Part shown: in pieces, positions 1 to 64,000 of the stretch
How the letters are laid out: every line of letters starts with the position of its first letter
Numbering within the stretch: the first letter of the stretch is position 1
Translations under genes and position numbers: made by a program
Virus record (IMG/VR): IMGVR_UViG_3300047650_000023
DNA: 64,000 nucleotides
Direction: 5' to 3' (one strand)
DNA from: a virus
Notes under the pieces: model-generated
Told to the model about the DNA's origin: nothing
Databases searched by the model: none
What the model saw: only the letters and a program-made list of their open reading frames with translations

Positions 1-31
1 TTTATCTATTCCAGAAAATTTTACTGTAGAA

Positions 32-601
32 ATGTCAAGTGAATTTCCTGTAAATTTTGAAGGTGAAATTATTGATTTAACAAATACAGTATCTAATACT
101 TTATATAGAGTTTATTATGCAATTGATAGAATAACTTTAATAAATTCAACAAATTCATTTACTATAGGAACTAATAATGAATATATATATCCTTTGAATT
201 TTGAAGATGTATCTAATATACAATTAGCTTTTAATGGTTTATCTAATGGTAATATCATTAATCCACAATTTGTTTGTACTGATGGAACTAGGACAAGTTT
301 ATTAACTATATTAGGTACAATAGGTCAAAATGATAGATTTGTATGGGATGGTAGTATTGGATATATAAATAATATACCTGTTTCCACAACTGGAAATTTA
401 CAAGCATATAAGAATGGAATTTTTACTATTCAAAATACTAAGATTATTCCGAATTTAGAATTAACTTATCAAATGAGTTCAGGTCACATGTTTTATGTTA
501 TTGATAATAATACATATAATATACCTTTTGCTTTACAAGCAAATATTTCATATAAATTTGGATTATTGCCTACCAATTTGTACATAAAGGAGTTGAGTTA
601 A
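32..601 (+). CDS. Phage tail-module protein, 3' part (frame open to the left window edge)
   Basis: No stop between base 2 and the ORF-track ATG; N/T/S/G-rich beta-type composition; co-directional with tail genes. Confidence 0.55.
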   Translation: MSSEFPVNFEGEIIDLTNTVSNTLYRVYYAIDRITLINSTNSFTIGTNNEYIYPLNFEDVSNIQLAFNGLSNGNIINPQFVCTDGTRTSLLTILGTIGQNDRFVWDGSIGYINNIPVSTTGNLQAYKNGIFTIQNTKIIPNLELTYQMSSGHMFYVIDNNTYNIPFALQANISYKFGLLPTNLYIKELS

Positions 602-1549
602 TTGTATTTATCAGGAATTATTTTAGGTAGTTCTAATTTTAATGGATATCCTCCATCAATTACAATTATTCCTTCTTATAATAAAATAACTGTATTTGGT
701 CAACAAACTATTAATTATATAAAAGTTTATAATCGAGTTTTACAAATAAATGAATTGGATAGTGTTACATTAAGTACAATTCCAGAATGGGATATAAACA
801 CGGTTGCTTTAGCAACATTTAATAATAGTATTGATGCTGGAACTATTAGTAATTTATCAGATCCTATTACACAAGTTAATATACAAAGACTTGATTCTAA
901 TGAAAGTGTAGCTACAAATTTGGGAACCGTACCAGTAAATTCATCAACTTTTTATAATAATCTCATTCCATATTTTGAAGATTTAACTGTTGCAACAAAT
1001 AGAAATTATATATATTATGTCACACCTATGACAGCTACTACAAGTGGTAGTATTTTGACTAGTGATCCTATTGATGTAGATTTTTATAATTGGAGTTTAA
1101 CGGATAGTGTAACTGGTGATGTTTTTATATTTGATTTAGATATTAAAAGTGGCGAATTAGACCAACAAACAGATCATACTGAGTACCCCACTTTTAATTC
1201 ATATAATAAAATGCAATTTGGAGAGAGATCATTCATAAAAGGAAGTTTAACTTGTACAGCAGGAAGTATAACTGATTTAGGTGGGTATACTTGCACAGCA
1301 GATTTTATAGATAATCTTAAAAGTGTAATTTCAAATTCAAATTTAAAGTATATCAAATCTCGAAAAGGCGATTTTTGGGTATGTGTAAGTTATGATTTTA
1401 AATGTCAATATACTGATGAGTCTTCATTACAACCAGCCCAAATAACGTTCTCTTTTCAAGAAGTGGAAAATATAAATCAACCGATATTACAAACTTCTAA
1501 TAATGTAAGTATAACAGTAAGTGGAAACAGTCAGTGGGGATATTTTTAA
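602..1549 (+). CDS. Phage tail protein (distal-tail/Dit-like C-terminal region)
   Basis: TTG start abutting upstream stop; C-terminal 'KGSLTCTAGSI...LKYIKSRKGDFW...QITFSFQEV' resembles large-siphophage tail components; family recalled, not searched. Confidence 0.55.
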   Translation: MYLSGIILGSSNFNGYPPSITIIPSYNKITVFGQQTINYIKVYNRVLQINELDSVTLSTIPEWDINTVALATFNNSIDAGTISNLSDPITQVNIQRLDSNESVATNLGTVPVNSSTFYNNLIPYFEDLTVATNRNYIYYVTPMTATTSGSILTSDPIDVDFYNWSLTDSVTGDVFIFDLDIKSGELDQQTDHTEYPTFNSYNKMQFGERSFIKGSLTCTAGSITDLGGYTCTADFIDNLKSVISNSNLKYIKSRKGDFWVCVSYDFKCQYTDESSLQPAQITFSFQEVENINQPILQTSNNVSITVSGNSQWGYF

Positions 1550-1598
1550 ATAATAATTTAATGAATATAGAATAATTACAAGGAGGTGATAATCTCTA

Positions 1599-3122
1599 TT
1601 GGCAACATATTTTAATAAAATAACAACTGATTATTTAAATGCAATAGAAAGTCCTATTGTTCAAGGAATTTTTCGTGTTGATCTCCTAAATTCATCAGAC
1701 GAGTCATTTTATAAAACAATTACAAATAGTGCTGTAAATAACAATGGAACTTTAACTACAAACTGGAATAATGGTTTACGAAGGACATTCACTTTAGACC
1801 TCGTAAATGAGGATAATTCATATCTTTTTAATCCAAATAGTAACACTGGATTATGGTTAGATTCAAAAATGAAGGTCTATAATGGCATACAAGTTAATGA
1901 TGATCAATATTATTTTTCTCAAGGAGTTTTTCTCTTAAATGCACCAGCAGTAATATCACAGTTTAGTGACAGACGTATTACAATAAATGGAAGTGACAAG
2001 TACTGTTTACTGGATGGTTCTAATGGTGCAGGATATTTATCACAAGACACGGAGATACCGTTAGGTACTATTTTTTATGAAGCGATCAAATTAATCTTAC
2101 AATTATCAAACGATCCTATTTCTCCAGTAATTTCAGAAACATATTTTAATCAAGTTATTCCTTGCAATATAATTGTCAACGCAGGAGGGAAAATTTCTGA
2201 TCTACTTGACCAAGTGTGTCAGTGTTTTTCTTGTAATTATGGATACTCAACGGACGGAATACTGACGATCAGCGATGGGAGTCAGGATTTAGACGATTCA
2301 CTCAAACCATCTGAATTTGACTTTTCAACGATCAGTAATGTATATGGTGGTACAAATAGTTCTGGAAATGTATTTAACACAAGTCAAATTTATAATATTG
2401 TGAGTGTCATTGGAAACAATGTAAATGGGCAGACCACATCTACGGCAATAGTGGCTTCACATATAATTACATATAACCTTTCAAATATTGTGGGATATTT
2501 TGATCCAACAAATGGAGAATTAATTTCAAATTTTATTTTAGGCGGTACAAACGTATCTGACTTAGGTCATATTACAAGTATTGCGTTATTAAATTCTAAT
2601 TCAACGGCACAAATCACAATCAGTGGAACAATTGGTGCAATAACACAAAACTATACTATCGCACCATTACAGGCTGCTTTAGGAACAGGATATACAGCAC
2701 CCACAGCGATACAAATTAATGTGTTTGAAAATCCCGAAGATGCTACAACGATAACAACAAATGGTATTACTGCTTCAGCTATTGCAACAAATGATGATCT
2801 TACCAGTCCATTATGTGTACAACGAATTGGAGAGAGAGTAGCTCCATTAGTACAAGACCAAAACATATCCACAAATGCTTTAGCACAGCAACGTGCGGCA
2901 TATGAGTTGAAAAAGTATACTATAGCACAGACTACCTTTAACTTCACATCAAGTTTTGTACCACACTTACAAGAAAATCAGGTCGTGACGATTTCTGATC
3001 CTTTTTTAGATTATAGTCAGCAAAGAGTCTTACTTACACAGATACAATTCGACCTTAACACTGCAGGAAATGTTACATATCAAGGAAGTAATACTAACGA
3101 ATTAGATTTTTCAATAACGTAA
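1599..3122 (+). CDS. Phage tail/baseplate hub-like protein
   Basis: RBS AGGAGGTG; 'GLRRTFTLDL...YFSQGVF...ITINGSDKYCLLDG' and C-terminal 'AQQRAAYELKK...VPHLQENQVVTI' typical of tail hub proteins. Confidence 0.6.
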   Translation: MATYFNKITTDYLNAIESPIVQGIFRVDLLNSSDESFYKTITNSAVNNNGTLTTNWNNGLRRTFTLDLVNEDNSYLFNPNSNTGLWLDSKMKVYNGIQVNDDQYYFSQGVFLLNAPAVISQFSDRRITINGSDKYCLLDGSNGAGYLSQDTEIPLGTIFYEAIKLILQLSNDPISPVISETYFNQVIPCNIIVNAGGKISDLLDQVCQCFSCNYGYSTDGILTISDGSQDLDDSLKPSEFDFSTISNVYGGTNSSGNVFNTSQIYNIVSVIGNNVNGQTTSTAIVASHIITYNLSNIVGYFDPTNGELISNFILGGTNVSDLGHITSIALLNSNSTAQITISGTIGAITQNYTIAPLQAALGTGYTAPTAIQINVFENPEDATTITTNGITASAIATNDDLTSPLCVQRIGERVAPLVQDQNISTNALAQQRAAYELKKYTIAQTTFNFTSSFVPHLQENQVVTISDPFLDYSQQRVLLTQIQFDLNTAGNVTYQGSNTNELDFSIT

Positions 3123-3178
3123 GTTAGATAAATAAATTAAATTATTATTAACGAGCAAATAATATTAAAGGAATTGAA

Positions 3179-3526
3179 GTGATACATAAAAATATGGATT
3201 TAACTAAATTAAATCAGCTTGATGAGTCAATGAGTTTAGCAGATCAAAAAACGCTTTTATTAACTATTCAGAAGATAGTCCGAGAAGAAATAAACAATGC
3301 TCCTAACATATTGCGAGGATATCCTGCAATTGTAGTGGCTGTTAATAACAATGGATTGAGTATAGATGTTCAACGAGTTGGTAGCACAGTAACACTTCAT
3401 GGGTTTAAAAATCCATATAAGTTTACATTAATTGTTGGTCAATTGGTTTATTTGTGTGCGTTGAATTGTAGTTCAAACAATAATAGTGGAAATCTAACAA
3501 ATGCTTTTATACTTGTAAAACCATAA
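3179..3526 (+). CDS. Small tail-module protein (possible spike/OB-fold-like)
   Basis: Position after hub gene; 'PAIVVAVNNNGLSIDVQ...LIVGQLVYL' pattern. Confidence 0.4.
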   Translation: MIHKNMDLTKLNQLDESMSLADQKTLLLTIQKIVREEINNAPNILRGYPAIVVAVNNNGLSIDVQRVGSTVTLHGFKNPYKFTLIVGQLVYLCALNCSSNNNSGNLTNAFILVKP

Positions 3527-3589
3527 ATATAAAAATAAAACAATCAAAAGATACAGCAAAAATTAAATATAGAAAGGAAAGGTGATTTA

Positions 3590-4660
3590 ATGTCAGAAAC
3601 AAAATATGATTTAATAACTACATACAGTGCTGATTATACTGAATATCAAACATTATTCAATTTATATTTAGCAGGTACAATATCAACTACTGGTGTATTA
3701 AGTTGGACATCTACATCAAGTGGAAATGTTTATTCGACTACTACTGGTGGACAAACAGCGGTAATGCAACAAATTAAATCAACAATTCATAACTATTTAT
3801 GGACTGCAAGCGATGCTAATTCGATTGCTTCATCTACGCAACTTGGTAATATTATGATCGGTAGTGGATTATCCATTGATAGTTATGGACATTTAAGTAC
3901 CAGTAATACGACTAATCCTAATTATGGAGTTGACACAGGAACAGTAAATACATATGTTATAACGTTTAATCCTGTACCTACATCTTATGTAGATGGTATG
4001 TTAGTTGCAATAAAAATATCACATACGAGTACAGGAGCATCAACATTAAATGTTAATGGACTTGGTGCTAAAACAATATCAGATAGTTATGGTAATGTAA
4101 TTGTTTCAGGGGAATTAATAGCAGGAATAATATATTCAATGCGCTATAACGCTACCACAGGGGATTTTATATTACAAAGTGGAGGAAGTAGTAATTCTGT
4201 ATTAAATCCAGTTTGGGATGCTATTAATTTAACTGTAGGTTCAGGGACACTTACAACAGACAGCCTTTGTTGGTTGGGTAGTAATATTCAATATACACAA
4301 CCCGCATCTAGTATGGCATTAGTTACAGTAGCAAGTGTTTCCTATAATTTACTTCGTTATGGTCAATATTCTGTTGGATTTAGACTTAAAAGCAGTAATA
4401 TAACATCTGCTACTGCTGTAACTACATTAAAAGTATTAAATAGTAGTGGAAATGTTGTAAATAGTGTTGGGATTTTAGGAACGAACTTTGCTATTGTGGG
4501 TGCAAATGTTTATAATACATTTTATTTACCGTTTAATAATTCAGGTCAATCTACTGGAAATGTATTTACATTTGAATTCACATCGGAGGCTGTTGCAAGT
4601 ACATTAATTGCAATAGATTCTATTATAGTTGCTCCTATGCAATTAGCACAATATGGATAA
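3590..4660 (+). CDS. Tail fibre / receptor-binding protein
   Basis: 'ASSTQLGNIMIGSGLSIDSYGHLS' fibre repeat and 'DTGTVNTYVIT...GASTLNVNGLGAKTI' fibre domain; C-terminal beta-sandwich-like region. Confidence 0.7.
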   Translation: MSETKYDLITTYSADYTEYQTLFNLYLAGTISTTGVLSWTSTSSGNVYSTTTGGQTAVMQQIKSTIHNYLWTASDANSIASSTQLGNIMIGSGLSIDSYGHLSTSNTTNPNYGVDTGTVNTYVITFNPVPTSYVDGMLVAIKISHTSTGASTLNVNGLGAKTISDSYGNVIVSGELIAGIIYSMRYNATTGDFILQSGGSSNSVLNPVWDAINLTVGSGTLTTDSLCWLGSNIQYTQPASSMALVTVASVSYNLLRYGQYSVGFRLKSSNITSATAVTTLKVLNSSGNVVNSVGILGTNFAIVGANVYNTFYLPFNNSGQSTGNVFTFEFTSEAVASTLIAIDSIIVAPMQLAQYG

Positions 4661-4692
4661 TATTTAAATAAACTTAGATAGGAGAAAATATA

Positions 4693-6000
4693 TTGATACC
4701 TAAAAATGGATTATATTTATCATCTGCCGATTATGAATCGTGGCAAGATTATTTTAGTGGAATAGCAGATAAAGATTACATAAAACCAAGTTGTAATGGA
4801 TGCTGTTCTGACCCTGATTTGAAAGTCAAAAATATAACTTTTGTTGTTACTGAGAGGTGTAACCTTTGTTGCACCTACTGTTACGAGGTTCATAAATCTG
4901 GTGCGGTAATGAGTAAACAGGTTGCTAAAGATGCTGTTGATTTTCTTTTTAATAAAGAAAAAGTTAATGGTTATTATAGTGATGAAATTTCACCTGCTGT
5001 AATATTAGAGTTTATTGGTGGAGAACCATTACTTGAAATTGATTTGATTAATTATATAGTAGAATATTTTAAGTTTAAATCTTTTGAAGCAGGAAGTGCG
5101 TGGGCAACAAATTATGTAATTAGTATTACAACAAATGGTATTTTATACAAAAGAAAAAATGTTCAAGATTTTTTAAAACGTAATAAAGGACATATAAGTA
5201 TAGGTTTAACTATAGATGGGAATAAAGAGTTACATGATTCATGTCGAATTTTTCCTGATGGTAGTGGAAGTTATGATATAGTTGAATCAGCCGCAAAAGA
5301 GTGGATAAAATTTAATAATCATCCACAAACAAAAATAACTTTATCTCCGTATAATATTTCTTATGTTAATGATGCTTTAAAAAACGTATGGAATATCGGA
5401 ATAACAGGAGCATTTACTAATTGTGTTTATGAAGAAGGTTGGACAATAGAACATGCTAAAATATTTTATTCAGAATTAATTAAATTAGCAGATTATCTTT
5501 TAGAGAACGAAAATTATTCTAAATATTACACTTCTTTATTTGATGAATCTATAGGAAAACCACTTACAGAAGATAGAAACTGGTGTGGCGGCAATGGCAA
5601 AATGTTAGCTATAGGTACAGATGGTAGATGCTTTCCATGTATTAGATTTATGAAATATTCATTAAATACACCTAATCGTAAAGAAAAGTGTATAGGAAAT
5701 ATTTATAATGGTCTTGAAAGTAAAACTAAAAATGTATGGTTATGTGAGTTAAAAAAAGTAACAATGTCAAGTCAGTCAAATGATAAATGTAATAATTGTC
5801 AAATAGCTTCTGGATGTTCTTTATGTACTGGTTATAATTATGATAAATTTGGTACTCCGAATAAAAGAGCAACATTTATTTGTGATATGCATGTTGCCAG
5901 AGTAAAAGCTAATGTTTATTATTGGAATAGATTATATAAATTATTAGATATCAATAAAGTTTTTATAGATAATATTCCCATGAATTGTGAGGTGATATAA
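4693..6000 (+). CDS. Radical SAM/SPASM peptide maturase, CXXX-repeat target type (TIGR04115-like)
   Basis: CxxxCxxC motif 'CNLCCTYC', 'EFIGGEPLL', SPASM cysteines 'WCGG...CFPC...CNNC...GCSLC...IC'; directly followed by Cys-repeat ORF. Confidence 0.9.
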   Translation: MIPKNGLYLSSADYESWQDYFSGIADKDYIKPSCNGCCSDPDLKVKNITFVVTERCNLCCTYCYEVHKSGAVMSKQVAKDAVDFLFNKEKVNGYYSDEISPAVILEFIGGEPLLEIDLINYIVEYFKFKSFEAGSAWATNYVISITTNGILYKRKNVQDFLKRNKGHISIGLTIDGNKELHDSCRIFPDGSGSYDIVESAAKEWIKFNNHPQTKITLSPYNISYVNDALKNVWNIGITGAFTNCVYEEGWTIEHAKIFYSELIKLADYLLENENYSKYYTSLFDESIGKPLTEDRNWCGGNGKMLAIGTDGRCFPCIRFMKYSLNTPNRKEKCIGNIYNGLESKTKNVWLCELKKVTMSSQSNDKCNNCQIASGCSLCTGYNYDKFGTPNKRATFICDMHVARVKANVYYWNRLYKLLDINKVFIDNIPMNCEVI

Positions 6001-6001
6001 T

Positions 6002-6586
6002 ATGGCATGCACAAGTTGTGATGGTGTTTGTACTGGATGTACTGCTGGTTGTCAAGGAAGTTGTGAAAAAACTTGTAATGGTTGTAGCGGAGGTTGTACT
6101 GGATGTTATGGTTCTTGTACTGGTTCTTGTACTAATGGTTGTAATACTAGTTGTACTGGTAGTTGTAAAGGAAGTTGCAACAATGCTTGCACTGGTTCTT
6201 GTGGTAGTTGTACTGGTACTTGTACTGGATATTGCGACAATGCTTGTACATCAGTTAATTCAGCGCAAACTATAGCTAATTTAGGATTAAATATTTTACA
6301 AAAAGGTATTGTTACAAATAATGATTTTCTAGATTTAAAAACTGTATTACGTAATGAATTTAGTAGACGTAGTATGACATTGCCTATTAATGATACATAT
6401 TCAGTAACTCCGGCTAATGGTGTAACAATTTATAAAGAAGAAGCTACAAAAATATTTGGTGATATTAATCAGATGAATAGTGCATTAAATTATTCTATAA
6501 ATGCATCGAATGTTATTTTAACTAGTGACATGAATGCAACTATTGCATATATTCAAACATTAATGAGTCAAAGCATAAGATCATAA
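6002..6586 (+). CDS. Cys-rich CxxC/CxxxC repeat protein, predicted radical SAM substrate, with Cys-free C-terminal domain
   Basis: 22 Cys in residues 3-82 (counted), Gly/Ser/Thr-rich spacers; ATG 1 nt after maturase stop. Confidence 0.85.
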   Translation: MACTSCDGVCTGCTAGCQGSCEKTCNGCSGGCTGCYGSCTGSCTNGCNTSCTGSCKGSCNNACTGSCGSCTGTCTGYCDNACTSVNSAQTIANLGLNILQKGIVTNNDFLDLKTVLRNEFSRRSMTLPINDTYSVTPANGVTIYKEEATKIFGDINQMNSALNYSINASNVILTSDMNATIAYIQTLMSQSIRS

Positions 6587-6622
6587 TAAAGGTATAAATA
6601 AAAAAAATAAAGGAGTGTTTTT

Positions 6623-7075
6623 ATGGATACAAATCAAACTGCAATATTAGCGGCATTATTAGCATTAAGCAACGAGGTAATAGTTAACAATATAAGCGAT
6701 CCTGAAATTCAAACAAATATTACAAGTATAAATAGTATTACTGCAACAGATAGTTCTTTTGTGCAACTAATTATTGATAACATTCGTAATATGATTGATA
6801 TTTCAACAGCAAGTAATCAGCCTATTTTAACAACAATCATTAATGGTTTAACTTCTATTACTATAAATGCACCAGCATTATTAGGTGTTTTAACTATGCG
6901 TAATCTTAATAATCCTCAAAGTATTGCTAATTACATAGATTCTGAAATTATAAGTAATATTAATGATTTTAATTATTATAGTGCTTTATCAAGATTAGCA
7001 ATATCGTTAGGAGATTCTAAAAGAATATCAGCAGTTTTGACAAAAATACAATCATTAACGACATCAGGTAGTTAA
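6623..7075 (+). CDS. Hypothetical helical protein in the radical SAM cassette
   Basis: RBS AAGGAG; 150 codons; coupled to next ORF. Confidence 0.6.
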   Translation: MDTNQTAILAALLALSNEVIVNNISDPEIQTNITSINSITATDSSFVQLIIDNIRNMIDISTASNQPILTTIINGLTSITINAPALLGVLTMRNLNNPQSIANYIDSEIISNINDFNYYSALSRLAISLGDSKRISAVLTKIQSLTTSGS

Positions 7076-7076
7076 T

Positions 7077-7475
7077 ATGGAGAAAATAGAATCAGAAAAG
7101 TTATTACAAGTGATAACAGAATTAATTGAAGATCAAAGAATTTTCATTGATTTTCCAATAGAAATATCTAATAAATTAGAATTATTGCAACTAAAAATTA
7201 ACTCATCTGAGTTGTTATTTACTGCTTACATTAATAATACTTCAGAATTAGCAAATGAATTTAATCTTGAAAAGTTTTTAACTTTTTATGCTAATTTAAC
7301 TAATGAAAAAGATTTTTTATTTAAAGATACTGCATTATCTATTATAGGAACAGAAATTTATAATTATTGTTTAGAGCAATCTAACAGAATTATATTTTTC
7401 TTAGATAATGATCTTAAAAAATTAATATTTAGGAAATTACCAAAGATAAATGAAGTATCTAATATATCTATATAA
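7077..7475 (+). CDS. Hypothetical protein, possible CXXX-system accessory protein
   Basis: ATG 1 nt after upstream stop; size and position fit accessory proteins of CXXX systems (inference). Confidence 0.55.
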   Translation: MEKIESEKLLQVITELIEDQRIFIDFPIEISNKLELLQLKINSSELLFTAYINNTSELANEFNLEKFLTFYANLTNEKDFLFKDTALSIIGTEIYNYCLEQSNRIIFFLDNDLKKLIFRKLPKINEVSNISI

Positions 7476-7499
7476 TATCTATATAAAACATAATGGGAA

Positions 7500-7940
7500 G
7501 TGATGAAATTTATGAAAAGAATTTTAAAACATATTAGTCATTCGATAATATTGTTCACAGTTTTGGGACTAATTTACTATTTTTTAGAAGTCATATACAG
7601 GGGACATTCTCATTGGGAAATGCTTATAATTGGCGGTTTATGTGGGCTTAGTCTTTCATACCTAAATTCCTTTCTGTCGTGGAAAATGCCATTAGTAATT
7701 CAAGCTGTCCTTGGCATGTTAATTTGTTTGATTATAGAATTTACGAGTGGCTGTATTTGTAACCTCGCATTAAATTTAAATTTATGGAACTACAATGGCT
7801 TACCTTTTAACTTACTTGGACAGATACAATTATACTATGCTGGGATGTGGTATGTGCTTTCTATCGTAGGCATTATTTTGGATGATCATTTAAGACATTG
7901 GTTATTTGGTGAACCTATGGGAAAGTACATAATATTCTAA
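7500..7940 (+). CDS. Multi-pass membrane protein, putative ABC-transporter-permease-like (PF06541-like)
   Basis: 'LEVIYRGHSHWEMLIIGGLC...IIEFTSGCI...LWNYNGLPFNLLGQI' pattern; four hydrophobic stretches. Confidence 0.75.
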   Translation: MMKFMKRILKHISHSIILFTVLGLIYYFLEVIYRGHSHWEMLIIGGLCGLSLSYLNSFLSWKMPLVIQAVLGMLICLIIEFTSGCICNLALNLNLWNYNGLPFNLLGQIQLYYAGMWYVLSIVGIILDDHLRHWLFGEPMGKYIIF

Positions 7941-8089
7941 AATATAATAGAATGATGGTTTGATGGGGACTATTGGAGATTATATCTCTTGTTTTCTCTA
8001 TAATGCTTTAGTATGCTCTGTTTTAAATGTGAACAAAATATGAATAAAATTAGGAAATCAGAAACAAATTAAATATTTTAATGTAATTG

Positions 8090-8118
8090 AGAGAATCTAT
8101 TAATTTAGGTTCTCTTTT
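8090..8118 (+). terminator. Intrinsic terminator after tail/radical SAM operon
   Basis: agagaatct / aggttctct stem (one G-U) followed by tttt. Confidence 0.55.
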
Positions 8119-8234
8119 ATTATATGTAAGGAACGTCTTGTATGTAGACAAGCTACATACGCTTTTGCTTATGCCTGAAGGCAACGCAACACTATAAATA
8201 TGAAATAAATAAGAATGTATACGAAGGTGAATAA

Positions 8235-8426
8235 ATGTCAGAAGATGTTTTTGTATGTAAGAGTAGTATTCTTACAGCGTTTTTAATTCGTAATAAATGT
8301 AATTGTTTTAAAGTAGACCTAGATAATAAAAATTCAGATTATTTAATCCATTTGTTTGATAGAGATGAAAATTTAAAATCAGCTATGGATAAATGGCAAA
8401 CTAGATTCTTTAGAACAATTCAATAG
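8235..8426 (+). CDS. Small phage protein (DUF5659-like)
   Basis: RBS GAAGGTG; 63 aa; similar pattern to 10897-11088. Confidence 0.55.
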   Translation: MSEDVFVCKSSILTAFLIRNKCNCFKVDLDNKNSDYLIHLFDRDENLKSAMDKWQTRFFRTIQ

Positions 8427-8450
8427 AGAAAGGTTGTAGGTGATTTTATA

Positions 8451-8983
8451 ATGTCAAAAGAAATAGAAACTGTAAAAATAGAAAATGGAGATTATCTAGT
8501 TATTGATAAAGAAACTGGAAGTGTAATAAATACTATCAACAAAGGAGATAGAGTTATTCATAAAGAACAGATTGAATATTGCAAAGAGTATGATAATAAT
8601 TTTGGGAAAGGTAGAAATTTTGTGAAACTATTTGATGATTTAGAAGATATGCTTACAAATAAACTAACTAATGCTGAAATTGTTTTTATACTTAAAATTC
8701 GTAAATTTGTTTCTTATAATGATGCTATTCTTCGTGATGATTTTGGTAAAGGTGAAGTTCTTACATATGACACAATTGCTGGAAAAACAAAAATGTCTTA
8801 TTCTGGTGCTAGAAAAATAATTGAATCATTAATGAAAAAGGTGTACTAGCAATAAGCAAAACTGGAACAAGAGACAATGGCAATCTACTTACAAAGACGA
8901 TTCATGCAAATCCTAATATCTTTATTAGAGGAAATAAAATGGCAAGGTCTACTTCTGATTTATTTAGAAATAGTGGTTGGTAA
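8451..8983 (+). pseudogene. RepL-like wHTH protein with a -1 frameshift at 8835-8840
   Basis: Frame 0 stops at 8849 (MKKVY*); the -1 frame from 8840 gives 'GVLAISKTG...HANPNIFIRGNK...DLFRNSGW*', a RepL-like C-terminus. Confidence 0.7.
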
Positions 8984-9053
8984 TATAGTAGTTTAATAAA
9001 GAATAAGAAGATAAATCCGTTAAAAAGTGATTATATACCTATGTTTGTGAGTA

Positions 9054-9109
9054 AAAAAGTGACCCAAATCGGGACACTTTTTCCTATATTAATGACCCAT
9101 TGTAGGTCA
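9054..9109. repeat. Two palindromic sites between the RepL-like genes
   Basis: aaaaagtgaccc-aaatc-gggacacttttt (11/12 symmetric) and tgaccc-attgt-aggtca; related gtccc-attt-gggac at 9870-9883. Confidence 0.7.
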
Positions 9110-9136
9110 CTTTTTTAAAAAATAAAGGAGAATTGT

Positions 9137-9862
9137 ATGAATAAAGAAGTAGAAACTATAATTTTAGATCCGAATAATGTAATTGAGAATTTTAATGAAG
9201 GTGTTCCGTATATAAAATTATATGATAATATAGCTAAAAATCTAAGAAAAATTTTAACACAGACTGAATTTGTAACTGCTTATAGTTTAGTAGATTATAT
9301 AGATGAATTTAATGTAATTAAGTTTGATGAAAAATTTTTATCCATGCAAAATTTATCTGAATATTTAAATGATACATATTCATCTATGAGAAGAATTATT
9401 CCAAGTTTAATAAATAAAAATGTTATTTGTAATTATTACATTGAAATCTATGATAACAAATATACAAAAGCATTTATATTAAATCCTTCTATAGCAACAA
9501 AAGAAAATTATAATTCTAAATATAAAGAGTTATTTGAAAATCCTAAATTAGTTGAAATAAATCATGCTATGTATTCAAATAATTCAGATAGAAGTACACC
9601 AGAATATCGTCAATGGATACAAGACTCATTAGACCGTGATAATTATACTTGTCAATGTTGCTGTTCTACAGAAAATTTAGAAGTACACCACATTTTGAAT
9701 TATGCACAATACAAAGATTTGAGGACTAATTTAGATAATTCAATTACATTATGTCAATGTTGTCATAGTCCTATGATTAAAGGTTCATTTCATAATATAT
9801 ATGGAACTAAAAATAATACAAAAGAGCAGTTGGATGAATACTTAGGACAAGCCAAAAAGTAG
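9137..9862 (+). CDS. RepL-like N-terminal domain fused to an HNH endonuclease
   Basis: N-terminus parallels 8451 ORF (YIKLYD...LT..E...SL..K.V...NPSI); C-terminus 'RDNYTCQCC...LEVHHI...NLDNSITLCQCCH'. Confidence 0.8.
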   Translation: MNKEVETIILDPNNVIENFNEGVPYIKLYDNIAKNLRKILTQTEFVTAYSLVDYIDEFNVIKFDEKFLSMQNLSEYLNDTYSSMRRIIPSLINKNVICNYYIEIYDNKYTKAFILNPSIATKENYNSKYKELFENPKLVEINHAMYSNNSDRSTPEYRQWIQDSLDRDNYTCQCCCSTENLEVHHILNYAQYKDLRTNLDNSITLCQCCHSPMIKGSFHNIYGTKNNTKEQLDEYLGQAKK

Positions 9863-9935
9863 CCATATAGTCCCATTTGGGACAAATACAATAAATTAAA
9901 TAATAAAAATAAACTAAGAAAAGAAAGGGATTTTA

Positions 9936-10871
9936 ATGTTAAATTTAAAAAGTAAATATCGTAAAATAGTTTCTTTGGTGTTAGCAATGGTTTTGGTGGG
10001 GAGTGTATTAATTATACCACAAAGTTTAACTGCTAGTGCAGCAACTAAAAATGGTTTGGACGTTTTTCATGGTACAACTCAATATAACCTAGTGGATTGG
10101 TCGCTGTTAGCTAAACAAGAACAATTTATTTACATAAAAAGTACGGAAGCAACGAATTTTAAAGATCCCACATATGTTTCAAATTACACAAATGCTAAGA
10201 AAGTCGGTTTAAGTTTTGGGGCGTATCATTTTTTAAGATTATATTCTGTTTCAAGTTGTATAGCGCAAGCTGATTTCTTTTGGTCACAAATTAAAGGCAC
10301 AGGTTTCTCGCTAGTTCCAGTTTTGGATTGTGAATCGTACGATTCTCAAACTACATCTGTAGGTGTAAGAGCATGTATAGCTTCATTTTTAAATGAGTTC
10401 TATAAAGATTCTGGTATACATTGTTTAATTTATGCTTGTCCAGATTATATAACAAACAATGACCTAAATTCTTATTTTTATTCGGATATGCTGTGGGAGG
10501 CTCAATACAATATTACACCTGATAAGATAAAAAATTGGAATTGGGTTTTGTGGCAATTTAGTTCTACTAGTCATTTATCATCTATTGGTGATGGTTTAGT
10601 AAATCTTGATTTTGATACAACATCATCTAATAGATTTTATTTAAAATATAATATTTATACTACTACAGTAAAACCTAAAAATAATGCTGTTACAAAATCA
10701 AAAGTACAAGTTTATGATGCAAACGGAAATATAGTAACTGGTTATACAATTCCAGCCAATACTTGGATTTATATTAAACGCTACACTTCAACATTCTGGG
10801 AAGTTATATATCCAAGTGGAACACATTGGACTAATGGATATATTTCAACAGCAACAAATCTCAAGAGATAG
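9936..10871 (+). CDS. GH25 muramidase (endolysin) with Sec-type signal peptide and C-terminal cell-wall-binding-like domain
   Basis: 'NGLDVF', 'FIYIKSTEA', 'GAYHF', 'VLDCE', 'LWEAQY', 'WQFSS' GH25 motifs; basic N-region, hydrophobic core, ASA-A cleavage motif. Confidence 0.88.
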   Translation: MLNLKSKYRKIVSLVLAMVLVGSVLIIPQSLTASAATKNGLDVFHGTTQYNLVDWSLLAKQEQFIYIKSTEATNFKDPTYVSNYTNAKKVGLSFGAYHFLRLYSVSSCIAQADFFWSQIKGTGFSLVPVLDCESYDSQTTSVGVRACIASFLNEFYKDSGIHCLIYACPDYITNNDLNSYFYSDMLWEAQYNITPDKIKNWNWVLWQFSSTSHLSSIGDGLVNLDFDTTSSNRFYLKYNIYTTTVKPKNNAVTKSKVQVYDANGNIVTGYTIPANTWIYIKRYTSTFWEVIYPSGTHWTNGYISTATNLKR

Positions 10872-10896
10872 AGAAATAAATTAAAGGAATGATTAA

Positions 10897-11088
10897 ATGC
10901 AAGAACAGGAAGTAGATTTATTTCCTTGTTATAGTAAACCATTAAAAGATTATTTAAATAAACAAGGTTTTATCTATAAGATTACAGGGTTGTCTATTGA
11001 AACACATAAACAATTTTGGGTATTTATTAGAACAGAACAATTCAATAACGCATTAACAAAATGGGGAGTAACTAATCCGAAAGGTTAG
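10897..11088 (+). CDS. Small phage protein (DUF5659-like)
   Basis: 'FPCYSKPLKDYL...G..Y...G...THKQFWVF.RTE...AL.KW' pattern. Confidence 0.6.
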   Translation: MQEQEVDLFPCYSKPLKDYLNKQGFIYKITGLSIETHKQFWVFIRTEQFNNALTKWGVTNPKG

Positions 11089-11141
11089 TTACTCTTTTAC
11101 TTTGTATTTTAAAATTTTAATTAGAAGGAAGTTGATATATA

Positions 11142-11927
11142 ATGGCAAATAAATGTTTTTATGTCTATAAGTTTTTAGATGATAATAATAATATTATCTA
11201 TATTGGAAAAGCGAAAAATTTAAACCATAGAATAATAAATCATTTTGGAAAGTTTGGGCATTTACCTAAAGAATGTTATAAAAATATTTCTAAAATAGAA
11301 TATTGTATTTTTAATACTAATACTGATATGTCTATATTTGAAATTTATATGATAAATAAATATCGCCCAATTTATAATATACACTCTAAATATAATGAGA
11401 ATATTAATAATTGTATATTTCAATTATAAGAACCTATTTGGAATAAATATATAAAAGAAGATAAAAGAAAAGTTAATAAACATAAAATTATTAATAAACG
11501 AAACATAAAAGTAATTTGTCTTACAACAGGTTTAATCTTTAATTCTTTATCAGATGCTAATAAATATTATAATATAAAAAGTCATAACGCAGTAAATAGT
11601 GTTTGTCAAGGGAATTCTAAGTCTGCTGGTAAAAATCAAATTACAGGTGAAAGATTGTATTGGGCTTATTATAATGATTATTTATCTGGGAATTATAGTA
11701 TATACAATAAATGTTTTAAAATTATATGTTTAAATAATAAAATGATTTTCAATAATTTAGAAGATGCTAAAAATTATTTTAATTTAGATAATGTCACTAG
11801 AATTTCGGAATGTTGTCATAATAAAAGTAGATACGGAGGTAGAGATCCAAAAACAAATGAAAAGTTACAATGGATGTTTTATAATGATTATTTAAAATTA
11901 AACAATCAAAATAATAAAATAGCATGA
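11142..11927 (+). pseudogene. GIY-YIG endonuclease with NUMOD1-like repeats, interrupted by one in-frame TAA (11427-11429)
   Basis: 'YVYKF...IIYIGKA..L..RI..H'; same frame stays open after the TAA to 11927 and encodes two 'ICL...F....A...C....G....L.W..Y.DY' repeats. Confidence 0.8.
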
Positions 11928-11933
11928 GAAAAT

Positions 11934-11979
11934 AAAATAGAAGGACTTTATATTAATTTATAAAGTTCTTCTATTTTTT
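11934..11979. terminator. Intrinsic terminator, probably bidirectional
   Basis: aaaatagaaggactttata / tataaagttcttctatttt, 19-bp stem with one G-U, A- and T-tracts at the ends. Confidence 0.8.
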
Positions 11980-12243
11980 ACGATTTTATTTTCATTTCAA
12001 TATATCTACTAGAGCCATCACAATGCCCTACAATTGTTTAAATATAAATACTAATAACTATAGCAAAAATGTATTTATACTAGCCTAGTCGTAAAATTAA
12101 ACGTATAGGAGTATATTTATATATACAAATCAGTAATTAATATTATTTAAACAAACAATCTTCTATTTTTTATATCTTATATATTCAGTAAAAATTGATA
12201 ATAATATCAACATCAAAATAAAATTTATAAAGAAGGTGATGCC

Positions 12244-12405
12244 ATGAACACAAATAGAATACCCAATAGATTAATCGGTGAGAAATCTCCTTATCTTTTA
12301 CAACATGCTTATAATCCTGTTAAATGGTTTCCTTGGGGAGATGAAGCTTTTAATAAAGCAAAGCAAGAAGATAAACCGATTTTCTTATCTATTGGGTATA
12401 GCTAG
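12244..12405 (+). pseudogene. yyaL: 5' fragment of a yyaL/DUF255 thioredoxin-domain gene (53 aa), not in the ORF track
   Basis: RBS AGAAGGTGAT; [53 protein letters not shown]; TCHWCH codons resume at 12423-12440 after 20 extra nt. Confidence 0.9.
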
Positions 12406-12408
12406 TTT

Positions 12409-12456
12409 GGTTACTATAATGTACCTGCCACTGGTGCCATATCGGCTAAAGTAACC
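12409..12456. mobile_element. Predicted attP of the serine integrase
   Basis: 48-bp imperfect inverted repeat (ggttact...agtaacc) centred on TG at 12432-12433, inside acctgccactggtgccat (TCHWCH codons); overlaps integrase stop. Confidence 0.8.
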
Positions 12457-13972
12457 TTTTATAGACAATTTCTAATATGGTTTCGGTTTCGTTACATATC
12501 CAAATAATTTTATTAACTATAGATTTATATAATTGATTCCTTTTTTGGGGTGTATCTGCTAAAGATATATCATTAACAAACTTTTTTAAATTGTTAATAT
12601 CTTCTTCGTAATTATAATTTGACGTAGCTTTTAATTGAATATTTAGATCATTGATTTCTTTCCTAATCAACTTAATTTTTTTGTTCCATTTTTCTTTTCT
12701 TAATCTCCATTCTTCTTTATTATAATCTCCTATTTCATACATTTCATTAACTTTATCAAGAGCTTTTAAATATTTATCGAGTTCATTTGTCTTACTTAAT
12801 ATATTATCTTGAATAATTTTAATATCTTCTGTATTATCAAAATTATTTTGCAAAGAATAAATGCTTAAATATTGTTTAACTTTATTTATCACTAATTCTT
12901 CTAATGTTTTTTCCATAATTCCTTTGTTAATGCACTTATTTCCGTATGGATCTTTAAACCAACATGGTTTCATTAATACATTACCATTTGGTTTAGTAAG
13001 AAAACTATGGGTATGACCACATCTTCCACACTTTATTAAGCCACTAAAAGCAAATACTGATTGTTTTGTTCTTGATGGCATTTTATTATTATCTAATATT
13101 AATTTAAGAATTTTATCATGTTCAGATTGCGTTTTTACTGGATCATGGCAATTTTCAATAATAATCCATTGGTCTTTTGAATTTTTATGAAGTTGTTTAG
13201 CGTTAGGTTTTTTTGTTTTATGACCATCTCCAATAGATTTATTACTTATTATTTTTCCTAAATGAGTTTCGTCTACCAATAATCTGGAAACAGTCAAGTT
13301 ATTCCATTTCATATGTCTTGGAGATAAAATATTTTGATTATTAAGAATGTTAGATATTTGAGTTGTTGAATTTCCAGATATATATAATTCTATGATTTGT
13401 CTATAAACTTTAAGTTTTTCATCATTAATAACAAGTCCTTTTTCATTATATTTATCTTTGTATTTTTCATATTCATATGGATATGGTGGTGTTCCATTAG
13501 TCCAATTACCTCGTCTTGATCCAACCATTTTACCTTGTTTAAATCTTTTAGAAATCATTTTATATTCTTGTCGCGCAAATAACCCCTTAAAATCAGCATA
13601 TGTATCATCTAAATCATTATTTAGATCATATACTTTTTCAGGGGTTATTATTAAAGTATTAGATTTTTGAAATGCTTTTTTAATTCTATCTTGTTCTCCT
13701 AAGTCACCACGTCCCAAACGATCATAATCAACGCTACATACAGCATCATATACCCCTGCTTCAACATCTTTTAATAATTGTGTCATTTTTGGACGCATAT
13801 CAATACTATCTGAAGTTCCCACTTCTGCGTATTCTACATATTTAAAATTATTTTTAGTACATAAATCTGTTAAAATAGTTCTATGTTTCATTAAATCATC
13901 TTCATTATCTGCACGAGATTTTCTAATATATAAAGCTACAAATTTAACGTTATATTCCATATTATTTAACAT
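12446..13972 (-). CDS. Large serine recombinase (phage integrase); real start probably the ATG at 13960
   Basis: 'ALYIRKSR' catalytic motif, 'DYDRLGRG', recombinase domain 'GNWTNGTPPYPY', Zn ribbon 'CGRCG', C-terminal coiled coil. Confidence 0.95.
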   Translation of the reverse strand: MLNNMEYNVKFVALYIRKSRADNEDDLMKHRTILTDLCTKNNFKYVEYAEVGTSDSIDMRPKMTQLLKDVEAGVYDAVCSVDYDRLGRGDLGEQDRIKKAFQKSNTLIITPEKVYDLNNDLDDTYADFKGLFARQEYKMISKRFKQGKMVGSRRGNWTNGTPPYPYEYEKYKDKYNEKGLVINDEKLKVYRQIIELYISGNSTTQISNILNNQNILSPRHMKWNNLTVSRLLVDETHLGKIISNKSIGDGHKTKKPNAKQLHKNSKDQWIIIENCHDPVKTQSEHDKILKLILDNNKMPSRTKQSVFAFSGLIKCGRCGHTHSFLTKPNGNVLMKPCWFKDPYGNKCINKGIMEKTLEELVINKVKQYLSIYSLQNNFDNTEDIKIIQDNILSKTNELDKYLKALDKVNEMYEIGDYNKEEWRLRKEKWNKKIKLIRKEINDLNIQLKATSNYNYEEDINNLKKFVNDISLADTPQKRNQLYKSIVNKIIWICNETETILEIVYKRLL

Positions 13973-13993
13973 CCTTATTATTAGTATGGTTCT

Positions 13994-14022
13994 ATTATAT
14001 TATATTGTGTCATGTTCGTCAA
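13994..14022 (-). promoter_or_regulatory. SigA-type integrase promoter
   Basis: TTGACG-17 nt-TATAAT on the - strand. Confidence 0.75.
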
Positions 14023-14164
14023 TATAATTTTGAAGCATTTTCTGTTTTATTAATTTTGCGTATTCTTTATTAAAAGCTTCAATGGCTTCTCTACTAGGCT
14101 CATTTGTTATTATTGTTATAGGATATGTTTTTTTACCTATGGTATATGTAGATTGTTCAATCAT
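14000..14164 (-). CDS. 54-aa ORF upstream of the integrase, candidate recombination directionality factor; not in ORF track
   Basis: RBS AGAAAGGA; MIEQSTYTIGKKTYPITIITNEPSREAIEAFNKEYAKLIKQKMLQNYIDEHDTI*. Confidence 0.6.
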   Translation of the reverse strand: MIEQSTYTIGKKTYPITIITNEPSREAIEAFNKEYAKLIKQKMLQNYIDEHDTI

Positions 14165-14390
14165 AAAAAATTCCTTTCTAATTCAATTATTCAAATCTAT
14201 TCATCCACAAACCTATATATTACAAAATATTTTTCATCTAATTTCAACCCATCTTTTATGTATAAACTCCACTAATTTCTGTCCATACTATTCTTGTCAG
14301 ATAAATCATCAATTCTTTTAGTTTCTAGTTTCCCATTTTCTTCTTTCAATTTCCTATAATACAAACCTGCGTTGGCGATTGTAGGAAGAT

Positions 14391-14439
14391 AAAATAACGG
14401 ATATGAGATGGCTTAATTGTCAATCATATCCGTTATTTT
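14391..14439. terminator. Terminator closing the nucleotide-metabolism operon
   Basis: Perfect 16-bp inverted repeat aaaataacggatatga / tcatatccgttatttt. Confidence 0.75.
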
Positions 14440-14497
14440 TTACAATTTAAACTCCAAATATACCATAAAATGTTAGTTCTATTAACTATTTGAAATA

Positions 14498-14857
14498 TTA
14501 ATTATTCTTAATACCAGAACTATTTTCTAGTATCCAATTTCCTCTTTTTTCTGCATTTTGAGATAAATAATCATCTTTTTCAATAACATCATTACACTTA
14601 AACAATTCAACTTCTGAATCATTTAGACTATTAAAAAACATTAATTTATTATTATCATATATAGTAATACCTAATGTTTCATAGTCTGAAAAGAATACAA
14701 TCTTATCCTTTGAATCTTTAACAATCAACTGATATTGTGCTACAATAATTCTTGCTTTACTCCTTGAAGTATCAGTATCGTCTATATTATTTTTGCTATT
14801 ATCAAACACCCACAAGTTTCGACTGAGTATATCTAATATTGATTTATTAATATTCAT
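14498..14857 (-). CDS. Hypothetical protein (start more likely MNINKS at 14857)
   Basis: ATG adjacent to the dut stop. Confidence 0.55.
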   Translation of the reverse strand: MNINKSILDILSRNLWVFDNSKNNIDDTDTSRSKARIIVAQYQLIVKDSKDKIVFFSDYETLGITIYDNNKLMFFNSLNDSEVELFKCNDVIEKDDYLSQNAEKRGNWILENSSGIKNN

Positions 14858-14858
14858 A

Positions 14859-15341
14859 TTATTTAGTCTCTTTTTTTGTTGTTGAACCAAAACCACCTGT
14901 ACGTTTAACGTCTGTATTACCACTATCTGCTACAAGGTAATTAATAAACATTCCTTGACCTATCTTGTCACCTGCATTAATTATGTATGGTGTATCTCCT
15001 AGATTTAAAAGTCTAAATCCTATATTTCCATCATTACTTTCATTTGAATAATAATCACTCTCGATCCAACCTTGAATATTAGCAATTATAACAGGTTGTT
15101 TACCCATAGAACTGCGTACATTAAGTAATAATGCTTCATTTGGGAAAAAGTATGATTTAACATCTGTCCAAATCATTTGATTTTTATTAGGCTGAATTAT
15201 AACATCAATAGGTGAAAAGAAATCATATGCTATTGAATGTTCTGTTGCTCTTTGTGGAATTGTAATCTCACCTACTGTTTTACGAAAATCATCTGATACT
15301 ACTTCAAAACCTCTTGCTTTATGAATAGGTCTTCCCATCAA
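14859..15341 (-). CDS. dut: Trimeric dUTPase
   Basis: 'PQRATEHSIAYDF', 'VRSSMG', 'GWIESDYY.N..NDGNI', 'RTGGFGST'. Confidence 0.95.
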   Translation of the reverse strand: MMGRPIHKARGFEVVSDDFRKTVGEITIPQRATEHSIAYDFFSPIDVIIQPNKNQMIWTDVKSYFFPNEALLLNVRSSMGKQPVIIANIQGWIESDYYSNESNDGNIGFRLLNLGDTPYIINAGDKIGQGMFINYLVADSGNTDVKRTGGFGSTTKKETK

Positions 15342-15985
15342 TTATTATCTCCTTTAAATTTTAGTTTATTATATATAGGTACTAACCAACTACCAAAACA
15401 GTTTCCTATTGTAACTACTACAATAAATTTGAGTGCTTTTAAAGAAATAAGTGATAATCCATTCATCATACCGAAATAAAACATATCTGCAATACAGTGT
15501 TCAAATTTACAAAGAATAAACACGGAAACACATAAAAATACTCCAATATATTTTCCTATATCAGATTTATTATTTTTAAAATTATCAACTGCTATATACA
15601 TTAACAGTCCACAAAAGAATGCCAAAATTAATGTAGAATATATCGGCTGTATTAATTTAGCATTACATAATGTCGTTGCTTTAAGTGCCAAATCAGGTCT
15701 AATATAATATAAACCTTGACAATATAAATCTGTTCCAAATAAATTTCCAAACCATATAATAACAAGACTAATCATATAATTAGGTTTATTATATAACAGA
15801 TATCCCACTTTACCTGTGAATAAATTAAATTGAAATACTAAAATTACGAATAATCCTATACCAAATAATAGTGATCCAATTACATGATTGTCGGTGGACA
15901 GATAAACTGTTCCACCAATACTAATCATAATACCTGCTATAATAGCTGAAATAAACGTTCTGAGATAGATTTTTAATTGTTCCAT
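15338..15985 (-). CDS. Formate/nitrite transporter (FNT) family channel
   Basis: 'AGIMISIGG', 'NLFTGK', 'IWFGNLFG', 'LAFFCGLLM', 'FEHCIADM', 'TIGN..G'. Confidence 0.9.
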   Translation of the reverse strand: MEQLKIYLRTFISAIIAGIMISIGGTVYLSTDNHVIGSLLFGIGLFVILVFQFNLFTGKVGYLLYNKPNYMISLVIIWFGNLFGTDLYCQGLYYIRPDLALKATTLCNAKLIQPIYSTLILAFFCGLLMYIAVDNFKNNKSDIGKYIGVFLCVSVFILCKFEHCIADMFYFGMMNGLSLISLKALKFIVVVTIGNCFGSWLVPIYNKLKFKGDNN

Positions 15986-16461
15986 AGAATTACCTCACTT
16001 TGTTTTAAACTCTCATTTACATTAATTATACGTTGATTAGATGAACCTTTGAATTTCAGTGATGTATCTTTTAACTTTTCAATAAATTCACCATCAACAA
16101 GAACATCAATATATTTAAGCATTTCATGATTTTTTATATCTTCAAATTTAAATCCTGTATATGCCCAAATTGTTTTAGTTGGTGATTTACTTTTAATTTG
16201 TTTAAGAAATTCAATCAATTCATCTTCTGAATATAATGGATCACCGCCACTAAGAGTAATTCCATCAATTAAAGAATCTGTGTTTATATAATTAATAATA
16301 TAATCCTGCATTTCTTTGTTAAATGGTTTTCCATAATTAAAATTAGATAATCTTTGGTTATGACAATTAAAACAGTTATGTTTACAACCACTAATAAAAA
16401 GAACTGTTCTTATACCAATACCATCATTTAAACTTTCATGAATTATTCCACCAATATTCAA
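15973..16461 (-). CDS. nrdG: Anaerobic ribonucleotide reductase activating enzyme
   Basis: 'NDGIGIRTVLFISGCKHNCFNC', 'GITLSGGDP', 'DVLVDGEF', 'FKGSSNQR'. Confidence 0.95.
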   Translation of the reverse strand: MNIGGIIHESLNDGIGIRTVLFISGCKHNCFNCHNQRLSNFNYGKPFNKEMQDYIINYINTDSLIDGITLSGGDPLYSEDELIEFLKQIKSKSPTKTIWAYTGFKFEDIKNHEMLKYIDVLVDGEFIEKLKDTSLKFKGSSNQRIINVNESLKQSEVILWNN

Positions 16462-18692
16462 TTATTATCACCACCAAAATCTACTGTGAAATTATGATCA
16501 ACTCTATCAACTACTTCTGCTTGTTTGCCTTCATTGAAGTTAGATACATCAGAACTAAGATATCCAGTAACTCTAGCTATGCGCCAAATTTTTTGACTAT
16601 GGCAAATAGGACAATTATTTTCTATTTCACCTTGATATCCACAATCCAAACAAATATCACTTGGAAAATTAATAGCACCATATGGAATACCCAATTCCAT
16701 CATTCTATCAATAATTTTTTCTACTCCATCTTGATTATTATTTAGTTTACTATCAAGTTCAAGATATGTAATACAACCCGCCGTTTCATATTGAGTAAAT
16801 GGTGCTTCAAGTTCAAGTTTTTGTTCCATAGAAACCTTTTCCCAAACTGGAACATGGCTTGAGTTTGTTAAATATTTTTTATCTGTTACAAATGGAATTG
16901 AACCATATTCTTTTTTTAGTTTCTCAACTGATGTTTTACAAAGATTTTCTGCTGGAGTAGCATATGTAGAAAAATTGAGATTATATTTTTCAGAAGATGC
17001 TTTTGCATAATCATAAACATGTTTTACAACAGATAAGGCAAAGTTATATACTTTTTTATCATGTACAAAATTTGTACCAAATAAAGCTTGACACATTTCA
17101 GCAATACCAATAAATCCAAATCCTAATGTTCCATGTTTCATTGCATTATAAACATTATCTTCACATTTATCATAATCAGCAATAGTACCATTATCATACA
17201 TAAATGGAGCAGATTTTAAAGATTGATTACAAATATAACTAAATCTATTCAATAAAGATTCTCTTGTTATATCAAGAATATTATCAAGTGCCTTCCAAAA
17301 TCCTTCTATATCTGGTGTTTTACGTTTACCTTGACAGATACCATACTCAATACCAATCTTAGGAAGTATAATTGTTGTAGGACAAATATTTCCTCTTCCT
17401 ACTTGTTTATATCCTAATCCATGTCTATCAAATCCAAGTTGAGTTCTACATCCCATAGTGGCTTTAATTGTATCAATATCATCAGGATTTTCTAGATGGG
17501 TAGGTGAATCACAATTAACCCAATTAGGATAAAATCTTTTTGTCATAGATTGAATTGCAAGTTTTTTTAGATAATAATTTGGTGTTCCTTCTTTATCATT
17601 TATACCTTTTTTATATTGAAATATGGCAATTGGGAAAATACTAGTTTTATGTACTTTACCAATACCATCAATAGATGCTTTCAATAGCCACTCTGTTACT
17701 AACTGTCCTTCTTTGCTTGTATCTCGTCCATAATTTATTGAAGTGAATGGAACTTGTGCGCCAGCTCTTGATTCAAGTGTATTAAGATTATGATAAAGTG
17801 CTTGCGCTCCTTGCATACCTTCTCTATAAGTCATATCATAAGCATATTGATAAACCGATTCATACGCTTTTGCATTTTCACTGTTTAATGAAATATCAAA
17901 TCCATTATTAATAGTTTCTTGAATCAATTCATCTGTATAATGAGATATATATTTCATACCATCTTTATAATGTTTAACGAATGATTTTTTTACGTATGGT
18001 GCGATATCATAATCTATATGGGCTGAAGCCACACCACCAAATTGAACTTGTGATTGAATTTGAAATATAACAGCTATAAGTTGAAAAGCTGTTGCTATAG
18101 AATTAGCACCTCTTACATCACCATTTCTTGTAGAAAATCCTTCTTTTAGAAGTTTGCCTACATCAGCAAAAAGACAGTTATGAGAACCAATTGCATATTT
18201 ATCAAAATCATGAATATATATATAACCATCTTCAAAAGCTTTTTTTACCGATTCTGTCAATAGATTATCTTTTGCATATTGTTTATGTAATTCTGAACCA
18301 ACTCTATTTTCCCTACCAGAAAAAGAATATTGGTCAATATTTGCATTATTGTTATCAATATTACTACAAGAAATTATATCATGTGTTTTCTGATAAAGTT
18401 CTTTGTTTAAGTTTCTTACCCTAGTGCGTTCTTGTCGATACGTAATATACTCTTTAGCAACATCCTTACGGCTACTTGCCATAAGTTTATCTTCTACAAT
18501 ATCTTGAATAGATTCTACTGAAATCTTTTTAATATTTGAATCTTCAATTGTATGTGCAATTTTATTTGAAATGCTTAATGCAATTTCACGATTTATTCCA
18601 TTGTCTGTTCGCTCCATTGCTTTAATAATTGCATCAGTTATTTTCGTTCTATTAAATTCTACTTTTCTACCATCACGCTTAGTGACTTCCAT
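16458..18692 (-). CDS. nrdD: Class III ribonucleoside-triphosphate reductase with ATP cone
   Basis: N-terminal 'VTKRDGR..EFN..KI', 'IYIHD', 'MGCRT', C-terminal 'CLDC...CPIC...RVTGYL' glycyl-radical motif. Confidence 0.97.
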   Translation of the reverse strand: MEVTKRDGRKVEFNRTKITDAIIKAMERTDNGINREIALSISNKIAHTIEDSNIKKISVESIQDIVEDKLMASSRKDVAKEYITYRQERTRVRNLNKELYQKTHDIISCSNIDNNNANIDQYSFSGRENRVGSELHKQYAKDNLLTESVKKAFEDGYIYIHDFDKYAIGSHNCLFADVGKLLKEGFSTRNGDVRGANSIATAFQLIAVIFQIQSQVQFGGVASAHIDYDIAPYVKKSFVKHYKDGMKYISHYTDELIQETINNGFDISLNSENAKAYESVYQYAYDMTYREGMQGAQALYHNLNTLESRAGAQVPFTSINYGRDTSKEGQLVTEWLLKASIDGIGKVHKTSIFPIAIFQYKKGINDKEGTPNYYLKKLAIQSMTKRFYPNWVNCDSPTHLENPDDIDTIKATMGCRTQLGFDRHGLGYKQVGRGNICPTTIILPKIGIEYGICQGKRKTPDIEGFWKALDNILDITRESLLNRFSYICNQSLKSAPFMYDNGTIADYDKCEDNVYNAMKHGTLGFGFIGIAEMCQALFGTNFVHDKKVYNFALSVVKHVYDYAKASSEKYNLNFSTYATPAENLCKTSVEKLKKEYGSIPFVTDKKYLTNSSHVPVWEKVSMEQKLELEAPFTQYETAGCITYLELDSKLNNNQDGVEKIIDRMMELGIPYGAINFPSDICLDCGYQGEIENNCPICHSQKIWRIARVTGYLSSDVSNFNEGKQAEVVDRVDHNFTVDFGGDNN

Positions 18693-18908
18693 TTATACTC
18701 TCCATTCTTTTTTATAATTATAATAATTATCTTTACTTAGTTCTGCAATTTTCCCCATCAAATCCTTATTTGCTTGTCTTAATTCATTGTTTTCATCTAT
18801 CACTTCCTTATATTGAGTTTCTTTGATGTCACTAGCCATATAATAGCCTGCGAAAATACAAAGTAGACATGCCCATATCACCCCAATTATAACTACTATT
18901 TCATCCAT
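18693..18908 (-). CDS. Small membrane-anchored hypothetical protein
   Basis: N-terminal TM helix plus coiled coil. Confidence 0.5.
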   Translation of the reverse strand: MDEIVVIIGVIWACLLCIFAGYYMASDIKETQYKEVIDENNELRQANKDLMGKIAELSKDNYYNYKKEWRV

Positions 18909-18914
18909 ATAAGT

Positions 18915-19535
18915 TTATTTCGTCCTCCAAATTGTATTTTGTTCAATAATCTCTTTTATTTGAACTATCTTTTCAATTTCATTATAAATTTCAGACCAAT
19001 CATTTACTCTAATTAAATTATTTTGAATATCATCGACATTTTGATTCCACGGATAAGAATAAAGAATTTTATAATAATTACCACCAATTAAATTATGTAA
19101 AGCATCGTCAATACAAATGTCAGATTTCACAGAAAGTTTATCTTCTGTAATAGTTACTTGTTCCCATTTTAAAAATGGATAGTAATGAAATAACCAATCC
19201 ATTTTAATTGATATGGTTTTATAATAACTTGCTGTTACAATTTTTACTTTATATTTATTATTGAGTATTTCAAGATATTTTTGAGAGTTTGGAAGTGGTT
19301 TAAGACTTTTCCATAACGATTCATCAAGTAATGGTGAAATGATTTGCTGCTCAGTAAGTGTTGTAAAAGCTTTTTGCATATTCCATTCTTTAATATCTGA
19401 TAGCTTAACATTTAGATTATATTGTCTATTGAGTGTTTGAGTCCAAATTGGATTAAGATCATTAAGAATATTATCAAGATCACAAGAGATAATAATATTC
19501 TTATTCATGTTCAACCTCATATTCTTTGATGTCAT
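18915..19535 (-). CDS. HAD-family 5'(3')-deoxyribonucleotidase
   Basis: 'CDLDNILND', 'IVTAS', 'K..WL..YYPF', 'ICIDD..HNL'. Confidence 0.85.
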   Translation of the reverse strand: MTSKNMRLNMNKNIIISCDLDNILNDLNPIWTQTLNRQYNLNVKLSDIKEWNMQKAFTTLTEQQIISPLLDESLWKSLKPLPNSQKYLEILNNKYKVKIVTASYYKTISIKMDWLFHYYPFLKWEQVTITEDKLSVKSDICIDDALHNLIGGNYYKILYSYPWNQNVDDIQNNLIRVNDWSEIYNEIEKIVQIKEIIEQNTIWRTK

Positions 19536-20271
19536 TTATAATGTCTTGAATACATTTATCAAAATTATAATTTTGGACTATGTAATCACAATTCGCCTTT
19601 ACTGTGAAATAATCAAATACTTGCTCGTCATCTTTTAATCTACGTTGCCATTCTGTTTCATCATAACCATATCTGCGTTTTGCTCTGAACTCTCTTTCGC
19701 TAGAATCTACTTTTATGTAAAATGAAATAACTTTATCACCATATTCTTGCTTGAAAGCTTTAAGACCAACAATATCAAGAACTACAATGTAACTATTTTC
19801 TTCAAGGTTAATGCTGTCTTTATGTACACCATAAAACCATGTATTAGGAATATTATTTACAAGAGTTTCATATTTTCTAAATTCGATTAATTCATTATTA
19901 TCAATCATCTGCTCAAACTTATTTCGACTAATAAAATGATATGGATTATTCTCCGTTTCATCTGGTCTAGGAGGTCTTGATGTATGAGAAACTACAAATT
20001 TATATCCATAATGTTCTGAAAAATAACTTGCAATTTTGTCTTTACCACTAGCTGAAGGTGCTACAAAAATAATTATTTTATTATTTTTTAATCTATTTAA
20101 TTTTTCAGTTGTCTTTTTGGATAATTCTACAATAGTTCCATTATGTATTCCGTCCATTAAATCATCCATAAGTGTATATAATGTTGCTAAATTATTAAGA
20201 CTGTATGCATCTTGTATGCGTTGAAGAATATTAGTCATTTTGTGTATTAACTCCTTCTTTTTCTTCACCAT
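19501..20271 (-). CDS. gmk: Guanylate kinase-like protein with N-terminal extension
   Basis: 'APSASGKD', 'VSHTSRPPRPDE...PYHFIS', 'IEFRKY...WFYG', 'RRLKDDE..F'. Confidence 0.85.
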   Translation of the reverse strand: MVKKKKELIHKMTNILQRIQDAYSLNNLATLYTLMDDLMDGIHNGTIVELSKKTTEKLNRLKNNKIIIFVAPSASGKDKIASYFSEHYGYKFVVSHTSRPPRPDETENNPYHFISRNKFEQMIDNNELIEFRKYETLVNNIPNTWFYGVHKDSINLEENSYIVVLDIVGLKAFKQEYGDKVISFYIKVDSSEREFRAKRRYGYDETEWQRRLKDDEQVFDYFTVKANCDYIVQNYNFDKCIQDIINDIKEYEVEHE

Positions 20272-20678
20272 CTTTTTTCAATTTATTAATTATTAAACTT
20301 GTTGCTTTTTGCTGATTTTTCATCATTTTACGATATTCCATAATCTTAAAAGAAAGTGTTTGCGCTAGCTCATAAATTTCATTTATACGCCCATCTTCAT
20401 ATATGGAATATTGATTTAAGATTTCAATTTCTTTATCATACTTCCCCATTATTATTTCCTTTCTCAATTTCATTTAAAATAGTTTCAATATCAATACAAT
20501 GTTGTTCACACACTTCATTAAAATCAATATATCTAAATCCTTCAGCATTTCTCACTTGTCTACTGTAAGAAACATAATCTCTTAAATGTATAATTGTTTC
20601 TTCAAGATTACTCGATATAATAGTTTCTTTATTTACTTCTGTATTATTAATTTGTTGTTCTTGGTTTTGTTCGTCCAA
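20231..20678 (-). CDS. Two small hypothetical proteins (20231-20473, 20436-20678)
   Basis: ORF track; overlapping, operon-like. Confidence 0.5.
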
Positions 20679-20679
20679 T

Positions 20680-20907
20680 TTAATTCTCCTTTAAAACTTC
20701 AAATCTGTTAAACATATTTTCATCTTCTTTATTTTCAAACTTAACAATTATAGGATTGTTTAAATTTAAGCTCATTAAGCCCAATAATGATTTTGCACAT
20801 AGAATTCTATTCCCTGTTTCAGACTGAGCTGTTATATCTCCTTTACATAATTGTGCTAATGTAAAAAACTGATCACGATCAATAATCTTATGTAAATCAA
20901 GTGTCAT
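20680..20907 (-). CDS. HPr-like phosphocarrier-fold protein
   Basis: 'GDITAQS...AKSLLGLMSL' matches the HPr Ser46 region; no 'GLHARP' His15 motif. Confidence 0.75.
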   Translation of the reverse strand: MTLDLHKIIDRDQFFTLAQLCKGDITAQSETGNRILCAKSLLGLMSLNLNNPIIVKFENKEDENMFNRFEVLKEN

Positions 20908-20927
20908 TTAATTTATTATTCCTTTCT

Positions 20928-21158
20928 TTATTTCTTTTTAGACCATAATATATAACCTTGAATATTCAGTACAATATAAAAAAGATACATTATTAACTGA
21001 AACCAATTATGTAAATAAACGTCTACTACAATCCAAACTACATTACTAATAATCCAAATTGTATATCCTTGTTTATTTTGTTTGTTAATTAACCAGTTTC
21101 CCCATAAACTAAATATTAGTGCAATAAACGAAAATATTTGAAAACTTAAATTATTCAA
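20928..21158 (-). CDS. Small PnuC-like membrane protein
   Basis: 'SLWGNWL..KQNKQGYTIWIISNVVW...YLFYIVLNIQGYILW' three-helix pattern. Confidence 0.6.
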   Translation of the reverse strand: MNNLSFQIFSFIALIFSLWGNWLINKQNKQGYTIWIISNVVWIVVDVYLHNWFQLIMYLFYIVLNIQGYILWSKKK

Positions 21159-21160
21159 AC

Positions 21161-21757
21161 TTATTTTACCTCATAAAAATCATTGTTATACAAATCATAT
21201 CTTGATTGAATATTAGTCAAATCTTCATTTCTATGTTTAGAAATAAATTTATTCCAATATCCACATGACTTAAATTCACAACAACCACATCTATAAATAC
21301 AATTTGGTACAAGAACATTTGACAATTCAGATTCACACGGTTTAATGTTTATTTTAAAATCTACGGCTAGTTCTCTTGTTTCAGGACTTGCCATAAAACA
21401 CAGACGTTTACGCCAAGAATCAATTAAATGTTGTGCATTAGCTTCGCCATCAAATTTAACTAATTCACTTTGACTTAAATTTTTTCTATCTACACCAGTT
21501 CTATCACTTCTTTGTGTTTCAATAAAACATTCCCATTTATGTCTTGACCAATGTGTAGCAACCCATGAATAAATATTATTCCATGTCCAATCAATTTTAA
21601 GTAATCTAATTGGACTATGTTCTGATATAAGAAGTTTTCTTTTAAATTCGATTGTAGGAATATTTTCGGTATAATTTTTTCCAATAGTGGTTCTACATTT
21701 ATTTTTAATATTTACCCAATCTGCATCAATTTTATTAAATATTGTCTTTAATATCAT
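21161..21757 (-). CDS. thyX: Flavin-dependent thymidylate synthase-like protein (short phage type)
   Basis: 'SEHSPIR', 'WVATHWSRHK', 'TQRSDRTG', 'NAQHLI...RKRLC..AS.ETR', 'VPNCIYRCGC.E'. Confidence 0.75.
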   Translation of the reverse strand: MILKTIFNKIDADWVNIKNKCRTTIGKNYTENIPTIEFKRKLLISEHSPIRLLKIDWTWNNIYSWVATHWSRHKWECFIETQRSDRTGVDRKNLSQSELVKFDGEANAQHLIDSWRKRLCFMASPETRELAVDFKINIKPCESELSNVLVPNCIYRCGCCEFKSCGYWNKFISKHRNEDLTNIQSRYDLYNNDFYEVK

Positions 21758-24700
21758 TATTCACTTTCTTTCTTTTCAAATTTCTTCTTAGTGTTCTTAT
21801 TATTGAGAATACATCGTTCTAGTTTTACCTTATCTATTATTACACAACAATCTACGGCACAATGATATTCAAATTCTACAGATTTATCAACCTTGGTAAG
21901 TGTAACTGAAAATAACTGGTCACAGCCTTCACATTGTTCAATAGTCAATTTTAGACTTCTTCTTTCTCTTATTTAATTTATTGTTTATATTCTTGTTTTC
22001 ATCATCTCCATATTCTCTAAGATTACGTTTGCTTTTCTTGTATTCCTTAATACGGTCTTTTTCTTTTTGCTCTGGTGTTTTCAAACTTATGTATTCCTTT
22101 CTATTTCTGTTTTTAATTTATTTTAGTTGCTGATAATATTATACTATACAATCCCGACTATGTCAATACAATTCTTAATTTATTTCAGTTATCTTTTGAT
22201 TTCACCGATTGTATATAATTCATCTTCAAGTTCTTTTGAAATATTCATAGAAGTTCCTATAGATTCTTCATTATGATAATAGAAATTAGTATCTTCTGAA
22301 GATACGCGATATTTAACACCTTTAAGATATTCTATATGACTAATCGGATTAATAAAATCATTCAAAAAATAAATATATTTTTGTGGTTTAGACATTTATA
22401 ATTACTCCTTTACGATTTATTTATTTTACCACAGTTACCTTCACATTTCCAAATAACATTCTGTAGTTCATAAATTCTAGTTATTGAAGAACCACAAGCA
22501 GGACAGAATTCTAGATTTGGCTCAGTCATTTTCTTTTGTATTTCAATTATCCCACATTTGGGACAATTGTATTTATAATAAGCCATTTATTATTTATCAC
22601 ATCACTTCATAAAAAATATTCCAATACATATTGCTATTATGTTAGTAATTAGCCCAACAGTAAAACCAATAAAAAATCCTTTATAATATTCTTGATTAAA
22701 ATTTTTGCTGTTTAATTTTTTATTATCATCTTTTTCACAGATTTCATTTAACTTATCATCAACTTGTTTCATTGATTTATAAATATGTGTCACCTTCAAT
22801 TCTTACTAAATCTCACCAAAAGATTTTTTTATTCACATTATTTTTGCATTAATCTGATATTCGATTTCACCATTTATTCTTGAAACAGAATATGAAATGA
22901 GTTTTGCATTACCAGCATTGTCAAAATTGATTTTAGAATAGATATTTAAATTATGTACATCATATTTTGTTATGACTTTATTTGCAATATTAACTAAAAT
23001 ACGCTTAAAAGGACTCTTCAATATATTTCACCTCCAATCAATTGAACATATCATGTTAAGTTTTATTAAAATAATTAGGATGTTCATTTAAAAACTGTAG
23101 ACCATTTTTTAAATATTTTTTATATTCATATTGTTTTTGAATATACTTCCACGGTTTTGCTTCATAATAAGGAACGTTTTTATATTCCTCTATGATTTCT
23201 CCTGTTTTAGAATCTTTTAAAGTTATATCTACACTATCATTTCCCATTAGAAATTCATTTATAATTTATTCACTTCCTAATATACAATCAAAGTTGTATT
23301 TGTTGATATATTAATCATCATAATCATTTTTAGCTTCATCATATCCATCATCGTAACCTTCGGTGTATGATTTATCTTTTATTGTTTCAATAACTTCCTC
23401 ATTAATTGAAGCCTCATAATTATTTATATAATTAGATATTTCTTTATTAACTTCCAATAACAAATTTTCAATATCCTCTTTTGATTCAATTTTACCTACA
23501 ATATAAGCTGGAATAATAATCACCTCCCATCGTATAACCTTATATAAGCCTACAGACTCACTTATTTTCTCCAAGCATAATTATTGCACTATAATCGTCA
23601 GATGCTGATATAACGCCTAGAATTGGCTTGTATGTATCTTCTGATTGAATAAATACAAGTGCGAGAGAATCATCATGAAACTTGCTTTTATCATTTAGTT
23701 GTTCTTTTAAGTCTTTTACTGTTAAACAACTTTGACCCATTTCCAGTCCTCCTTTCATTTAAAACTATCACCAATGGTACGATTTATGGTAGTTGTGTGG
23801 TTTCTATATTAACAAGTTCTTCTTTTAGACTTTTAATCTGATCTTTTATATATTGTTTTCTTTGTTCTATCTTTTGTTTTTCAACTACTTCGCTTTTATT
23901 TAATTCATTTTTACTAAACTCTTCTTCAAATTTCCAATAGTCACTTTCATCTCCATTCCAACTACTATTAAGAATAGATTCAACTTTTTCAATTGTAAAA
24001 GCAGGAGCAAACCAATCACATCCGTGCCCACAACAATCGTGTTTTGAATTATAATCTTTATCTTCAGGAGAACATTGACAATATCCCCAACTACGTTCAT
24101 CTGATTTAAATGTAATTCTATAATAATAATTCTCATCATCATTTTTAATTATGTAAACAGAAATACTACCATACGTGTACCCGCCTGTATTATCTTCCTC
24201 ATAACTACTAATTCTATATTCATTTCTTGTAATATCATTGATAAAAACATTGCTATCATTAATATTTTGATCTATTATTGATACCATATAGCATATATCT
24301 AATGGTCGCTTATTGTTATCTATTCTGTATTCATTTTCCCTATTTAAAGTATCAATTAATTCTCTTATAAAGTAATCTTTAACTTCCATTTTTTATCTCC
24401 TTTAAATTTTTATTATTAATCAATTATTTAATCTATTGGGTTTTGCAAGTCTTTAATAACATTTATTCTGTATTCTTCGAGCCAATGATCTTTATATTTA
24501 ATTGTTTGTAATATTGGAATTAAACAATCATATTCCCAATTTTCAAAACACCTAATTGTAATATCATTAATCTCAACATTATTATATTTCAATCCGTAAG
24601 TAACCATATCAATAATTAGTATATTAACATCTCGACTATTAAAATGAGATAAAATATGAAATATTGAAATCAGTCTATGATTATTATTTAGATTTTGTCC

Positions 24701-25551
24701 AAAGATTATATATAACCAATCTACTTTATCTTTTATGTTTTCTTTACATAAATTAAAATATGCTTCGGACGAAGATGTCATTCCTGATTCACAACTTTCA
24801 TTATCTATCAGAGATAAAAATAAATTTGTATTCAATTTTATAATTTCCTTTCTAAATGTTAATGAAATGGGAAATCTATATCTGTTTGTAATTATAAATA
24901 TTAATAATTGCCAAACATCCATTCATTGCAGCCATTATTAAATCAATTATTCCTAAATAACTATCATTATTACATAAACAAATAAATGTCGAAATAAGAC
25001 AAAATATAAAAGTTAATATATTAAATATAATTATTCCTAAAATAAATTTCCTCATTATTCATTCACCTCAATTAAATCTTCAATATTAAACAACCACTTA
25101 GGATTATTTGTATCTTCAACAAGCGATACAAAATTTTTATAATATTGATTAGGTTCAATATGTAGGATAGTATCTCTATTAGTTGTTATAAATTCTTTAT
25201 ATGTATTAGGTTTGAAATCATAAGTTTTATCTTTGCTAATGTTTTTATAATTTAATCTTATTTTTCTACCTTCTATTTTATCATAATTTTTAACATTTGA
25301 TACATTATTAATAATATTTTCTACTTCTGTAAATCTCATTTATTTTTTCTTCTTTCTTACTTTATTTATTCACATTTTAATTTCTGTAAAGTTTCATTTA
25401 TTATTAATTGATCTTTGTCATTTAACGTTTCATTATCTGCTTGACATTTATTAAATATTTCAGTAGGACATTGAAATACATTCTCATGGTTTACACTCAT
25501 GTAATCACATACTAAAGTTCCACCTAGATATTTTTTAAAGGGACATTTCAT
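21757..25551 (-). other. Array of about 11 small hypothetical phage ORFs
   Basis: ORF-track ORFs 21757, 22189, 22602, 22833, 23056, 23311, 23558, 23784, 24428, 25055, 25366, co-oriented, mostly with RBS. Confidence 0.6.
22138..22166 (-). promoter_or_regulatory. Consensus SigA promoter
   Basis: TTGACA-17 nt-TATAAT. Confidence 0.85.
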
Positions 25552-25593
25552 TTAATTATTCCTCATTTCTTATCAATATCATGATTTATTAGA

Positions 25594-26061
25594 TTACATT
25601 CCAACAATATCAATGATTTTATCTGAATATTTGTTCATTATATTGTTAGAAAACGTTTCTGCATCTTGTTCGGTCCATTTATATTTATACTTTGTTTTAT
25701 TAAGTTTCTTATCATTATATTTATCTGATATATATAACCTTTGATATTGATGTCTTATTTCATGAAAAATGGTTTTTATAGCATACATTTTTTCAATACT
25801 ATAATTAGTAATATCGAAGTTAAACAAATATATAAAACATTTATTATAATATTGACAAGATGATCCTTCTATTTTACCTAAAAATATATTTGGAATTAAA
25901 CTTATGTAATGCTTTTGATTAATCCATTTTAAACACTGTAATTTATTTTTAGGAAAGATCACATCAATATTTAAATTTTGGTATTCAGGTGGTAATAAAT
26001 TTACAAGTTCTTGAATTTGCTTATTGTTAAATTTATTTGAATAATTAATTAAGTTAATCAT
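25594..26061 (-). CDS. Putative zinc metallopeptidase-like protein
   Basis: 'IFHEIRHQYQ' HExxH and downstream 'WTEQDAE'. Confidence 0.6.
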   Translation of the reverse strand: MINLINYSNKFNNKQIQELVNLLPPEYQNLNIDVIFPKNKLQCLKWINQKHYISLIPNIFLGKIEGSSCQYYNKCFIYLFNFDITNYSIEKMYAIKTIFHEIRHQYQRLYISDKYNDKKLNKTKYKYKWTEQDAETFSNNIMNKYSDKIIDIVGM

Positions 26062-26102
26062 ATGATTTCATTAATAACTCCATATCATTATAATTGCTCT
26101 TT

Positions 26103-26690
26103 TTATGTAATATTAATTATTTCTTCGTCTTTTGTATTAATAATATGAAATGGTCGTTGTACTCCACAAGAAATGTGTTCTGCTGCCTCTAGTGCGATCT
26201 TTATTTTATTTGGAATAGGAATGTCTAAATCTTTAGTTGAATAAAGACTTCCCATAGCTATATCTTCTCCACAACCAACTGACGTATAACCATCAGATGG
26301 TTCAAGAACAGAATAATCACATTGAACCTCAAATAATTTATCTTTTGCTCCAATAATAAAATTAGCACCTTTTTCTTTCTCTATTTCTGATTTAATTCCA
26401 TTATTAAATAGTGTAATAATATTAGGAATAAACTTTGTTACCATATATTTATGATCTAATGTAGTATTTTTATAAAAATCTGCTTCATTAAATAATGAAT
26501 CTGCATATTTAAGTAAATCAATATGTCTAAATGTTGAGGTTGATCCCATAATTACATTTTTAAAGATTTCATTTCTAAATATCTTTGATTGTGCATTAAC
26601 TTCTTTTGTATAACCATTACTACCTAAACTATCACCTCCTACCCATACACAAGCATTAACCAAATCCACATACCCAATAACGCAAGTCAT
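26103..26690 (-). CDS. HslV/proteasome-like Ntn-hydrolase subunit
   Basis: Thr directly after Met ('MTCVIG'), 'GGDSLG', 'SVGCGEDIAMGSL', 'ALEAAE'. Confidence 0.7.
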   Translation of the reverse strand: MTCVIGYVDLVNACVWVGGDSLGSNGYTKEVNAQSKIFRNEIFKNVIMGSTSTFRHIDLLKYADSLFNEADFYKNTTLDHKYMVTKFIPNIITLFNNGIKSEIEKEKGANFIIGAKDKLFEVQCDYSVLEPSDGYTSVGCGEDIAMGSLYSTKDLDIPIPNKIKIALEAAEHISCGVQRPFHIINTKDEEIINIT

Positions 26691-26937
26691 TAATTATCTC
26701 CTTTAATTTTAATTTATTTTATACAATCAATCTCATCTTTTATGAACATATCTATTAATTTGATTTCGATATTCAATACATTTATTCCAAATAGTATCAC
26801 GTTCAACACTACAATCTACACAAGTTCCAACATCACTTTCAGGGTTACCAAAAGTAGCACATTTACTTAGTTTAATATATTTTGTTATTTCTATTTCAGT
26901 CATTTTATCAACTCCTTGTTTCTCTTAGAAAATATAC

Positions 26938-28020
26938 TTATACTGTACTTCCATATAATTCGCTTTCATGCTCAACTTGCTCATTTTTGTTTTTATTTTT
27001 TAATATACTAATTGCCGTATTAAGACACCATAGTTCTTCAGTTGTTATATCATAAATATCATATTCTTCTTCATGATCAAGTTTCCATTGTAATCGTTCA
27101 AGTTCATTAGCTATATCTGTTGGTGTATATGACTTACTTTCCATAATATTTTTCACCTCACTTTCAATATTTGTTAACATATTATATACAACTTAATACA
27201 AGTCCTGTTATTTTAGTGTTTATAGGTTTGATAGTATCAATATATAATTTATTCACATTAAGAAGTATATATTTATCATATACATCTCCATATTCTGGAT
27301 AAATATATTTTTTACCAAGTTTATCATTAATTAAAATTGCATAATTCCCATTATATTTCATAGAACTTAAACTATTAATACATTCTTTTACGGTCATAAT
27401 TTTTCATCTCCTATCTACCATGAAATAACACTTCTATTGTACTTTTTCAATACCAAAACTAAAATCAAACCTAATATTATACACATTAGCATTACATTTT
27501 GAACAATTTTTAGTAACAATTTTATTCGCTAAAATATGTACTAGATCATAATTGATATTATTATCATTAGTATAATACATTTCTTTGTTGTAAAGATTAT
27601 TAATTCTATTATTACAGACAATACATTCTGTTGACATCTTAACAATATTTATATTGATTTTATAAGACACATTATCTAAATCATTATTGCTAGTCATATT
27701 AATTAATTCTTTCCATACTTCATAAGATATGCTAATTCTTCTCTTAATATTATCTTCTCTAAAACCATAATTCTTAATTAATAAAATTGAAGTAGAATCT
27801 AAATTAATATCTATTTAATTCTATCTTTAATTTTATTAAATATTTCACAATCAATGCAAGACCTTTCTCCTAAATAGTTATTAATACAAAATGGATTGTT
27901 TGTACTACTATAAGCATGACATGTGCAACCACCTGTTATTTCTTTTGCTGTTTCATAATTCATCTCGTTCACATTAAGATTTAAATTATCAAACAAATTT
28001 TTTACCTCAGTATTATTCAT
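26938..28020 (-). other. Four small hypothetical ORFs (26938, 27182, 27434, 27811)
   Basis: ORF track; two carry CxxC pairs. Confidence 0.55.
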
Positions 28021-28055
28021 TATTATTTCTTCTTTAATTATTAATTTATTATTGT

Positions 28056-29069
28056 TTAACTTGCTAATTGGTCTTCGTTATGTAATTGCAAATATTCATC
28101 ATAATACATCCAAACCAATGGTGTCCCATCTGGGAGTTTTCCTACTGATTTCTGTTTTCCTTTACAACAATTTTGAATATTATTAATATTATATTTTTCT
28201 GACGCTTCTTTGGTAGTATTAAATATTTCATTAGTAGTAATACAAATTACTTTTTTTATATGATTATTTTTATATGTTTTTTTATCATTACCTACTTTCA
28301 AATACTCACTATAATACATCCATTGTAATAGCTCACTTGTAATCGGGTGCTTACCACAAGATTTTCTTCGACCATTACAACATGCACAAATACTACTATA
28401 ATCTATATTATATTTCAGACTAGCTTCTTTTTCTGTATTAAATATTTCTTTTGTATTAATACAAACAATTGACTTTTTATTAAAACTATCTTTCCCTGTA
28501 AATAATCCATAAATATCTTTATTCCAAGGAATACAACCTTTTTTATTTTCACTCATTTTTTCTTTAGATTCATCACTCATGTGTTTTCCGAACCAATAAG
28601 AATTTTTACTTTTTAATATTGCATGATTATTTTTAATCTTTTCGATTGATTCCTTTGTATGGTGTCTTCCATACCACGATGAATTAATTCCACTATATTT
28701 ACCTTTCCTTGTTTCACTTATTCTATTATAAATATTTTTAATTTCATCATCTGTTTTACCTAATATTAAATTTCCACCATCTCCACCAGAAGCAATATTA
28801 TAATAGTCATTTGACTCAGTAGCATTGTGATTTTTTATGTATTCTATTTCTAATTGATTTAATTCTTCTTTAGAATAAGCTATTGAGAGTATTTCACGAA
28901 TAAAGTTTTCTTTACCATATTTGATTATCGCACGTTTTAAGTGTTTTCCACTTCCCAAATATGTAATCCACGTATTAGATATATCAAATTTCTTTTGACC
29001 AATATACTTTTTACCATTGATTAAATTAGTTGTGATATAAATAAATCCATAAGGATCTTTTACTTCCAA
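28056..29069 (-). CDS. Free-standing GIY-YIG homing endonuclease with NUMOD3/NUMOD1-like repeats; start reassigned to TTG at 29069
   Basis: 'YGFIYITTNLINGKKYIGQK', 'YYNIASGGDGG', 'WYGRHHTKES', two 'VICITTNEIF' type repeats; GGAGG 8 nt upstream of the TTG. Confidence 0.9.
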   Translation of the reverse strand: MEVKDPYGFIYITTNLINGKKYIGQKKFDISNTWITYLGSGKHLKRAIIKYGKENFIREILSIAYSKEELNQLEIEYIKNHNATESNDYYNIASGGDGGNLILGKTDDEIKNIYNRISETRKGKYSGINSSWYGRHHTKESIEKIKNNHAILKSKNSYWFGKHMSDESKEKMSENKKGCIPWNKDIYGLFTGKDSFNKKSIVCINTKEIFNTEKEASLKYNIDYSSICACCNGRRKSCGKHPITSELLQWMYYSEYLKVGNDKKTYKNNHIKKVICITTNEIFNTTKEASEKYNINNIQNCCKGKQKSVGKLPDGTPLVWMYYDEYLQLHNEDQLAS

Positions 29070-29379
29070 TATTTTATCCTCCCTGATCAGAGGAGGTGTG
29101 TACACACATTTTAACTTGCAAGTTCTCCTTAATACTATCCTTTCTTAAAATTTAATATTAATTTATTATAGTACCCAATCGTCTTCAATATGTTCGCAAA
29201 TTCTATAATGATTTCTATCGTCTTTAATAAATTCTGCCATAACATTATCAATCTTAACAAGTTGATAATTACTCTTTATAAACTTCCTTACATGCTTTCT
29301 ACGTGAATTATAACTAAGGCTCATTACTTATTTCTCCTTTAGTTTTAAAATGTGAATCAACTACCAATTTGGTAGTATA

Positions 29380-29643
29380 TCATATTTCAATTTGTTTCAA
29401 TAGTGTAAAATCAATAGTATTATCAAAATCATTTATATCTCCAATATGTATTGCGACATAATAACAATCTGAACCGTTTAAAATAATAGTTGCTCTGTAT
29501 TGATTATCTTCTAGGGTTTCTTGAAAGAAATACGGTGGACAATTATGGGCATATATCAATGAATTATTAGGAATTTGATTTTTTAAATAAGAAATAACTT
29601 GATTCTGAATTAATTTAACGTCTTGTAAATATAATTTATTCAT
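29380..29643 (-). CDS. Hypothetical protein
   Basis: ORF track, RBS present. Confidence 0.5.
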   Translation of the reverse strand: MNKLYLQDVKLIQNQVISYLKNQIPNNSLIYAHNCPPYFFQETLEDNQYRATIILNGSDCYYVAIHIGDINDFDNTIDFTLLKQIEI

Positions 29644-29666
29644 TTAATTACCGTCCTTTTCATTCA

Positions 29667-30308
29667 TCAAAGTTTATCGTATTCATCTTTCATTTTTAAT
29701 ACATTTTGAACTGCTTTAGTAATATAAATTCCTTTTCTTTTAGCATGTTTCATACCCTTAATACCTAGCCCATATGCAACCAAACCTGATTTTTGTCCAT
29801 ATGATAAGAGCAATGGTTTTAAAACTATAATTCCAGCCTTAATGTTCTGATAAGGGTCGAGAAGATTAGTTATACCTTGTTTTTTTAAGTCTGGAATATG
29901 ACAACTATTCACTTGGCACAAACCTCGATCTATACTGTGATTACTATTAATGTGAATCTTATTAGCTTCAAATCGGCTTTCCTCCCACATAATACTCAGT
30001 AATAGTTTATAGTCCACATTATTTGTTCTACATAAATCATAAGTGTATTCCTGTAACTCTTTAGAAAGTGGAATTTGCGGAATATAATACGAATAATCAA
30101 CTGGTGTTACTTTAGTTTGTTTTACAAATTTATTGTTACTATATTCAATTTTAAATTGCTCATTCTTTAATTCTGCTATTGAGGAATATTTTTCTATTAC
30201 CTCAACAGTTTTGGGTTTTATGTTTATATTAGGTATTTGAGTATTCATTATAACGAAATTCAAAGCCAATACAAAACATATGACCTTTTTATAAGACATT
30301 TTCGCCAC
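29667..30308 (-). CDS. SLT-domain lytic transglycosylase with N-terminal membrane anchor
   Basis: 'LLLSIMWEESRF', 'DRGLCQVN', 'DPYQNI.AG', 'LVAY'. Confidence 0.85.
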   Translation of the reverse strand: MAKMSYKKVICFVLALNFVIMNTQIPNINIKPKTVEVIEKYSSIAELKNEQFKIEYSNNKFVKQTKVTPVDYSYYIPQIPLSKELQEYTYDLCRTNNVDYKLLLSIMWEESRFEANKIHINSNHSIDRGLCQVNSCHIPDLKKQGITNLLDPYQNIKAGIIVLKPLLLSYGQKSGLVAYGLGIKGMKHAKRKGIYITKAVQNVLKMKDEYDKL

Positions 30309-30318
30309 CCTTTACTTT

Positions 30319-33300
30319 TTAATTTATAGGATAATTTTTAACTAAAAAACTCTGTCTCTTTTCTAGTTTATCGTTATATTTGACACAATAACTATCTTCA
30401 TATAATGCTTTACAAACTTCGCTTCCATATTCAGATAATATTTTATTCATAGATTCAATAAATTGTTTATGCAATTTACTACTTTCATTATAATCTTCTA
30501 AATTATCTTTTACTTCAAAGTCTATTGTAAATCTATGTTTACCCATTAATATCACTTCTTTCAGTTTATTTATTCTATAGAAAGATAATTTGGTTAGGAT
30601 TTTACAACATATATTTATTTGATATATCAGACCATATTTCTTGAAGAAAAGTATCGTGTTTTTCTTCTTCGTCTACATATGCCAAACTTAAAAAATATCG
30701 TTCCCAACATTGAAGTTTTTCTTCTGTTGTACAATGATCTTGACCATCAAAATCAAATTGTTCGTCTTTTTCTATACACTTCTTTTCACCCATATACCGA
30801 ATATTTTGAGAAAAAGCAATATAAGGACATTCTTTATTTTCATCTATAAATATTCTTTTACAAGTTAATCGTAACGCTTTTTTATAATCTTCAATTTTAA
30901 AATCTATATCCATTTTAATCTCCTTTTCTACTATAAAATATAATTTTGGTCGTATTTTAGTTTTCTTTTTTAAATTTTCGTAATATCATCTGCCCCACAT
31001 TCAGCTTCGTTTAGTATTTCTTCAAGATTATTATAACATTCATTTACGTCAAGAATATACATTGTTGCTTTATATAGTTTAGCCATTATATTTTCCTTTC
31101 TCAACTACCATCAAATTTAAGATTGATTCACTTTATATATACATCCAAATAATGATATGATAAGAATAATCATTGAAGTCATACAAATTTTCATGCTAAA
31201 TGAATTTAAAGTCCAAAATACAATTAATCCAGAAAAGAAAAATATAATTGCACAAATAATAGCTGCTTTTTTAAAAAAGTTTAAACTCATAATTTCACTC
31301 TTTCTTAACCCAATAATCAGGATATTCTCGTCTCAAAATCCTCATAGCTAATATTTGTTGGCATTTATGTATTCCATCTTGAAATATATCAATGTCATCT
31401 GGATGTTGTTTTTCTAATTGATTATATTCATTCCAAGCTGAAATTAGATTATCTATAACTTTCTGTTCTTGCTCTGTTAAACCTGAATTTATTTCTACTT
31501 CCATATAACCACAAGTAGTACATCTATATTGTTGAAAATACGAATCCCAATCCATTAAATCACTACATTGAGGACACATTTTAGTTTTATGAATCATGAT
31601 TATTTTACTCCTTTTTCTAAATCTCTAATCAATTTTAAAATTTATTGACAGTCGCATGTATCTTCGTGACATTGAATTATGTCTATTGTTTGATATCTTA
31701 ATTGACTTTGAATTGAAAATAATAAATCGTTAAAATCTGGTCTATCTTCTTCTAAATCTATATGTAGATTTGAATAAATCTCTATCCTAAGATTTTCAAT
31801 TTCATCTGCAATTTCTTTTAATCTATTACTATAATACGTTTACCTCACCTCTTAACTATCGTAGAATGGCAGATTGATGATATATTTTAATTACTTATAT
31901 ATAATGAACCATTTGCTTTTAATCTTGGTGTTATAGCAATTGCAGGACTATCTCCACCATAACCTCCTGATCCTGATACAACTATATAATTTACACCAGT
32001 ATCTTTATCTACAACATACATGGTGCTATAATTTCCATTATTATTTTGCGCCCATATTTGAAGTGGTGCTGTTTGGTCATCTGCTGTTACTGTTTTAGAT
32101 GAACATGCTCCCAAACCAAACATTGTTATTAAAATCATAATCATTAATATTTTCTTCATTATTTCAATTCTTCTTTCTAAATCTCATAGATTTGTAATTC
32201 TATAAGATTTTTCGTAAACTTAACTTTTCCATATCATAATTGTTTCTGATATAATCTACTAAATTATTAATTGTTATTTTAATAAATTCGTCTTTTAATT
32301 CTGAACGACAATAGCAATTACAAGAATTTTCTTTTCCATTTTGTTTATATTTATTAAGACTAAATGTTACTTTAAATAATAATATATCATCAGGATTCTT
32401 TATTATTTTCTTTTTTAACCATTTGAACATAATTCATTTTCCTTTCCTTTCTCAAACTTACAATGAATCCATGAATCTATTGTACTCGACCTAATATAAA
32501 TTTTGTTTGATTAATTCCAAATGGAAAACTTGCAATACAAACCCAATTACTTTTTAATCTCCAAGATAATTCTTTTGTATCTGTTGTTTCAAAAACTTCT
32601 TTAACCATTGGAAATACATTGTTTTGTGGTTTAAATTCAGCTTCTCTAATAATTTTATCAAATTCATTTTCCATAATATTTTTACCTTTCTAATTATAAT
32701 TCATTAAGAGATTTAATTGCTTGAGTTGCCTAGATATCCGCTTAAATTACTAAGAACATGTTGATATGCCCAATATTGTGGATTACCAAAAGCATTTATA
32801 ATATTATTTAAATCTATAATTAAAACGATAGCAAAAGAAAATATTAAACAGGACGATATAACTATTTTTATAATTGTCCAATTTTCATTATATTTTTTAT
32901 TATAATCATCATTTATTATTAAAGATATAGATTTTTTCAATACAATAATGCTTAATATTATAACTATTAACCCTATAGCACACCATAAAATAGATTTAAT
33001 TCCACTTATATAAGCTTGATGTACATACAAAGCAAATAATTGTTTTACATATCCACTAATTTGATTTGCAGCCATGCCTAATTTACTTGCTATATTATTT
33101 ATCACATTATTAATTTGATTTGAAACATTCATTAATTTTTACCTCTTTCTATTCCTAATTTATCTTTATTTATTAATTGTTTAAGTCTACTTATAATTTC
33201 AGGTGTCATCGATATAGACGAGTCATCTTCTAAATCACGCATGAAATTAGTATATTTCTTAAATTCAGACTATGTCTTATATTTATTTGCATTTTTTCTT

Positions 33301-35443
33301 ATCTCTTTTCGTATTTGTCTATATAGTGATTTTTCACTATATAATTCATGAGTATAGAAATACGCAACTCGCCTATAACATAATTCATTGATTGTAGCTT
33401 TGTTAATTTCTTTTTGATATTTATTCATGAAGATATTTATTTCTCTTATTATAAAGCTTATTATACATTTCTGGTTCACCTAAATAAGCAAAAGGTATTG
33501 CAGAATATTTATTTAAGAATTTAGTTAGTTTATTGTTATAATAATTAAACCAAATTTTATACCATAATATTTTCATTTTTATTCCTTTTATTCTATCTGT
33601 TTTTATTATCTTTATCAATATCTGGATGAAATGAAAAATTCTCATTTAGGATTACTGCTTTTAATTTTTCTGGTTTTTGTACAGCACTTTTACAGCAAGT
33701 AGGTGGAGGGGTAAATTCGTGTAAATGTCCTTCTATTTTATCAATTGCTGTTTCAGCAGTGAGAGCGCATTCATGACATATATATAATTTTTTATTTTTT
33801 GATAATTGATATTTAAATGACCAGCCTTTTTCTCTTTTAAATTGTTGTTTACAAAAATAACAATCTTTCCATAGAAAAGGATTTAATTTTACTAAACTAT
33901 ATTTTTCATAACCAATTTCTTTATAATAATCTTCTTTTGATTTTTCTCTTTTCATATTTATCCTTTCTAACACAACTATGATCAAATCAAGAATTGATTG
34001 ACTCTTCATTATAGTCAAATGTAAATGTAGTTTTATTTTCTAACAATAGTTTAAGTATTTTGTCCTGTTTACTTATTCGATTATTATAAATATTATTTTC
34101 TTGAATATCTTTAACAATCTGATTTGTACACACTTTCTTCATCATTTCCTTATCCGATAATATTTTTATTGCTGATTCAATTTGATTATCAGCATCGTTT
34201 TCTTTAGTCCAAATCGTACTATAAAGAATATCTATTCTTGTTTTATGATACCATCGTTCATTATCTCTCTTATATTTTATAGATAGCCAAATTTGATAAT
34301 TCAACAAAGTATAATCTATTGTGGTATAATTAGGTTTTACAACAACTGAAATATTCATATTATTTCTCCTTTAGTTTTTATTAATACTACGATCAAATCG
34401 ATATTTTATGTGTTTTTAACCGTTATATTTATTATAAATCATTTTATCAGTCCAACCTTCATTTTCGCGCAATGACTTGATTTCAGTTAAAATATCTCTA
34501 CATACTTTTCTATATTTGTTAATCAAACTAAATTCATTTTTATACATTTCTTTTTCATATTCATCATAATCTGTAGAATTATCATATACAAAATCTGGAT
34601 CACATTTTATATCTATTTTACGAGTTATTGTAATCCATTCAATTCCGTTATTGTAATAGTATTTAGTATTATCAATATTTGGATTGTCTAATGTATTACC
34701 TATATTTATTTCAAAATCAAAATCAATTTCATTACCGTTTAAGTATCTTTTAAGTGTTATATCTACATATTGATATTCTTGAATAGAATCAAAATCGCTT
34801 GTCTCCCATTCTGAAACACTATTGAGATAATCATTGCTTTTAGAAGCAATTTGAACATACTCTTCTGCTTTATATTTATTAGTAAAAATTTTTTCAATAC
34901 AATAATCTGAATAGCATCCTGAAGTAATTACATAAATTTTCATAACCAATTCTTCTTTCTTAATTTATAATTTTATACAATAAAACTGATGATTGATTGT
35001 ATATTTCAACGATAAACATTAGAACTTTTAAATTTAAAGTAACCTTTATGATAACCACATTTTTTACAAGTTACAGACACTCTTATGTTTGGTTGTTTAA
35101 GTATTTCATTTCCATATTCGTCAACAATAGTGTTACAATATGATTTTTCATCATATTCAAATTCATGTTTACAAAAACATTGTCGTATGTAATTGATAAA
35201 CCATCTCATTCAAATCATTTCCTCTTTATTTAATATTTTTATATTTATAATGTGCTTAAATGGTATGCAAAGGTTATCTTTAGAATAATAAATATCATCA
35301 AAAATATCTAAATATTTTGAATCAAAACCTTTGATTTCACCTTTAAAAATCATTCTTTTAATATCTTCAATTTCAATAAAATCACCAATTTTAAATTCAT
35401 TTTCATTAATAATTAATTTCTTTTCTATTCTAAAATCTATCAT
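30319..35443 (-). other. Array of about 13 small accessory ORFs, including a DUF6440-like lipoprotein (31887-32159) and a membrane protein (32713-33132)
   Basis: ORF track; lipobox 'LGAC' and 'YVVDKDTGVNY...ITPRL.A.G..Y' in the 31887 ORF. Confidence 0.6.
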
Positions 35444-37427
35444 AATTAATCATCTCCTCAAAAGTTGTTTCATCAATAATCTTAACTCCAAGTTGTTTCG
35501 CTTTATCATACTTGCTACCAGCATTTTCGCCAACTAAAACATAATCAGTTTTCTTGCTCACAGAGCTACTAGTCTTCGCTCCAAGCGATTCAAGTTTATC
35601 CTGAATACTTTGACGAGTATAGTTGATTAATGATCCAGTGACAACGATAGTCTTATCTCGGAAGGGATTAAATTTAGATGTAGAATTTGTAGTTATATTT
35701 GATGGTTCTAATTGAAAAGGCATATATCTTACTAAATCTAAAAACATTTCAAAATTTATTTCATTGTTAAACCAATCATTTATACCATCCGATGTGATTT
35801 GACCAATATCATCAATAGCATTAAATTGAGTAGTCATTCCACATTCTATATTTTGTATAATATCATCTAATAATTCTTGAATATTATTTTTATAAAATTT
35901 TGAGATAAGTTTAGAAGTGTTCAAACCACAATTCGGAATACCCATAGCAAAAATAAAATTAGCCATTTTAACTTGTATTGAGTTTTGAATTGACTCCCAT
36001 ATTTTATTGTAGGATTTAATACCAAAACCTTCAAGTTTGATAATATCAGATTTATGACTATCTAACTTGTAAATATCAGAAAAAGTCTTTAAAAATCCTT
36101 TGCTAATAAATGTTTCAATAATTGATTCAGATACACCAACAATATTCATAGCGTCACGACTACAAAAATGTTCAAACTGTGCTACTTTCCTTGATGGACA
36201 GTCTTCATTAGTACACATTAAAACTCTTGCTGTTTTTAATGTTTTGACTTCCGTTTTACTATTACATATAGGACATACATTTGGAATCTTTTCTGTGTTA
36301 CTTCTTGTAAGATTGTCAGTAATCTTAGGCATCACTTCGTTAGCTTTAATTAGACAAATTGTATCACCTTGACCTAATTGTAAATCTTCAAAATAATCTA
36401 CATTATGAAGTGTAGCACGTTCAATAGTAGAACCTTCTATATCTGTTGGTTGAAATACTCCTACAGGACTAAGGATACCAGTTCTTGATGTGTTCCATTC
36501 TGTATGATCATACATAGTTTCATTTTCTTTGTTAAAAAATTTAAAAGCTTCTGCATTTAAAGGAAATTTAGCTGTTGACCCCAAACTATTTCCATAAGCA
36601 ATATCGTTATATTTTAGAACCATTCCATCTATTGGTACACCATATTCTTTAGCAAGATTACGCATTTTATTAATCTCATCTTGTAATTTGTCTACTGTAA
36701 TATTACTTGATATTTTCGTATTAAAAATAGTATAGAAACCCAATTCACCTAAAAACTCAAATTGTTCTTCAACTGTTTCAAATTCTCTATCACATTCAAT
36801 AATGTTAAATGCCATAAAGTTTACATTACGACTCGCACATATTTTTGAATCAAGATTCCTAACAGTTCCCGCAACGAGATTACGGCTATTAGCAAATCGA
36901 CCATTTTCTTTTTCGTTTATTGCTTGAAAATCATTATCAAAAATAACTGCTTCGCCAGTTACTTTTAAATTCCCATCATAGTTAATGTGTAGCGGAACAT
37001 TCTTAAATGTTTTTACGTTAAAAGAAACATCTTCTCCTATTATTGAATTTCCTCTTGTACTACCTTGTATAAACTCACTATTATTATAGTCAAGTTCATG
37101 AGTTAAGCCATCACCCTTTAACATTAACATGCACTCTTTATTATTTTGAAATTTATATAATTCATTAATATCTTTTGTTTTACCAAGTGAAAGTAAAGGT
37201 ATTTTATGCTCGACTTTATTGAGTTTTGATTTTACTTCATAACCTACATTTTGAGTTGGACTTGAAGATAATACTGTGCCTGTTTTTCTTTCAAGTTGAG
37301 CAAGTCTATCAAGCATATTGTCCCATTCACTGTCTGTCATTATCGGTGTTTCAGAATTATAATATTTTGAACTTGCTAAATTTAATTGGTCAATTAGATT
37401 CATCATTTCTGTAATACTATCAATCAT
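35430..37427 (-). CDS. ligA: NAD-dependent DNA ligase
   Basis: 'KYYN...MTDSEWD', 'LLSLGK', 'LKGDG' (KxDG), 'STRGN..IGEDV', 'RATLHN', Zn finger, C-terminal BRCT 'VVTGSL...GAK.SSSVSKKTDYV.VGENAGSK'. Confidence 0.97.
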   Translation of the reverse strand: MIDSITEMMNLIDQLNLASSKYYNSETPIMTDSEWDNMLDRLAQLERKTGTVLSSSPTQNVGYEVKSKLNKVEHKIPLLSLGKTKDINELYKFQNNKECMLMLKGDGLTHELDYNNSEFIQGSTRGNSIIGEDVSFNVKTFKNVPLHINYDGNLKVTGEAVIFDNDFQAINEKENGRFANSRNLVAGTVRNLDSKICASRNVNFMAFNIIECDREFETVEEQFEFLGELGFYTIFNTKISSNITVDKLQDEINKMRNLAKEYGVPIDGMVLKYNDIAYGNSLGSTAKFPLNAEAFKFFNKENETMYDHTEWNTSRTGILSPVGVFQPTDIEGSTIERATLHNVDYFEDLQLGQGDTICLIKANEVMPKITDNLTRSNTEKIPNVCPICNSKTEVKTLKTARVLMCTNEDCPSRKVAQFEHFCSRDAMNIVGVSESIIETFISKGFLKTFSDIYKLDSHKSDIIKLEGFGIKSYNKIWESIQNSIQVKMANFIFAMGIPNCGLNTSKLISKFYKNNIQELLDDIIQNIECGMTTQFNAIDDIGQITSDGINDWFNNEINFEMFLDLVRYMPFQLEPSNITTNSTSKFNPFRDKTIVVTGSLINYTRQSIQDKLESLGAKTSSSVSKKTDYVLVGENAGSKYDKAKQLGVKIIDETTFEEMINYDRF

Positions 37428-37480
37428 CGTTATTCTCCTTCATATTTTTAATTTCTTTCAACTACAATAAAACATTAATT

Positions 37481-38005
37481 TCATTGTATTAAATATCCCA
37501 TTTCATTCAAGACATTTTTGCTTTTCTTTCTTATCGTACTCATAATTGTATTTTGACTTCGATTGAGTATTCCTCTTACATCGACAAAAATTAAATATGT
37601 ATTAAATATTTTTTTCTGATTTATATTCATATTTGAAATTAATTTATTATAAGCCTCTTTTACTTCTAATATATTATAATCTGAATAATCTGGTAACATA
37701 TCTATTTTTTGTGTAGAACAATTATCATCATCTATACGAATGTTTTCGTTTAATGAACATTCTTTATTATGCTTATCTAAGTTTTTAAAATAATGATATA
37801 AAGAAAATTGCATACATTTATACGCATATCTGCTAAATTTACAACCAATATCAGGATTATAGTTTACTACTGCATTACACAGACCTTCTGCTAAATATCC
37901 GTATGTATCACTTAATGAAAGATTTTTAAGTTTTACAAAACTATATATTAGATGCTCATTTTTAGCTACGATTGTTCGTTGCTCTTGTGTAAGTTTGTAC
38001 TTCAT
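37481..38005 (-). CDS. Phage sigma-70-family sigma factor-like protein
   Basis: Region 2-like 'NEHLIYSFV...EGLCNAVVNYNPDIGCKFSRYAYKCM'. Confidence 0.75.
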   Translation of the reverse strand: MKYKLTQEQRTIVAKNEHLIYSFVKLKNLSLSDTYGYLAEGLCNAVVNYNPDIGCKFSRYAYKCMQFSLYHYFKNLDKHNKECSLNENIRIDDDNCSTQKIDMLPDYSDYNILEVKEAYNKLISNMNINQKKIFNTYLIFVDVRGILNRSQNTIMSTIRKKSKNVLNEMGYLIQ

Positions 38006-38103
38006 TACATTTCACCTTTCTTAATTTATTTATTATTGAAACCAAAATTTATTGTTTCCACGTTATTATCCTTTCTTTTAATTTGTTTTCTTTGACACTT
38101 ATT

Positions 38104-38132
38104 ATTATAGCCTGAAATAAATTAAATGTCAA
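38104..38132 (-). promoter_or_regulatory. Consensus SigA promoter inside a 22-bp inverted repeat
   Basis: TTGACA-17 nt-TATAAT; 38104-38125 is the exact reverse complement of 38152-38173. Confidence 0.85.
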
Positions 38133-38183
38133 GTCTTTTTTCTAAACTTTATTAATTTATTTCAGGCTATAATTTATTATATA

Positions 38184-38624
38184 TTATTTTGTTTTACCTT
38201 TGTATAATTTATCTGTTTCACGGCTTAATGATTTTATCAACGAGTATATCATTACTTCTCTTTTAACCTTTAATTCTTGTCTAATAGGTTTTTTAATACA
38301 ATAAACTTCTTTGAAATCATCTTTAAGTTTGTTTACATATGTAACTGGTACAAATACTCCTATTTCTTTAGGTATTTCATCTTTAACTTCTTCGTATAAT
38401 TCTTTTGGCATTACATAATAGTTAAAATTCCCTACAAATGTCTTTTTACACTTACTATGAAAGTCACTATTGCTTATTTTAATTTCATAACATCGCCATA
38501 TTTCTTTACCTTTCCCAAAATTATGAACTTCATATATAAGAAAATCAACAATTCCCATATTTTCTACAGTACATTCACAAACCGAATAAATTCCATTTTT
38601 CTTAGTGCTATTATATAATGCCAT
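38184..38624 (-). CDS. Putative PD-(D/E)xK-like nuclease (MmcB-like)
   Basis: 'VDFL...CYEIKISNSDF...GNFNYYVMP'. Confidence 0.55.
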   Translation of the reverse strand: MALYNSTKKNGIYSVCECTVENMGIVDFLIYEVHNFGKGKEIWRCYEIKISNSDFHSKCKKTFVGNFNYYVMPKELYEEVKDEIPKEIGVFVPVTYVNKLKDDFKEVYCIKKPIRQELKVKREVMIYSLIKSLSRETDKLYKGKTK

Positions 38625-38656
38625 TTCTAATTTCTTTGTTAATTCTGTTTTAACTG

Positions 38657-39744
38657 TTAATCAACTTCCTTTCCACAGTTTTCACATACCAATTCGCTCA
38701 TTCTTTCATCTACATTACCCTCTTGATATGGTCTAAGCTCTTTATATTGCCTTGTAGACAGCTTAGATAGACAGATAGGACATATGTCATTATCTCGACA
38801 AATGCCCTGAAGTGTTGTTCTTATTAGTTTAGTATTGTATCTATTATGTAGAATGTCTTGTAATATATCTGCTTGTAATAGTGGATCATCATTATAATAA
38901 TTTTTTATTGCTTCTATTAATTCTAATGTCATTTATTTAAGTCCCTTTCTTCTAATTTTATTCCTCTGTTTTTTGATAAACTCCAAAACATGCTTCTTTA
39001 TCACTATATCCCACATCATTAAATTCAAAATCCATTTCAGTTCTATAATATGGATAAGGATAAGACATTTTCTTTAATTGTTCATCAGGTATTCTTTCAA
39101 ACAAATCTACAATAATTTTGAAATCATCATCAAGATTCTTTGTTGCTTTTCTCATATCTCCTAATGTCACGATTTTCAATTTATCACCTCTTTTGTTTAA
39201 ATTTTTGATAAATGACAAATTATCATCCTTGATATTTATTAAATAATTCGCCCATTATCATATTGTTTTGTCCAGCAAGATCAATAGCTAAAGCACAAAT
39301 ATTTCTTTCTGTTGATGCTCCTATTTCTTCAGAAAAATATTCAAGAATATTTTTATATTTTCTCTCTTTTATATATCTATCATCAGGAGATAAATTCTTA
39401 TTTTCTTTTTCCAAATCTTCCCTACCAGTTCCATCCCATGCTTTTATATAATGATTATTTATATTATATCTGCGATTAACTGCTCCCATATTTGAACCGT
39501 CAGCATAACGCCACCAACCCCAATCGTCCTTCCAATCGGAAGCATTATCTAATTCTTGAAAATTTTCATCGGTTAACTCCCACACTTGATAGTCCTCGCA
39601 ATATTCCCCATTTTTATTTTTTATCTGATAAGTTTTCTTTGCATTAATATTCAAATTTTTTAAAGTTTGATCTAATTCTGCACCAAGAATTTCTTTCAAT
39701 ATAATCATTCCTTTCTTTTTTAAAAACCCAATCAAAGATGTCAT
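38657..39744 (-). other. Three hypothetical ORFs (38657 with two CxxC pairs, 38958, 39223)
   Basis: ORF track. Confidence 0.55.
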
Positions 39745-40506
39745 TTATTGTAGTTTAGATACTATACCTTGTATACGTTTATTTGCCATATCACAATATG
39801 TAGTATCGTTTTCAAATCCTATAAAGTTTCTTTTTGTGTTTATACATGCAACAGCCGTACTTCCTGAACCAATACAATTATCAAGCACCAATTCATTCTC
39901 ATTTGTATATGTATTAACTAACCACTCTAAACACTCGACTGGTTTCTGTGTGGGATGAATCGTTGTTGACGGATGAGGCTTTTGAAATGTTAAAATTGAT
40001 TTTGGATATTTCAAATTTCCTTTAGTCTCTACAGCATCTAATTCGCCATAATTAGTATTCCTTGAAAAATCTTCTTGTGATTTACCAACTGCATTTCCTC
40101 GACTATGACATTCTTTACCTTCAACCATCTGAGGATTATATGTAGGTGGTTTTTTATAAAATACACAAATATCTTCGTGACTACGCATTGGCATCTTCTT
40201 TGCGTTTAAGAACCCACTTGGAAGAGCCTTATCCCATACAAGATTATATTTCCACATCTTTCTGTTGCTCTGCATCAAGTCTGCTGTAAACATACCATTT
40301 GCAAATAATACAATTGCTCCATCGTCTTTTATGATTCTTGTATATTGCTCCCATAGCGGTTGAAATGGTATAACTGTATCCCATTTATTTCTTGCAGTTT
40401 GACCATATGGAAGATCACATAATATCATATCAATTGATTTATTATTAATATTTTGCATACCAATTAGACAATCTTCATTATAAATTTTATTAATTTCTAA
40501 AATTAT
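39745..40506 (-). CDS. Beta-class amino (m6A/m4C) DNA methyltransferase; probable ATA start at 40506
   Basis: 'CDLPYG', 'HPTQKP', 'VLDNCIGSGST'; upstream frame adds 'ILEINKIYNEDCLIG' with AAGGAG 8 nt before ATA. Confidence 0.9.
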   Translation of the reverse strand: MILEINKIYNEDCLIGMQNINNKSIDMILCDLPYGQTARNKWDTVIPFQPLWEQYTRIIKDDGAIVLFANGMFTADLMQSNRKMWKYNLVWDKALPSGFLNAKKMPMRSHEDICVFYKKPPTYNPQMVEGKECHSRGNAVGKSQEDFSRNTNYGELDAVETKGNLKYPKSILTFQKPHPSTTIHPTQKPVECLEWLVNTYTNENELVLDNCIGSGSTAVACINTKRNFIGFENDTTYCDMANKRIQGIVSKLQ

Positions 40507-40573
40507 TAATCATTCTCCTTTAATTTATTGTTAAGCTCCAACTTCTAATCAAACTCTCAATTGGTTAGAACAT

Positions 40574-42826
40574 TTAAAAAACCAATTTAGGATGTGCTAT
40601 TTGATATAAACAATCCTGTAAATGAGTTTGTTTTTTATTAACCCCTTCTTGATTTACAGCCATTCTTAATGCACCTGTTTGAGCAATTAGGTCACATTTA
40701 ATTTTGGCGCGAGTAATAGCTGTATATAATAATTCTCTTGTTAATAATGAATATGATGAAAAATCAATTCCAAAAATTATATGGTCAAATTGTGAACCTT
40801 GACTTTTATGTACCGTAATGGCGTATCCTAATTCGATATTATTGACTTGTGTTCCTTCTACATATACTTTACCAATACCCATAAAATCAATTAACAATGC
40901 TTTATCTTCAGGATAAACTTCTTTTATAATACCTATATTACCATTGTAAATTGGAGGATTAGTTTTATAAGTGTTTTGAGTGTTAATTACTTTATCTCCT
41001 TGCCTCAGAACGGTTGCTTTACCTTGTGAATATACTTTGATTTCTAATTTGTTGTTGCTTGAAGGATTATACAATTCTTGTATTGTATTATTAATATTCC
41101 AAGTACATGCACTTCCATTGTTTTTGATAGGTACAATAATTTGAGTTTCCATAATATTAAAATTGTTTTGACTCATAGCTGTAGAAAACACTTGCATAAT
41201 CTTATAAAAAGTATTGTTTTTATCAGAATAACAATCCAAAGATAAATCTTGTAGTTCACCTAAAATTGCATTACCTGTCCAATCCTTTTCAATAATTTGT
41301 ATACCTTTTCTAATCTTTCTTGCTTCTGTAACAATTGCAGAAGCTTGTGCCTGTCTATGTACTTGACTAAGATATACCGTTGGAATTTCATCTGAATTAA
41401 TCATATCGCAAGCTATATTTCCACAACCGATAGATTCTAACTGTCCCATATCTCCCAAACAAATTAACTTTGCACCTGAAGGAATTGCTCTTAATAAATA
41501 ATAAAATAAGTAAGCATCCACCATAGATATTTCATCAAGAATTATAATATCTGCTAAAAGAGGATTCTCGTCATGATATGTAAAACCGTTTTTCCCATAT
41601 TCGCTTTTACAAGGATACCCTAACAATCTATGTATTGTATATCCTTCTTCTCCTGTAACTTCTGTCATACGGGATGATGCTCTACCAGACAAAGCACACT
41701 GTACATAAGAATAATTTTTCAAAATTTCAAGTAGTGCAGAAACTAATGACGTTTTCCCTGTACCTGCTTCACCATGAATTAAAGTAATATTATTTTCTAA
41801 AGCAGTTTTAACACCACCAACTTGTTCTTCATTAAAACTCCACCCCTGTCTATGCTCAACGTGTTTAATAGTATCTTCAAAGTTGGAATAAGTAATTTTT
41901 GTTTCTGCATTTTTTAATCGAATTAGTTCTTCTGCTATTTTTTCTTCTATATTAAAATACTTTTTTAAGCCAATTTTTGTCTTTTCTTCATTCCACCAAA
42001 GATTTTCGCCAATATAATTTATTGACTCTGTTATTTGACTATCTAGTATTTCTTCTCCAAGATTATCAATAATTGCTCCCATTAATTCGTCTGGCGAAAC
42101 CCAAGAACATCCATCTTGACCACTATCATCTAAATATTTAGTAATATAAGCTGAAATTCGTTCTATACTGTATTCATCCATACCCCCATCTAAAGCAATT
42201 TTATCTGCTGTTTTCCAACCTATTCCCTTAATTTCATTGCATAAAACATATGGGTTCTTAGTAACTTTTTCAATTATTAAGTCAGGAGATTTATATTTTT
42301 CCATAAGTCTTTGAACCATATTATTAGTTAAATTATATTTTTCTAGTTCAGTAAATATTTTAGCGATATGAATATTTTTATTAAATCTATCAATCCATCT
42401 TGCAGCAGTATCCATTCCGCAACCTTTTACTTTAACTAATGCAATAGCATCATTTTGTTTCAAATCTTCATATGGATTATCTAAAACTTTATACATATTA
42501 TTAATTTGATTCTCAGTAAATAATGTTGATAAAAATTTTTTTTGTCCAACCTTATCGTGTTCATCAAAAACAATAGCACTATAAATTGAAATAATATTAT
42601 ACTGTTTCCCATACCTAGGATCATCTATAAAATTACCAGTTACAACATAAGTGCTACCAATTTGTAACTTTGGCATATTTCCTTTAATAATTATATGATT
42701 ATATTTATTGGTTTTAGGATCACCTTCTTTAACTTTATCGATTGATACATCTGCTATTCCCCATTCATTATTGTAGTGTATAATACTTTCTACACTACAA
42801 ATCACCTTGATTTTGTCTTCTGCCAT
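40574..42826 (-). CDS. recD2: RecD2-like SF1B helicase
   Basis: 'GIGWKTADKIA', Walker A 'GEAGTGKT', 'DEISMVD', 'GDMGQLESI', 'YAITVHKSQGSQF'. Confidence 0.93.
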   Translation of the reverse strand: MAEDKIKVICSVESIIHYNNEWGIADVSIDKVKEGDPKTNKYNHIIIKGNMPKLQIGSTYVVTGNFIDDPRYGKQYNIISIYSAIVFDEHDKVGQKKFLSTLFTENQINNMYKVLDNPYEDLKQNDAIALVKVKGCGMDTAARWIDRFNKNIHIAKIFTELEKYNLTNNMVQRLMEKYKSPDLIIEKVTKNPYVLCNEIKGIGWKTADKIALDGGMDEYSIERISAYITKYLDDSGQDGCSWVSPDELMGAIIDNLGEEILDSQITESINYIGENLWWNEEKTKIGLKKYFNIEEKIAEELIRLKNAETKITYSNFEDTIKHVEHRQGWSFNEEQVGGVKTALENNITLIHGEAGTGKTSLVSALLEILKNYSYVQCALSGRASSRMTEVTGEEGYTIHRLLGYPCKSEYGKNGFTYHDENPLLADIIILDEISMVDAYLFYYLLRAIPSGAKLICLGDMGQLESIGCGNIACDMINSDEIPTVYLSQVHRQAQASAIVTEARKIRKGIQIIEKDWTGNAILGELQDLSLDCYSDKNNTFYKIMQVFSTAMSQNNFNIMETQIIVPIKNNGSACTWNINNTIQELYNPSSNNKLEIKVYSQGKATVLRQGDKVINTQNTYKTNPPIYNGNIGIIKEVYPEDKALLIDFMGIGKVYVEGTQVNNIELGYAITVHKSQGSQFDHIIFGIDFSSYSLLTRELLYTAITRAKIKCDLIAQTGALRMAVNQEGVNKKQTHLQDCLYQIAHPKLVF

Positions 42827-42847
42827 ATAATACCTCTATGTCTTTCT

Positions 42848-45800
42848 TCATATTTTTGCTCTTTCTGATTGAAGTAGCATTGTTCCGTCATCATATACTT
42901 CTTGTATCTTATTACAAGTATGTGTATAAATAGTGTCCTTATAAATCATAGGTCTAAATATCTCATCTCTTCTGATTCCTGCTACAACAATTTTTGAACC
43001 TCTACTTAACCAACTTTTCTCCAAAACAGTTTTCTTTTCACTATTTTTATCTAATTGCGCTGATATTTGTTTGTTGTAAAAAGCATAATGTCCTTTATTA
43101 AATTTTACATGAACTGCACCATATTTTGTCAACAATGTAACCATATAATGCAAATTATCTGCATTTAAAATTGTACCAGCTATACGACATATTTTATATT
43201 TGGGTAACACTCTTTTTTCATTGTCAATGTATCGAGTATAATAATCATATATTTCTGGTTCTGTTGGCAACTCAAAGAAATTAACTATGCCATACATTTG
43301 TTCATCAATATGTTCCAATTCATGTTCACCATCATAATAGCAGAGAGATTTCATAGACCATTCTGGTAATTTTCCTGAAGCATACTGTTTCCAAATTTGT
43401 TGATATATTGCATCATTATATGATTCTAATGCTTTTTCTGTTAAGAACCATTCTTTCAATGTCTCTATTTTTTCATCTACTTCTTTTGTAAAAAGCTTTT
43501 CAGATACTATATAATAATCTCCTTTGGTTTTAACTACAGAATCTTCAGTAAAATACTCTTTAAAGAAAGGTTGAGAATTAGAATCTAGTAAATAATAACC
43601 ATCATGATAACCTCTCTTTGGTATTTTTTTATTTTCATCTATATACCTTTCACATAATGCTATTTCATTTAAAACATACTTTTTGAAATTAACCATTTTT
43701 ATTGACAACTTCAATTGTTCAGGAATAATATTCATTTCTTGCATCTTTTGAAATTGTTGCATTGATAACTTATCGCATGAAGTAAAAATATACTTACTTA
43801 AAAACCATTCCATTGTTTCTATTCTATTTTTAGAATGTAATTCTGTAAAACACCCACCTTTAATTAATTGTACCATTTGTGATGTTTTAACCAATTTAGT
43901 TTCAATCAATTTTTCACAGAAATCTTCTAATGAATTATATGGTTGATTTTTTATAATAATTTGAGATACTTCATCTCCTATACCATTCATACCTTTGAAT
44001 CCATAAATAATACGATTGTTTTCTATATCTACTTTGAATTTAAAAGAAGCTGAATTGATTAAAGGCAATTCAATTTTTACCTTTTCTTTTTGCACATTAG
44101 CAATTGCAATAGCTATTTTACCATAATTTGTTGTACCTTTATTATCTTCATCAATAGAACCAGAATCAACAATTAAATTCGCTGTTTGCCAATAGATAGG
44201 ATTATATTTATAACATAAATTTAGTTCTTGTAAGCCAATAAGAGAATAGGCAAGCGTGTGGCTGCGGTTAAAACCATATCCTCGCTGTGTACTAATCAAT
44301 ACATTCCAAACATAGTCAGTTAAATTTTTTGACAAAGCCTTTTTCTTTGCGTTCTCAAAAAATTCTTGCTCTAATTGTAAAAATTCTTTTGGCTTTTTTT
44401 TTGCCACAGCTTTTCTTAATTTATCTCCCCATGTCAACGAAAAACCGCCAATTTTAGGATGTTGAGTTAAAAGGACTAAATATTCTTGTGCTTCACATAT
44501 ACCAAAAGAAATTCCAATAATATCTTTCAATATTTCTTGCTCATCTTGTGTAAGTCCATGATCACTCATTTCTTGATACCATGCATTAATATCCTGTCTA
44601 AAACGTGCGTATTTTTGCAATGGAGATTCGCCATTTTTTTCAGAAGCCATCAGTCTCATAACTGAATTGATAGTTGCCAATTCATCAACAGATTGAGGTT
44701 GCGCTAATGATACAGCTTGAACACCACTTTCTTTTTCCATTTGGAAGAAAGACATTACTTTATGTTCCCATAACATACTCCACATATCTTTAGATTGACG
44801 TTCCAAAGTATATATTCCTATATATTTTTCATACGTCTTTTTTAAACTTCCTTGCCATTCAATAATGTTATATTCAAGTAATAATTCTAAGCAACTTTGA
44901 ATTTTATCTAAAGCATCTATGCACAATAAATCAACCTTAATCAAAGAGCAATCTTCGCACATATGTAAATCAAATTGTGTAATAACATCACCTGAATTGG
45001 TTTTCATCAATGCAGTAGATTCTGTAAACGGCTTATCAACAAGAATTATGCCACCTGCATGTGAGCCTACTCCATTAACCAATCCTTCAATTTTTTGTGC
45101 TACTTTCCAAAGTTCAGGATACCTATTCATTTCAGTTACAAACTCTACTACAGGTTTATTATCTTCATCGCCATAATACATTTGAGATAATGTTCTAAGC
45201 ATACCTCTATCAGAAACAATTAAGGAGCTGATATACTGTGCAACATCATTATCAATTTTCAAACCTCTAGCAGCAGTTAAAATAGCACTTCTACTTTTTT
45301 CAGTAGATAAAGTCATAACTTTACTAATTCGATCTTCACCATATGTATTTTTCAATGCCTGTATTACAACTTCTCGTTTAGAACCACAGATGTCTATATC
45401 TATATCAAGAACTGATGCTCTTTCTGGATTTAAAAATCTCCACGGATAAACTTTAGTTTGTTCTCTTAATGGATTTATTTGTGTAATACCTAATATATGT
45501 AGTAAACAAAAACCTACCCCTGATCCACGACCTGCTCCGACAAGTGTTCCAGCGTTCCATGCTATATTTACGAAATCAGCGATTTGTAGTAAATATGCTG
45601 ACCATCTTACTTTCATTTTTTCTGATGATAACTGTATAGAACTTAAACACTCATTAATTTTGTCATACCCTTCTTGTGTCTGATAATATTTATCTGTATC
45701 GATATAACTTATAATCTCTCTAATTAAATGCCTATCGCAATCATATTTTGAAGTATAAAAAGATTCTAATAATTCTATTTTATCCTTATACTTTGTATAT

Positions 45801-46777
45801 AATTCAATATTAGGTTCTGATATATTCAATGGTACATATGGTATTTCTAATTCTTTAGTTAAATCATAATCTTGCGCCATTGAATATATCAACATTGTAT
45901 TGTCTATGCCTTGCTGAACTACATCTCTACCATAGTATTCATCCATATATTCATGAATTTCATTTTCACTCATAATATAAGTAGTAGAATAAAAATTATC
46001 AACTTCTCTATCACCATCTTGAGATTCAAGATAAATTTTATGAATTTCTCTATCTTCTTTTTTTAAGTAATGTGAATCAGTTGTTATAATATATGAAGTG
46101 TCTGTTTCTTTAGCAAGTTGAAGTAATTTTTCATTAACATATATTTGTTCTTCCATATGAGAAGGTTGAAGTTCCAAAAAGAAATATCCTTTCCCAAATA
46201 TCTCTATCATATAAGAAATCCAATCTTTACACGATTGCCATATTTCTTGATATTCAGCTTTATTACTTTCAATATTTTTATATTCCAATAGACGATGTGG
46301 GAGAGCACCACCAAGACAGGCTGAACTTGCCACAACATCGCCTTTATAGGAATACATAATGTTTTCTAAATCTTCGTAATAAGTAGGTACACGCATCATT
46401 ACGTTCATAAATGATTGTGACCACGCTTTAGTACTCAATTCCCTAATGCATTTATGTCCATTTGCATTTAATGCTACAAGAATAAAATGTGGGTATTTAT
46501 TATTTTTTTTATTCTCGGCAACAACATCATCTGTACATAGATAAATTTCATTTCCTAAAAGGACTTTAAAATCTTTCCATTCTTCTTGCTCTTTTTTCTT
46601 ATGATAATATTTTAAGGCATCCAATGATGATGTAATAGATTCATGCTCTGTAAAACAAATGCCATTATGTCCTAAAGCAAAGGCGTAATCAATCATTTCA
46701 GGAATCTTATTGATAGAATCCCGTATTCTTAAATTACTTCCTTCTGCGCTATGATTATGTATTCCTATAAAAGCCAT
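42848..46777 (-). CDS. dnaE: DNA polymerase III alpha subunit (family C) with PHP domain
   Basis: 'HNHS', 'FTEHE', 'TTDSHY', 'GAGRGSG.G', 'NPERASVLDIDID', 'YGFNRSHTLAYS'. Confidence 0.96.
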   Translation of the reverse strand: MAFIGIHNHSAEGSNLRIRDSINKIPEMIDYAFALGHNGICFTEHESITSSLDALKYYHKKKEQEEWKDFKVLLGNEIYLCTDDVVAENKKNNKYPHFILVALNANGHKCIRELSTKAWSQSFMNVMMRVPTYYEDLENIMYSYKGDVVASSACLGGALPHRLLEYKNIESNKAEYQEIWQSCKDWISYMIEIFGKGYFFLELQPSHMEEQIYVNEKLLQLAKETDTSYIITTDSHYLKKEDREIHKIYLESQDGDREVDNFYSTTYIMSENEIHEYMDEYYGRDVVQQGIDNTMLIYSMAQDYDLTKELEIPYVPLNISEPNIELYTKYKDKIELLESFYTSKYDCDRHLIREIISYIDTDKYYQTQEGYDKINECLSSIQLSSEKMKVRWSAYLLQIADFVNIAWNAGTLVGAGRGSGVGFCLLHILGITQINPLREQTKVYPWRFLNPERASVLDIDIDICGSKREVVIQALKNTYGEDRISKVMTLSTEKSRSAILTAARGLKIDNDVAQYISSLIVSDRGMLRTLSQMYYGDEDNKPVVEFVTEMNRYPELWKVAQKIEGLVNGVGSHAGGIILVDKPFTESTALMKTNSGDVITQFDLHMCEDCSLIKVDLLCIDALDKIQSCLELLLEYNIIEWQGSLKKTYEKYIGIYTLERQSKDMWSMLWEHKVMSFFQMEKESGVQAVSLAQPQSVDELATINSVMRLMASEKNGESPLQKYARFRQDINAWYQEMSDHGLTQDEQEILKDIIGISFGICEAQEYLVLLTQHPKIGGFSLTWGDKLRKAVAKKKPKEFLQLEQEFFENAKKKALSKNLTDYVWNVLISTQRGYGFNRSHTLAYSLIGLQELNLCYKYNPIYWQTANLIVDSGSIDEDNKGTTNYGKIAIAIANVQKEKVKIELPLINSASFKFKVDIENNRIIYGFKGMNGIGDEVSQIIIKNQPYNSLEDFCEKLIETKLVKTSQMVQLIKGGCFTELHSKNRIETMEWFLSKYIFTSCDKLSMQQFQKMQEMNIIPEQLKLSIKMVNFKKYVLNEIALCERYIDENKKIPKRGYHDGYYLLDSNSQPFFKEYFTEDSVVKTKGDYYIVSEKLFTKEVDEKIETLKEWFLTEKALESYNDAIYQQIWKQYASGKLPEWSMKSLCYYDGEHELEHIDEQMYGIVNFFELPTEPEIYDYYTRYIDNEKRVLPKYKICRIAGTILNADNLHYMVTLLTKYGAVHVKFNKGHYAFYNKQISAQLDKNSEKKTVLEKSWLSRGSKIVVAGIRRDEIFRPMIYKDTIYTHTCNKIQEVYDDGTMLLQSERAKI

Positions 46778-46787
46778 ATTTCACCTC

Positions 46788-47756
46788 TTAAAAAATTAAC
46801 TTTCTAGTTGTTTGCTGTTTATTATTATCTAATGCATTCCATTTCATATTTGTATTAAAAGTTTTTTCTGTAGGAGTCCACAATGAAAAATAGTCGCAAG
46901 CAGTCTGATATTCCATTGCTGAAGGATTGTTCCTGCAAAATGAACACCAATAACATAACGGAGTTGGAGAAGGAGTAAATACCTTTTCATCCTCATTCTT
47001 CTTTATATTTATAAACAATTTATCCAATGCCTTAATTAACCGCTTTTCATACCCTTTTGTTAATGCCATTTGATTTTGATTTAACAATATAAAATGATAT
47101 TCAGATTGTATAGGTAGTTTTTTAAATTCATTTAATATAGCTAAAGCATAAATACCAAATTGTAATGATGTTGCTAACTTTGGATTATCATATATCTTCT
47201 TAGATGTTTTATAATCTATTGTTCTATATTCTAATTCTCCATTTGAATCTATTCTTGTATCAATCCTATCAATAAATCCTTTTAGAATAATTTGATTATC
47301 CCATACAAATTTAAATGGGTATTCAAAAAAGGTTGGCATCCATTCCGTATCTTCCATTTCGATTTGAATGACTTGTTTAAATATATTCATCTTTTCATCA
47401 TAAGTCATTCCAGATGCATTATCTTTTTCATACCAAGTTTCAAAATATTTTTTCTTTAATGCATTGATTCCAATTAATTTATTATCTTCTGTTCCATTGC
47501 ATAATATATTATATAATGAATCATAGTTTGTACATAATTTATTTGTTTTATTTTTTCCTTTTGTCTCAAGGACATAATGACATAAACTACCCAATTCTAA
47601 TGCCAAACTTGTTTCTTTTGTAAACTGTTTATCAATATATTTTAATTTGTATTGCATCGGACAATTCTTATACACTTCTAATTTACTATAAGAAAACACT
47701 GGTAATTGTTTATCTTCCTCTGTTACTGGTCTAATTTTATTTTCTAGTTCTTGCAA
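46788..47756 (-). CDS. PD-(D/E)xK RecB/AddB-like nuclease
   Basis: 'FSYSKL..YKNCP..Y', 'GFIDRID', 'IDYKTS', 'QFGIYA', 'LCYWCSF'. Confidence 0.85.
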   Translation of the reverse strand: MQELENKIRPVTEEDKQLPVFSYSKLEVYKNCPMQYKLKYIDKQFTKETSLALELGSLCHYVLETKGKNKTNKLCTNYDSLYNILCNGTEDNKLIGINALKKKYFETWYEKDNASGMTYDEKMNIFKQVIQIEMEDTEWMPTFFEYPFKFVWDNQIILKGFIDRIDTRIDSNGELEYRTIDYKTSKKIYDNPKLATSLQFGIYALAILNEFKKLPIQSEYHFILLNQNQMALTKGYEKRLIKALDKLFINIKKNEDEKVFTPSPTPLCYWCSFCRNNPSAMEYQTACDYFSLWTPTEKTFNTNMKWNALDNNKQQTTRKLIF

Positions 47757-48902
47757 TTAATCACATCCTTTTAATACTCTATTTACTTCATCCATTGTAA
47801 TTACAATTTTCTCATCAAATAATTGCATTAATATATCTTTTCCTCGATCAGTAGGACTATCTTTGTATTTTAATCTATCTCCATGATCAAGCAAAAAGCA
47901 TACCTTGCAATAAGGCACTATGTTACTAACCTTTTTTACTAATTTATTATAATATATTTCTGCTTCAAAAGAATTTGCTTCATGATATTCTCTATCAAAT
48001 GCAATTATTATTTCCTCACATTGTAGATATTGCAATAATAATTTTTGTTGCGTCAAAGTTATATTGCTTCCACAGGTTGCTAATACAAATGAATCATCTC
48101 CAAAGTAAGTGTAATTTTGTAAACAACCTTTTTCAGATTCTACAATCATTACTTTTTTAATTTTTTTAATTTTTTCCTGCGTCACATTGATTCCATAAAA
48201 ATTAGAACCAAGTTGATGACTTAAAAATTTACCTCCTATTTGTAAAGGTACATATTTACCAATTGCTTCAATATCATCTTCATCTAAATACCTTCCTCTT
48301 ATTCCAATTAGACGATTGTTTTTATCTCTATGAGGTATCGTTATTTGATTGGTTAATCCATAATAACCAATTTCATATTGGCTAAGAGCTTCTCGCGAGA
48401 TATTATTATTTAGCCATTCTGTATGTGGTGCATAATAGAAACTTTCAAGAATATTTTCATTAATTTCTGTTAGATTCGGAATTTCTTTTTTATTTTTATT
48501 AATGCTCTTTAACTTATCAATCCATTCAAAATCATTTATAATATTCTTAGGAACTTCAATTGTTTCTCCTAAAATGATTTTGTTCGTTTTTTGCGCTATG
48601 TATTGTAAAGCTTTAAACCATGTAATTGTTCTTCCTTTTGCTCTATTGGCTCTGATAACCAATTCAATAATATTGAAAGAATCACTACACTTTGAGTAAC
48701 AATGAAATACTTTTCCTTTGTATTCATTAGTTGGTTCATGATAGTAATATAATTTCCACGAATCAGAACCATGACAAACAGATTGAAAAATCAAATCTCC
48801 TTCAGTATTAGTTTTCGGTAATGCTGAACCCAAACTTGTAACTACACTAATAACATCTTCTTTAGTCAGTGAAGCAAGTATTTTATCTTTATTTAAATAC
48901 AT
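47757..48902 (-). CDS. Phage DNA primase-like protein (Zn-binding plus Toprim)
   Basis: 'VCH...FHCYSKC', 'IPHRD..NRLIGIRGR', 'IVESEKG', 'IIAFDRE', 'KDSPTD'. Confidence 0.85.
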   Translation of the reverse strand: MYLNKDKILASLTKEDVISVVTSLGSALPKTNTEGDLIFQSVCHGSDSWKLYYYHEPTNEYKGKVFHCYSKCSDSFNIIELVIRANRAKGRTITWFKALQYIAQKTNKIILGETIEVPKNIINDFEWIDKLKSINKNKKEIPNLTEINENILESFYYAPHTEWLNNNISREALSQYEIGYYGLTNQITIPHRDKNNRLIGIRGRYLDEDDIEAIGKYVPLQIGGKFLSHQLGSNFYGINVTQEKIKKIKKVMIVESEKGCLQNYTYFGDDSFVLATCGSNITLTQQKLLLQYLQCEEIIIAFDREYHEANSFEAEIYYNKLVKKVSNIVPYCKVCFLLDHGDRLKYKDSPTDRGKDILMQLFDEKIVITMDEVNRVLKGCD

Positions 48903-48911
48903 ATTTCACCC

Positions 48912-50528
48912 CTAAAAATCCAATTTGTAATGAGTAGTGTTTTCTTCTTCTGTAACTGGTTCATCAGCAACTTCTCTAATTTTAATTGAATGCTCTTCTA
49001 TGACTTTTTCAACATGCTCTATTTTTGTAAAATCCATATCGATTAAATCAAAATTAACAGTTGTTACAAATAAATCTTTAACCCTAATTGTACCTAAATC
49101 GTAATAACTCCAAATGACTACTCTTGTAATACGTCCTCTACGTATTTTGTAAATCCAAGTACACATATTCGGTACTGGACAAGCAACAATTTTATGTGTA
49201 ATAACTTCTACCTTTTTTAATTCTGCTTTTGTTGGAGGCATACAAATAAAACCGACATCTAATTTATTAGCCAATGCTTTTGCACCTGATAATAAATTTT
49301 GATCTTTTACAGTAGCGTTATTTGCTTCTCCATTAAGCTGTGAGGCTGTAAAAATAAATATATTTAATTGCTGACATAGCGTTTTCAATTCTGTTGCAAA
49401 TACAAGCAATAATTGATGTTCTTTAAGTCCCATTCCAGATTTACCATTAACTTCTGACATCAAACGTAATGAACTATGTATATAATCAAAAAAGAAATAT
49501 TCTACGCCATTCTCTCTATTATATTTTTTTATGATATTTTGAATATCTTCAATAGAGAAATCTGGTATATGACAAATGAATAAAGGACTTGACTTAATAT
49601 ACTGATTTGCTAAACGTACTCTTTCTATTTCACCTTTTTCATATTCTCCATATAAAATATGTTCTTCATTTACTCCACTGACTATTGCTATTAGAATTGT
49701 TTGAATTTCATCTGGTGTCATTTCAGTTGTTATATATAAACATGGCTCTGAAATTCCTGTATGAACCCATTTATTTTGATCTAAGTCATAATAATATGGA
49801 ACAGCAAATTTACAAGCATCTCCTGCTGCCATACGTGATTTACCACCGCCTTGTGGACAGGAACGCATATATAAGCAACCTTTTCGTGCTCCTCTTGTAA
49901 CAGTGTTTAAAGCCATCGAATTTAAAGGGATACCAACATCTGGCTCTTTCATTAAATTATCAACAAGTTCATCCAATCCACTACCTGCTTGACAATCTGT
50001 AGTTAATGTACTATTGCAATATTTCATAGATGGAATTGTTACCATGCTATTCTCAGTTAATCCAATGATATCTACTTCTGTATAATTATCAAATCTTTGT
50101 TGTTCTTGTTCTGCTGTTTTTACATCTACTATAGTACTATCATAGATTTTTCTTGTATCTTGTCCTTCATCCTCATAGTATCTTAAAAGAGAATACTTCC
50201 GCAAACGATGATAGAAATAATCATAATTATCCATACTAGACATTTCTTTAGCAGATGATAGATATTCTATACCCTTATTATTTTGAAAAATTTCATATTG
50301 TTCATGATATGTAGACAAATAAGAATCTATAGAAAATTCATCAATTGTGGCACAACCTTGTGCATGTAAATTATAAATAGTTACAAACAATAACTCATAA
50401 AAAGCTTCTGTATTAAAATCAGTTCTGTCTAAAGGTCTTTCTATATCATCTAAGAGATTTGGATCTTGTAATAAACAACCAAAAGTGTTTAAGTAGGATC
50501 TTTTACAAAACAACCCTTTATCACTCAA
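48912..50528 (-). CDS. dnaB: DnaB-like replicative helicase
   Basis: 'RSCPQGGGKSR', 'LYITTEM', 'FFFDYI', 'TASQLN', 'GAKALANKLD'. Confidence 0.85.
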   Translation of the reverse strand: MSDKGLFCKRSYLNTFGCLLQDPNLLDDIERPLDRTDFNTEAFYELLFVTIYNLHAQGCATIDEFSIDSYLSTYHEQYEIFQNNKGIEYLSSAKEMSSMDNYDYFYHRLRKYSLLRYYEDEGQDTRKIYDSTIVDVKTAEQEQQRFDNYTEVDIIGLTENSMVTIPSMKYCNSTLTTDCQAGSGLDELVDNLMKEPDVGIPLNSMALNTVTRGARKGCLYMRSCPQGGGKSRMAAGDACKFAVPYYYDLDQNKWVHTGISEPCLYITTEMTPDEIQTILIAIVSGVNEEHILYGEYEKGEIERVRLANQYIKSSPLFICHIPDFSIEDIQNIIKKYNRENGVEYFFFDYIHSSLRLMSEVNGKSGMGLKEHQLLLVFATELKTLCQQLNIFIFTASQLNGEANNATVKDQNLLSGAKALANKLDVGFICMPPTKAELKKVEVITHKIVACPVPNMCTWIYKIRRGRITRVVIWSYYDLGTIRVKDLFVTTVNFDLIDMDFTKIEHVEKVIEEHSIKIREVADEPVTEEENTTHYKLDF

Positions 50529-50539
50529 TAGTCACTCAC

Positions 50540-51118
50540 CTACTTTCCAACAATTGATGTAATATCTAATTGAATAATTTTTTTTTGTTTAGGTGCAATT
50601 TTTATGGTCTTTTCTTTATACATACCTGACAAAGAAATCTCATTATTATTATTATTGATTTTCTGTACGGATATATAATATTGCTTGGCTTCTTCGTAAT
50701 AATATGGAATAATACCTACAATGTCACCAACTAACTCTTTATCCATTATTTCTTTTAAATATACCAACGTTAAATACATCCCTTTGAAAGTGAAATTATA
50801 TTTTTTAATATAGTCATCTGACAATACATAAATTTTAGGAGATAATTGAACATCAGTTATTAATTGCTTTACATAAGCATAATATTCTTTTTTATCTTGG
50901 TATTCTTCCTCTGATAAAGATAATTTTAATTCGGCTCTAATTGTTTTGCTTTTTTTATTCTCTGTTTTATTGGTATCATCTAAATGTTCAACCTTACTTT
51001 TTTGTAGGGCTTTCATTGCTATATTAAAACAATTAGTATGGGCAGAGCGTCCCTTATAAGGAACGCTCTCTCCATCACTAATTACTTCACCACAAATTAC
51101 ACATTTTTTATATGCCAT
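50540..51118 (-). CDS. Replication-associated protein, possible helicase loader
   Basis: N-terminal 'CVICG...H..C'; position next to the helicase. Confidence 0.5.
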   Translation of the reverse strand: MAYKKCVICGEVISDGESVPYKGRSAHTNCFNIAMKALQKSKVEHLDDTNKTENKKSKTIRAELKLSLSEEEYQDKKEYYAYVKQLITDVQLSPKIYVLSDDYIKKYNFTFKGMYLTLVYLKEIMDKELVGDIVGIIPYYYEEAKQYYISVQKINNNNNEISLSGMYKEKTIKIAPKQKKIIQLDITSIVGK

Positions 51119-51121
51119 AAT

Positions 51122-52120
51122 TTAAATTCCCAATTCTTCTGCTTTATCCTTTAAATTATCCAAAATAATCATCATTGCATCAATTTGTTTTTTAGTGCAT
51201 TCAGAAACTTTCTTTCCTGCTCCAAGAGTATCCTCAACAATCTCTGTTAATGTCTCCATTTTATTAACATCCGCAAACCTTTGACCAATATTCTGCAATT
51301 GTTCCATAATTTCATCATAATCGTAAGCTACCGAAGTATTTTTTGCTTTTTGCTCATCATAAGATACAACCTGACTACCGTTAAATTTTTCCTCACCCTC
51401 AATTGCCGCAACAATGGTTTTTTCCAAATTTTCTGCTGTAAATTCTTCAATCAAAGTAGGACAGTATTCAAACCTTGAACGTGCAAAATACTCATTTGTT
51501 TCTGCTAAATGACCAGAAGATTTAATTACTTTATTGTTTTCATCTACACCATTGCTTGTAAGATAAATTACAAAATCACAATTGTCAACAATAGGATTAA
51601 GGCAACGCTTATCACCTTTAGGAGATACAAAGCCATCCCTTTCCTGTGCATGACCAATAAATACAACAGTATAATCACAACTAAGTAAAAGATTAATCAT
51701 CCTAAAATATTCTTTTTCATACATTTGATATAGGTTAGCTTCCCCTTTTTGTGTATCGCCAAGTGTTAAAGCTCCTTTACCATATGTAGTGATACAAAAA
51801 TCTTGGCACAAAATAGAACTTGCATATACTTCATCAATAACAATTGTATCATACATTTCTCTTGCTTTATCAACAGTAGCTTTATTTGTAAACTGTTTAA
51901 TTAGTCTCTTAAAATCTGCCCATGAATTTACTCTATTGTATTTAACTCCAGAAATTGCATTAAGACCTGATTCACATGCGATAAAAAATGGATTGCTTAA
52001 ATGTGATGCGACATAAGTTTTTCCTAGATTATTGCCACCATAAATCATAATTGTCTTGCCTTCAAGTCCTTTGGCGACTGCGGAAACCTGTGGATTGAAA
52101 ATATCTGCTGTAATAGCCAT
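51122..52120 (-). CDS. AAA ATPase, Sak4-like single-strand annealing protein
   Basis: 'IYGGNNLGKT', 'IACESG', 'IVIDE', 'VVFIGH'. Confidence 0.75.
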   Translation of the reverse strand: MAITADIFNPQVSAVAKGLEGKTIMIYGGNNLGKTYVASHLSNPFFIACESGLNAISGVKYNRVNSWADFKRLIKQFTNKATVDKAREMYDTIVIDEVYASSILCQDFCITTYGKGALTLGDTQKGEANLYQMYEKEYFRMINLLLSCDYTVVFIGHAQERDGFVSPKGDKRCLNPIVDNCDFVIYLTSNGVDENNKVIKSSGHLAETNEYFARSRFEYCPTLIEEFTAENLEKTIVAAIEGEEKFNGSQVVSYDEQKAKNTSVAYDYDEIMEQLQNIGQRFADVNKMETLTEIVEDTLGAGKKVSECTKKQIDAMMIILDNLKDKAEELGI

Positions 52121-52205
52121 TAATATACTCCTTTAGTTTTAATTTATTTTTGGATATATAAACAATGCTTATTTTCATACTATTTCATTAGCATTGTATA
52201 TAATA

Positions 52206-53093
52206 TTAGAAACCTAGACTTCTACCGTGTGCTGCTCCAGAAGGTTTCTGTGTTGTTTTAGACTGTGTTTTATTCTGTCCTTTAGCTTTATCTTCTGCAA
52301 TCTTTTCTTCTCTTATCTGAATAGCCGCTTTAATTACTTCTGCATCGTAAGGCAATTCAGCAGTAGTACCTTCTTCATAAGCTTCAGAAGCACCTGTAAC
52401 CAACATGTCATTCTTATAAGTAACGTCCTTCTTAATTCTTGGCTTTCCAATTGCAACTGGGATTTCAGTAATTGTTTCTACTCTATTGTTAATAATCTCA
52501 CCATAAAATTCAACTGTTTGACCAGCAACAAAAGTAGATTCAATTGCACTACCAACATCTTGCTCTGCTACTAGTTTAATTGGTTCAATGCCGTTATATG
52601 TAGGAATCCAACCAGTTACTACAATTCTACCTGTCTCTACACCCTCCTTATCAACTTCAGGTACAATACTATAAACAAAAGTTTCTACTGAGAACTCTGC
52701 TTTTGGCTCGTACTCTTCTCCCTCTTTAAGTCTATTGAAAAAGTTGCTCTTAAAACCAAGTTCATCTTTTCCTGCTTGTGACCTATAAAGATTAATATCA
52801 CCATTCACCTTGACTTTAGTAGCTTCTTCCTCACCAACTTCTGCAATAGATTGATATTCATTCATTACTGTCTGAATTCCAGCAAAACATCCGTTGGGCT
52901 TATTCGCTTTAGTCATTTCATTTACATTAACATTAAATCTTACAAAATTTAAATCAGAAGTTTTAATCGTCAATGAACCAGAAATCTTCTTTTTGTTATC
53001 TTCTGTCGTAACTTTAAGATCCTTTTCACTTAGAACCCCCATTACGAATGCCTTTGCATTGGACTGCCTCAAATTTGTACTTATTTCTGCCAT
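52206..53093 (-). CDS. Putative ssDNA-binding protein of SPbeta-like phages
   Basis: Two OB-fold-like halves, charged C-terminus ending GF; located in the replication block. Confidence 0.55.
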   Translation of the reverse strand: MAEISTNLRQSNAKAFVMGVLSEKDLKVTTEDNKKKISGSLTIKTSDLNFVRFNVNVNEMTKANKPNGCFAGIQTVMNEYQSIAEVGEEEATKVKVNGDINLYRSQAGKDELGFKSNFFNRLKEGEEYEPKAEFSVETFVYSIVPEVDKEGVETGRIVVTGWIPTYNGIEPIKLVAEQDVGSAIESTFVAGQTVEFYGEIINNRVETITEIPVAIGKPRIKKDVTYKNDMLVTGASEAYEEGTTAELPYDAEVIKAAIQIREEKIAEDKAKGQNKTQSKTTQKPSGAAHGRSLGF

Positions 53094-53164
53094 AAATTTT
53101 TTCTCCTTTTAATCTTTCATTATTTTTTATTTATATCAGATGTATTTAAACATTGATAACTTAA

Positions 53165-53737
53165 TTAGACATTAAAATTGAATTCTAAACACTTTCTACT
53201 TGCTAAATAATCACAAAGATGAACAAGACTCTGATACTTAGACTTGGGTTTTGGAAGAACTTCTTTCTTTGTCTTAAAATCTTGATTAAACTGACCCATA
53301 TGAGTACTAATAACCAAAGCAATAAACTTTCTTTGTTCATCTGAGATAATACCATCAAGATTTTTATTATTACTCAATTGTTCAGCCGCTATAATTGGAT
53401 GTTCTGTAACTGTAAATTTAGCATGATTTAATCCAGACTTATATGTATCATGAAGTATCAATGCTGCAATCATCATATCCTTTTCTATGTCTGTATATCG
53501 CATCATCTCCAGTTGTAGAATTTCATGCATAATTCTTACTGCTGCTTTAGTATGACGTACAAGACCTCCTTCACCTAATGCATATGAGGGATGATATCGT
53601 CCTGAGCTGCTCGCAGGTATCTCATAGAAATAGTCTGGAACGATTGTAAGTGCTGTTTCTACAAACTTTTTAATGTTTGGGTTCTGAATAAATCCAAGTT
53701 CTTTAAAAAATAACTCAATCTTTTCTTCGTTGGTCAC
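53165..53737 (-). CDS. HD-domain phosphohydrolase
   Basis: 'YHP...GGL.RHT', 'LHD', 'H', 'THMG', 'LCDY'. Confidence 0.85.
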   Translation of the reverse strand: MTNEEKIELFFKELGFIQNPNIKKFVETALTIVPDYFYEIPASSSGRYHPSYALGEGGLVRHTKAAVRIMHEILQLEMMRYTDIEKDMMIAALILHDTYKSGLNHAKFTVTEHPIIAAEQLSNNKNLDGIISDEQRKFIALVISTHMGQFNQDFKTKKEVLPKPKSKYQSLVHLCDYLASRKCLEFNFNV

Positions 53738-53873
53738 TTAATCTTTCCTTTCTTAAATTTAAAATATCTATATAAACACCTTTTACAAGAAATAATTTAT
53801 ATATACGACAAACTAAAATTAAACATACCATCAAACTCTGAATTGCTTGGCTTTTTATTTGCCGAAACATAAG

Positions 53874-54425
53874 TTACTCTATATTTGCTAATTGTGTGCC
53901 ATTCCCAAACTCTCCAAAATATTTTTCTTCAGCTTTTAGTCTAACTGAAAAAGCTTCCTCTTTTGTATTATAAAAACCAAGATTAAACTTTATACGATCC
54001 CTACCTATGTATGCTTTCCATTTACCTGCATGTTTATCCCAACAGACACCTTTATAACCTGATTTATTATTTATAGCCATTCCTACATTCATCATATTTT
54101 CAGAATAAGTACAAAGTCTTAATTCTGATTTTCTATTATCCAAAGAATCTCTAAATATATGATCTACTGGAATATCTTTTGGAGCATTCATAATAAATCG
54201 ATGCATTAAAACACCGTGTGTATTGCAAGCATATATAGTTTTAGTTTGAATAGATTCTACATTAAAATATTCTCTAACATACCATTTACATTGTTTTAAT
54301 CTTGGAATATCTTCTATGTCAACCTTAATAATCTTAGTTCCTAATATTGAAGAAGCAATATGTAGTTCAACATAATTATCTAAAATTACATATTTATTTG
54401 GTGGTATTCTTTCAATTCCTATTAT
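53874..54425 (-). CDS. HNH-AP2 homing endonuclease; probable ATA start near 54425
   Basis: 'HRFIM...VDHI..D.LDNRK..LR.C...EN..N', AP2 'SGYKGV.W...W.A.I'; frame open to 54437 with no ATG/GTG/TTG before 54206; RBS AGGAGGTG. Confidence 0.85.
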   Translation of the reverse strand: MIGIERIPPNKYVILDNYVELHIASSILGTKIIKVDIEDIPRLKQCKWYVREYFNVESIQTKTIYACNTHGVLMHRFIMNAPKDIPVDHIFRDSLDNRKSELRLCTYSENMMNVGMAINNKSGYKGVCWDKHAGKWKAYIGRDRIKFNLGFYNTKEEAFSVRLKAEEKYFGEFGNGTQLANIE

Positions 54426-54444
54426 TATATCACCTCCTTATTAC

Positions 54445-57400
54445 TTACATTTTCACAAACTTTTCAAGTTCTCCTGCGTTTTGAGATTGCTTCAATTTCT
54501 CCAAATTTCCGTTATTATCAACGCTATACAACCAATAAGCATCCCTCATTATCTTGCTAGTTATTATATATGTCACTTCATCGCTATCGCTTAGATAAGA
54601 TACCCAGATTGATTCTCCTTTCGGTAACTTAATTTGTTGCTTCACTTCTTTTACTTTTGGAATTAGTTATCTTCCTCCTCATCATCATCTTCATGGAACA
54701 TTTCCATAGCATCGTCCCAACCACCCCAATTATCAACTCCGCAAGCTTCAAGACAACCTAGTTTTTCACTGTCTTCTCGAAGTTGATCATAAAGTGCTTT
54801 TGAAATTATTATTGTTTCTTCATTTGACATATTATCACTCCTTCCTTTACTTATTCAATCCGTCATACATACTTGCTTTTTCAATAATATCAGTTAACTC
54901 GTCATAAGAATATTCTTTTGCATCAATCACAAGCATTGTATCACCACCATCAATAATATTTAAATCTGTGGGTGTAGTAATAAGAATATAATCTTCTGGC
55001 AAACACTCTTGAATACTGTTATGTAATTTTAACGCTGTTGAAGATGAAATCAACATACAACCGTTTTTCTTATCCATTGGAATCTTTTGATGTAATATTT
55101 TAGACATTCAATTTCACTCTTTTCTATTATTAATTTCTTTATTATGCTTTACAAACATTCATCATCAGTTCACAAAACTCGGCACTCTTATCACCTGCAA
55201 TCTTTTGACTTACAGAATCCTTTTGTGTAGGCGATAGACTATTCCACAGTGGGGTTGCTCTTGCTACGAAATCATTCATCTTTTCTTTCTTAGTCATTAG
55301 TTTTCACCTCCTAACCATATAAAATCATACTTTCATTCACATTACAGTGTCCCATTTTTCTGCAAGTGTATCTAAAAGGTTTATATTATCAAGTTTCATC
55401 ATAGTTTTAAATCCTTTTTTAATTCCAAATGGTTTTAATGCTTTTCTGAGTGCTGAAATTTTAAAACAACCAAGAATATTTTGTCTATTTCTTACCCAAC
55501 TAATAATAGTTTGATAATCCCATTCGTCATACTCTCGCATATTTTTCAATTCTTTTTCAAAGTCATTTCTTTGAATCCCAACACTTTGCATAAGTTTCTT
55601 TAGACGTTTTCGTTTAGCTGTCATATGTAACTCCTTTTTCTTTAACTTATACTCTCAGCTTGATTTTTAAATGCTTTAATTCTTTCATTAAAATCATCTT
55701 GAGTTATTTGCTTATAATCATCAAACAATTTAATTGGATTCTCTATATAATCTAAAATTGAAAAACAACTATTATTCTGATAAATAAGAATTTTTACGCC
55801 TTTTATTTTACCACATATAATCTCATTAATTTTAATATAGGATATTTCAAATTCATTACTATTAAACGCCCAATATGTATTTTTAAAATAAGATAAATCC
55901 GAATTTAAAATTTCATTTCTTTGATTACATTTTAATGTATTTAATTTTTCATCAAGCTGTTTTAATACAATATTTAACCCATCTATTTGTTGAGTTGTAG
56001 TTAATATCTCAATTGCATTTGATTTAATACTCATTTTTACTCCTTTAAATCTGCTTGTATTATTAAAATATCAAGACTTATAATTTTATCCCCATCAATC
56101 GCGTATTTTATGGTATATTTATCACTACATATGGTGGTTTTAATTTAATTTATATACTATATATAGACACCATTTCTATCAAATAGACTTCTCCAACTCA
56201 TCAATTTCAAGTTCAACCTTCTTATCATTTGAAAGAAGACTGTGTAGTTTACTTTCAAGTGCCTTTAGACGATATTCCTCGTTTTTACGATCAATATTCA
56301 TAAGTTTTGCTTTCAAATCAGTAATCCAATCATCAATTGAATAACTTGAAATATTATACTCATTTAACACGCCCAAATCTTTAGCAGATAAACGATATGC
56401 ATTAAGCTTAACCATAAGAGTAATAATCTGATCTTTATTAAGCACTTGAATATTAGTCCTTATTCCATCAATTTCTATAGAGCAATTTGTTATAGGACAA
56501 AACTTTTCAGTTGCTTTAAGTGACTTCTTTTTATCCTCAACCTGTTTCTTTAGACTTAATATTTTCTTATCATTATTTTCTGTTGCCATTGTTTACTTCC
56601 ACTCCTTAATTATTTCTTTTTTATCGTTATAAGTTACTAAATATTTAGGATTAATTTTATTATATACTTGTTCTGGTAATGAGTTTTCGATTATCCTTTC
56701 ATCCCTATGTCCTTTAATTGTTACATAAACATTATAAGTAGATTCTCTTTTATTATAATAAGAATAATCTCTATATCTTTCTATATAGTATCTTACATAA
56801 TTGTTATTAATTTTAACATAGCACTTATTATGCCAATAGCAATTTTTATTTAATGCTGTTTTAAAATCATTTAATGTATAATCTAAATATTCATCATATT
56901 TAGGTTCTCTCGAAGAATAACTACTACTTTTCAATAATTCATCCATTAAATTAGAATAATCTTCAATACATGTCTTATCGATCAAATCAATAATATTACC
57001 ACTCAAAGATTTAATAGGAATAATTTTATTATAATTTGCGTTTTTATCATAGAAAAAGTATGTTTTAGTTTCTTTTTTGTCTTCATTATTTTCATAAAAT
57101 CTTCCTAAATATATTAACGCATTATTATTATTTGATTTATATGTTCCACCTAAAATTAAATTTTTACCTTCAAATTTTTTATTTTCATGTCTTAATATAT
57201 TTAATTCGGCTATTTCCTTATAATCTGGTGATAAAGTAGGAACAAGTATTAAATCTTTACCATCCCATCCATAAATAAAATCACCCTCAAGCCCCTTGCC
57301 TTTAATTGAGTTAGCATTTTCAAGTATGTAAAGTAAATTTTCAATTGTAATCTCAAACTCAAAATTACGAGGATCATAAACCCTTACATAAGCTTGTCGA

Positions 57401-57639
57401 TGATTCCAATCACAAACATAATCACCAACCTTCTTATTAAGAACAAATCCTGATGTTGGTTCATTCTTATATTCTTGTTGATCAATCTTTTCATCTCGCC
57501 AACTATTCCAAGATGCTTCTTTCCTAAGTTTATTTTTCTGATCGTAATAGATTACATATGCCAACTGTCCTGTATATGTATCTGATCTGTTTTGAAATCC
57601 CACCTTAATTCTTTCAGGCAAAAATATTGTTGTTTTCAA
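54445..57639 (-). other. Six hypothetical ORFs (54445, 54847, 55337, 55642, 56179, 56593)
   Basis: ORF track, RBS present for most. Confidence 0.55.
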
Positions 57640-57651
57640 TTCTATCCTCCT

Positions 57652-58248
<597 letters not shown>

Positions 58249-58398
58249 TTATTACATTTATATTCAACTAACTTTTGCATACCGTCATTAATCAAATGTG
58301 ATAATAGATATTCGTAATCGTGTTTACAAAATAACTTATTAAAAAACTTCATTGTGTCCTTTCTTAAAATCCTAATCAATTGTAGATTTGATTATAGT

Positions 58399-59063
58399 TT
58401 AAAATTCAGTTGAAGCAATTATAAATGGTTCATCAATAAATACATTACTAAGTTTTATAGCATCTCTCAAAGAAATATATCTACACAAACTACCATTTAC
58501 AATTTTCACATCACCAAATTCTTGTATTTTCTTTTCTGAATCGTTGTTCTGTTGATTAAATTTTCTTAAATCATCAACAGACTCAGTTTCCCACCACATA
58601 CCTGTTTTATCAATATTGCATTCATAAATATCATCACTATCTATTGTATCTTCGCCAAATTCATTCCGATACCATGTAATAGTATCTGTTAAGCTTTTAC
58701 CTGTAGCAACCCAATCATAATCTCCAAATTTATAAACTTTAATCTCCATTATGTATTCCTTTCTGTTTTAATTTATTTACTTCACATAAAACGGATATTC
58801 TGTCATAGTTAATGATTGCTTCTTGGACAATCTCGATTAACTCCACCATTCTTCTCTACCCTAACTTCTTCTGGTAATATACCTCTACCTGTTATTTCAA
58901 TTCTGCCTTCATCAAAAAATTGTGTGTCTCCACATTTTCCATCATCGCTTATTGGAGGTGTTAAACCATACTGATCACATCCGTAAAGATAATTAACATG
59001 TGCTGTCAAAACACCCTCAAATCCTGTAACTTTATCTTTTGCCTTTTTACCTAAATCAAACAT
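58399..59063 (-). other. Two hypothetical ORFs (58399, 58809)
   Basis: ORF track. Confidence 0.55.
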
Positions 59064-59120
59064 TTTTATACCTCTTTCTTTCTAATATTATTTATATAAA
59101 TTTATTACTTACAAAAAAGT

Positions 59121-59274
59121 TGGTGGTACGGAGCTTTGCACTCCTGTAACTGTCCTGCATGGTTTAACACAAAGGCAAGCGGCGTTACACCTTCAGTATA
59201 TACTTTGTGCAATTACCCACCGTATGGGGACTGTGTATTTTCTTCCACTGGCTTTATTCTTTGCCTAACCACCA
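59121..59274 (-). ncRNA. Candidate structured non-coding RNA of unknown class
   Basis: GC-richer intergenic island; 5' TGGTGGT pairs with 3' ACCACCA, followed by a T tract; T-arm-like hairpin GGAG-TGCAAAG-CTCC. Confidence 0.55.
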
Positions 59275-59357
59275 TTATTATAGAAACGCTCTTAGATGTA
59301 CTGAATCTCAATTATGTATGTACCTGTGTGAATTCAACATTAGGGTTATATTCTAAC

Positions 59358-60312
59358 TTAATTATCTTCCCAAATCTCTACAATTTCATAACCATTTACA
59401 CATTCATTAATATCATATTCATCAATGATATCGTTCCAATTTTCATTCAAAATCTTTTCTTCTGCTTCTTTTTTATCATTTGCAGTTACATAACCTTTTA
59501 AATTTGTAAAACCATGTGATACAATAAATCCGAAATTTTTCATTTATTCTCACCTCACAATGCTCATCAAAATGCTCTTTTATTAACACTCTAAAATGAA
59601 GTGAATATATTCTCCAACATGCTGACTAAATTCATAATCGAGATCATGACCACCAATACTAAAATCTTCTACGTCATATCCTGTTATTGTATATTCTGAA
59701 TATCCACACAAAGCAATATCTGTTTTTACCTCACCTTCAAGCTCAAACAACAATGATTCCATAGCTTCGTCAATATCACATTCTTTATCAGTAAAATATA
59801 CACGAATGTTTGCATCTTCAATATAACTTTTATCTCCACCTAAACCACGCTTATAATGTCCTGTCATCCCATTATCTTCTGCAAATGATTCTACCTGTCT
59901 CACAATAGGAGAATCACGATCCCAACTGTCAGAGTCCTTATCTTTACTGGTCGCTAACATCCCATTATCATCTGTATTAAGCCAACCTTGAACATGTAAT
60001 TCTGGCATTATGTATCTCTCCTTACTTATTATTAATTTATAATTTCTAAAAATGTTCATCAATGGATTATTCGATGTGCTTTTTAACTTGATTTTTAATA
60101 TAAAATCCATAATCAAAATCACCAATTTCATATCTATAACCATGTAAACCGTTTTGTCCTCCTACTGGAGGAGAGTATTTTTCTAAGAAAATATCTAAAT
60201 ATTTTTTACCAATGACTATTACTAAGTCACTACTACCATAGATACAAGAAACATATTGAGTTAAGTTTATAACATCCATTTGAACTTTTAATGATTTAAT
60301 TTTAATCACCAC
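59358..60312 (-). other. Three hypothetical ORFs (59358; 59583 with probable start MPELHV; 60067)
   Basis: ORF track. Confidence 0.5.
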
Positions 60313-60343
60313 ACTTTTTTAATTTGTTTTACTCTGCTCTTAT

Positions 60344-60372
60344 ATTATACTAACATTTGGACAACTTGTCAA
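60344..60372 (-). promoter_or_regulatory. Consensus SigA promoter
   Basis: TTGACA-17 nt-TATAAT. Confidence 0.85.
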
Positions 60373-60446
60373 TACTATTTTTAAACTTTTCTTAATTTAT
60401 TTTAGTAACTGTTCAAATCCGATAAAATAAAAGTTTTATTATAGCT

Positions 60447-61097
60447 TTAATATTTATTAACCATAGTGACAACATCAATATCATCTTTAATATCATATGA
60501 TTTCCCATTTTGATTTTTTGAAATATACAACCAATCACTCAATCCAATATAGTGAGTCATTATTTTTCTTTTATCTACAATGATAGCGTCAATTTCTTTA
60601 CTTCGATTTTCAATATAAAAATTTAATGCGTTTAATGTTTCAGAAACTTCTTTACAAATATCAATATCATTAATATTATTTATTTCAAAATTCCTTATAA
60701 TTACTGGGCGAGGACATAATACAGTATGATTGTCGTACAGTTCATCAATATATTTAATATTGTCATTATAAGTTGATAAGCACATTGTATTTCCTTGTGA
60801 TAAACTTCTATAATTATCCGATCTTGGTAACGCATAATATATTTTATCAATTATCGAAAATATATAAGTATACATTCCTTTTATATATATTTCATTATAA
60901 TTATCTGTCATTGGAACTGGACTTTTGCTTTGTAATTTTAGATAATTTTCATAAGTATCACAATGATATTTAATATTAAATTCTCTAAAAATCTCATTAT
61001 AATTGTTAAAAGGGTTTTTATTTTTTATATAATCCATCATAACATTACTTATTACTTCTTTTACTTCTTCTGTAAAACTATATTCTTGATTAATCAT
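60447..61097 (-). CDS. Hypothetical protein
   Basis: 216-codon ORF flanked by junction motifs 60422 and 61136. Confidence 0.6.
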   Translation of the reverse strand: MINQEYSFTEEVKEVISNVMMDYIKNKNPFNNYNEIFREFNIKYHCDTYENYLKLQSKSPVPMTDNYNEIYIKGMYTYIFSIIDKIYYALPRSDNYRSLSQGNTMCLSTYNDNIKYIDELYDNHTVLCPRPVIIRNFEINNINDIDICKEVSETLNALNFYIENRSKEIDAIIVDKRKIMTHYIGLSDWLYISKNQNGKSYDIKDDIDVVTMVNKY

Positions 61098-61149
61098 TTG
61101 ATTATACTTCTTTCTTTTTAATTTATTAATATCTCATCAAAGAGAAGTT

Positions 61150-62409
61150 CTATGCACACTTTATAATTTCTTTTTTCCCATTACCGTATTCAAGAATACT
61201 ATCTGGAACTATATTAAAATATGTATTTGCTATATCAGGATACTGCTTTTCAAACTGCTCCATATAAACCCAACAACTACCCTTTTTATTAATCTCTTTT
61301 ATGTAACGATCAATATTCCTTTTATATTTCTTATAGTCTTTATTACTCATTCCCCTACATTGAGAATATAACTTGAAACTAAACTTTTTAAAAATACTTG
61401 GTTGATTACACCAACTTGCTAAATTTGTGTACATTCCTTTATATTTGCTTGTATAACACTTCTCATATCTCATTATGTAAGGTAATGCAGAATATTTTGA
61501 CAGAATTAGAATTCTTTCAAATGTATCTTTAATATCTTTTATCCAAAATTCTTCATCCCATTTTTCATTATAATCATATCCGCAAAGTACATAGAATTTC
61601 ATTCGCTTTTTAAATGATGGATATAATTGAAATATTCTTTTTAGTTTATTTTCTATTAAATCCTTATCCTTAATATTATCAAAAGCAAATATATAATCGT
61701 CATCATATTTCCAAGAAACCAATTCGTGTATTTTTTCATCGTTTAATAGTCTTTCATCTAATCCCTGTTTAAATTGAAAATATTTATTTGTAACTTTGAC
61801 TTCTTGAATTATTTGTTTCCATGATGAACAAGCAAAGAAATTATCATCTAAGAAACACAATTTAGGTCTATCTGCGTCAAGAAATTCATTTACACTACTA
61901 TGTGATATTGCTTGATTGTATTTTTTATTTACACAAAAAGGACATTTTCTAAAGCAACCACGAGTTAAAAATCCAATTGAATAATCTGTATAATAAGAAA
62001 AATCATTTCTGATTTTTTGTATCTGTGTTTTTGTTAACTCATTTTTTAGTTTATTTTCTTTATCTTGTATTGCTACTTTTATTTTCTTTGCTACCAAATC
62101 ATCATACAAATGATAATCAGGCATATGATGTTCAATCTCATCGGGTAATGGTGGAGCATTCTCATAAAAGAAACCTGTTCCACCGTATTGAACATTCGGA
62201 AGGTTTATAATATCATCAGGAATTAAAGTATCTGTAAAAACTTTAGATATCAAAACCAAATCGTATTGATCTAAATTTTCATAATTTATTTTTAAAATAA
62301 CCTCATTACCTTGTTGTTTATAATATCCACTCAACTTCATACAAGCTAAATTGGGAAATCTGTGTTTACTCCGTCCAATTAAATCCGCATCAATAATTGC
62401 TATATTTAT
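61150..62409 (-). CDS. Radical SAM protein with N-terminal flavodoxin/B12-binding-like domain; probable ATA start at 62409
   Basis: 'TRGCFRKCPFC' CxxxCxxC, 'FLDDNFF', 'QGLDERL'; upstream frame adds 'NIAIIDADLIGRSKHRFPNLAC'; GAGGTG 7 nt before ATA. Confidence 0.85.
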   Translation of the reverse strand: MNIAIIDADLIGRSKHRFPNLACMKLSGYYKQQGNEVILKINYENLDQYDLVLISKVFTDTLIPDDIINLPNVQYGGTGFFYENAPPLPDEIEHHMPDYHLYDDLVAKKIKVAIQDKENKLKNELTKTQIQKIRNDFSYYTDYSIGFLTRGCFRKCPFCVNKKYNQAISHSSVNEFLDADRPKLCFLDDNFFACSSWKQIIQEVKVTNKYFQFKQGLDERLLNDEKIHELVSWKYDDDYIFAFDNIKDKDLIENKLKRIFQLYPSFKKRMKFYVLCGYDYNEKWDEEFWIKDIKDTFERILILSKYSALPYIMRYEKCYTSKYKGMYTNLASWCNQPSIFKKFSFKLYSQCRGMSNKDYKKYKRNIDRYIKEINKKGSCWVYMEQFEKQYPDIANTYFNIVPDSILEYGNGKKEIIKCA

Positions 62410-62421
62410 ATATTATCACCT

Positions 62422-62763
62422 CTAAGCATTAAATATATCTTCCTCCTTATAATATGTAAATTGTCTTCTTGTATTTTCTGGAACAGGTAATTCAATTCTA
62501 AATTCAACAACATCACAATTGCGTTCACCACTATAATAACTTAACACGGTCATAGTGTATTGACCGTTATCTTCTATAATGGTAACTTCTTTGCAATTAA
62601 AATTTTGAGCAAATTTACGTACTTCCGACTTAAAACATTTATAGGTCATATATGAACAGAATCCAAAAATGTGATCACTATTATCCACCTTGAATAAACA
62701 TTGTTGCCAATTGCCACGATAGTCTTTAGTTTTATCTTCATTCCATTTAATTCTATTAGTCAT
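62422..62763 (-). CDS. Hypothetical protein
   Basis: First gene after promoter 62796. Confidence 0.55.
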   Translation of the reverse strand: MTNRIKWNEDKTKDYRGNWQQCLFKVDNSDHIFGFCSYMTYKCFKSEVRKFAQNFNCKEVTIIEDNGQYTMTVLSYYSGERNCDVVEFRIELPVPENTRRQFTYYKEEDIFNA

Positions 62764-62795
62764 AATAAGTACCTCACTTTTAATTTATTGTACTT

Positions 62796-62824
62796 ATTAT
62801 ACTATAAATAAATTAAGATTGCAA
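62796..62824 (-). promoter_or_regulatory. Near-consensus SigA promoter
   Basis: TTGCAA-17 nt-TATAAT. Confidence 0.7.
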
Positions 62825-62933
62825 TAGTTATTTCAAACTATTTATTAAACATACCATAAAAGACAGGTTTTATTATATGCTTGTATCTATATATTGGGTT
62901 ACTAATTTTAATAACTACTATATATAGTATGTA

Positions 62934-63659
62934 TTAATTATTATATACAAACAATTTTTCAATACTTTGACTACGACTTGCTTTATCTAATGTTGTGGTT
63001 AATTCTTTGCTCCAAATACATTTAAAATCTTTCGGTGCATTATATTCACTTATAAATACTTTGTTTTCTTTTGATATATCTCTAATCCATTGCCAAAATA
63101 TATCATAGTCAAAGTTTTTACTTGTTCCATAAAGTGTTGTACCTTGATATGGAGGATCACAATATATAATAGCATTTTTAAAACCAGTAAAATATGTATA
63201 GTCTTCAGCTACAAATTCAACATCATCAAGTTTAAATGCTTGATTGATTATGTTTCTTACAGCTTCATCATAATAGTTTCTATCTGTGTCTATCTTTGTA
63301 TGTACTATTCCAGCATAACCTCCAAACCACTTTGCATTATAAGTTGCACAAAATCCTGCAATGGCTACAAGAGCCTTACCGTAATCCTCTTTATGGTCTT
63401 TAATACTATTATACATTTCTCTTGTCATCGTTTCTGGAGGCTTCCAGCCTTGTTGTAGAGACTTCCACATATCAATTAAATACTCATTATTATCAGCACC
63501 TATTTTTTTATTACATCGAATTTTCTCCATCATATTTGCTCCACCAACAAAAGGCTCAATATAAATTTTTTTATCATTTTCATCTATATAGCGTTGAATA
63601 ATTGGAGAAATTTCTTTTGCTATACGTGCTTTACTTCCCATATATTTAATAATTATCAC
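62934..63659 (-). CDS. Dam-like (D12 class) DNA adenine methyltransferase
   Basis: 'YMGSK', 'YIEPFVGGANM', 'YCDPPY', 'VFISEY'. Confidence 0.92.
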   Translation of the reverse strand: MIIIKYMGSKARIAKEISPIIQRYIDENDKKIYIEPFVGGANMMEKIRCNKKIGADNNEYLIDMWKSLQQGWKPPETMTREMYNSIKDHKEDYGKALVAIAGFCATYNAKWFGGYAGIVHTKIDTDRNYYDEAVRNIINQAFKLDDVEFVAEDYTYFTGFKNAIIYCDPPYQGTTLYGTSKNFDYDIFWQWIRDISKENKVFISEYNAPKDFKCIWSKELTTTLDKASRSQSIEKLFVYNN

Positions 63660-63715
63660 ATTCTTTCTTAATTTCTTTTAATATACAATCAATCACACGT
63701 TTGATGGTATACATT

Positions 63716-64000
63716 CTAATCTATTCGTACCCAAATAAAATCTTCTCCACTTTCATTCATCAATTCTTCAAATAAATCTTTATTACAATTCATATCCTTA
63801 GTAATTTCAGGTAATTTCTCTCTTGTAATTTTATATTTGGTTTTCATTGGTTTATAACATCCCCAACAAGCATATTTTGATTCATTATCCTTGTTCTCAC
63901 AACTGTCACAAGGACTATCTTGTTCTAAATTATAGTTATAAAAATTAGGCATTTCAGCATATCCGTTTTCATCTATTAGTTTATTTTTAGAATTAGTAAA
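63716..64000 (-). CDS. Hypothetical protein, 5' end outside the window
   Basis: Frame open from the right edge through the ORF-track ATG at 63952. Confidence 0.5.
   Translation of the reverse strand, partial: FTNSKNKLIDENGYAEMPNFYNYNLEQDSPCDSCENKDNESKYACWGCYKPMKTKYKITREKLPEITKDMNCNKDLFEELMNESGEDFIWVRID

Follow-up and report, generated by a model that had tools for sequence, protein, structure and literature searches.

The window analysed here, a stretch of 64,000 nucleotides of viral DNA (IMG/VR record IMGVR_UViG_3300047650_000023), belongs to a temperate phage of an anaerobe, which encodes a serine integrase at 12446-13972 and carries, inside its tail operon, a cassette (4693-7475) embedded in DNA of 27-29% GC. 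A megablast search of positions 1-12000 against 50,697 phage records gave no matches. When tblastn was used, TIGR04115-like relatives of the maturase with more than 30% identity were detected only in uncultured 'Bacteriophage sp.' records, and SPN3US-like jumbo phages matched at about 24%. The cassette is preceded by a gene for a tail-fibre-like protein of 356 aa (3590-4660, + strand), considered as context and not as part of the kit, which matched phrog_28171 (E = 1.2e-24) and phrog_4900 'tail protein' (E = 9.8e-13), and whose homologues were found upstream of the maturase in locus L003 as well as in L071 and L106, two loci from Desulfosporosinus. It is followed by the gene of a small membrane protein of 146 aa (7500-7940, + strand; PF06541, 34.1 bits, cutoff 25.9; phrog_20274, E = 3.4e-30), the last gene before the terminator-like site, which may be holin-like and has a homologue two genes 3' of the maturase in locus L050.

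The intergenic gaps in the operon measured 1-36 nt. On the + strand between 3000 and 9000, the only terminator-like hairpins detected were those at 8089-8116 (a stem of 11 pairs, then a T-run), the first one 3' of the tail operon, and at 8139-8161. An earlier model-made interpretation of this DNA, hereafter the sequence-only reading, had seen no terminator until about 8090 and had placed the cassette within the late tail operon; both statements agree with the position of the first terminator-like site and with the tight packing of the genes. Promoter-like sites were not enriched (76, against 65.6 +/- 9.3 in shuffled sequences), the scan being uninformative at this GC content, and no promoter/terminator frame belonging to the kit itself stood out in the promoter and terminator scans. 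Two overlapping ORFs, 6018-6275 (+ strand) and 6106-6240 (- strand), were rejected as by-products of the repeat DNA.

The first gene of the cassette (4693-6000, + strand) encodes a radical SAM/SPASM maturase of 435 aa belonging to the CXXX-repeat target family. Its TTG start codon at 4693 is located, as previously read, 32 nt past the end of the tail-fibre-like gene, and is preceded by an AGGAG Shine-Dalgarno 8-9 nt upstream. The comparison with TIGR04115 yielded 408.8 bits (cutoff 350; E = 2.4e-122) over model positions 2-359 of 359, placing above the cutoff the family assignment that had been proposed from the sequence alone. The motif CNLCCTYC corresponds to C56, C60 and C63 (CX3CX2C), and the seven cysteines of the SPASM region, a motif that accounts for two auxiliary clusters, are arranged as C298-X12-G311-X4-C316, C366-X2-C369-X5-C375-X2-C378 and C397; all of them were invariant among 26 aligned relatives. 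The motifs noticed earlier are present in full. The next-best families were PapB (NF047865, 179.6 bits), CcpM (108.9 bits), QhpD (105.7 bits) and the SCIFF maturase CteB (103.6 bits), the scores for PapB, QhpD and CteB lying far below the family cutoffs (340-453), and the best solved structure was that of CteB (5WGG, E = 3.4e-21).

One nucleotide past the maturase stop, an ATG at 6002 with its own GAGGTG Shine-Dalgarno opens a translationally coupled gene (6002-6586, + strand) for a Cys-ladder protein of 194 aa, the target, a member of cluster 1, which was present in 65 loci. All 22 cysteines were confined to residues 3-82 (6008-6247, + strand), a tract of 80 residues without a hydrophobic core in which the remainder is mainly G, T, S, N and A; successive cysteines were spaced by four positions 16 times and by three positions five times, in accordance with the 22-Cys CxxxC-repeat protein, coupled to the maturase, of the sequence-only reading. 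The same spacings dominated in 64 non-redundant relatives (four, 2152 times, 76%; three, 618 times, 22%). TIGR04114 scored 19.1 bits with the target, just below its cutoff of 20, and 32.4 bits with a relative from locus L014 (L014:4784-5581). In the closest clade the ladder varied three-fold, from 22 to 63 cysteines, while the helical domain described below was conserved, and relatives of the target reached 968 aa and 126 cysteines.

The second part of the protein is a conserved non-Cys helical domain (residues 85-194; 6254-6583, + strand), C-terminal here. An AF2 model predicted four helices (pLDDT 82.2, pTM 0.76), and E35, R38 and R39 were invariant in the 33 sequences of alignment A1. A fold search against the PDB gave no match at E <= 0.001, and the best BFVD match was an unnamed phage protein (TM 0.68). 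A profile search found the domain in no fewer than 614 representative clusters (50% identity), many of which are from gut metagenomes. Among the relatives the domain was almost always found at residues 1-100, whereas in the present clade it is C-terminal; its occurrence on either side of the ladder argues for domain docking over a directional leader-to-core scan. Some loci carried ladder proteins devoid of the helical domain (e.g. L014:4784-5581), so this domain cannot be the sole recognition element. Other arrangements included a natural ORF fusing domain, ladder and helper (P0018), a protein in which domain, ladder and a C-terminal globular part follow each other in the anchor-shaft-tip layout of fibres (P0043), and one with an extra tip-like domain bearing a weak CBM_4_9 match (P0133).

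The target is a two-domain protein and not a peptide, and the label 'RiPP-like' given to the cassette in the sequence-only reading did not hold, since this 194-aa product has a domain predicted to be folded (pLDDT 82) and is accompanied by no cleavable leader, nearby protease or exporter. The ORFs and family scans revealed no signal peptide, protease or transporter in the operon; no peptidase or ABC ATPase families were found among the ORFs of positions 1-12000, and the PF06541 protein at 7500-7940 had no ATPase partner. Neither a short leader-precursor with an RRE nor a leader protease or exporter, the features by which RiPP systems of the ranthipeptide/sactipeptide kind are recognised, was detected at the locus.

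The target gene is followed, after 36 nt, by an ORF (6623-7075, + strand) for a clade-specific, all-helical protein of 150 aa with no Pfam, NCBIfam or PHROG match, which was also present 3' of the target gene in loci L003, L004 and L071. It is related to a 147-aa ORF occupying the same place in loci L005 and L006 (hhalign 94.2%, E = 1.1e-7), and an Atlas search retrieved only TPR/HEAT-like matches with TM < 0.5. After 1 nt lies a gene (7077-7475, + strand) for a protein of 132 aa, which hhalign matched to a helper family of 34 sequences (89.7%, E = 1.8e-6, 96 colinear columns); unrelated cluster pairs were all below 3%, and the helper match was 64% with smaller alignments. In 36 other loci a gene of this family lies immediately 5' of the maturase and overlaps its start, and the orthologues of 7077-7475 in L005 and L006 occupy the same position, likewise overlapping the maturase gene. 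Judging from these profile alignments, 7077-7475 is probably a homologue of the maturase-adjacent helper. The two ORFs that had been described as unknown are present, with gaps of 36 and 1 nt, but one of them, 7077-7475, represents a core component of the kit.

The AF2 model of the helper (pLDDT 90.2) consisted of a strand, a long helical hairpin and two strands. Its fold search gave no specific match, only generic helical-hairpin matches with Z <= 9, and no clear RRE-like match was obtained by structure comparison. Helpers from six loci belonged to no NCBIfam, Pfam or PHROG family, and the models TIGR04116-04119, whose search had been proposed in the sequence-only reading, were negative for both the helper and ORF 6623-7075. 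Prediction of a complex of maturase, helper and helical domain, run without controls, scored 0.00, 0.65 and 0.00, and weighs on neither side of the question of binding.

The survey of related loci comprised 70 from phages (68 from IMG/VR and two GenBank uncultured-phage records) and 36 from bacterial genomes. In 65 of the 70 phage loci, and in most of the 36 from bacterial genomes, the maturase was accompanied by a Cys-ladder gene on the same strand, a pairing that is not due to chance, and the three-gene kit of maturase, target and helper recurs in hundreds of phages. The bacterial carriers include prophages of cultured strains, such as Eubacterium pyruvativorans i6 (L072) and Neglectibacter timonensis SN17 (L084, L090). 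Across the 68 viral loci and the 36 from bacterial genomes, the cassette was located 3' of tail-fibre or baseplate genes and usually 5' of an endolysin gene; nearly every upstream neighbour that had a PHROG name was a tail fibre, tail collar or tail protein. The kit was detected both in myovirus-type modules (Baseplate_J, Mu Gp48) and in siphovirus-type modules (Dit, Tal). Large ORFs with weak tail-fibre matches were also observed 3' of the kit in the L014 group (about 24 loci), and in locus L107 nothing but the ladder protein and one ORF of 216 aa separated Mu Gp48 from the maturase and endolysin.

Our literature search retrieved no publication on a phage Cys-ladder system and no experimental work on the chemistry of the TIGR04115 family, in line with the earlier statement that the chemistry and role of the phage product are not known to have been characterised. 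The CXXX-repeat system (TIGR04115 with TIGR04114/TIGR04117) resembles the present locus in its enzyme, which is above the family cutoff, and in a target with a cysteine at every fourth residue; however, that system was defined by comparative genomics only, whereas here a two-domain target of 194 aa is encoded in a tail operon, with the ladder N-terminal of the domain and a helper that matches no NCBIfam model. In Methanococcus voltae the SPASM enzyme CrpC (TIGR04463) installs ranthionine on the 28.8-kDa Cys-repeat protein CrpA, in which an N-terminal domain helps substrate docking, the yield being higher with a small co-encoded protein (Dieter et al. 2026, PMC13692751). Both systems have a SPASM enzyme with three [4Fe-4S] clusters and a protein-sized, Cys-rich repeat substrate encoded alongside. 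In contrast, TIGR04463 gave only 53.8 bits with the present maturase; CrpC has its own RRE, whereas the family scans found no RRE/PqqD domain in the maturase, which has only 45 residues N-terminal of the core; and CrpA presents C-X-X-Q/D in 17-residue repeats, not CxxxC, at an archaeal chromosomal locus without phage context.

PapB, CteB and QhpD form thioethers between a Cys sulfur and a side-chain carbon, PapB doing so at repeated C-X3-D motifs. They are, with freyrasin and SCIFF as the products associated with PapB and CteB and with QhpD belonging to quinohemoprotein amine dehydrogenase, the best-scoring families of known chemistry for our maturase. They act on short peptides made of leader and core, or on a small subunit of an enzyme. 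In the ladder the acceptor residue four positions on (i+4) would itself be a cysteine, so the acceptor positions must differ. Based on this homology and on the CrpC/CrpA precedent, our best guess is that the maturase would form Cys thioethers, the type of chemistry already suggested in the sequence-only reading. Among fibre proteins, collagen-like (Gly-X-Y) tracts of phage tail fibres fold by trimerisation, without enzymes. As an analogy only, these tracts share with the Cys ladder a low complexity, a variable length, a place between an anchor domain and an optional distal domain, and the fibre slot, whereas the ladder is accompanied by a radical enzyme of its own and a helper. One of the upstream fibres matched phrog_1806 'collagen like minor tail'.

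Because the same kit is found in hundreds of phages, it probably makes an enzyme-stapled tail appendage. In the mechanism that we propose, the kit would be expressed late and would build a protein appendage cross-linked by an enzyme: the radical SAM/SPASM maturase of family TIGR04115 would take hydrogen atoms from the ladder tract and join the Cys sulfurs through thioether bonds, either ranthionine or sactionine, to carbon atoms of nearby residues, so that the tract would become a rod or knot held by covalent staples and independent of disulfides. The 132-aa helper would probably assist the maturase, and the helical domain would be retained on the product, where it could act as a docking handle towards the enzyme or the helper, towards the tail, or towards both. 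In the end the product would be attached to the tail fibre or sit next to it. Our best reading of the locus, to which we assign about an even chance, is that a fibre part associated with the tail is stapled by thioethers. A wider proposal, for which we would put the chances a little short of even, is that phages of anaerobes harden a host-recognition appendage with radical-SAM thioether staples, a redox-proof substitute for disulfides, the enzyme being guided to a protein-sized substrate by a helper and by a portable docking domain that can stand on either side of the ladder.

Between a virion component and a bioactive peptide, the two products considered in the sequence-only reading, gene context would favour a virion or tail part, whereas the virion proteome of SPN3US points otherwise. 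Among the 86 proteins of that proteome, gp167-170 are listed and gp161-166 are not, including the annotated Cys-repeat protein gp166 (PMC5694885). SPN3US, a cultured Salmonella phage, is a distant relative, with 24% maturase identity and a different target N-terminus, and the missing gp166 constitutes weak evidence against a virion location, since at least three peptides were required, the ladder offers hardly any sites for trypsin and a further ladder ORF (L113:1567-1959) lacks annotation. The absence of gp161-166 would also suit a cross-linked ladder protein that is a soluble, non-virion factor, freed at lysis or made in lysogens, which could act as a bacteriocin-like or anti-competitor agent, in anti-defence or superinfection exclusion, or as an environmental binder. 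Non-structural cargo genes are commonly encountered where tail-fibre genes give way to lysis genes, and the named downstream neighbours of the kit were mostly endolysins; in addition, the phage is temperate, and relatives of the maturase mostly make secreted RiPPs. We nevertheless regard a soluble factor as rather unlikely, given that the kit has no evident promoter or terminator of its own and is tightly packed with tail genes, that signal peptide, leader protease and exporter are all lacking, that a tail fibre is found upstream across unrelated tail types, and that some members have a tip-like domain and product sizes of up to 968 aa.

The chemistry itself could also be different, with the Cys ladder chiefly binding metal or iron-sulfur in the manner of a metallothionein and bearing few or no thioethers, or undergoing another reaction at Cys or Ser, for instance an oxidation of the formylglycine type; metal loading had likewise been left open in the sequence-only reading. 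Metal binding is suspected by the authors of the CrpA study for their own cross-linked protein (PMC13692751). The very high density of free thiols in a tract without a hydrophobic core would be compatible with it, and the anaerobic sulfatase maturase family TIGR03942 is a weaker relative of our enzyme (58.7 bits). However, metallothioneins typically present CxC, CxxC or CC patterns, unlike the spacing of four or three that predominates in the ladders; covalent maturation is favoured by the strict association of the ladder with a SPASM maturase of its own and a helper, and among relatives whose chemistry is known the thioether synthases score best, which makes a mainly metal-binding tract improbable. 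That the ladder protein and the helper are tail-fibre assembly factors, acting as chaperone or scaffold and discarded before the virion is completed, would fit their constant adjacency to the fibre genes, as tail-fibre chaperone genes are typically 3' of fibre genes, and the absence of the Cys-repeat protein from the SPN3US virion list, but it seems very improbable for a variable-length, low-complexity Cys tract in need of a three-cluster enzyme, which no fibre chaperone known to us resembles, and the tip-like domains of P0043 and P0133 better suit a displayed part.

What is new at this locus is the two-domain target, the change of side of the helical domain within the clade, the probable helper homologue and the tail-gene context of the cassette. 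If thioether stapling of a tail-associated part is true, it would represent, as far as we could find, the first case in which a structural protein of the virion is modified by a radical SAM enzyme, and a new kind of virion maturation chemistry. Disulfides are unreliable in reducing habitats, and thioether staples would then be their substitute, helping to explain the extracellular stability of fibres in phages of strict anaerobes, while protein engineers would gain a genetically encoded route to non-reducible cross-linked rods. The module is abundant and many clusters of its docking-domain family come from gut metagenomes, so it bears on host recognition by gut phages.

The + strand late region of a temperate phage of low GC content (26-33%) occupies the window's first 12 kb, and the same phage sequence was present in several metagenome assemblies, in contigs of up to 117-188 kb. 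Tail proteins identified by PHROG tail matches occupy positions 2-4660, and the last of these genes, tail-fibre-like, ends 32 nt before the maturase ORF (4693-6000, with an AGGAG ribosome-binding site). The target ORF (6002-6586) begins 1 base past the maturase stop with its own GAGGTG site, followed on the same strand by ORF 6623-7075 after a gap of 36 nt, the helper ORF 7077-7475 after 1 nt and ORF 7500-7940 after 24 nt. A terminator-like hairpin (8089-8116, + strand) follows the cassette, and no terminator-like site was found on the + strand ahead of 8089. This layout agreed with the sequence-only reading, which had placed a radical SAM/SPASM maturase 32 nt past the tail-fibre gene, coupled it to a 22-Cys repeat protein and two further ORFs, and seen no terminator until about 8090.

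The last gene of the operon, 7500-7940, encodes a polytopic membrane protein of 146 aa (PF06541, phrog_20274), which may be a holin or tied to the cassette; a homologue was observed two genes past the maturase of an unrelated locus (L050:8079-8522). Past the hairpin, small ORFs include 9137-9862, with weak similarity to HNH (19.2 bits, short of the cutoff), followed by a GH25 endolysin (9936-10871) and an ORF with a clear GIY-YIG domain (11142-11429, 41.8 bits), before a serine integrase encoded on the opposite strand; the endolysin is flanked by these two homing-endonuclease-like ORFs. No ORF in the late region matched a peptidase or transport ATPase, and no signal peptide was detected in the target protein.

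The maturase scored 408.8 bits against TIGR04115 (cutoff 350), confirming the family previously suspected, and its CX3CX2C motif, inside CNLCCTYC, and complete seven-Cys SPASM motif were invariant in 26 relatives. The closest families of known chemistry were PapB, QhpD and the SCIFF maturase CteB; each of them forms cysteine thioethers.

The target was not a peptide, as the earlier label RiPP-like would have it, but a two-domain protein. Its 22 Cys lie in residues 3-82, spaced by four (16 times) or three (five times) residues in a tract otherwise composed almost only of G, T, S, N and A, and a conserved domain follows in residues 85-194. In the closest clade this domain was well conserved while the ladder ranged from 22 to 63 Cys. 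At the DNA level, 6136-6246 contains 1.9 copies of a 57-nt unit (79% match) and several 12-nt periodicities, repeats consistent with growth of the ladder through duplication. In most of the 68 IMG/VR loci that the maturase brought up, ladder proteins carried this domain (motif L..LK..V..E..RR ... Y.F...P..G ... EH..K) at their N-terminus. AlphaFold2 (33 sequences) gave a confident four-helix model (pLDDT 82.2, pTM 0.76) with no PDB counterpart, its best BFVD match being a phage protein without a name. A profile search of 1.84 billion representatives yielded 614 clusters at E <= 1e-3 (347 at E <= 1e-10), with the domain almost always in residues 1-100. The Cys ladder was found in 99 of the best 150 of these 614 matches, most of the others being short and probably fragments. 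Among the proteins recovered, P0043 had a C-terminal globular part after domain and ladder, and P0133 a weak CBM_4_9 insertion (21 bits, below cutoff).

The order ladder-domain was restricted to the clade of the window, comprising loci L003-L006 and a Desulfosporosinus prophage (L071), whose maturases were 60-81% identical to that of the window, versus at most 49% for all others; one rearrangement would explain it. The domain thus precedes the ladder in most loci and follows it in this clade, and therefore the enzyme family accepts a ladder on whichever side of the domain it stands. At L007, the L014 group and L070, ladder proteins lacking the domain adjoined one with it, so that either recognition does not depend on the domain alone or the chains come together in assembly. 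Two other arrangements were observed: four consecutive ladder ORFs (L050:123-4653; 162, 968, 100 and 271 aa, up to 104 Cys), with no helical domain seen in them, ahead of a 653-aa maturase, and a ladder protein (L002:2222-2746, MT837480.1) opening with a twin-arginine-type signal (SRREFFK...) and adjoining a related maturase (39.6% identity), which points to exported CXXX targets as a class of their own.

The probable helper is also displaced in the window. An ORF of 95-147 aa directly 5' of the maturase, usually overlapping it, was found in 36 viral loci, and profile-profile comparison related ORF 7077-7475 to this family (probability 89.7%, E 1.8e-6, 96 colinear columns; 64% with smaller alignments), every unrelated cluster pair scoring below 3%. 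Its orthologues in L005 and L006 hold the canonical place upstream of the maturase. The helper model was confident (pLDDT 90.2; a strand, a long helical hairpin and two strands), with no specific structural relative and no fitting Pfam, NCBIfam or PHROG model. One metagenomic ORF from a Mu-like prophage (P0018, L107:6001-7005) united the domain, the ladder and the helper in one reading frame, possibly an assembly artefact because it comes from a single contig. ORF 6623-7075 was clade-specific, and profile-profile comparison related it to its positional counterpart in L005 and L006 (probability 94.2%).

The maturase and ladder genes lay on one strand in 65 of 70 phage loci (68 from IMG/VR and two GenBank uncultured-phage records), extending the pairing first noticed in the window to other phages, and together in most of 36 bacterial-genome loci, almost all from Clostridia (Desulfosporosinus, Eubacterium, Lachnospiraceae, Oscillospiraceae, Blautia and Neglectibacter). 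In myovirus-type modules the cassette followed Baseplate_J, Mu Gp48, tail-collar and tail-fibre genes, and in a siphovirus-type module Dit/Tal. Named PHROG matches of the 29 non-redundant upstream neighbours were nearly all tail fibre or tail proteins (single matches as strong as E 1e-49 to 1e-116), and those downstream (n = 43) mostly endolysins or amidases. More large ORFs with weak fibre similarity followed the cassette in the L014 group, and in L107 nothing but a 216-aa ORF and the ladder protein separated Mu Gp48 from the maturase and endolysin. A C-terminal motif of about 40 residues (..AP.nt..LWIDT....LKYYNGsaW..VPV), absent from the window's own fibre, was common to long fibres and to ORFs of 75-156 aa immediately preceding the ladder gene (for example L008:2524-3978, L031:3346-3675, L058:5301-5585).

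This placement has to be weighed against the fact that cargo genes, too, gather in the slot ahead of the lysis genes, and against virion data from SPN3US. Jumbo phages of the SPN3US type have a maturase with 24% identity to that of the window. The upstream SPN3US gp168 is a tail protein (PMC5105663), and gp167-170 are among the 86 listed virion proteins while gp161-166 are absent (PMC5694885 supplement), among them the radical SAM enzymes (gp163/164) and gp166, the annotated Cys-repeat protein. This points weakly against a virion component; the absence of gp166 is weak evidence because inclusion required at least three peptides per protein (PMC5694885), the ladders have almost no tryptic sites, and a second ladder ORF between gp167 and gp166 (L113:1567-1959, JN641803.1; 130 aa, 21 Cys) is unannotated. 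The annotated gp166 also appears to begin 24 codons 3' of the earliest in-frame start of a ladder ORF of 134 aa. A tail-associated location is about as likely as not.

The system is not of a new kind, because its enzyme and repeat families are already catalogued (TIGR04115, TIGR04114). No description was found in the literature of a phage tail-module setting for these families, of protein-sized two-domain targets, of the helper family, or of the window's inverted domain order combined with a helper displaced downstream. Added here are the inversion of the domain order, the homology of the helper, the SPN3US proteome check and the CrpC precedent. CrpC is a SPASM enzyme from a sister family, TIGR04463; it puts ranthionine links on CrpA, a 28.8-kDa protein made of Cys repeats, whose N-terminal domain helps engagement, and the small co-encoded CrpB increases the yield (PMC13692751, September 2026). 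By analogy, the helical domain would dock the target onto the maturase or helper, and many short-range thioethers would staple the ladder. The acceptors must be among the residues in between (T, S, N, D or G), since ladder position i+4 is itself a Cys. Maturase-dependent covalent modification of the ladder is very likely, and thioether is the probable bond type. Held by non-reducible links, a tract lacking a hydrophobic core would be well suited to a particle that is made in reducing habitats and released into them.

Follow-up and report, generated by a model that had tools for sequence, protein, structure and literature searches.

A serine-integrase attachment site that carries the start of its probable target gene yyaL, and a possible translational bypass of its attP arm

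Introduction

Why should a phage carry the first 53 codons of a bacterial gene directly in front of its own attachment site, and why should these codons be separated from the next six by 20 nucleotides that do not belong to the gene? Both questions are raised by a stretch of 64,000 nucleotides of viral DNA (IMG/VR record IMGVR_UViG_3300047650_000023; the whole stretch is called the window below). To our knowledge, the phages A118, SPβ, phiC31 and Bxb1 interrupt the gene into which they integrate and carry no copy of its start. In the window, by contrast, a conserved and apparently translated copy of the 5′ part of the target abuts the P arm of attP. An initial annotation, made from the letters of the window alone, offered four explanations for the broken copy: a relic of imprecise excision, a product made as two polypeptides, a donor of a promoter or ribosome-binding site, and an unusual bypass or processing event. 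Programmed bypassing of high efficiency is, as far as we know, established in only a few systems, namely gene 60 of phage T4 with its cassette relatives and the byps of yeast mitochondria. Here we follow the locus through related elements and weigh these explanations against each other.

Results

On the plus strand, direct reading places a Shine–Dalgarno sequence at 12232–12239 and, behind it, a phage copy of the first 53 codons of yyaL/DUF255, which ends in SIGYS and is closed by a TAG stop codon (12244–12405). The ribosome-binding site is strong and of the GGAGGTGAT type, and it is kept, with equal spacing, in 29 related elements. The encoded fragment matches Pfam family PF03190 (Thioredox_DsbH/DUF255, the thioredoxin-like domain of YyaL) over profile positions 1–47 with an E-value of 1.5e-20. 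Its last serine codon, AGC (Ser53; 12400–12402), and the TAG that follows (12403–12405) would be the take-off codon and stop of the bypass proposed below. The stop codon and the outer part of the left attP arm make up a coding gap of 20 nt (12403–12422, plus strand), after which the codons ACC TGC CAC TGG TGC CAT (TCHWCH; 12423–12440, plus strand) form the common core that attP shares with host yyaL; 3′ of position 12440, the sequence departs from the yyaL frame. The ribosome-binding site, the 53 codons ending LSIGYS and the TCHWCH codons can all be read as they had been annotated, and simple restoration of the gene fails, as was also stated there: the gap shifts the frame by +2, and stop codons stand in both relevant frames, the TAG in that of the fragment and a TAA (12417–12419) in that of TCHWCH.

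Upstream of the fragment, a promoter-like site (12195–12224, plus strand) matches 10 of the 12 sigma-70 consensus positions; this is weak evidence, and in the AT-rich region around it such sites are no commoner than in shuffled sequence. Farther upstream, a strong hairpin followed by a run of T (11933–11978) stands after an ORF at 11655–11927; most likely it acts as an intrinsic terminator and so sets the transcription unit of the fragment apart. A search of Rfam gave no meaningful match; only this terminator-like hairpin scored, weakly and with microRNA models.

The core lies within an imperfect palindrome of 48 bp (12409–12456), whose 23-nt arms are complementary at 15 of 23 positions and perfectly so over the outer 7 nt. 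We read the left arm (12409–12431) as the P arm and, from its sequence and the symmetry, the right arm (12434–12456) as the P′ arm. When the whole window was scanned, only 2 of 63,940 centres reached the standard of this palindrome, and the scan put its centre at T12432/G12433, the TG of the Trp codon on which the annotated inverted repeat had been centred; this central dinucleotide (12432–12433), the exact symmetry centre of the site, is the presumed point of crossover. The right arm overlaps the last codons, and thereby contains the 3′ end, of a gene on the minus strand (12446–13972) for a large serine integrase of 508 amino acids, with Resolvase, Recombinase and Zn_ribbon_recom domains (Pfam E-values of 1.7e-17, 5.2e-14 and 1.2e-08, respectively).

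In serine-integrase attP half-sites, the outer zinc-ribbon motif is shifted 5 bp outward relative to attB (PMC3783163). The P arm of the window has a TTGGTTAC motif at −25 to −18, and a similar TTGGGTAT motif would sit at −20 to −13 in an uninterrupted gene; the outer P-arm motif TTGGTTAC is 5 bp farther from the centre than TTGGGTAT would be in such a gene. Since a P arm needs its outer motif about 5 bp farther out, the native codons would be unfit to serve as one, and some non-coding bases must stay. We consider it very likely that the site is the attP of a large temperate phage, whose serine integrase targets the Trp codon of the CHWC motif of yyaL.

The rest of the window codes for tail proteins, an endolysin, a PolC-like polymerase, a ligase, helicases and an anaerobic ribonucleotide reductase, and the integrase protein is recorded on a sequence of 187,759 bases. 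This gene content and size, together with the anatomy of attP, show that the window is from a large phage in its unintegrated form. Close relatives of the phage were found neither in INPHARED nor in IMG/VR. Since no lysogen of the phage itself was found either, we infer its attB in yyaL and its crossover at TG from its more distant relatives and from the symmetry of the site.

Some 500 homologues of the integrase were found, the closest being 45–65% identical, and their contexts were gathered by exact protein look-up and by scanning one genome per species; many of them adjoin split yyaL genes. At the predicted attR, homologous integrases (32–65% identical) are present in more than 25 Bacillota genomes, among them Sporomusa, Dehalobacter, Anaerocolumna, Brassicibacter, Pectinatus, Oscillospiraceae and Christensenellaceae. 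There, a fragment ORF of 53–54 codons is followed by a stop codon, a gap of 13–24 nt, the codons ACN TGY CAY TGG and host yyaL, whose 3′ ORF of about 610 codons is intact. At the same loci (L030, L095, L107, L158, L161, L165 and others), attL has the 5′ part of host yyaL running unbroken through the core into a foreign P′ arm, and this 5′ part still codes for residues 1–60, including the CxxC motif. The TCHWCH codons are present at every attR, attL and attP junction of the relatives, and polymorphisms in their lysogens confine the switch between host and element to the region of the TGG codon. The initial annotation had predicted an attB in the CxxC codons of host yyaL and a fragment placed ahead of the host 3′ part at attR, and had suggested a search for lysogens with a split yyaL; for the homologous integrases, the prophage boundaries in lysogens of more than 25 genomes indeed fall at the predicted yyaL site, with the fragment ahead of the 3′ part and with a matching attL at several loci.

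In these more than 25 Bacillota, the integrase gene is followed by the fragment. Among the elements, the integrase gene may stand upstream in the same direction, be convergent as it is in the window, or be divergent (L033); in every case the fragment is found on that flank of the core which comes to be joined to the host 3′ part. L024 and L108 contain unintegrated forms with the arrangement of the window (fragment, attP and convergent integrase), and other attP forms have the integrase upstream (L007, L032). In two elements (L020, L029) the integrase gene is broken, yet fragment and host 3′ ORF are intact.

Several loci depart from this layout. In L005 (11008–11060), an integrase gene 56% identical to that of the window stands directly against a P arm and the 3′ part of host yyaL with no fragment, which indicates that a replacement 5′ end is not universal in the family and that restoration is not obligatory. 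Tandem fragment copies occupy single yyaL loci in L020 (1095–11790), L031 (11600–16710; four copies in a row) and L023 (11548–12164). At position 4437 of L020, the fragment and P arm of one element are joined to the P′ arm of the next, showing that elements pile up at the yyaL site. In L028 (4660–4830), a fragment copy that follows an integrase remnant is joined to the core without a gap; its 5′ half is element-like and its 3′ half host-like, which suggests homologous recombination of an element fragment with the host 5′ part. Four metagenome junctions (L112, L113, L115, L156) have only the last 30–40 bases of the fragment, with stop codon and gap, and represent decayed or truncated copies.

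In the set found through the integrase, the fragment ORF is intact in 29 of 29 elements, and a stop codon, which the search did not require, stands directly 3′ of the Ser codon at all 29 junctions. Among these 29 element copies, the frequency of the major allele is 0.88, 0.91 and 0.675 at codon positions 1, 2 and 3, respectively. Over 37 central codons of the fragment, the median dN/dS is 0.09 at a dS of about 1.35, where synonymous change is saturated; for the fragment of the window compared with the others, it is 0.11. These patterns of substitution show purifying selection on the fragment at the protein level. The companion integrases are only 32–65% identical, which implies that selection on the peptide has been long and continuous. 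Conservation of the fragment among relatives, including its dN/dS, was the check that had been suggested for the relic option, and the intact ORFs and low dN/dS speak against it.

The fragment also encodes a candidate RNA structure. Its 13 nt at 12259–12271 (plus strand; codons I-P-N-R) are 100% complementary to 12387–12399 (plus strand; codons S-I-G-Y), which end directly before the last Ser codon. The resulting helix spans 115 nt and is long-range rather than a local hairpin; it is present in the structure of minimum free energy predicted for the window RNA (−53.6 kcal/mol, z=−2.24). A helix of 10–15 bp can form in 26 of the 29 element copies, and pairing is limited to 7 bp or less in five copies with contiguous junctions (host 5′ parts and the L028 chimera). 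Compensatory changes from A-U to G-C are seen, ATA/TAT having jointly become GTA/TAC in several lineages; in L036 the helix is shifted outward, and all mismatches in element copies are G-U on the sense strand. Across 120 sequences, the ten core pairs are paired in at least 95%, one of them being AU in 67, GC in 16 and GU in 15; the search pattern itself prescribed the 3′ arm of the metagenome sequences, and the unbiased evidence comes from the 5′ arm of that set and from the integrase-based set.

Genomes and metagenomes together yielded 114 distinct junction types, whose gaps measure 13–24 nt and fall into all classes modulo 3. The annotated length of exactly 20 nt is right for the window phage and does not hold as a constant of the family, since relatives have these 13–24 nt or, in Bacilli, about 30–60 nt. 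The last triplet of the gap, the proposed landing triplet, resembles the Ser codon of the fragment, AGY going with NGN and TCN with NCN. The middle base of the two matches in 103 of 113 junction types, against 4–21% in other registers. Their last two bases are identical in 45 of the 113 types, where the maximum in 20,000 permutations was 29, and triplet and Ser codon belong to the same full codon box in 27, far above chance. Position 1 of the triplet is A only together with AGY (20 versus 0), and G at this position, which would wobble-pair, is almost never seen.

In seven of the eight lysogens for which both junctions are available, the triplet goes with the Ser codon of the element itself rather than with the host's; this argues against an explanation that we considered, in which the triplet extends the identity of attP and attB and tracks the host's Ser codon. 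Joint switches of Ser codon and triplet are also seen inside individual P-arm families and in one close clade, where L026 has TCG with CCG and L001 has AGC with TGA, their fragments being 89% identical. In the largest clade (L001, L002), the triplet is TGA, and only its middle G matches. In the window, it is TGT (12420–12422, plus strand), directly 5′ of the Thr codon, and agrees with AGC at two of three positions, the middle base and, by wobble, the third; the two are not codons of one tRNA.

Longer gaps came from a pattern search of 401 Bacilli genomes, in which the stop codon was the only bypass signal that the pattern demanded. Five gaps of about 30–60 nt were found at the same yyaL codon (L208–L212, in genomes G001, G187, G117, G047 and G213). 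In four of the five, the take-off and landing codons are read by the same tRNA (TCG/TCG, AGC/AGT, TCC/TCT and TCA/TCA), and a stable tetraloop stem-loop of −11 to −19 kcal/mol starts at, or includes, the take-off codon and the stop. In three of these four, GGAG or GAGG stands a few bases 5′ of the landing site, and one of the four (L033) adjoins a homologous integrase gene. The long-gap relatives are a close analogue of the signal set of T4 gene 60, and elements at the yyaL site seem to have solved one problem in two ways.

Conventional decoding across the gap does not rebuild the gene. Readthrough and frameshifting over the gap of the window are blocked by the TAG after Ser53, the TAA in the TCHWCH frame and a TAG in the third frame (12399–12401), and frameshifting is also ruled out by the gap lengths of the relatives, which fall into all classes modulo 3. 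No in-frame start codon that would include the CxxC motif is present in the gap, either in the window or in the relatives. A hop between two TAT triplets would land in the wrong frame. The core codons are conserved with a period of 3 nt, which we discarded as proof of their translation because attB is itself a palindrome (AC.TG.CA on both sides) that could be read by the integrase.

Discussion

We propose that the phage brings a translated substitute for the start of yyaL, 53 codons preceded by a ribosome-binding site of their own, and that ribosomes complete the gene by translational bypass. Because the fragment abuts the P arm, integration would place it upstream of the host 3′ part at attR; the 20 non-coding bases would stay in the message and would have to be bridged. 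A ribosome would stall with its A site at TAG and peptidyl-tRNA(Ser) paired to AGC, and the message would then slide by about 20 nt through it. The helix 12259–12271/12387–12399 would re-form behind the ribosome and favour forward movement, and decoding would restart at Thr-Cys-His-Trp, giving full-length YyaL in lysogens. At take-off, the 3′ arm of the helix (the 12–13 bases 5′ of the take-off codon) would lie inside the ribosome, to be freed after a slide of at least about 13 bases; we infer a link between this release and the shortest gap observed, 13 nt.

We put the probability that ribosomes bypass the 20-nt P arm to rebuild yyaL at about 0.45. Features that define programmed bypass in T4 gene 60 (10.1101/2022.08.31.505936) are present jointly: a stop codon, a related triplet, a gap of any length modulo 3 and an upstream structure able to re-form only when the ribosome has passed. 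Some signals are lacking in the window, which has no local take-off stem-loop (the local fold reaches only −3.2 kcal/mol) and, 5′ of the landing site, only a GGT 8 nt upstream and no clear mini Shine–Dalgarno sequence at 5–7 nt. A cognate AGT overlaps the stop codon of the window and is a possible decoy. The short-gap design, if it works as proposed, would be a new bypass signal, composed of a stop codon, a partly matched triplet and a helix closing behind the ribosome. The generalization that phages, islands and conjugative elements widespread in Bacillota repair a split gene by programmed bypass of their own attP arm is more tentative still.

Among the four options of the initial annotation, bypass is the one best supported by the comparative data, the relic is the one they contradict, and a split product or a promoter or ribosome-binding-site donor is less probable and explains less. 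These last two can be taken together: with the same attP and the same integration, but no bypass, the fragment would act as promoter, ribosome-binding site and leader, translation would re-initiate at Val60/Met61 of the host part, and YyaL would be made as two polypeptides, an N-terminal one from host or element and a C-terminal one. We think this unlikely, although every fragment has a stop codon and a strong, conserved ribosome-binding site, the Trp-Cys sequence TGGTG lies 7 nt before the ATG of Met61 and resembles part of a Shine–Dalgarno sequence, gene callers start the 3′ ORF at Met61, and the host 5′ part at attL could still provide residues 1–60 with the CxxC motif. Such a product, made of the element's fragment and a part starting at Met61, would lack the CxxC motif. 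Nor does it explain why the last gap triplet tracks the Ser codon of the element, why a mere leader should keep the amino acids of YyaL at a dN/dS of about 0.09, or why the long-gap relatives have stem-loops and matched codons like those of gene 60.

It is also improbable, to much the same degree, that yyaL is simply off in lysogens and that the 53-residue peptide has a role of its own, be it interference with or mimicry of host YyaL or regulation of the element, with the helix governing expression of the peptide or stability of its mRNA. The peptide is conserved and, as its sequence suggests, translated, from free attP forms as well as from prophages, and elements of the L005 type integrate in the same place without any fragment. 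An independent peptide, however, would not need to be oriented always to read into the host 3′ part, at any position of the integrase, or to end exactly where identity with the host must yield to the P arm; the link between landing triplet and Ser codon would have no role, and host 3′ ORFs are intact even beside decayed integrase genes. Very improbable is a fragment without function, left behind by imprecise excision or past recombination: recombination of fragment and host 5′ part does occur (the L028 chimera) and arrays of partial fragments exist (L020, L023, L031, L113), but 29 of 29 fragments are intact beside integrases diverged to 32–65% identity, dN/dS is about 0.09 with saturated synonymous change, ribosome-binding site, stop codon and element-specific helix are all conserved, and the sharing of element-specific features argues against recent independent captures from hosts.

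The att module combines features of three kinds of known system. With the serine-integrase attP sites of the Listeria A118 (LI) integrase model, SPβ, phiC31 and Bxb1 (Rutherford et al. 2013, PMC3783163), it shares an integrase with Resolvase, Recombinase and zinc-ribbon domains, an imperfect palindrome of about 50 bp, a central dinucleotide, the 5-bp shift in the P arm and a target within coding sequence. Islands in dusA, which use tyrosine integrases (Farrugia et al. 2015, PMC4482086), and elements in tRNA genes likewise replace the end of their target beside the core, equipping the rest of the gene with a different 5′ end and, probably, with a promoter. In those cases the join through the common core is seamless and in frame, whereas here a stop codon and 20 non-coding bases intervene.

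With T4 gene 60 and its MobA-cassette relatives (Manning and Atkins 2022, 10.1101/2022.08.31.505936) and with the mitochondrial byps of Magnusiomyces, bypass of the P arm would share a stop codon after the last sense codon, a triplet at the end of the gap that is related to the take-off codon, a gap introduced by a mobile element and an upstream RNA structure able to re-form after the ribosome has passed. Bypass in T4 gene 60 is considered to be driven by a 5′ structure that folds once it is outside the ribosome, and in one gene-60 clade the gap is only 20 nt and the stem-loop much reduced (10.1101/2022.08.31.505936). The window differs from gene 60 in that there is no sequence homology between them, the codon match is partial, the local take-off stem-loop is missing, the upstream structure is long-range, the sequence of the gap is dictated by integrase binding, and bypass is deduced from sequence comparison. 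Measured against the features that define it, the window thus falls outside the gene-60 family, and we give close to even odds that it works in a similar way.

Literature searches brought up no paper that names yyaL as a target of serine integrases, and none on bypass at attachment sites. Even without bypass, a conserved and, on present evidence, translated copy of the start of the target within a serine-integrase att module appears to be undescribed. If bypass is confirmed, culturable Bacillota would offer hundreds of natural variants of it, making it a common mechanism rather than a curiosity of T4 and one yeast. These variants would be of two kinds, one pairing a short gap with a long-range helix and the other a long gap with a take-off stem-loop, so that the rules of take-off and landing would become testable. 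It would also mean that a serine-integrase element can enter an essential-looking motif of a conserved gene at no cost to the host. Serine integrases are widely used in genome engineering, and costless insertion of this kind, if true, would be of relevance there.

Apart from the genes named above, the window phage codes for an NAD-dependent ligase, nrdD/nrdG and several radical SAM proteins, and no tRNA genes are present in the window. Genes resembling HNH-type, GIY-YIG and other homing endonucleases are scattered through it (9137–9862, 11142–11429 and 28056–29105).

Follow-up and report, generated by a model that had tools for sequence, protein, structure and literature searches.

A fixed-gap DNA dyad at early gene junctions of SPbeta-like phages, a candidate joint for module exchange

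Results

Genes and dyads of the analysed window

The window, a stretch of 64,000 nucleotides from IMG/VR virus record IMGVR_UViG_3300047650_000023, comprises a plus-strand late arm and a minus-strand early arm with co-directional operons. Genes of the early arm include those for RecD2, an NAD ligase, N6/N4 and Dam-like methylases, an HD-domain protein and a sigma-factor-like protein (37481-38005; phrog_351, E = 1.7e-8; weak Sigma70_r2 match), and a conserved replication block holds a Sak4-like annealing protein and the SSB-like YorF. The phage is SPbeta-like: its YorL is 40% identical to that of SPbeta, homologues of YorF, YorG, YorH, YorI and YorJ are present, and as further hallmarks a large serine recombinase (integrase) and an MrpR_N_CB protein are encoded in the 106 kb searched for enzymes (the window and the adjoining 42 kb of its contig, perhaps less than the whole genome). 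Clear sigma-70-type promoters are present separately from the dyads described below, and a 294-bp non-coding gap (59064-59357) showed neither an Rfam match nor excess stability.

About 31 palindromes with a fixed spacer had been predicted in this DNA from the 18-bp core pattern AT[CAG]AA[AT]-N6-[TA]T[TC][GTC]AT. The pattern matched 51 times on both strands versus 13.8 ± 4.2 times in dinucleotide shuffles, and the count of 51 was attained in 0 of 100 shuffles. With the same half-sites set at gaps of 0-13 bp, 51 matches were obtained at gap 6 and 7-19 at every other gap; generic palindromes showed no enrichment at gap 6 in the window. Since the excess is confined to gap 6 and generic palindromes are flat there, the signal is that of a specific motif, and an artefact of AT bias was ruled out. 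An iterated weight matrix called 32 sites in the window, of which the minus-strand early arm accounts for 30. The four copies originally quoted (34980, 37467, 62856 and 63688) were all recovered, and two further matches to the pattern (55319 and 24419) had low matrix scores. The consensus consists of an ATMAAW / WTTKAT core with TACA / TGTA-like flanks that extend the arms to about 10 bp. Information spans positions -3 to 22 of the matrix, and the resulting geometry of ~10-6-10 (element length 18-28 bp) comes close to the proposed 11-6-11 and conforms to the core layout of tyrosine recombinase sites (two inverted ~11-bp arms around a 6-8 bp centre). The gaps are richer in GC than the genome (41% versus 27%), and no gap sequence is repeated within any of the five genomes compared.

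The individual early-arm sites, all on the minus strand, are given here with their matrix scores, stop positions being counted relative to the core. The stop codon of the upstream gene lies within an arm at 23770-23787 (position 2; score 18.4), 27420-27437 (position 2; 19.6), the weak site 32186-32203 (12.1), 32463-32480 (16.6), 37467-37484 (17.3), which forms the junction of the sigma-factor and NAD ligase genes, 39731-39748 (21.2), downstream of the N6/N4 methylase gene, and 61136-61153 (21.1). It falls in the gap at 26726-26743 (position 9; 20.3), 31110-31127 (position 9; 21.5) and 33981-33998 (position 10; 20.2). A stop shortly before the core is found at 59566-59583 (-1; 19.9), 22815-22832 (-2; 18.5), the weak site 23037-23054 (-3; 13.2), 25572-25589 (-6; 15.5), 23287-23304, 34392-34409 and 58375-58392 (each -8; 17.2, 15.5 and 18.7, respectively), 60422-60439 (-9; 18.3), with the next start 279 nt on and a sigma-70-like promoter downstream, and the weak site 31861-31878 (-10; 12.7), with the next start 264 nt on. 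The dyad at 14465-14482 (18.7) stands at an operon end and is followed by a terminator-like hairpin with no ribosome site, and that at 18757-18774 (22.9) is located 65 nt upstream of the NrdD start within a doubtful 71-aa ORF. Others are found 31 nt before the next start (31628-31645; 20.1), in a 144-bp gap (56094-56111; 23.3), upstream of a sigma-70-like promoter (62856-62873; 18.9) and upstream of the Dam-like methylase gene (63688-63705; 22.5); the copy at 34980-34997 (19.1) has full outer arms (~11-6-11). One copy (60058-60075; 15.6) lies within the called ORF 59583-60143, where either the gene call or the site is doubtful.

Dyads are rare within the replication block and in late genes. 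The block had been described as bracketed by copies at 40548 and 52161. The former holds: it is a junction dyad that comes directly after RecD2 and lies at one edge of the block (40548-40565; 17.2). At 52161 there is a weak copy under the matrix threshold; close to this second edge, the strong site is 53830-53847 (22.6), which precedes the HD-domain gene. The late arm, where no copies had been noticed, contains 1-3 in 21 kb, among them a weak coding match at 3243 and its sole good copy at 7947-7964 (plus strand; 21.4), just past the stop of the gene at 7500-7940.

Dyads keep to the 3' ends of genes

The predicted enrichment at gene junctions is pronounced: in 26 of the 30 early-arm sites at least half of the core is non-coding, in an arm with 10.6% non-coding DNA (p = 7e-22). 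The typical slot is formed by the upstream gene's stop codon, the dyad and the ribosome site of the next gene. In agreement with the described overlap of arm and stop codon, the upstream stop begins at core position 2 in seven copies, and in 23 of the 30 it begins between -12 and +10 relative to the start of the core. The distance to the upstream stop is tight, whereas that to the next start ranges from 16 to more than 250 nt. Dyads remain next to the upstream stop even where the next gene begins hundreds of bases further on or where a terminator comes next, and some sites precede terminators rather than ribosome sites. A composite promoter formed by the dyad and a second motif, ATAAATTAA, was considered and rejected because the spacing between the two, judged by eye, varied from 8 to 21 nt.

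The arms are conserved as sequence, not as pairing

The claim that arm mismatches do not covary was borne out. The three variable core position pairs matched in 14, 18 and 14 copies versus 13.4, 17.0 and 13.4 expected from column shuffles, and only the outer arm positions showed a marginal excess of pairing (total p = 0.04). RNA folds were weak, with a mean MFE of -3.1 kcal/mol (z = -1.1); the expected stem was missing in many copies, good folders such as 32186 and 37467 were few, and the dyads had no Rfam match. An RNA hairpin as the main reading was ruled out on these grounds. Given arms without covariation and weak RNA hairpins, the dyad is a predicted protein-read site in double-stranded DNA and not an RNA hairpin, as the original prediction had favoured.

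The dyad recurs in SPbeta and its relatives

The motif is not peculiar to the present phage. Inverted A-rich / T-rich arms (xTNAAA / TTTNAx) exactly 6 bp apart, enriched at this gap only, were found in the window, in SPbeta and in gut relatives alike. In SPbeta, the sequence TAAAA-N6-TTTTA has 29 copies at gap 6 versus 0-2 at other gaps, and copies are concentrated in the early 69 kb (27 versus 7 in the remaining 65 kb). Three gut relatives (G002-G004) have GAAA-N6-TTTC arms with 32-34 copies at gap 6 versus about 8, and a further phage (L135) shows the same geometry. The arms are clade-specific, and the matrix built from the window finds almost nothing in these relatives. These comparisons point to a junction dyad that is family-wide among SPbeta-like phages, with a divergent arm variant contributed by the window, and clade-varying arms with fixed geometry and placement read as the signature of a co-evolving protein-DNA pair. 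We found no published description of the junction dyad.

No close relative sharing the arms of the window was recovered: by DnaE, only relatives of ≤82% identity with other arms were retrieved, and by ligase in metagenomes, one 53% relative with SPbeta-type arms. Homologues of a 396-aa protein occurred in unrelated phages without dyads. A scan of IMG/VR with a strict 25-nt pattern, too strict even for the window, returned single chance matches only.

Gap sequences are shared between phages

SPbeta and phi3T have 18 of 29 gaps in common, in collinear order, versus 0.35 expected, and at five to six of these 18 both flanks are at random-level identity. Likewise, 14 gaps are common to G002 and G003, 10 to G003 and G004, and 7 to G002 and G004, versus about 0.4 expected. 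The prediction that gene replacements break at the sites was assessed at the ends of homology blocks, and it held in these relatives. Between SPbeta and phi3T, 9 of 52 block ends have an exact dyad no more than 15 bp away (an estimated ~0.8 expected at random), and among block ends near a gene end the dyad is present in 9 of 22, versus 16 of 169 gene ends overall. The association is inflated, because dyads and mosaic ends both cluster in accessory regions, and about 80% of the block ends lie away from dyads. For the window, with distant relatives as the sole comparison, the association of breakpoints with sites was not significant (6/16 versus 19/75, p = 0.24), and gap matches to these relatives, none of which shares its arms, were at chance level.

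Candidate binders and enzymes

A tyrosine-recombinase-fold gene had been anticipated outside the window. One is present, for an MrpR-like protein (L134:10001-11053; PF22822), which is the only recombinase-fold protein in the 106 kb; it has no PF00589 match and no HxxR motif, and is predicted to be catalytically dead. An HTH_3 protein (L134:8442-8654) is encoded next to it. A PF00589 tyrosine recombinase was not found in the 106 kb of this possibly incomplete genome. The breaks at sites and the site-own gaps in the relatives agree with the idea of exchangeable cassettes. The relatives have three to four PF00589 genes each, and no SPbeta tyrosine recombinase (YopP, YomM) is common to all of them. 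The boxes of IHF-, FNR-, CcpA- and ComK-type regulators probably differ from the dyad in half-site order or spacing. YorF was dropped as a candidate binder because its alignment, in which a tail at the C terminus is conserved, resembles that of a single-strand-binding protein.

The suggestion that the sites are those of an MrpR/YopR-type repressor did not hold for SPbeta. In SPbeta lysogens, ChAP-seq of MrpR yielded no more than ten peaks, with SPBRE as their motif (PMC10516654). The box bound by MrpR/SroF in SPbeta and phi3T is long, asymmetric and unlike the dyad; that of SroF measures 24-26 bp and is occupied by a monomer (bioRxiv 10.1101/2025.11.27.690993). SPBRE, as derived from the ten targets, is another, asymmetric sequence that overlaps the -10 element of about ten promoters, and identity of the dyad with MrpR/SroF boxes was ruled out for SPbeta.

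Discussion

We tentatively favour the reading that the dyads are fixed, address-coded joints for module exchange served by a putative binding protein. A sequence-specific protein, acting as a dimer or as two monomers, would read the arms half-site by half-site; the arms are common to every site, and the site's own 6-bp gap would serve as its address. Recombination with co-infecting or resident relatives would then join DNA wherever two sites agree in their gaps, so that units of ribosome site, ORF and stop codon could be replaced slot by slot with the gene order undisturbed. The enzyme might be a site-specific recombinase, a gap-cutting nuclease together with a ligase, or a Sak4-type protein annealing on 16-26 bp islands. 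That exchange is the selected function, which enzyme carries it out, and that the scheme transfers to the present phage are all points that we infer, and the gaps could also owe their conservation to recent exchange at regulatory sites, as a side effect and not as selected addresses.

The main rival, which we consider possible, is an operator or roadblock array at which a dimeric phage regulator, e.g. an Xre/Cro-type HTH protein or the second repressor SroE, silences or shuts off transcription of the long early operons in the manner of stoperators, mosaic junctions at the sites being a by-product of short conserved sequences. Classical HTH dimer operators are palindromic half-sites at a fixed gap, as are the dyads, with their 6-bp gap and independently conserved half-sites. 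Dozens of copies mostly limited to the early arm would suit such an array, the HTH_3 protein next to the MrpR-like gene would offer a regulator, and a second repressor with no assigned target has been reported in SPbeta-like phages (bioRxiv 10.1101/2025.11.27.690993). An operator, however, needs no site-own gap, whereas identical gaps are kept between phages although both neighbour genes have been replaced; nor does a roadblock call for a position fixed at the upstream stop in places where the next gene is distant or a terminator follows. The ten MrpR peaks of SPbeta, with a motif unlike the dyad, also speak against it.

A stricter form of the exchange-joint reading, which we consider rather unlikely, would be a natural cassette-exchange system in which a dedicated enzyme recognises the arms and exchanges strands only between identical 6-bp gaps. 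Candidates would be a nuclease that cuts in the gap and works with the phage ligase or, in Bacillus phages, a tyrosine recombinase (YopP or YomM, for example). Dozens of mutually orthogonal addresses would permit slot-by-slot replacement of early genes with their order kept, and the present phage would represent a lineage in which arms and reader have co-evolved to a new specificity.

It is improbable that the dyads are integron-type attC or Xer/dif-type sites with a dedicated tyrosine recombinase of the present phage. The ~10-6-10 geometry, the stop overlap, the single RBS-ORF unit per cassette and the PF00589 genes of the relatives would fit, but long structured arms and arm pairing are missing, as is a PF00589 gene in the 106 kb, where the only recombinase-fold protein is the one without HxxR. 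Similarly small is the chance of an RNA-level element, be it an intercistronic hairpin or a motif read as RNA, that would serve to process or stabilise the mRNA or to control the ribosome site of the next gene; the location between stop codon and ribosome site in co-directional operons, the good folding of 32186 and 37467 and the outer-position pairing excess would agree with it, whereas the chance-level core pairing, the weak or missing stems, the lack of an Rfam match, the conservation of arm sequence rather than pairing and the sites before terminators do not. Promoters for the phage's own sigma factor or another phage polymerase are very improbable: a sigma-factor-like gene is present and dyads stand upstream of many genes, but dyad symmetry with only 6 bp between the halves is not a -35/-10 layout, and the spacing is tight with respect to the upstream stop and variable towards the next start. 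The element is also present in SPbeta, which is not known to encode a sigma factor, and the window has its separate sigma-70-type promoters.

Were exchange the dedicated role of the dyads, it would account for the turnover of dozens of small accessory and anti-defence genes in very large temperate phages whose operons stay unscrambled, and the dyads would amount to a natural kit of mutually orthogonal addresses for recombination. Even with a role as operators alone, such arrays of 30-45 sites, undescribed in the model phage SPbeta and its relatives, imply that a regulator is missing from the intensively studied lysis-lysogeny circuit.

Among known systems, the PeSLs (promoter-early stem-loops) of T4-type phages, reportedly described by Arbiol et al. 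in 2010 as mobile regulatory cassettes, are likewise short conserved intergenic repeats that separate small early genes in a large phage genome and coincide with joints of gene-module shuffling between relatives. A PeSL consists of a promoter plus a stem-loop in RNA or DNA, whereas the dyads have neither promoter nor arm pairing but a strict 6-bp gap with site-own sequence conserved between phages. The stoperators of cluster A mycobacteriophages (L5 gp71) resemble the dyads in number and placement, with ~25-35 copies in short intergenic gaps near stops or starts of long operons, and their binder is a known phage protein; they are 13-bp, asymmetric and oriented with transcription, whereas the dyads are palindromic with a variable gap conserved as an address. 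The SPBRE and Phi3TRE boxes, operators of MrpR/YopR/SroF (PMC10516654, bioRxiv 10.1101/2025.11.27.690993), are dispersed repeats of the same phage family; the dyads outnumber them by a factor of 3-4, are symmetric and are located at gene 3' ends.

Integron attC sites, to which the dyads had been likened, also stand at the 3' end of promoterless single-gene cassettes, frequently overlap the stop and are imperfect palindromes. They are, however, 57-141 bp long, with conserved RYYYAAC / GTTRRRY cores and paired arms that include extrahelical bases, and IntI, which they require, recognises them in their folded single-stranded form; the dyad consensus of 18-28 bp contains no GTTRRRY or inverse core and pairs at chance, and no PF00589 protein as IntI with attI and Pc was seen in the window or the 42 kb flanking contig. 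Nothing resembling attC or IntI was found. In Acinetobacter pdif sites and dif modules (XerC/XerD) and in engineered lox/FRT sites, inverted arms surround a 6-8 bp centre. A likeness of the dyads to dif in sequence was not noticed, and no Xer-type or other active tyrosine recombinase was found in the available DNA. Heterospecific lox/FRT and pdif sites with differing central regions do not cross-react, and modules are bounded by such sites; the same lack of cross-reaction would explain gap addresses in the dyads, and natural cassette exchange, if true, would be the counterpart of heterospecific lox/FRT cassette exchange.

Genome content of the phage

The window has a G+C content of about 27%, and its genes lie on the plus strand up to about 12.4 kb (late arm) and on the minus strand from there to the end (early arm). 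Aligned from end to end, the DnaE-type polymerase shares 40% identity with YorL of Bacillus phage SPbeta, and the YorL-like polymerase gene is followed by homologues of YorF, G, H, I and J in retained order. Domain annotation using Pfam and PHROGs identified a large serine recombinase at the junction between the arms (12446-13960), anaerobic ribonucleotide reductase NrdD/NrdG, dUTPase, NAD ligase, RecD2, two DNA methylases and a GIY-YIG endonuclease. The sequence derives from a distant SPbeta-like phage of a low-GC host, which is probably an anaerobe. It was recovered at 100% identity as part of a 116.7-kb Logan contig; contig walking added 26.6 kb of early arm and 9.4 kb of late arm. In all, 106 kb of the phage was available for analysis.

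A formate/nitrite-transporter-family gene (15338-15985, minus strand; PF01226, E = 4e-27) is located between the dUTPase gene and nrdG/nrdD. It is an odd passenger for a phage nucleotide-metabolism operon and may supply formate to the anaerobic reductase. Free-standing homing-endonuclease-type genes (28056-29069 and 53874-54206, both minus strand; GIY-YIG with NUMOD3, and HNH-AP2) occur among the accessory genes. The same phage that has the large serine integrase at 12446-13960 also encodes an actin-like ParM/ALP_N segregation protein (3621-4553 of the flanking contig piece L134). A non-coding gap of 294 bp (59064-59357) ends in a T-run and appears by eye GC-richer than its surroundings; Rfam returned nothing for it at a cut-off as loose as E = 1, and its predicted stability did not exceed that of shuffles (z = -0.06).

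The early arm is split into several operons by four sigma-70-type promoters close to consensus (TTGACA-like, 17 bp, TATAAT; approximately 62790-62830, 60290-60330, 38080-38120 and 22120-22160, all minus strand), which occupy its longer intergenic gaps; directly downstream of one of them is a sigma-factor-like gene (37481-38005, minus strand). On either side of these promoters are copies of a strand-specific motif, ATAAATTAA (often AAATAAATTAAR), present 32 times in the window versus 13 expected, mostly on the coding strand and directly upstream of ribosome sites (e.g. 22113-22121, 22175-22183, 38021-38029, 38152-38160, 60392-60400 and 62780-62788, all minus strand). This motif may be the window phage's counterpart of SPBRE, the box of the SPbeta repressor MrpR, or a leader element.

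A dyad with a fixed 6-bp gap at gene ends

The recurrent 18-bp pattern described in the original prediction was found 51 times on both strands, versus 13.8 ± 4.2 times in shuffles. Its 6-bp spacer is indeed fixed: the same half-sites set at gaps of 0-13 bp gave 7-19 matches each, except for the 51 at gap 6. Because palindromes in general were not enriched at this gap, the signal represents a specific motif and not an artefact of AT bias. An iterated weight matrix retrieved 32 sites in the window, 30 of them in the minus-strand arm, with the consensus in gene orientation K-H-Y-M, ATMAAW, six free bases, WTTKAT, K-R-K-A (approximately 10-6-10); in the gap, A is avoided at the first position and T at the last. 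The extended 90.6 kb contained 44 sites. The late arm, where no copies had been noticed, harbors one good copy within 21 kb.

In 26 of the 30 early-arm sites at least half of the core is non-coding, while non-coding DNA makes up 10.6% of the arm (p = 7e-22). The stop codon of the upstream gene falls within -12 to +10 of the core start at 23 of 30 sites, and the anticipated stop-codon overlap takes a precise form in seven, where the stop starts at core position 2 (A-TAG-AA, A-TGA-AA or A-TAA-AW). The next start codon mostly follows at 16-40 nt. At long intergenic gaps (60422, 31861, 40548, 14465) the dyad remains by the stop codon, and what comes after the one at 14465 is a terminator-like hairpin instead of a ribosome site; the dyad therefore belongs to the 3' end of the gene unit.

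The same geometry across the SPbeta family

The matrix derived from the window gave almost no matches in 48 related loci, and the relatives were searched for dyads without an assumed arm sequence. Three complete gut relatives (DnaE 77% identity) each carry 32-34 copies of GAAA-N6-TTTC, versus approximately eight at other gaps, directly upstream of ribosome sites. The 84-kb right part of SPbeta contains 29 copies of TAAAA-N6-TTTTA versus 0-2 at any other gap, and here the arm includes the TAA stop of yoqG, yoqY, yorT, mtbP, yorZ, yosC, yosF, yosR and others. SPbeta-type arms were also present in a metagenomic relative reached via ligase; two unrelated phages having one gene in common with the window lacked the gap-6 excess. 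Geometry and placement are thus, judged from sequence comparison, kept family-wide, and the sequence of the arms varies by clade, as would be expected of a protein and its DNA site that evolve together.

Gap sequences and ends of homology blocks

Each gap sequence is used once per genome in all five genomes. Gap GC exceeds genome GC in the window's phage and the gut clade, not in SPbeta. Of 29 exact SPbeta dyads, 18 have an identical 6-bp gap at a collinear position in phage phi3T (0.35 expected); five or six of the pairs have 60-bp flanks that on both sides are no more alike than random sequence, so that conservation is confined to an island of 17-23 bp. The gut relatives G002 and G003 have 14 gaps in common, G003 and G004 ten, and G002 and G004 seven, versus approximately 0.4 expected, with mostly unrelated flanks.

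Of 52 SPbeta/phi3T BLAST block ends, 9 are no more than 15 bp from an exact dyad (an estimated 0.8 expected at random), and 9 of 22 block ends at gene ends have a dyad versus 16 of 169 gene ends overall; these values have to be read knowing that accessory regions concentrate both dyads and mosaic ends, and approximately 80% of the block ends are away from dyads. The proposal that breakpoints fall at the sites is partly supported in this pair of relatives; for the window, compared with distant relatives only, the association was not significant (6/16 vs 19/75, p = 0.24). Matches between the window's gaps and those of relatives were at chance level, and no close relative was found.

Possible functions of the dyads

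We tentatively favor, as somewhat short of probable, that the dyads are fixed, address-coded joints for module exchange, the address being the gap of each site, because only this reading explains a gap of strict length whose sequence differs from site to site but is retained from one phage to another even where the flanks are unrelated. Exchange could be carried out by a tyrosine recombinase, which would require identical crossover regions, by a nuclease cutting inside the gap together with the phage ligase, or by a Sak4-type annealing protein with the SSB-like partner YorF acting on short islands. In the window, a YorF-family protein (52206-53093, minus strand) adjoins a Sak4-like AAA_24 protein (51122-52120, minus strand). 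The former resembles a single-strand-binding protein in its conserved C-terminal tail (...GRSLGF), and the two probably work together in recombination by single-strand annealing.

The main rival, a possible but weaker candidate, is that the dyads form an array of operators or roadblocks for a putative regulator. It would leave the conserved gaps unexplained; the joints would be a by-product, as has reportedly been proposed for joints at PeSLs.

We consider it very likely that the dyad is a DNA site read by protein. In agreement with the original prediction, base choice at variable core positions was independent between the two arms: the arm pairs 3/16, 6/13 and 0/19 were paired in 14, 18 and 14 cases, versus 13.4, 17.0 and 13.4 from column shuffles. 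Folded as RNA, the 30-mers averaged -3.1 kcal/mol (z = -1.1), many of them lacking the expected stem, and an Rfam search of the dyad sites gave no match. A role at the RNA level, to which a marginal pairing excess at the outermost positions only (total p = 0.04) might point, is accordingly improbable.

Similarly unlikely is that this phage has a genuine system of the integron or Xer type. A recombinase-fold gene had been expected outside the window, and an MrpR-like protein (L134:10001-11053; PF22822, E = 6.5e-14) is indeed encoded approximately 15.6 kb past its right end on the same contig; it has neither a PF00589 match nor an HxxR motif, so its recombinase fold counts as catalytically dead. 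The 106 kb available contained no further tyrosine recombinase. Relatives G002-G005 have three to four each, and counterparts of SPbeta YopP, YomM, YonO and YonN are not universal among relatives.

The MrpR-like gene is preceded by genes for a PemK/MazF-type toxin and an Xre-type HTH protein (L134:9390-9896 and L134:8442-8654) and followed by a GmrSD-like gene; the region probably serves lysogeny control and defence. SPbeta itself has two more tyrosine-recombinase-family genes beside MrpR, yomM among the tail genes (locus L126, SPbeta record 40301-41302) and yopP (L138, 78691-79767), both annotated as site-specific integrases. We know of no recombination role for either product; both are candidate readers of the dyad.

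The product of 37481-38005 (174 aa) matches sigma factors of phage RNA polymerases (phrog_351, E = 1.7e-8) and weakly Sigma70_r2; to our knowledge SPbeta has no sigma factor. That the dyads are phage-sigma promoters is the least credible reading.

Comparison with known systems

ChAP-seq of the recombinase-fold master repressor MrpR (YopR, SroF) yielded ten peaks, which carry the SPBRE motif (PMC10516654), and SroF of phi3T binds as a monomer to a 26-bp asymmetric box (bioRxiv 10.1101/2025.11.27.690993). The box derived from the ten named promoters, AAATACAAAWAATATGTATA, overlaps the -10 element and differs in sequence from the dyad, by which identity of the dyad with SPBRE was rejected for SPbeta. 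The dyad is mentioned neither in an SPbeta review (PMC8270828) nor in a comparative preprint or the repressor papers, and literature searches gave no description. What the window adds is a further variant of the arms, lengthened at their outer ends, the absence of an active recombinase from the 106 kb covered, and the demonstration that arms differ between clades.
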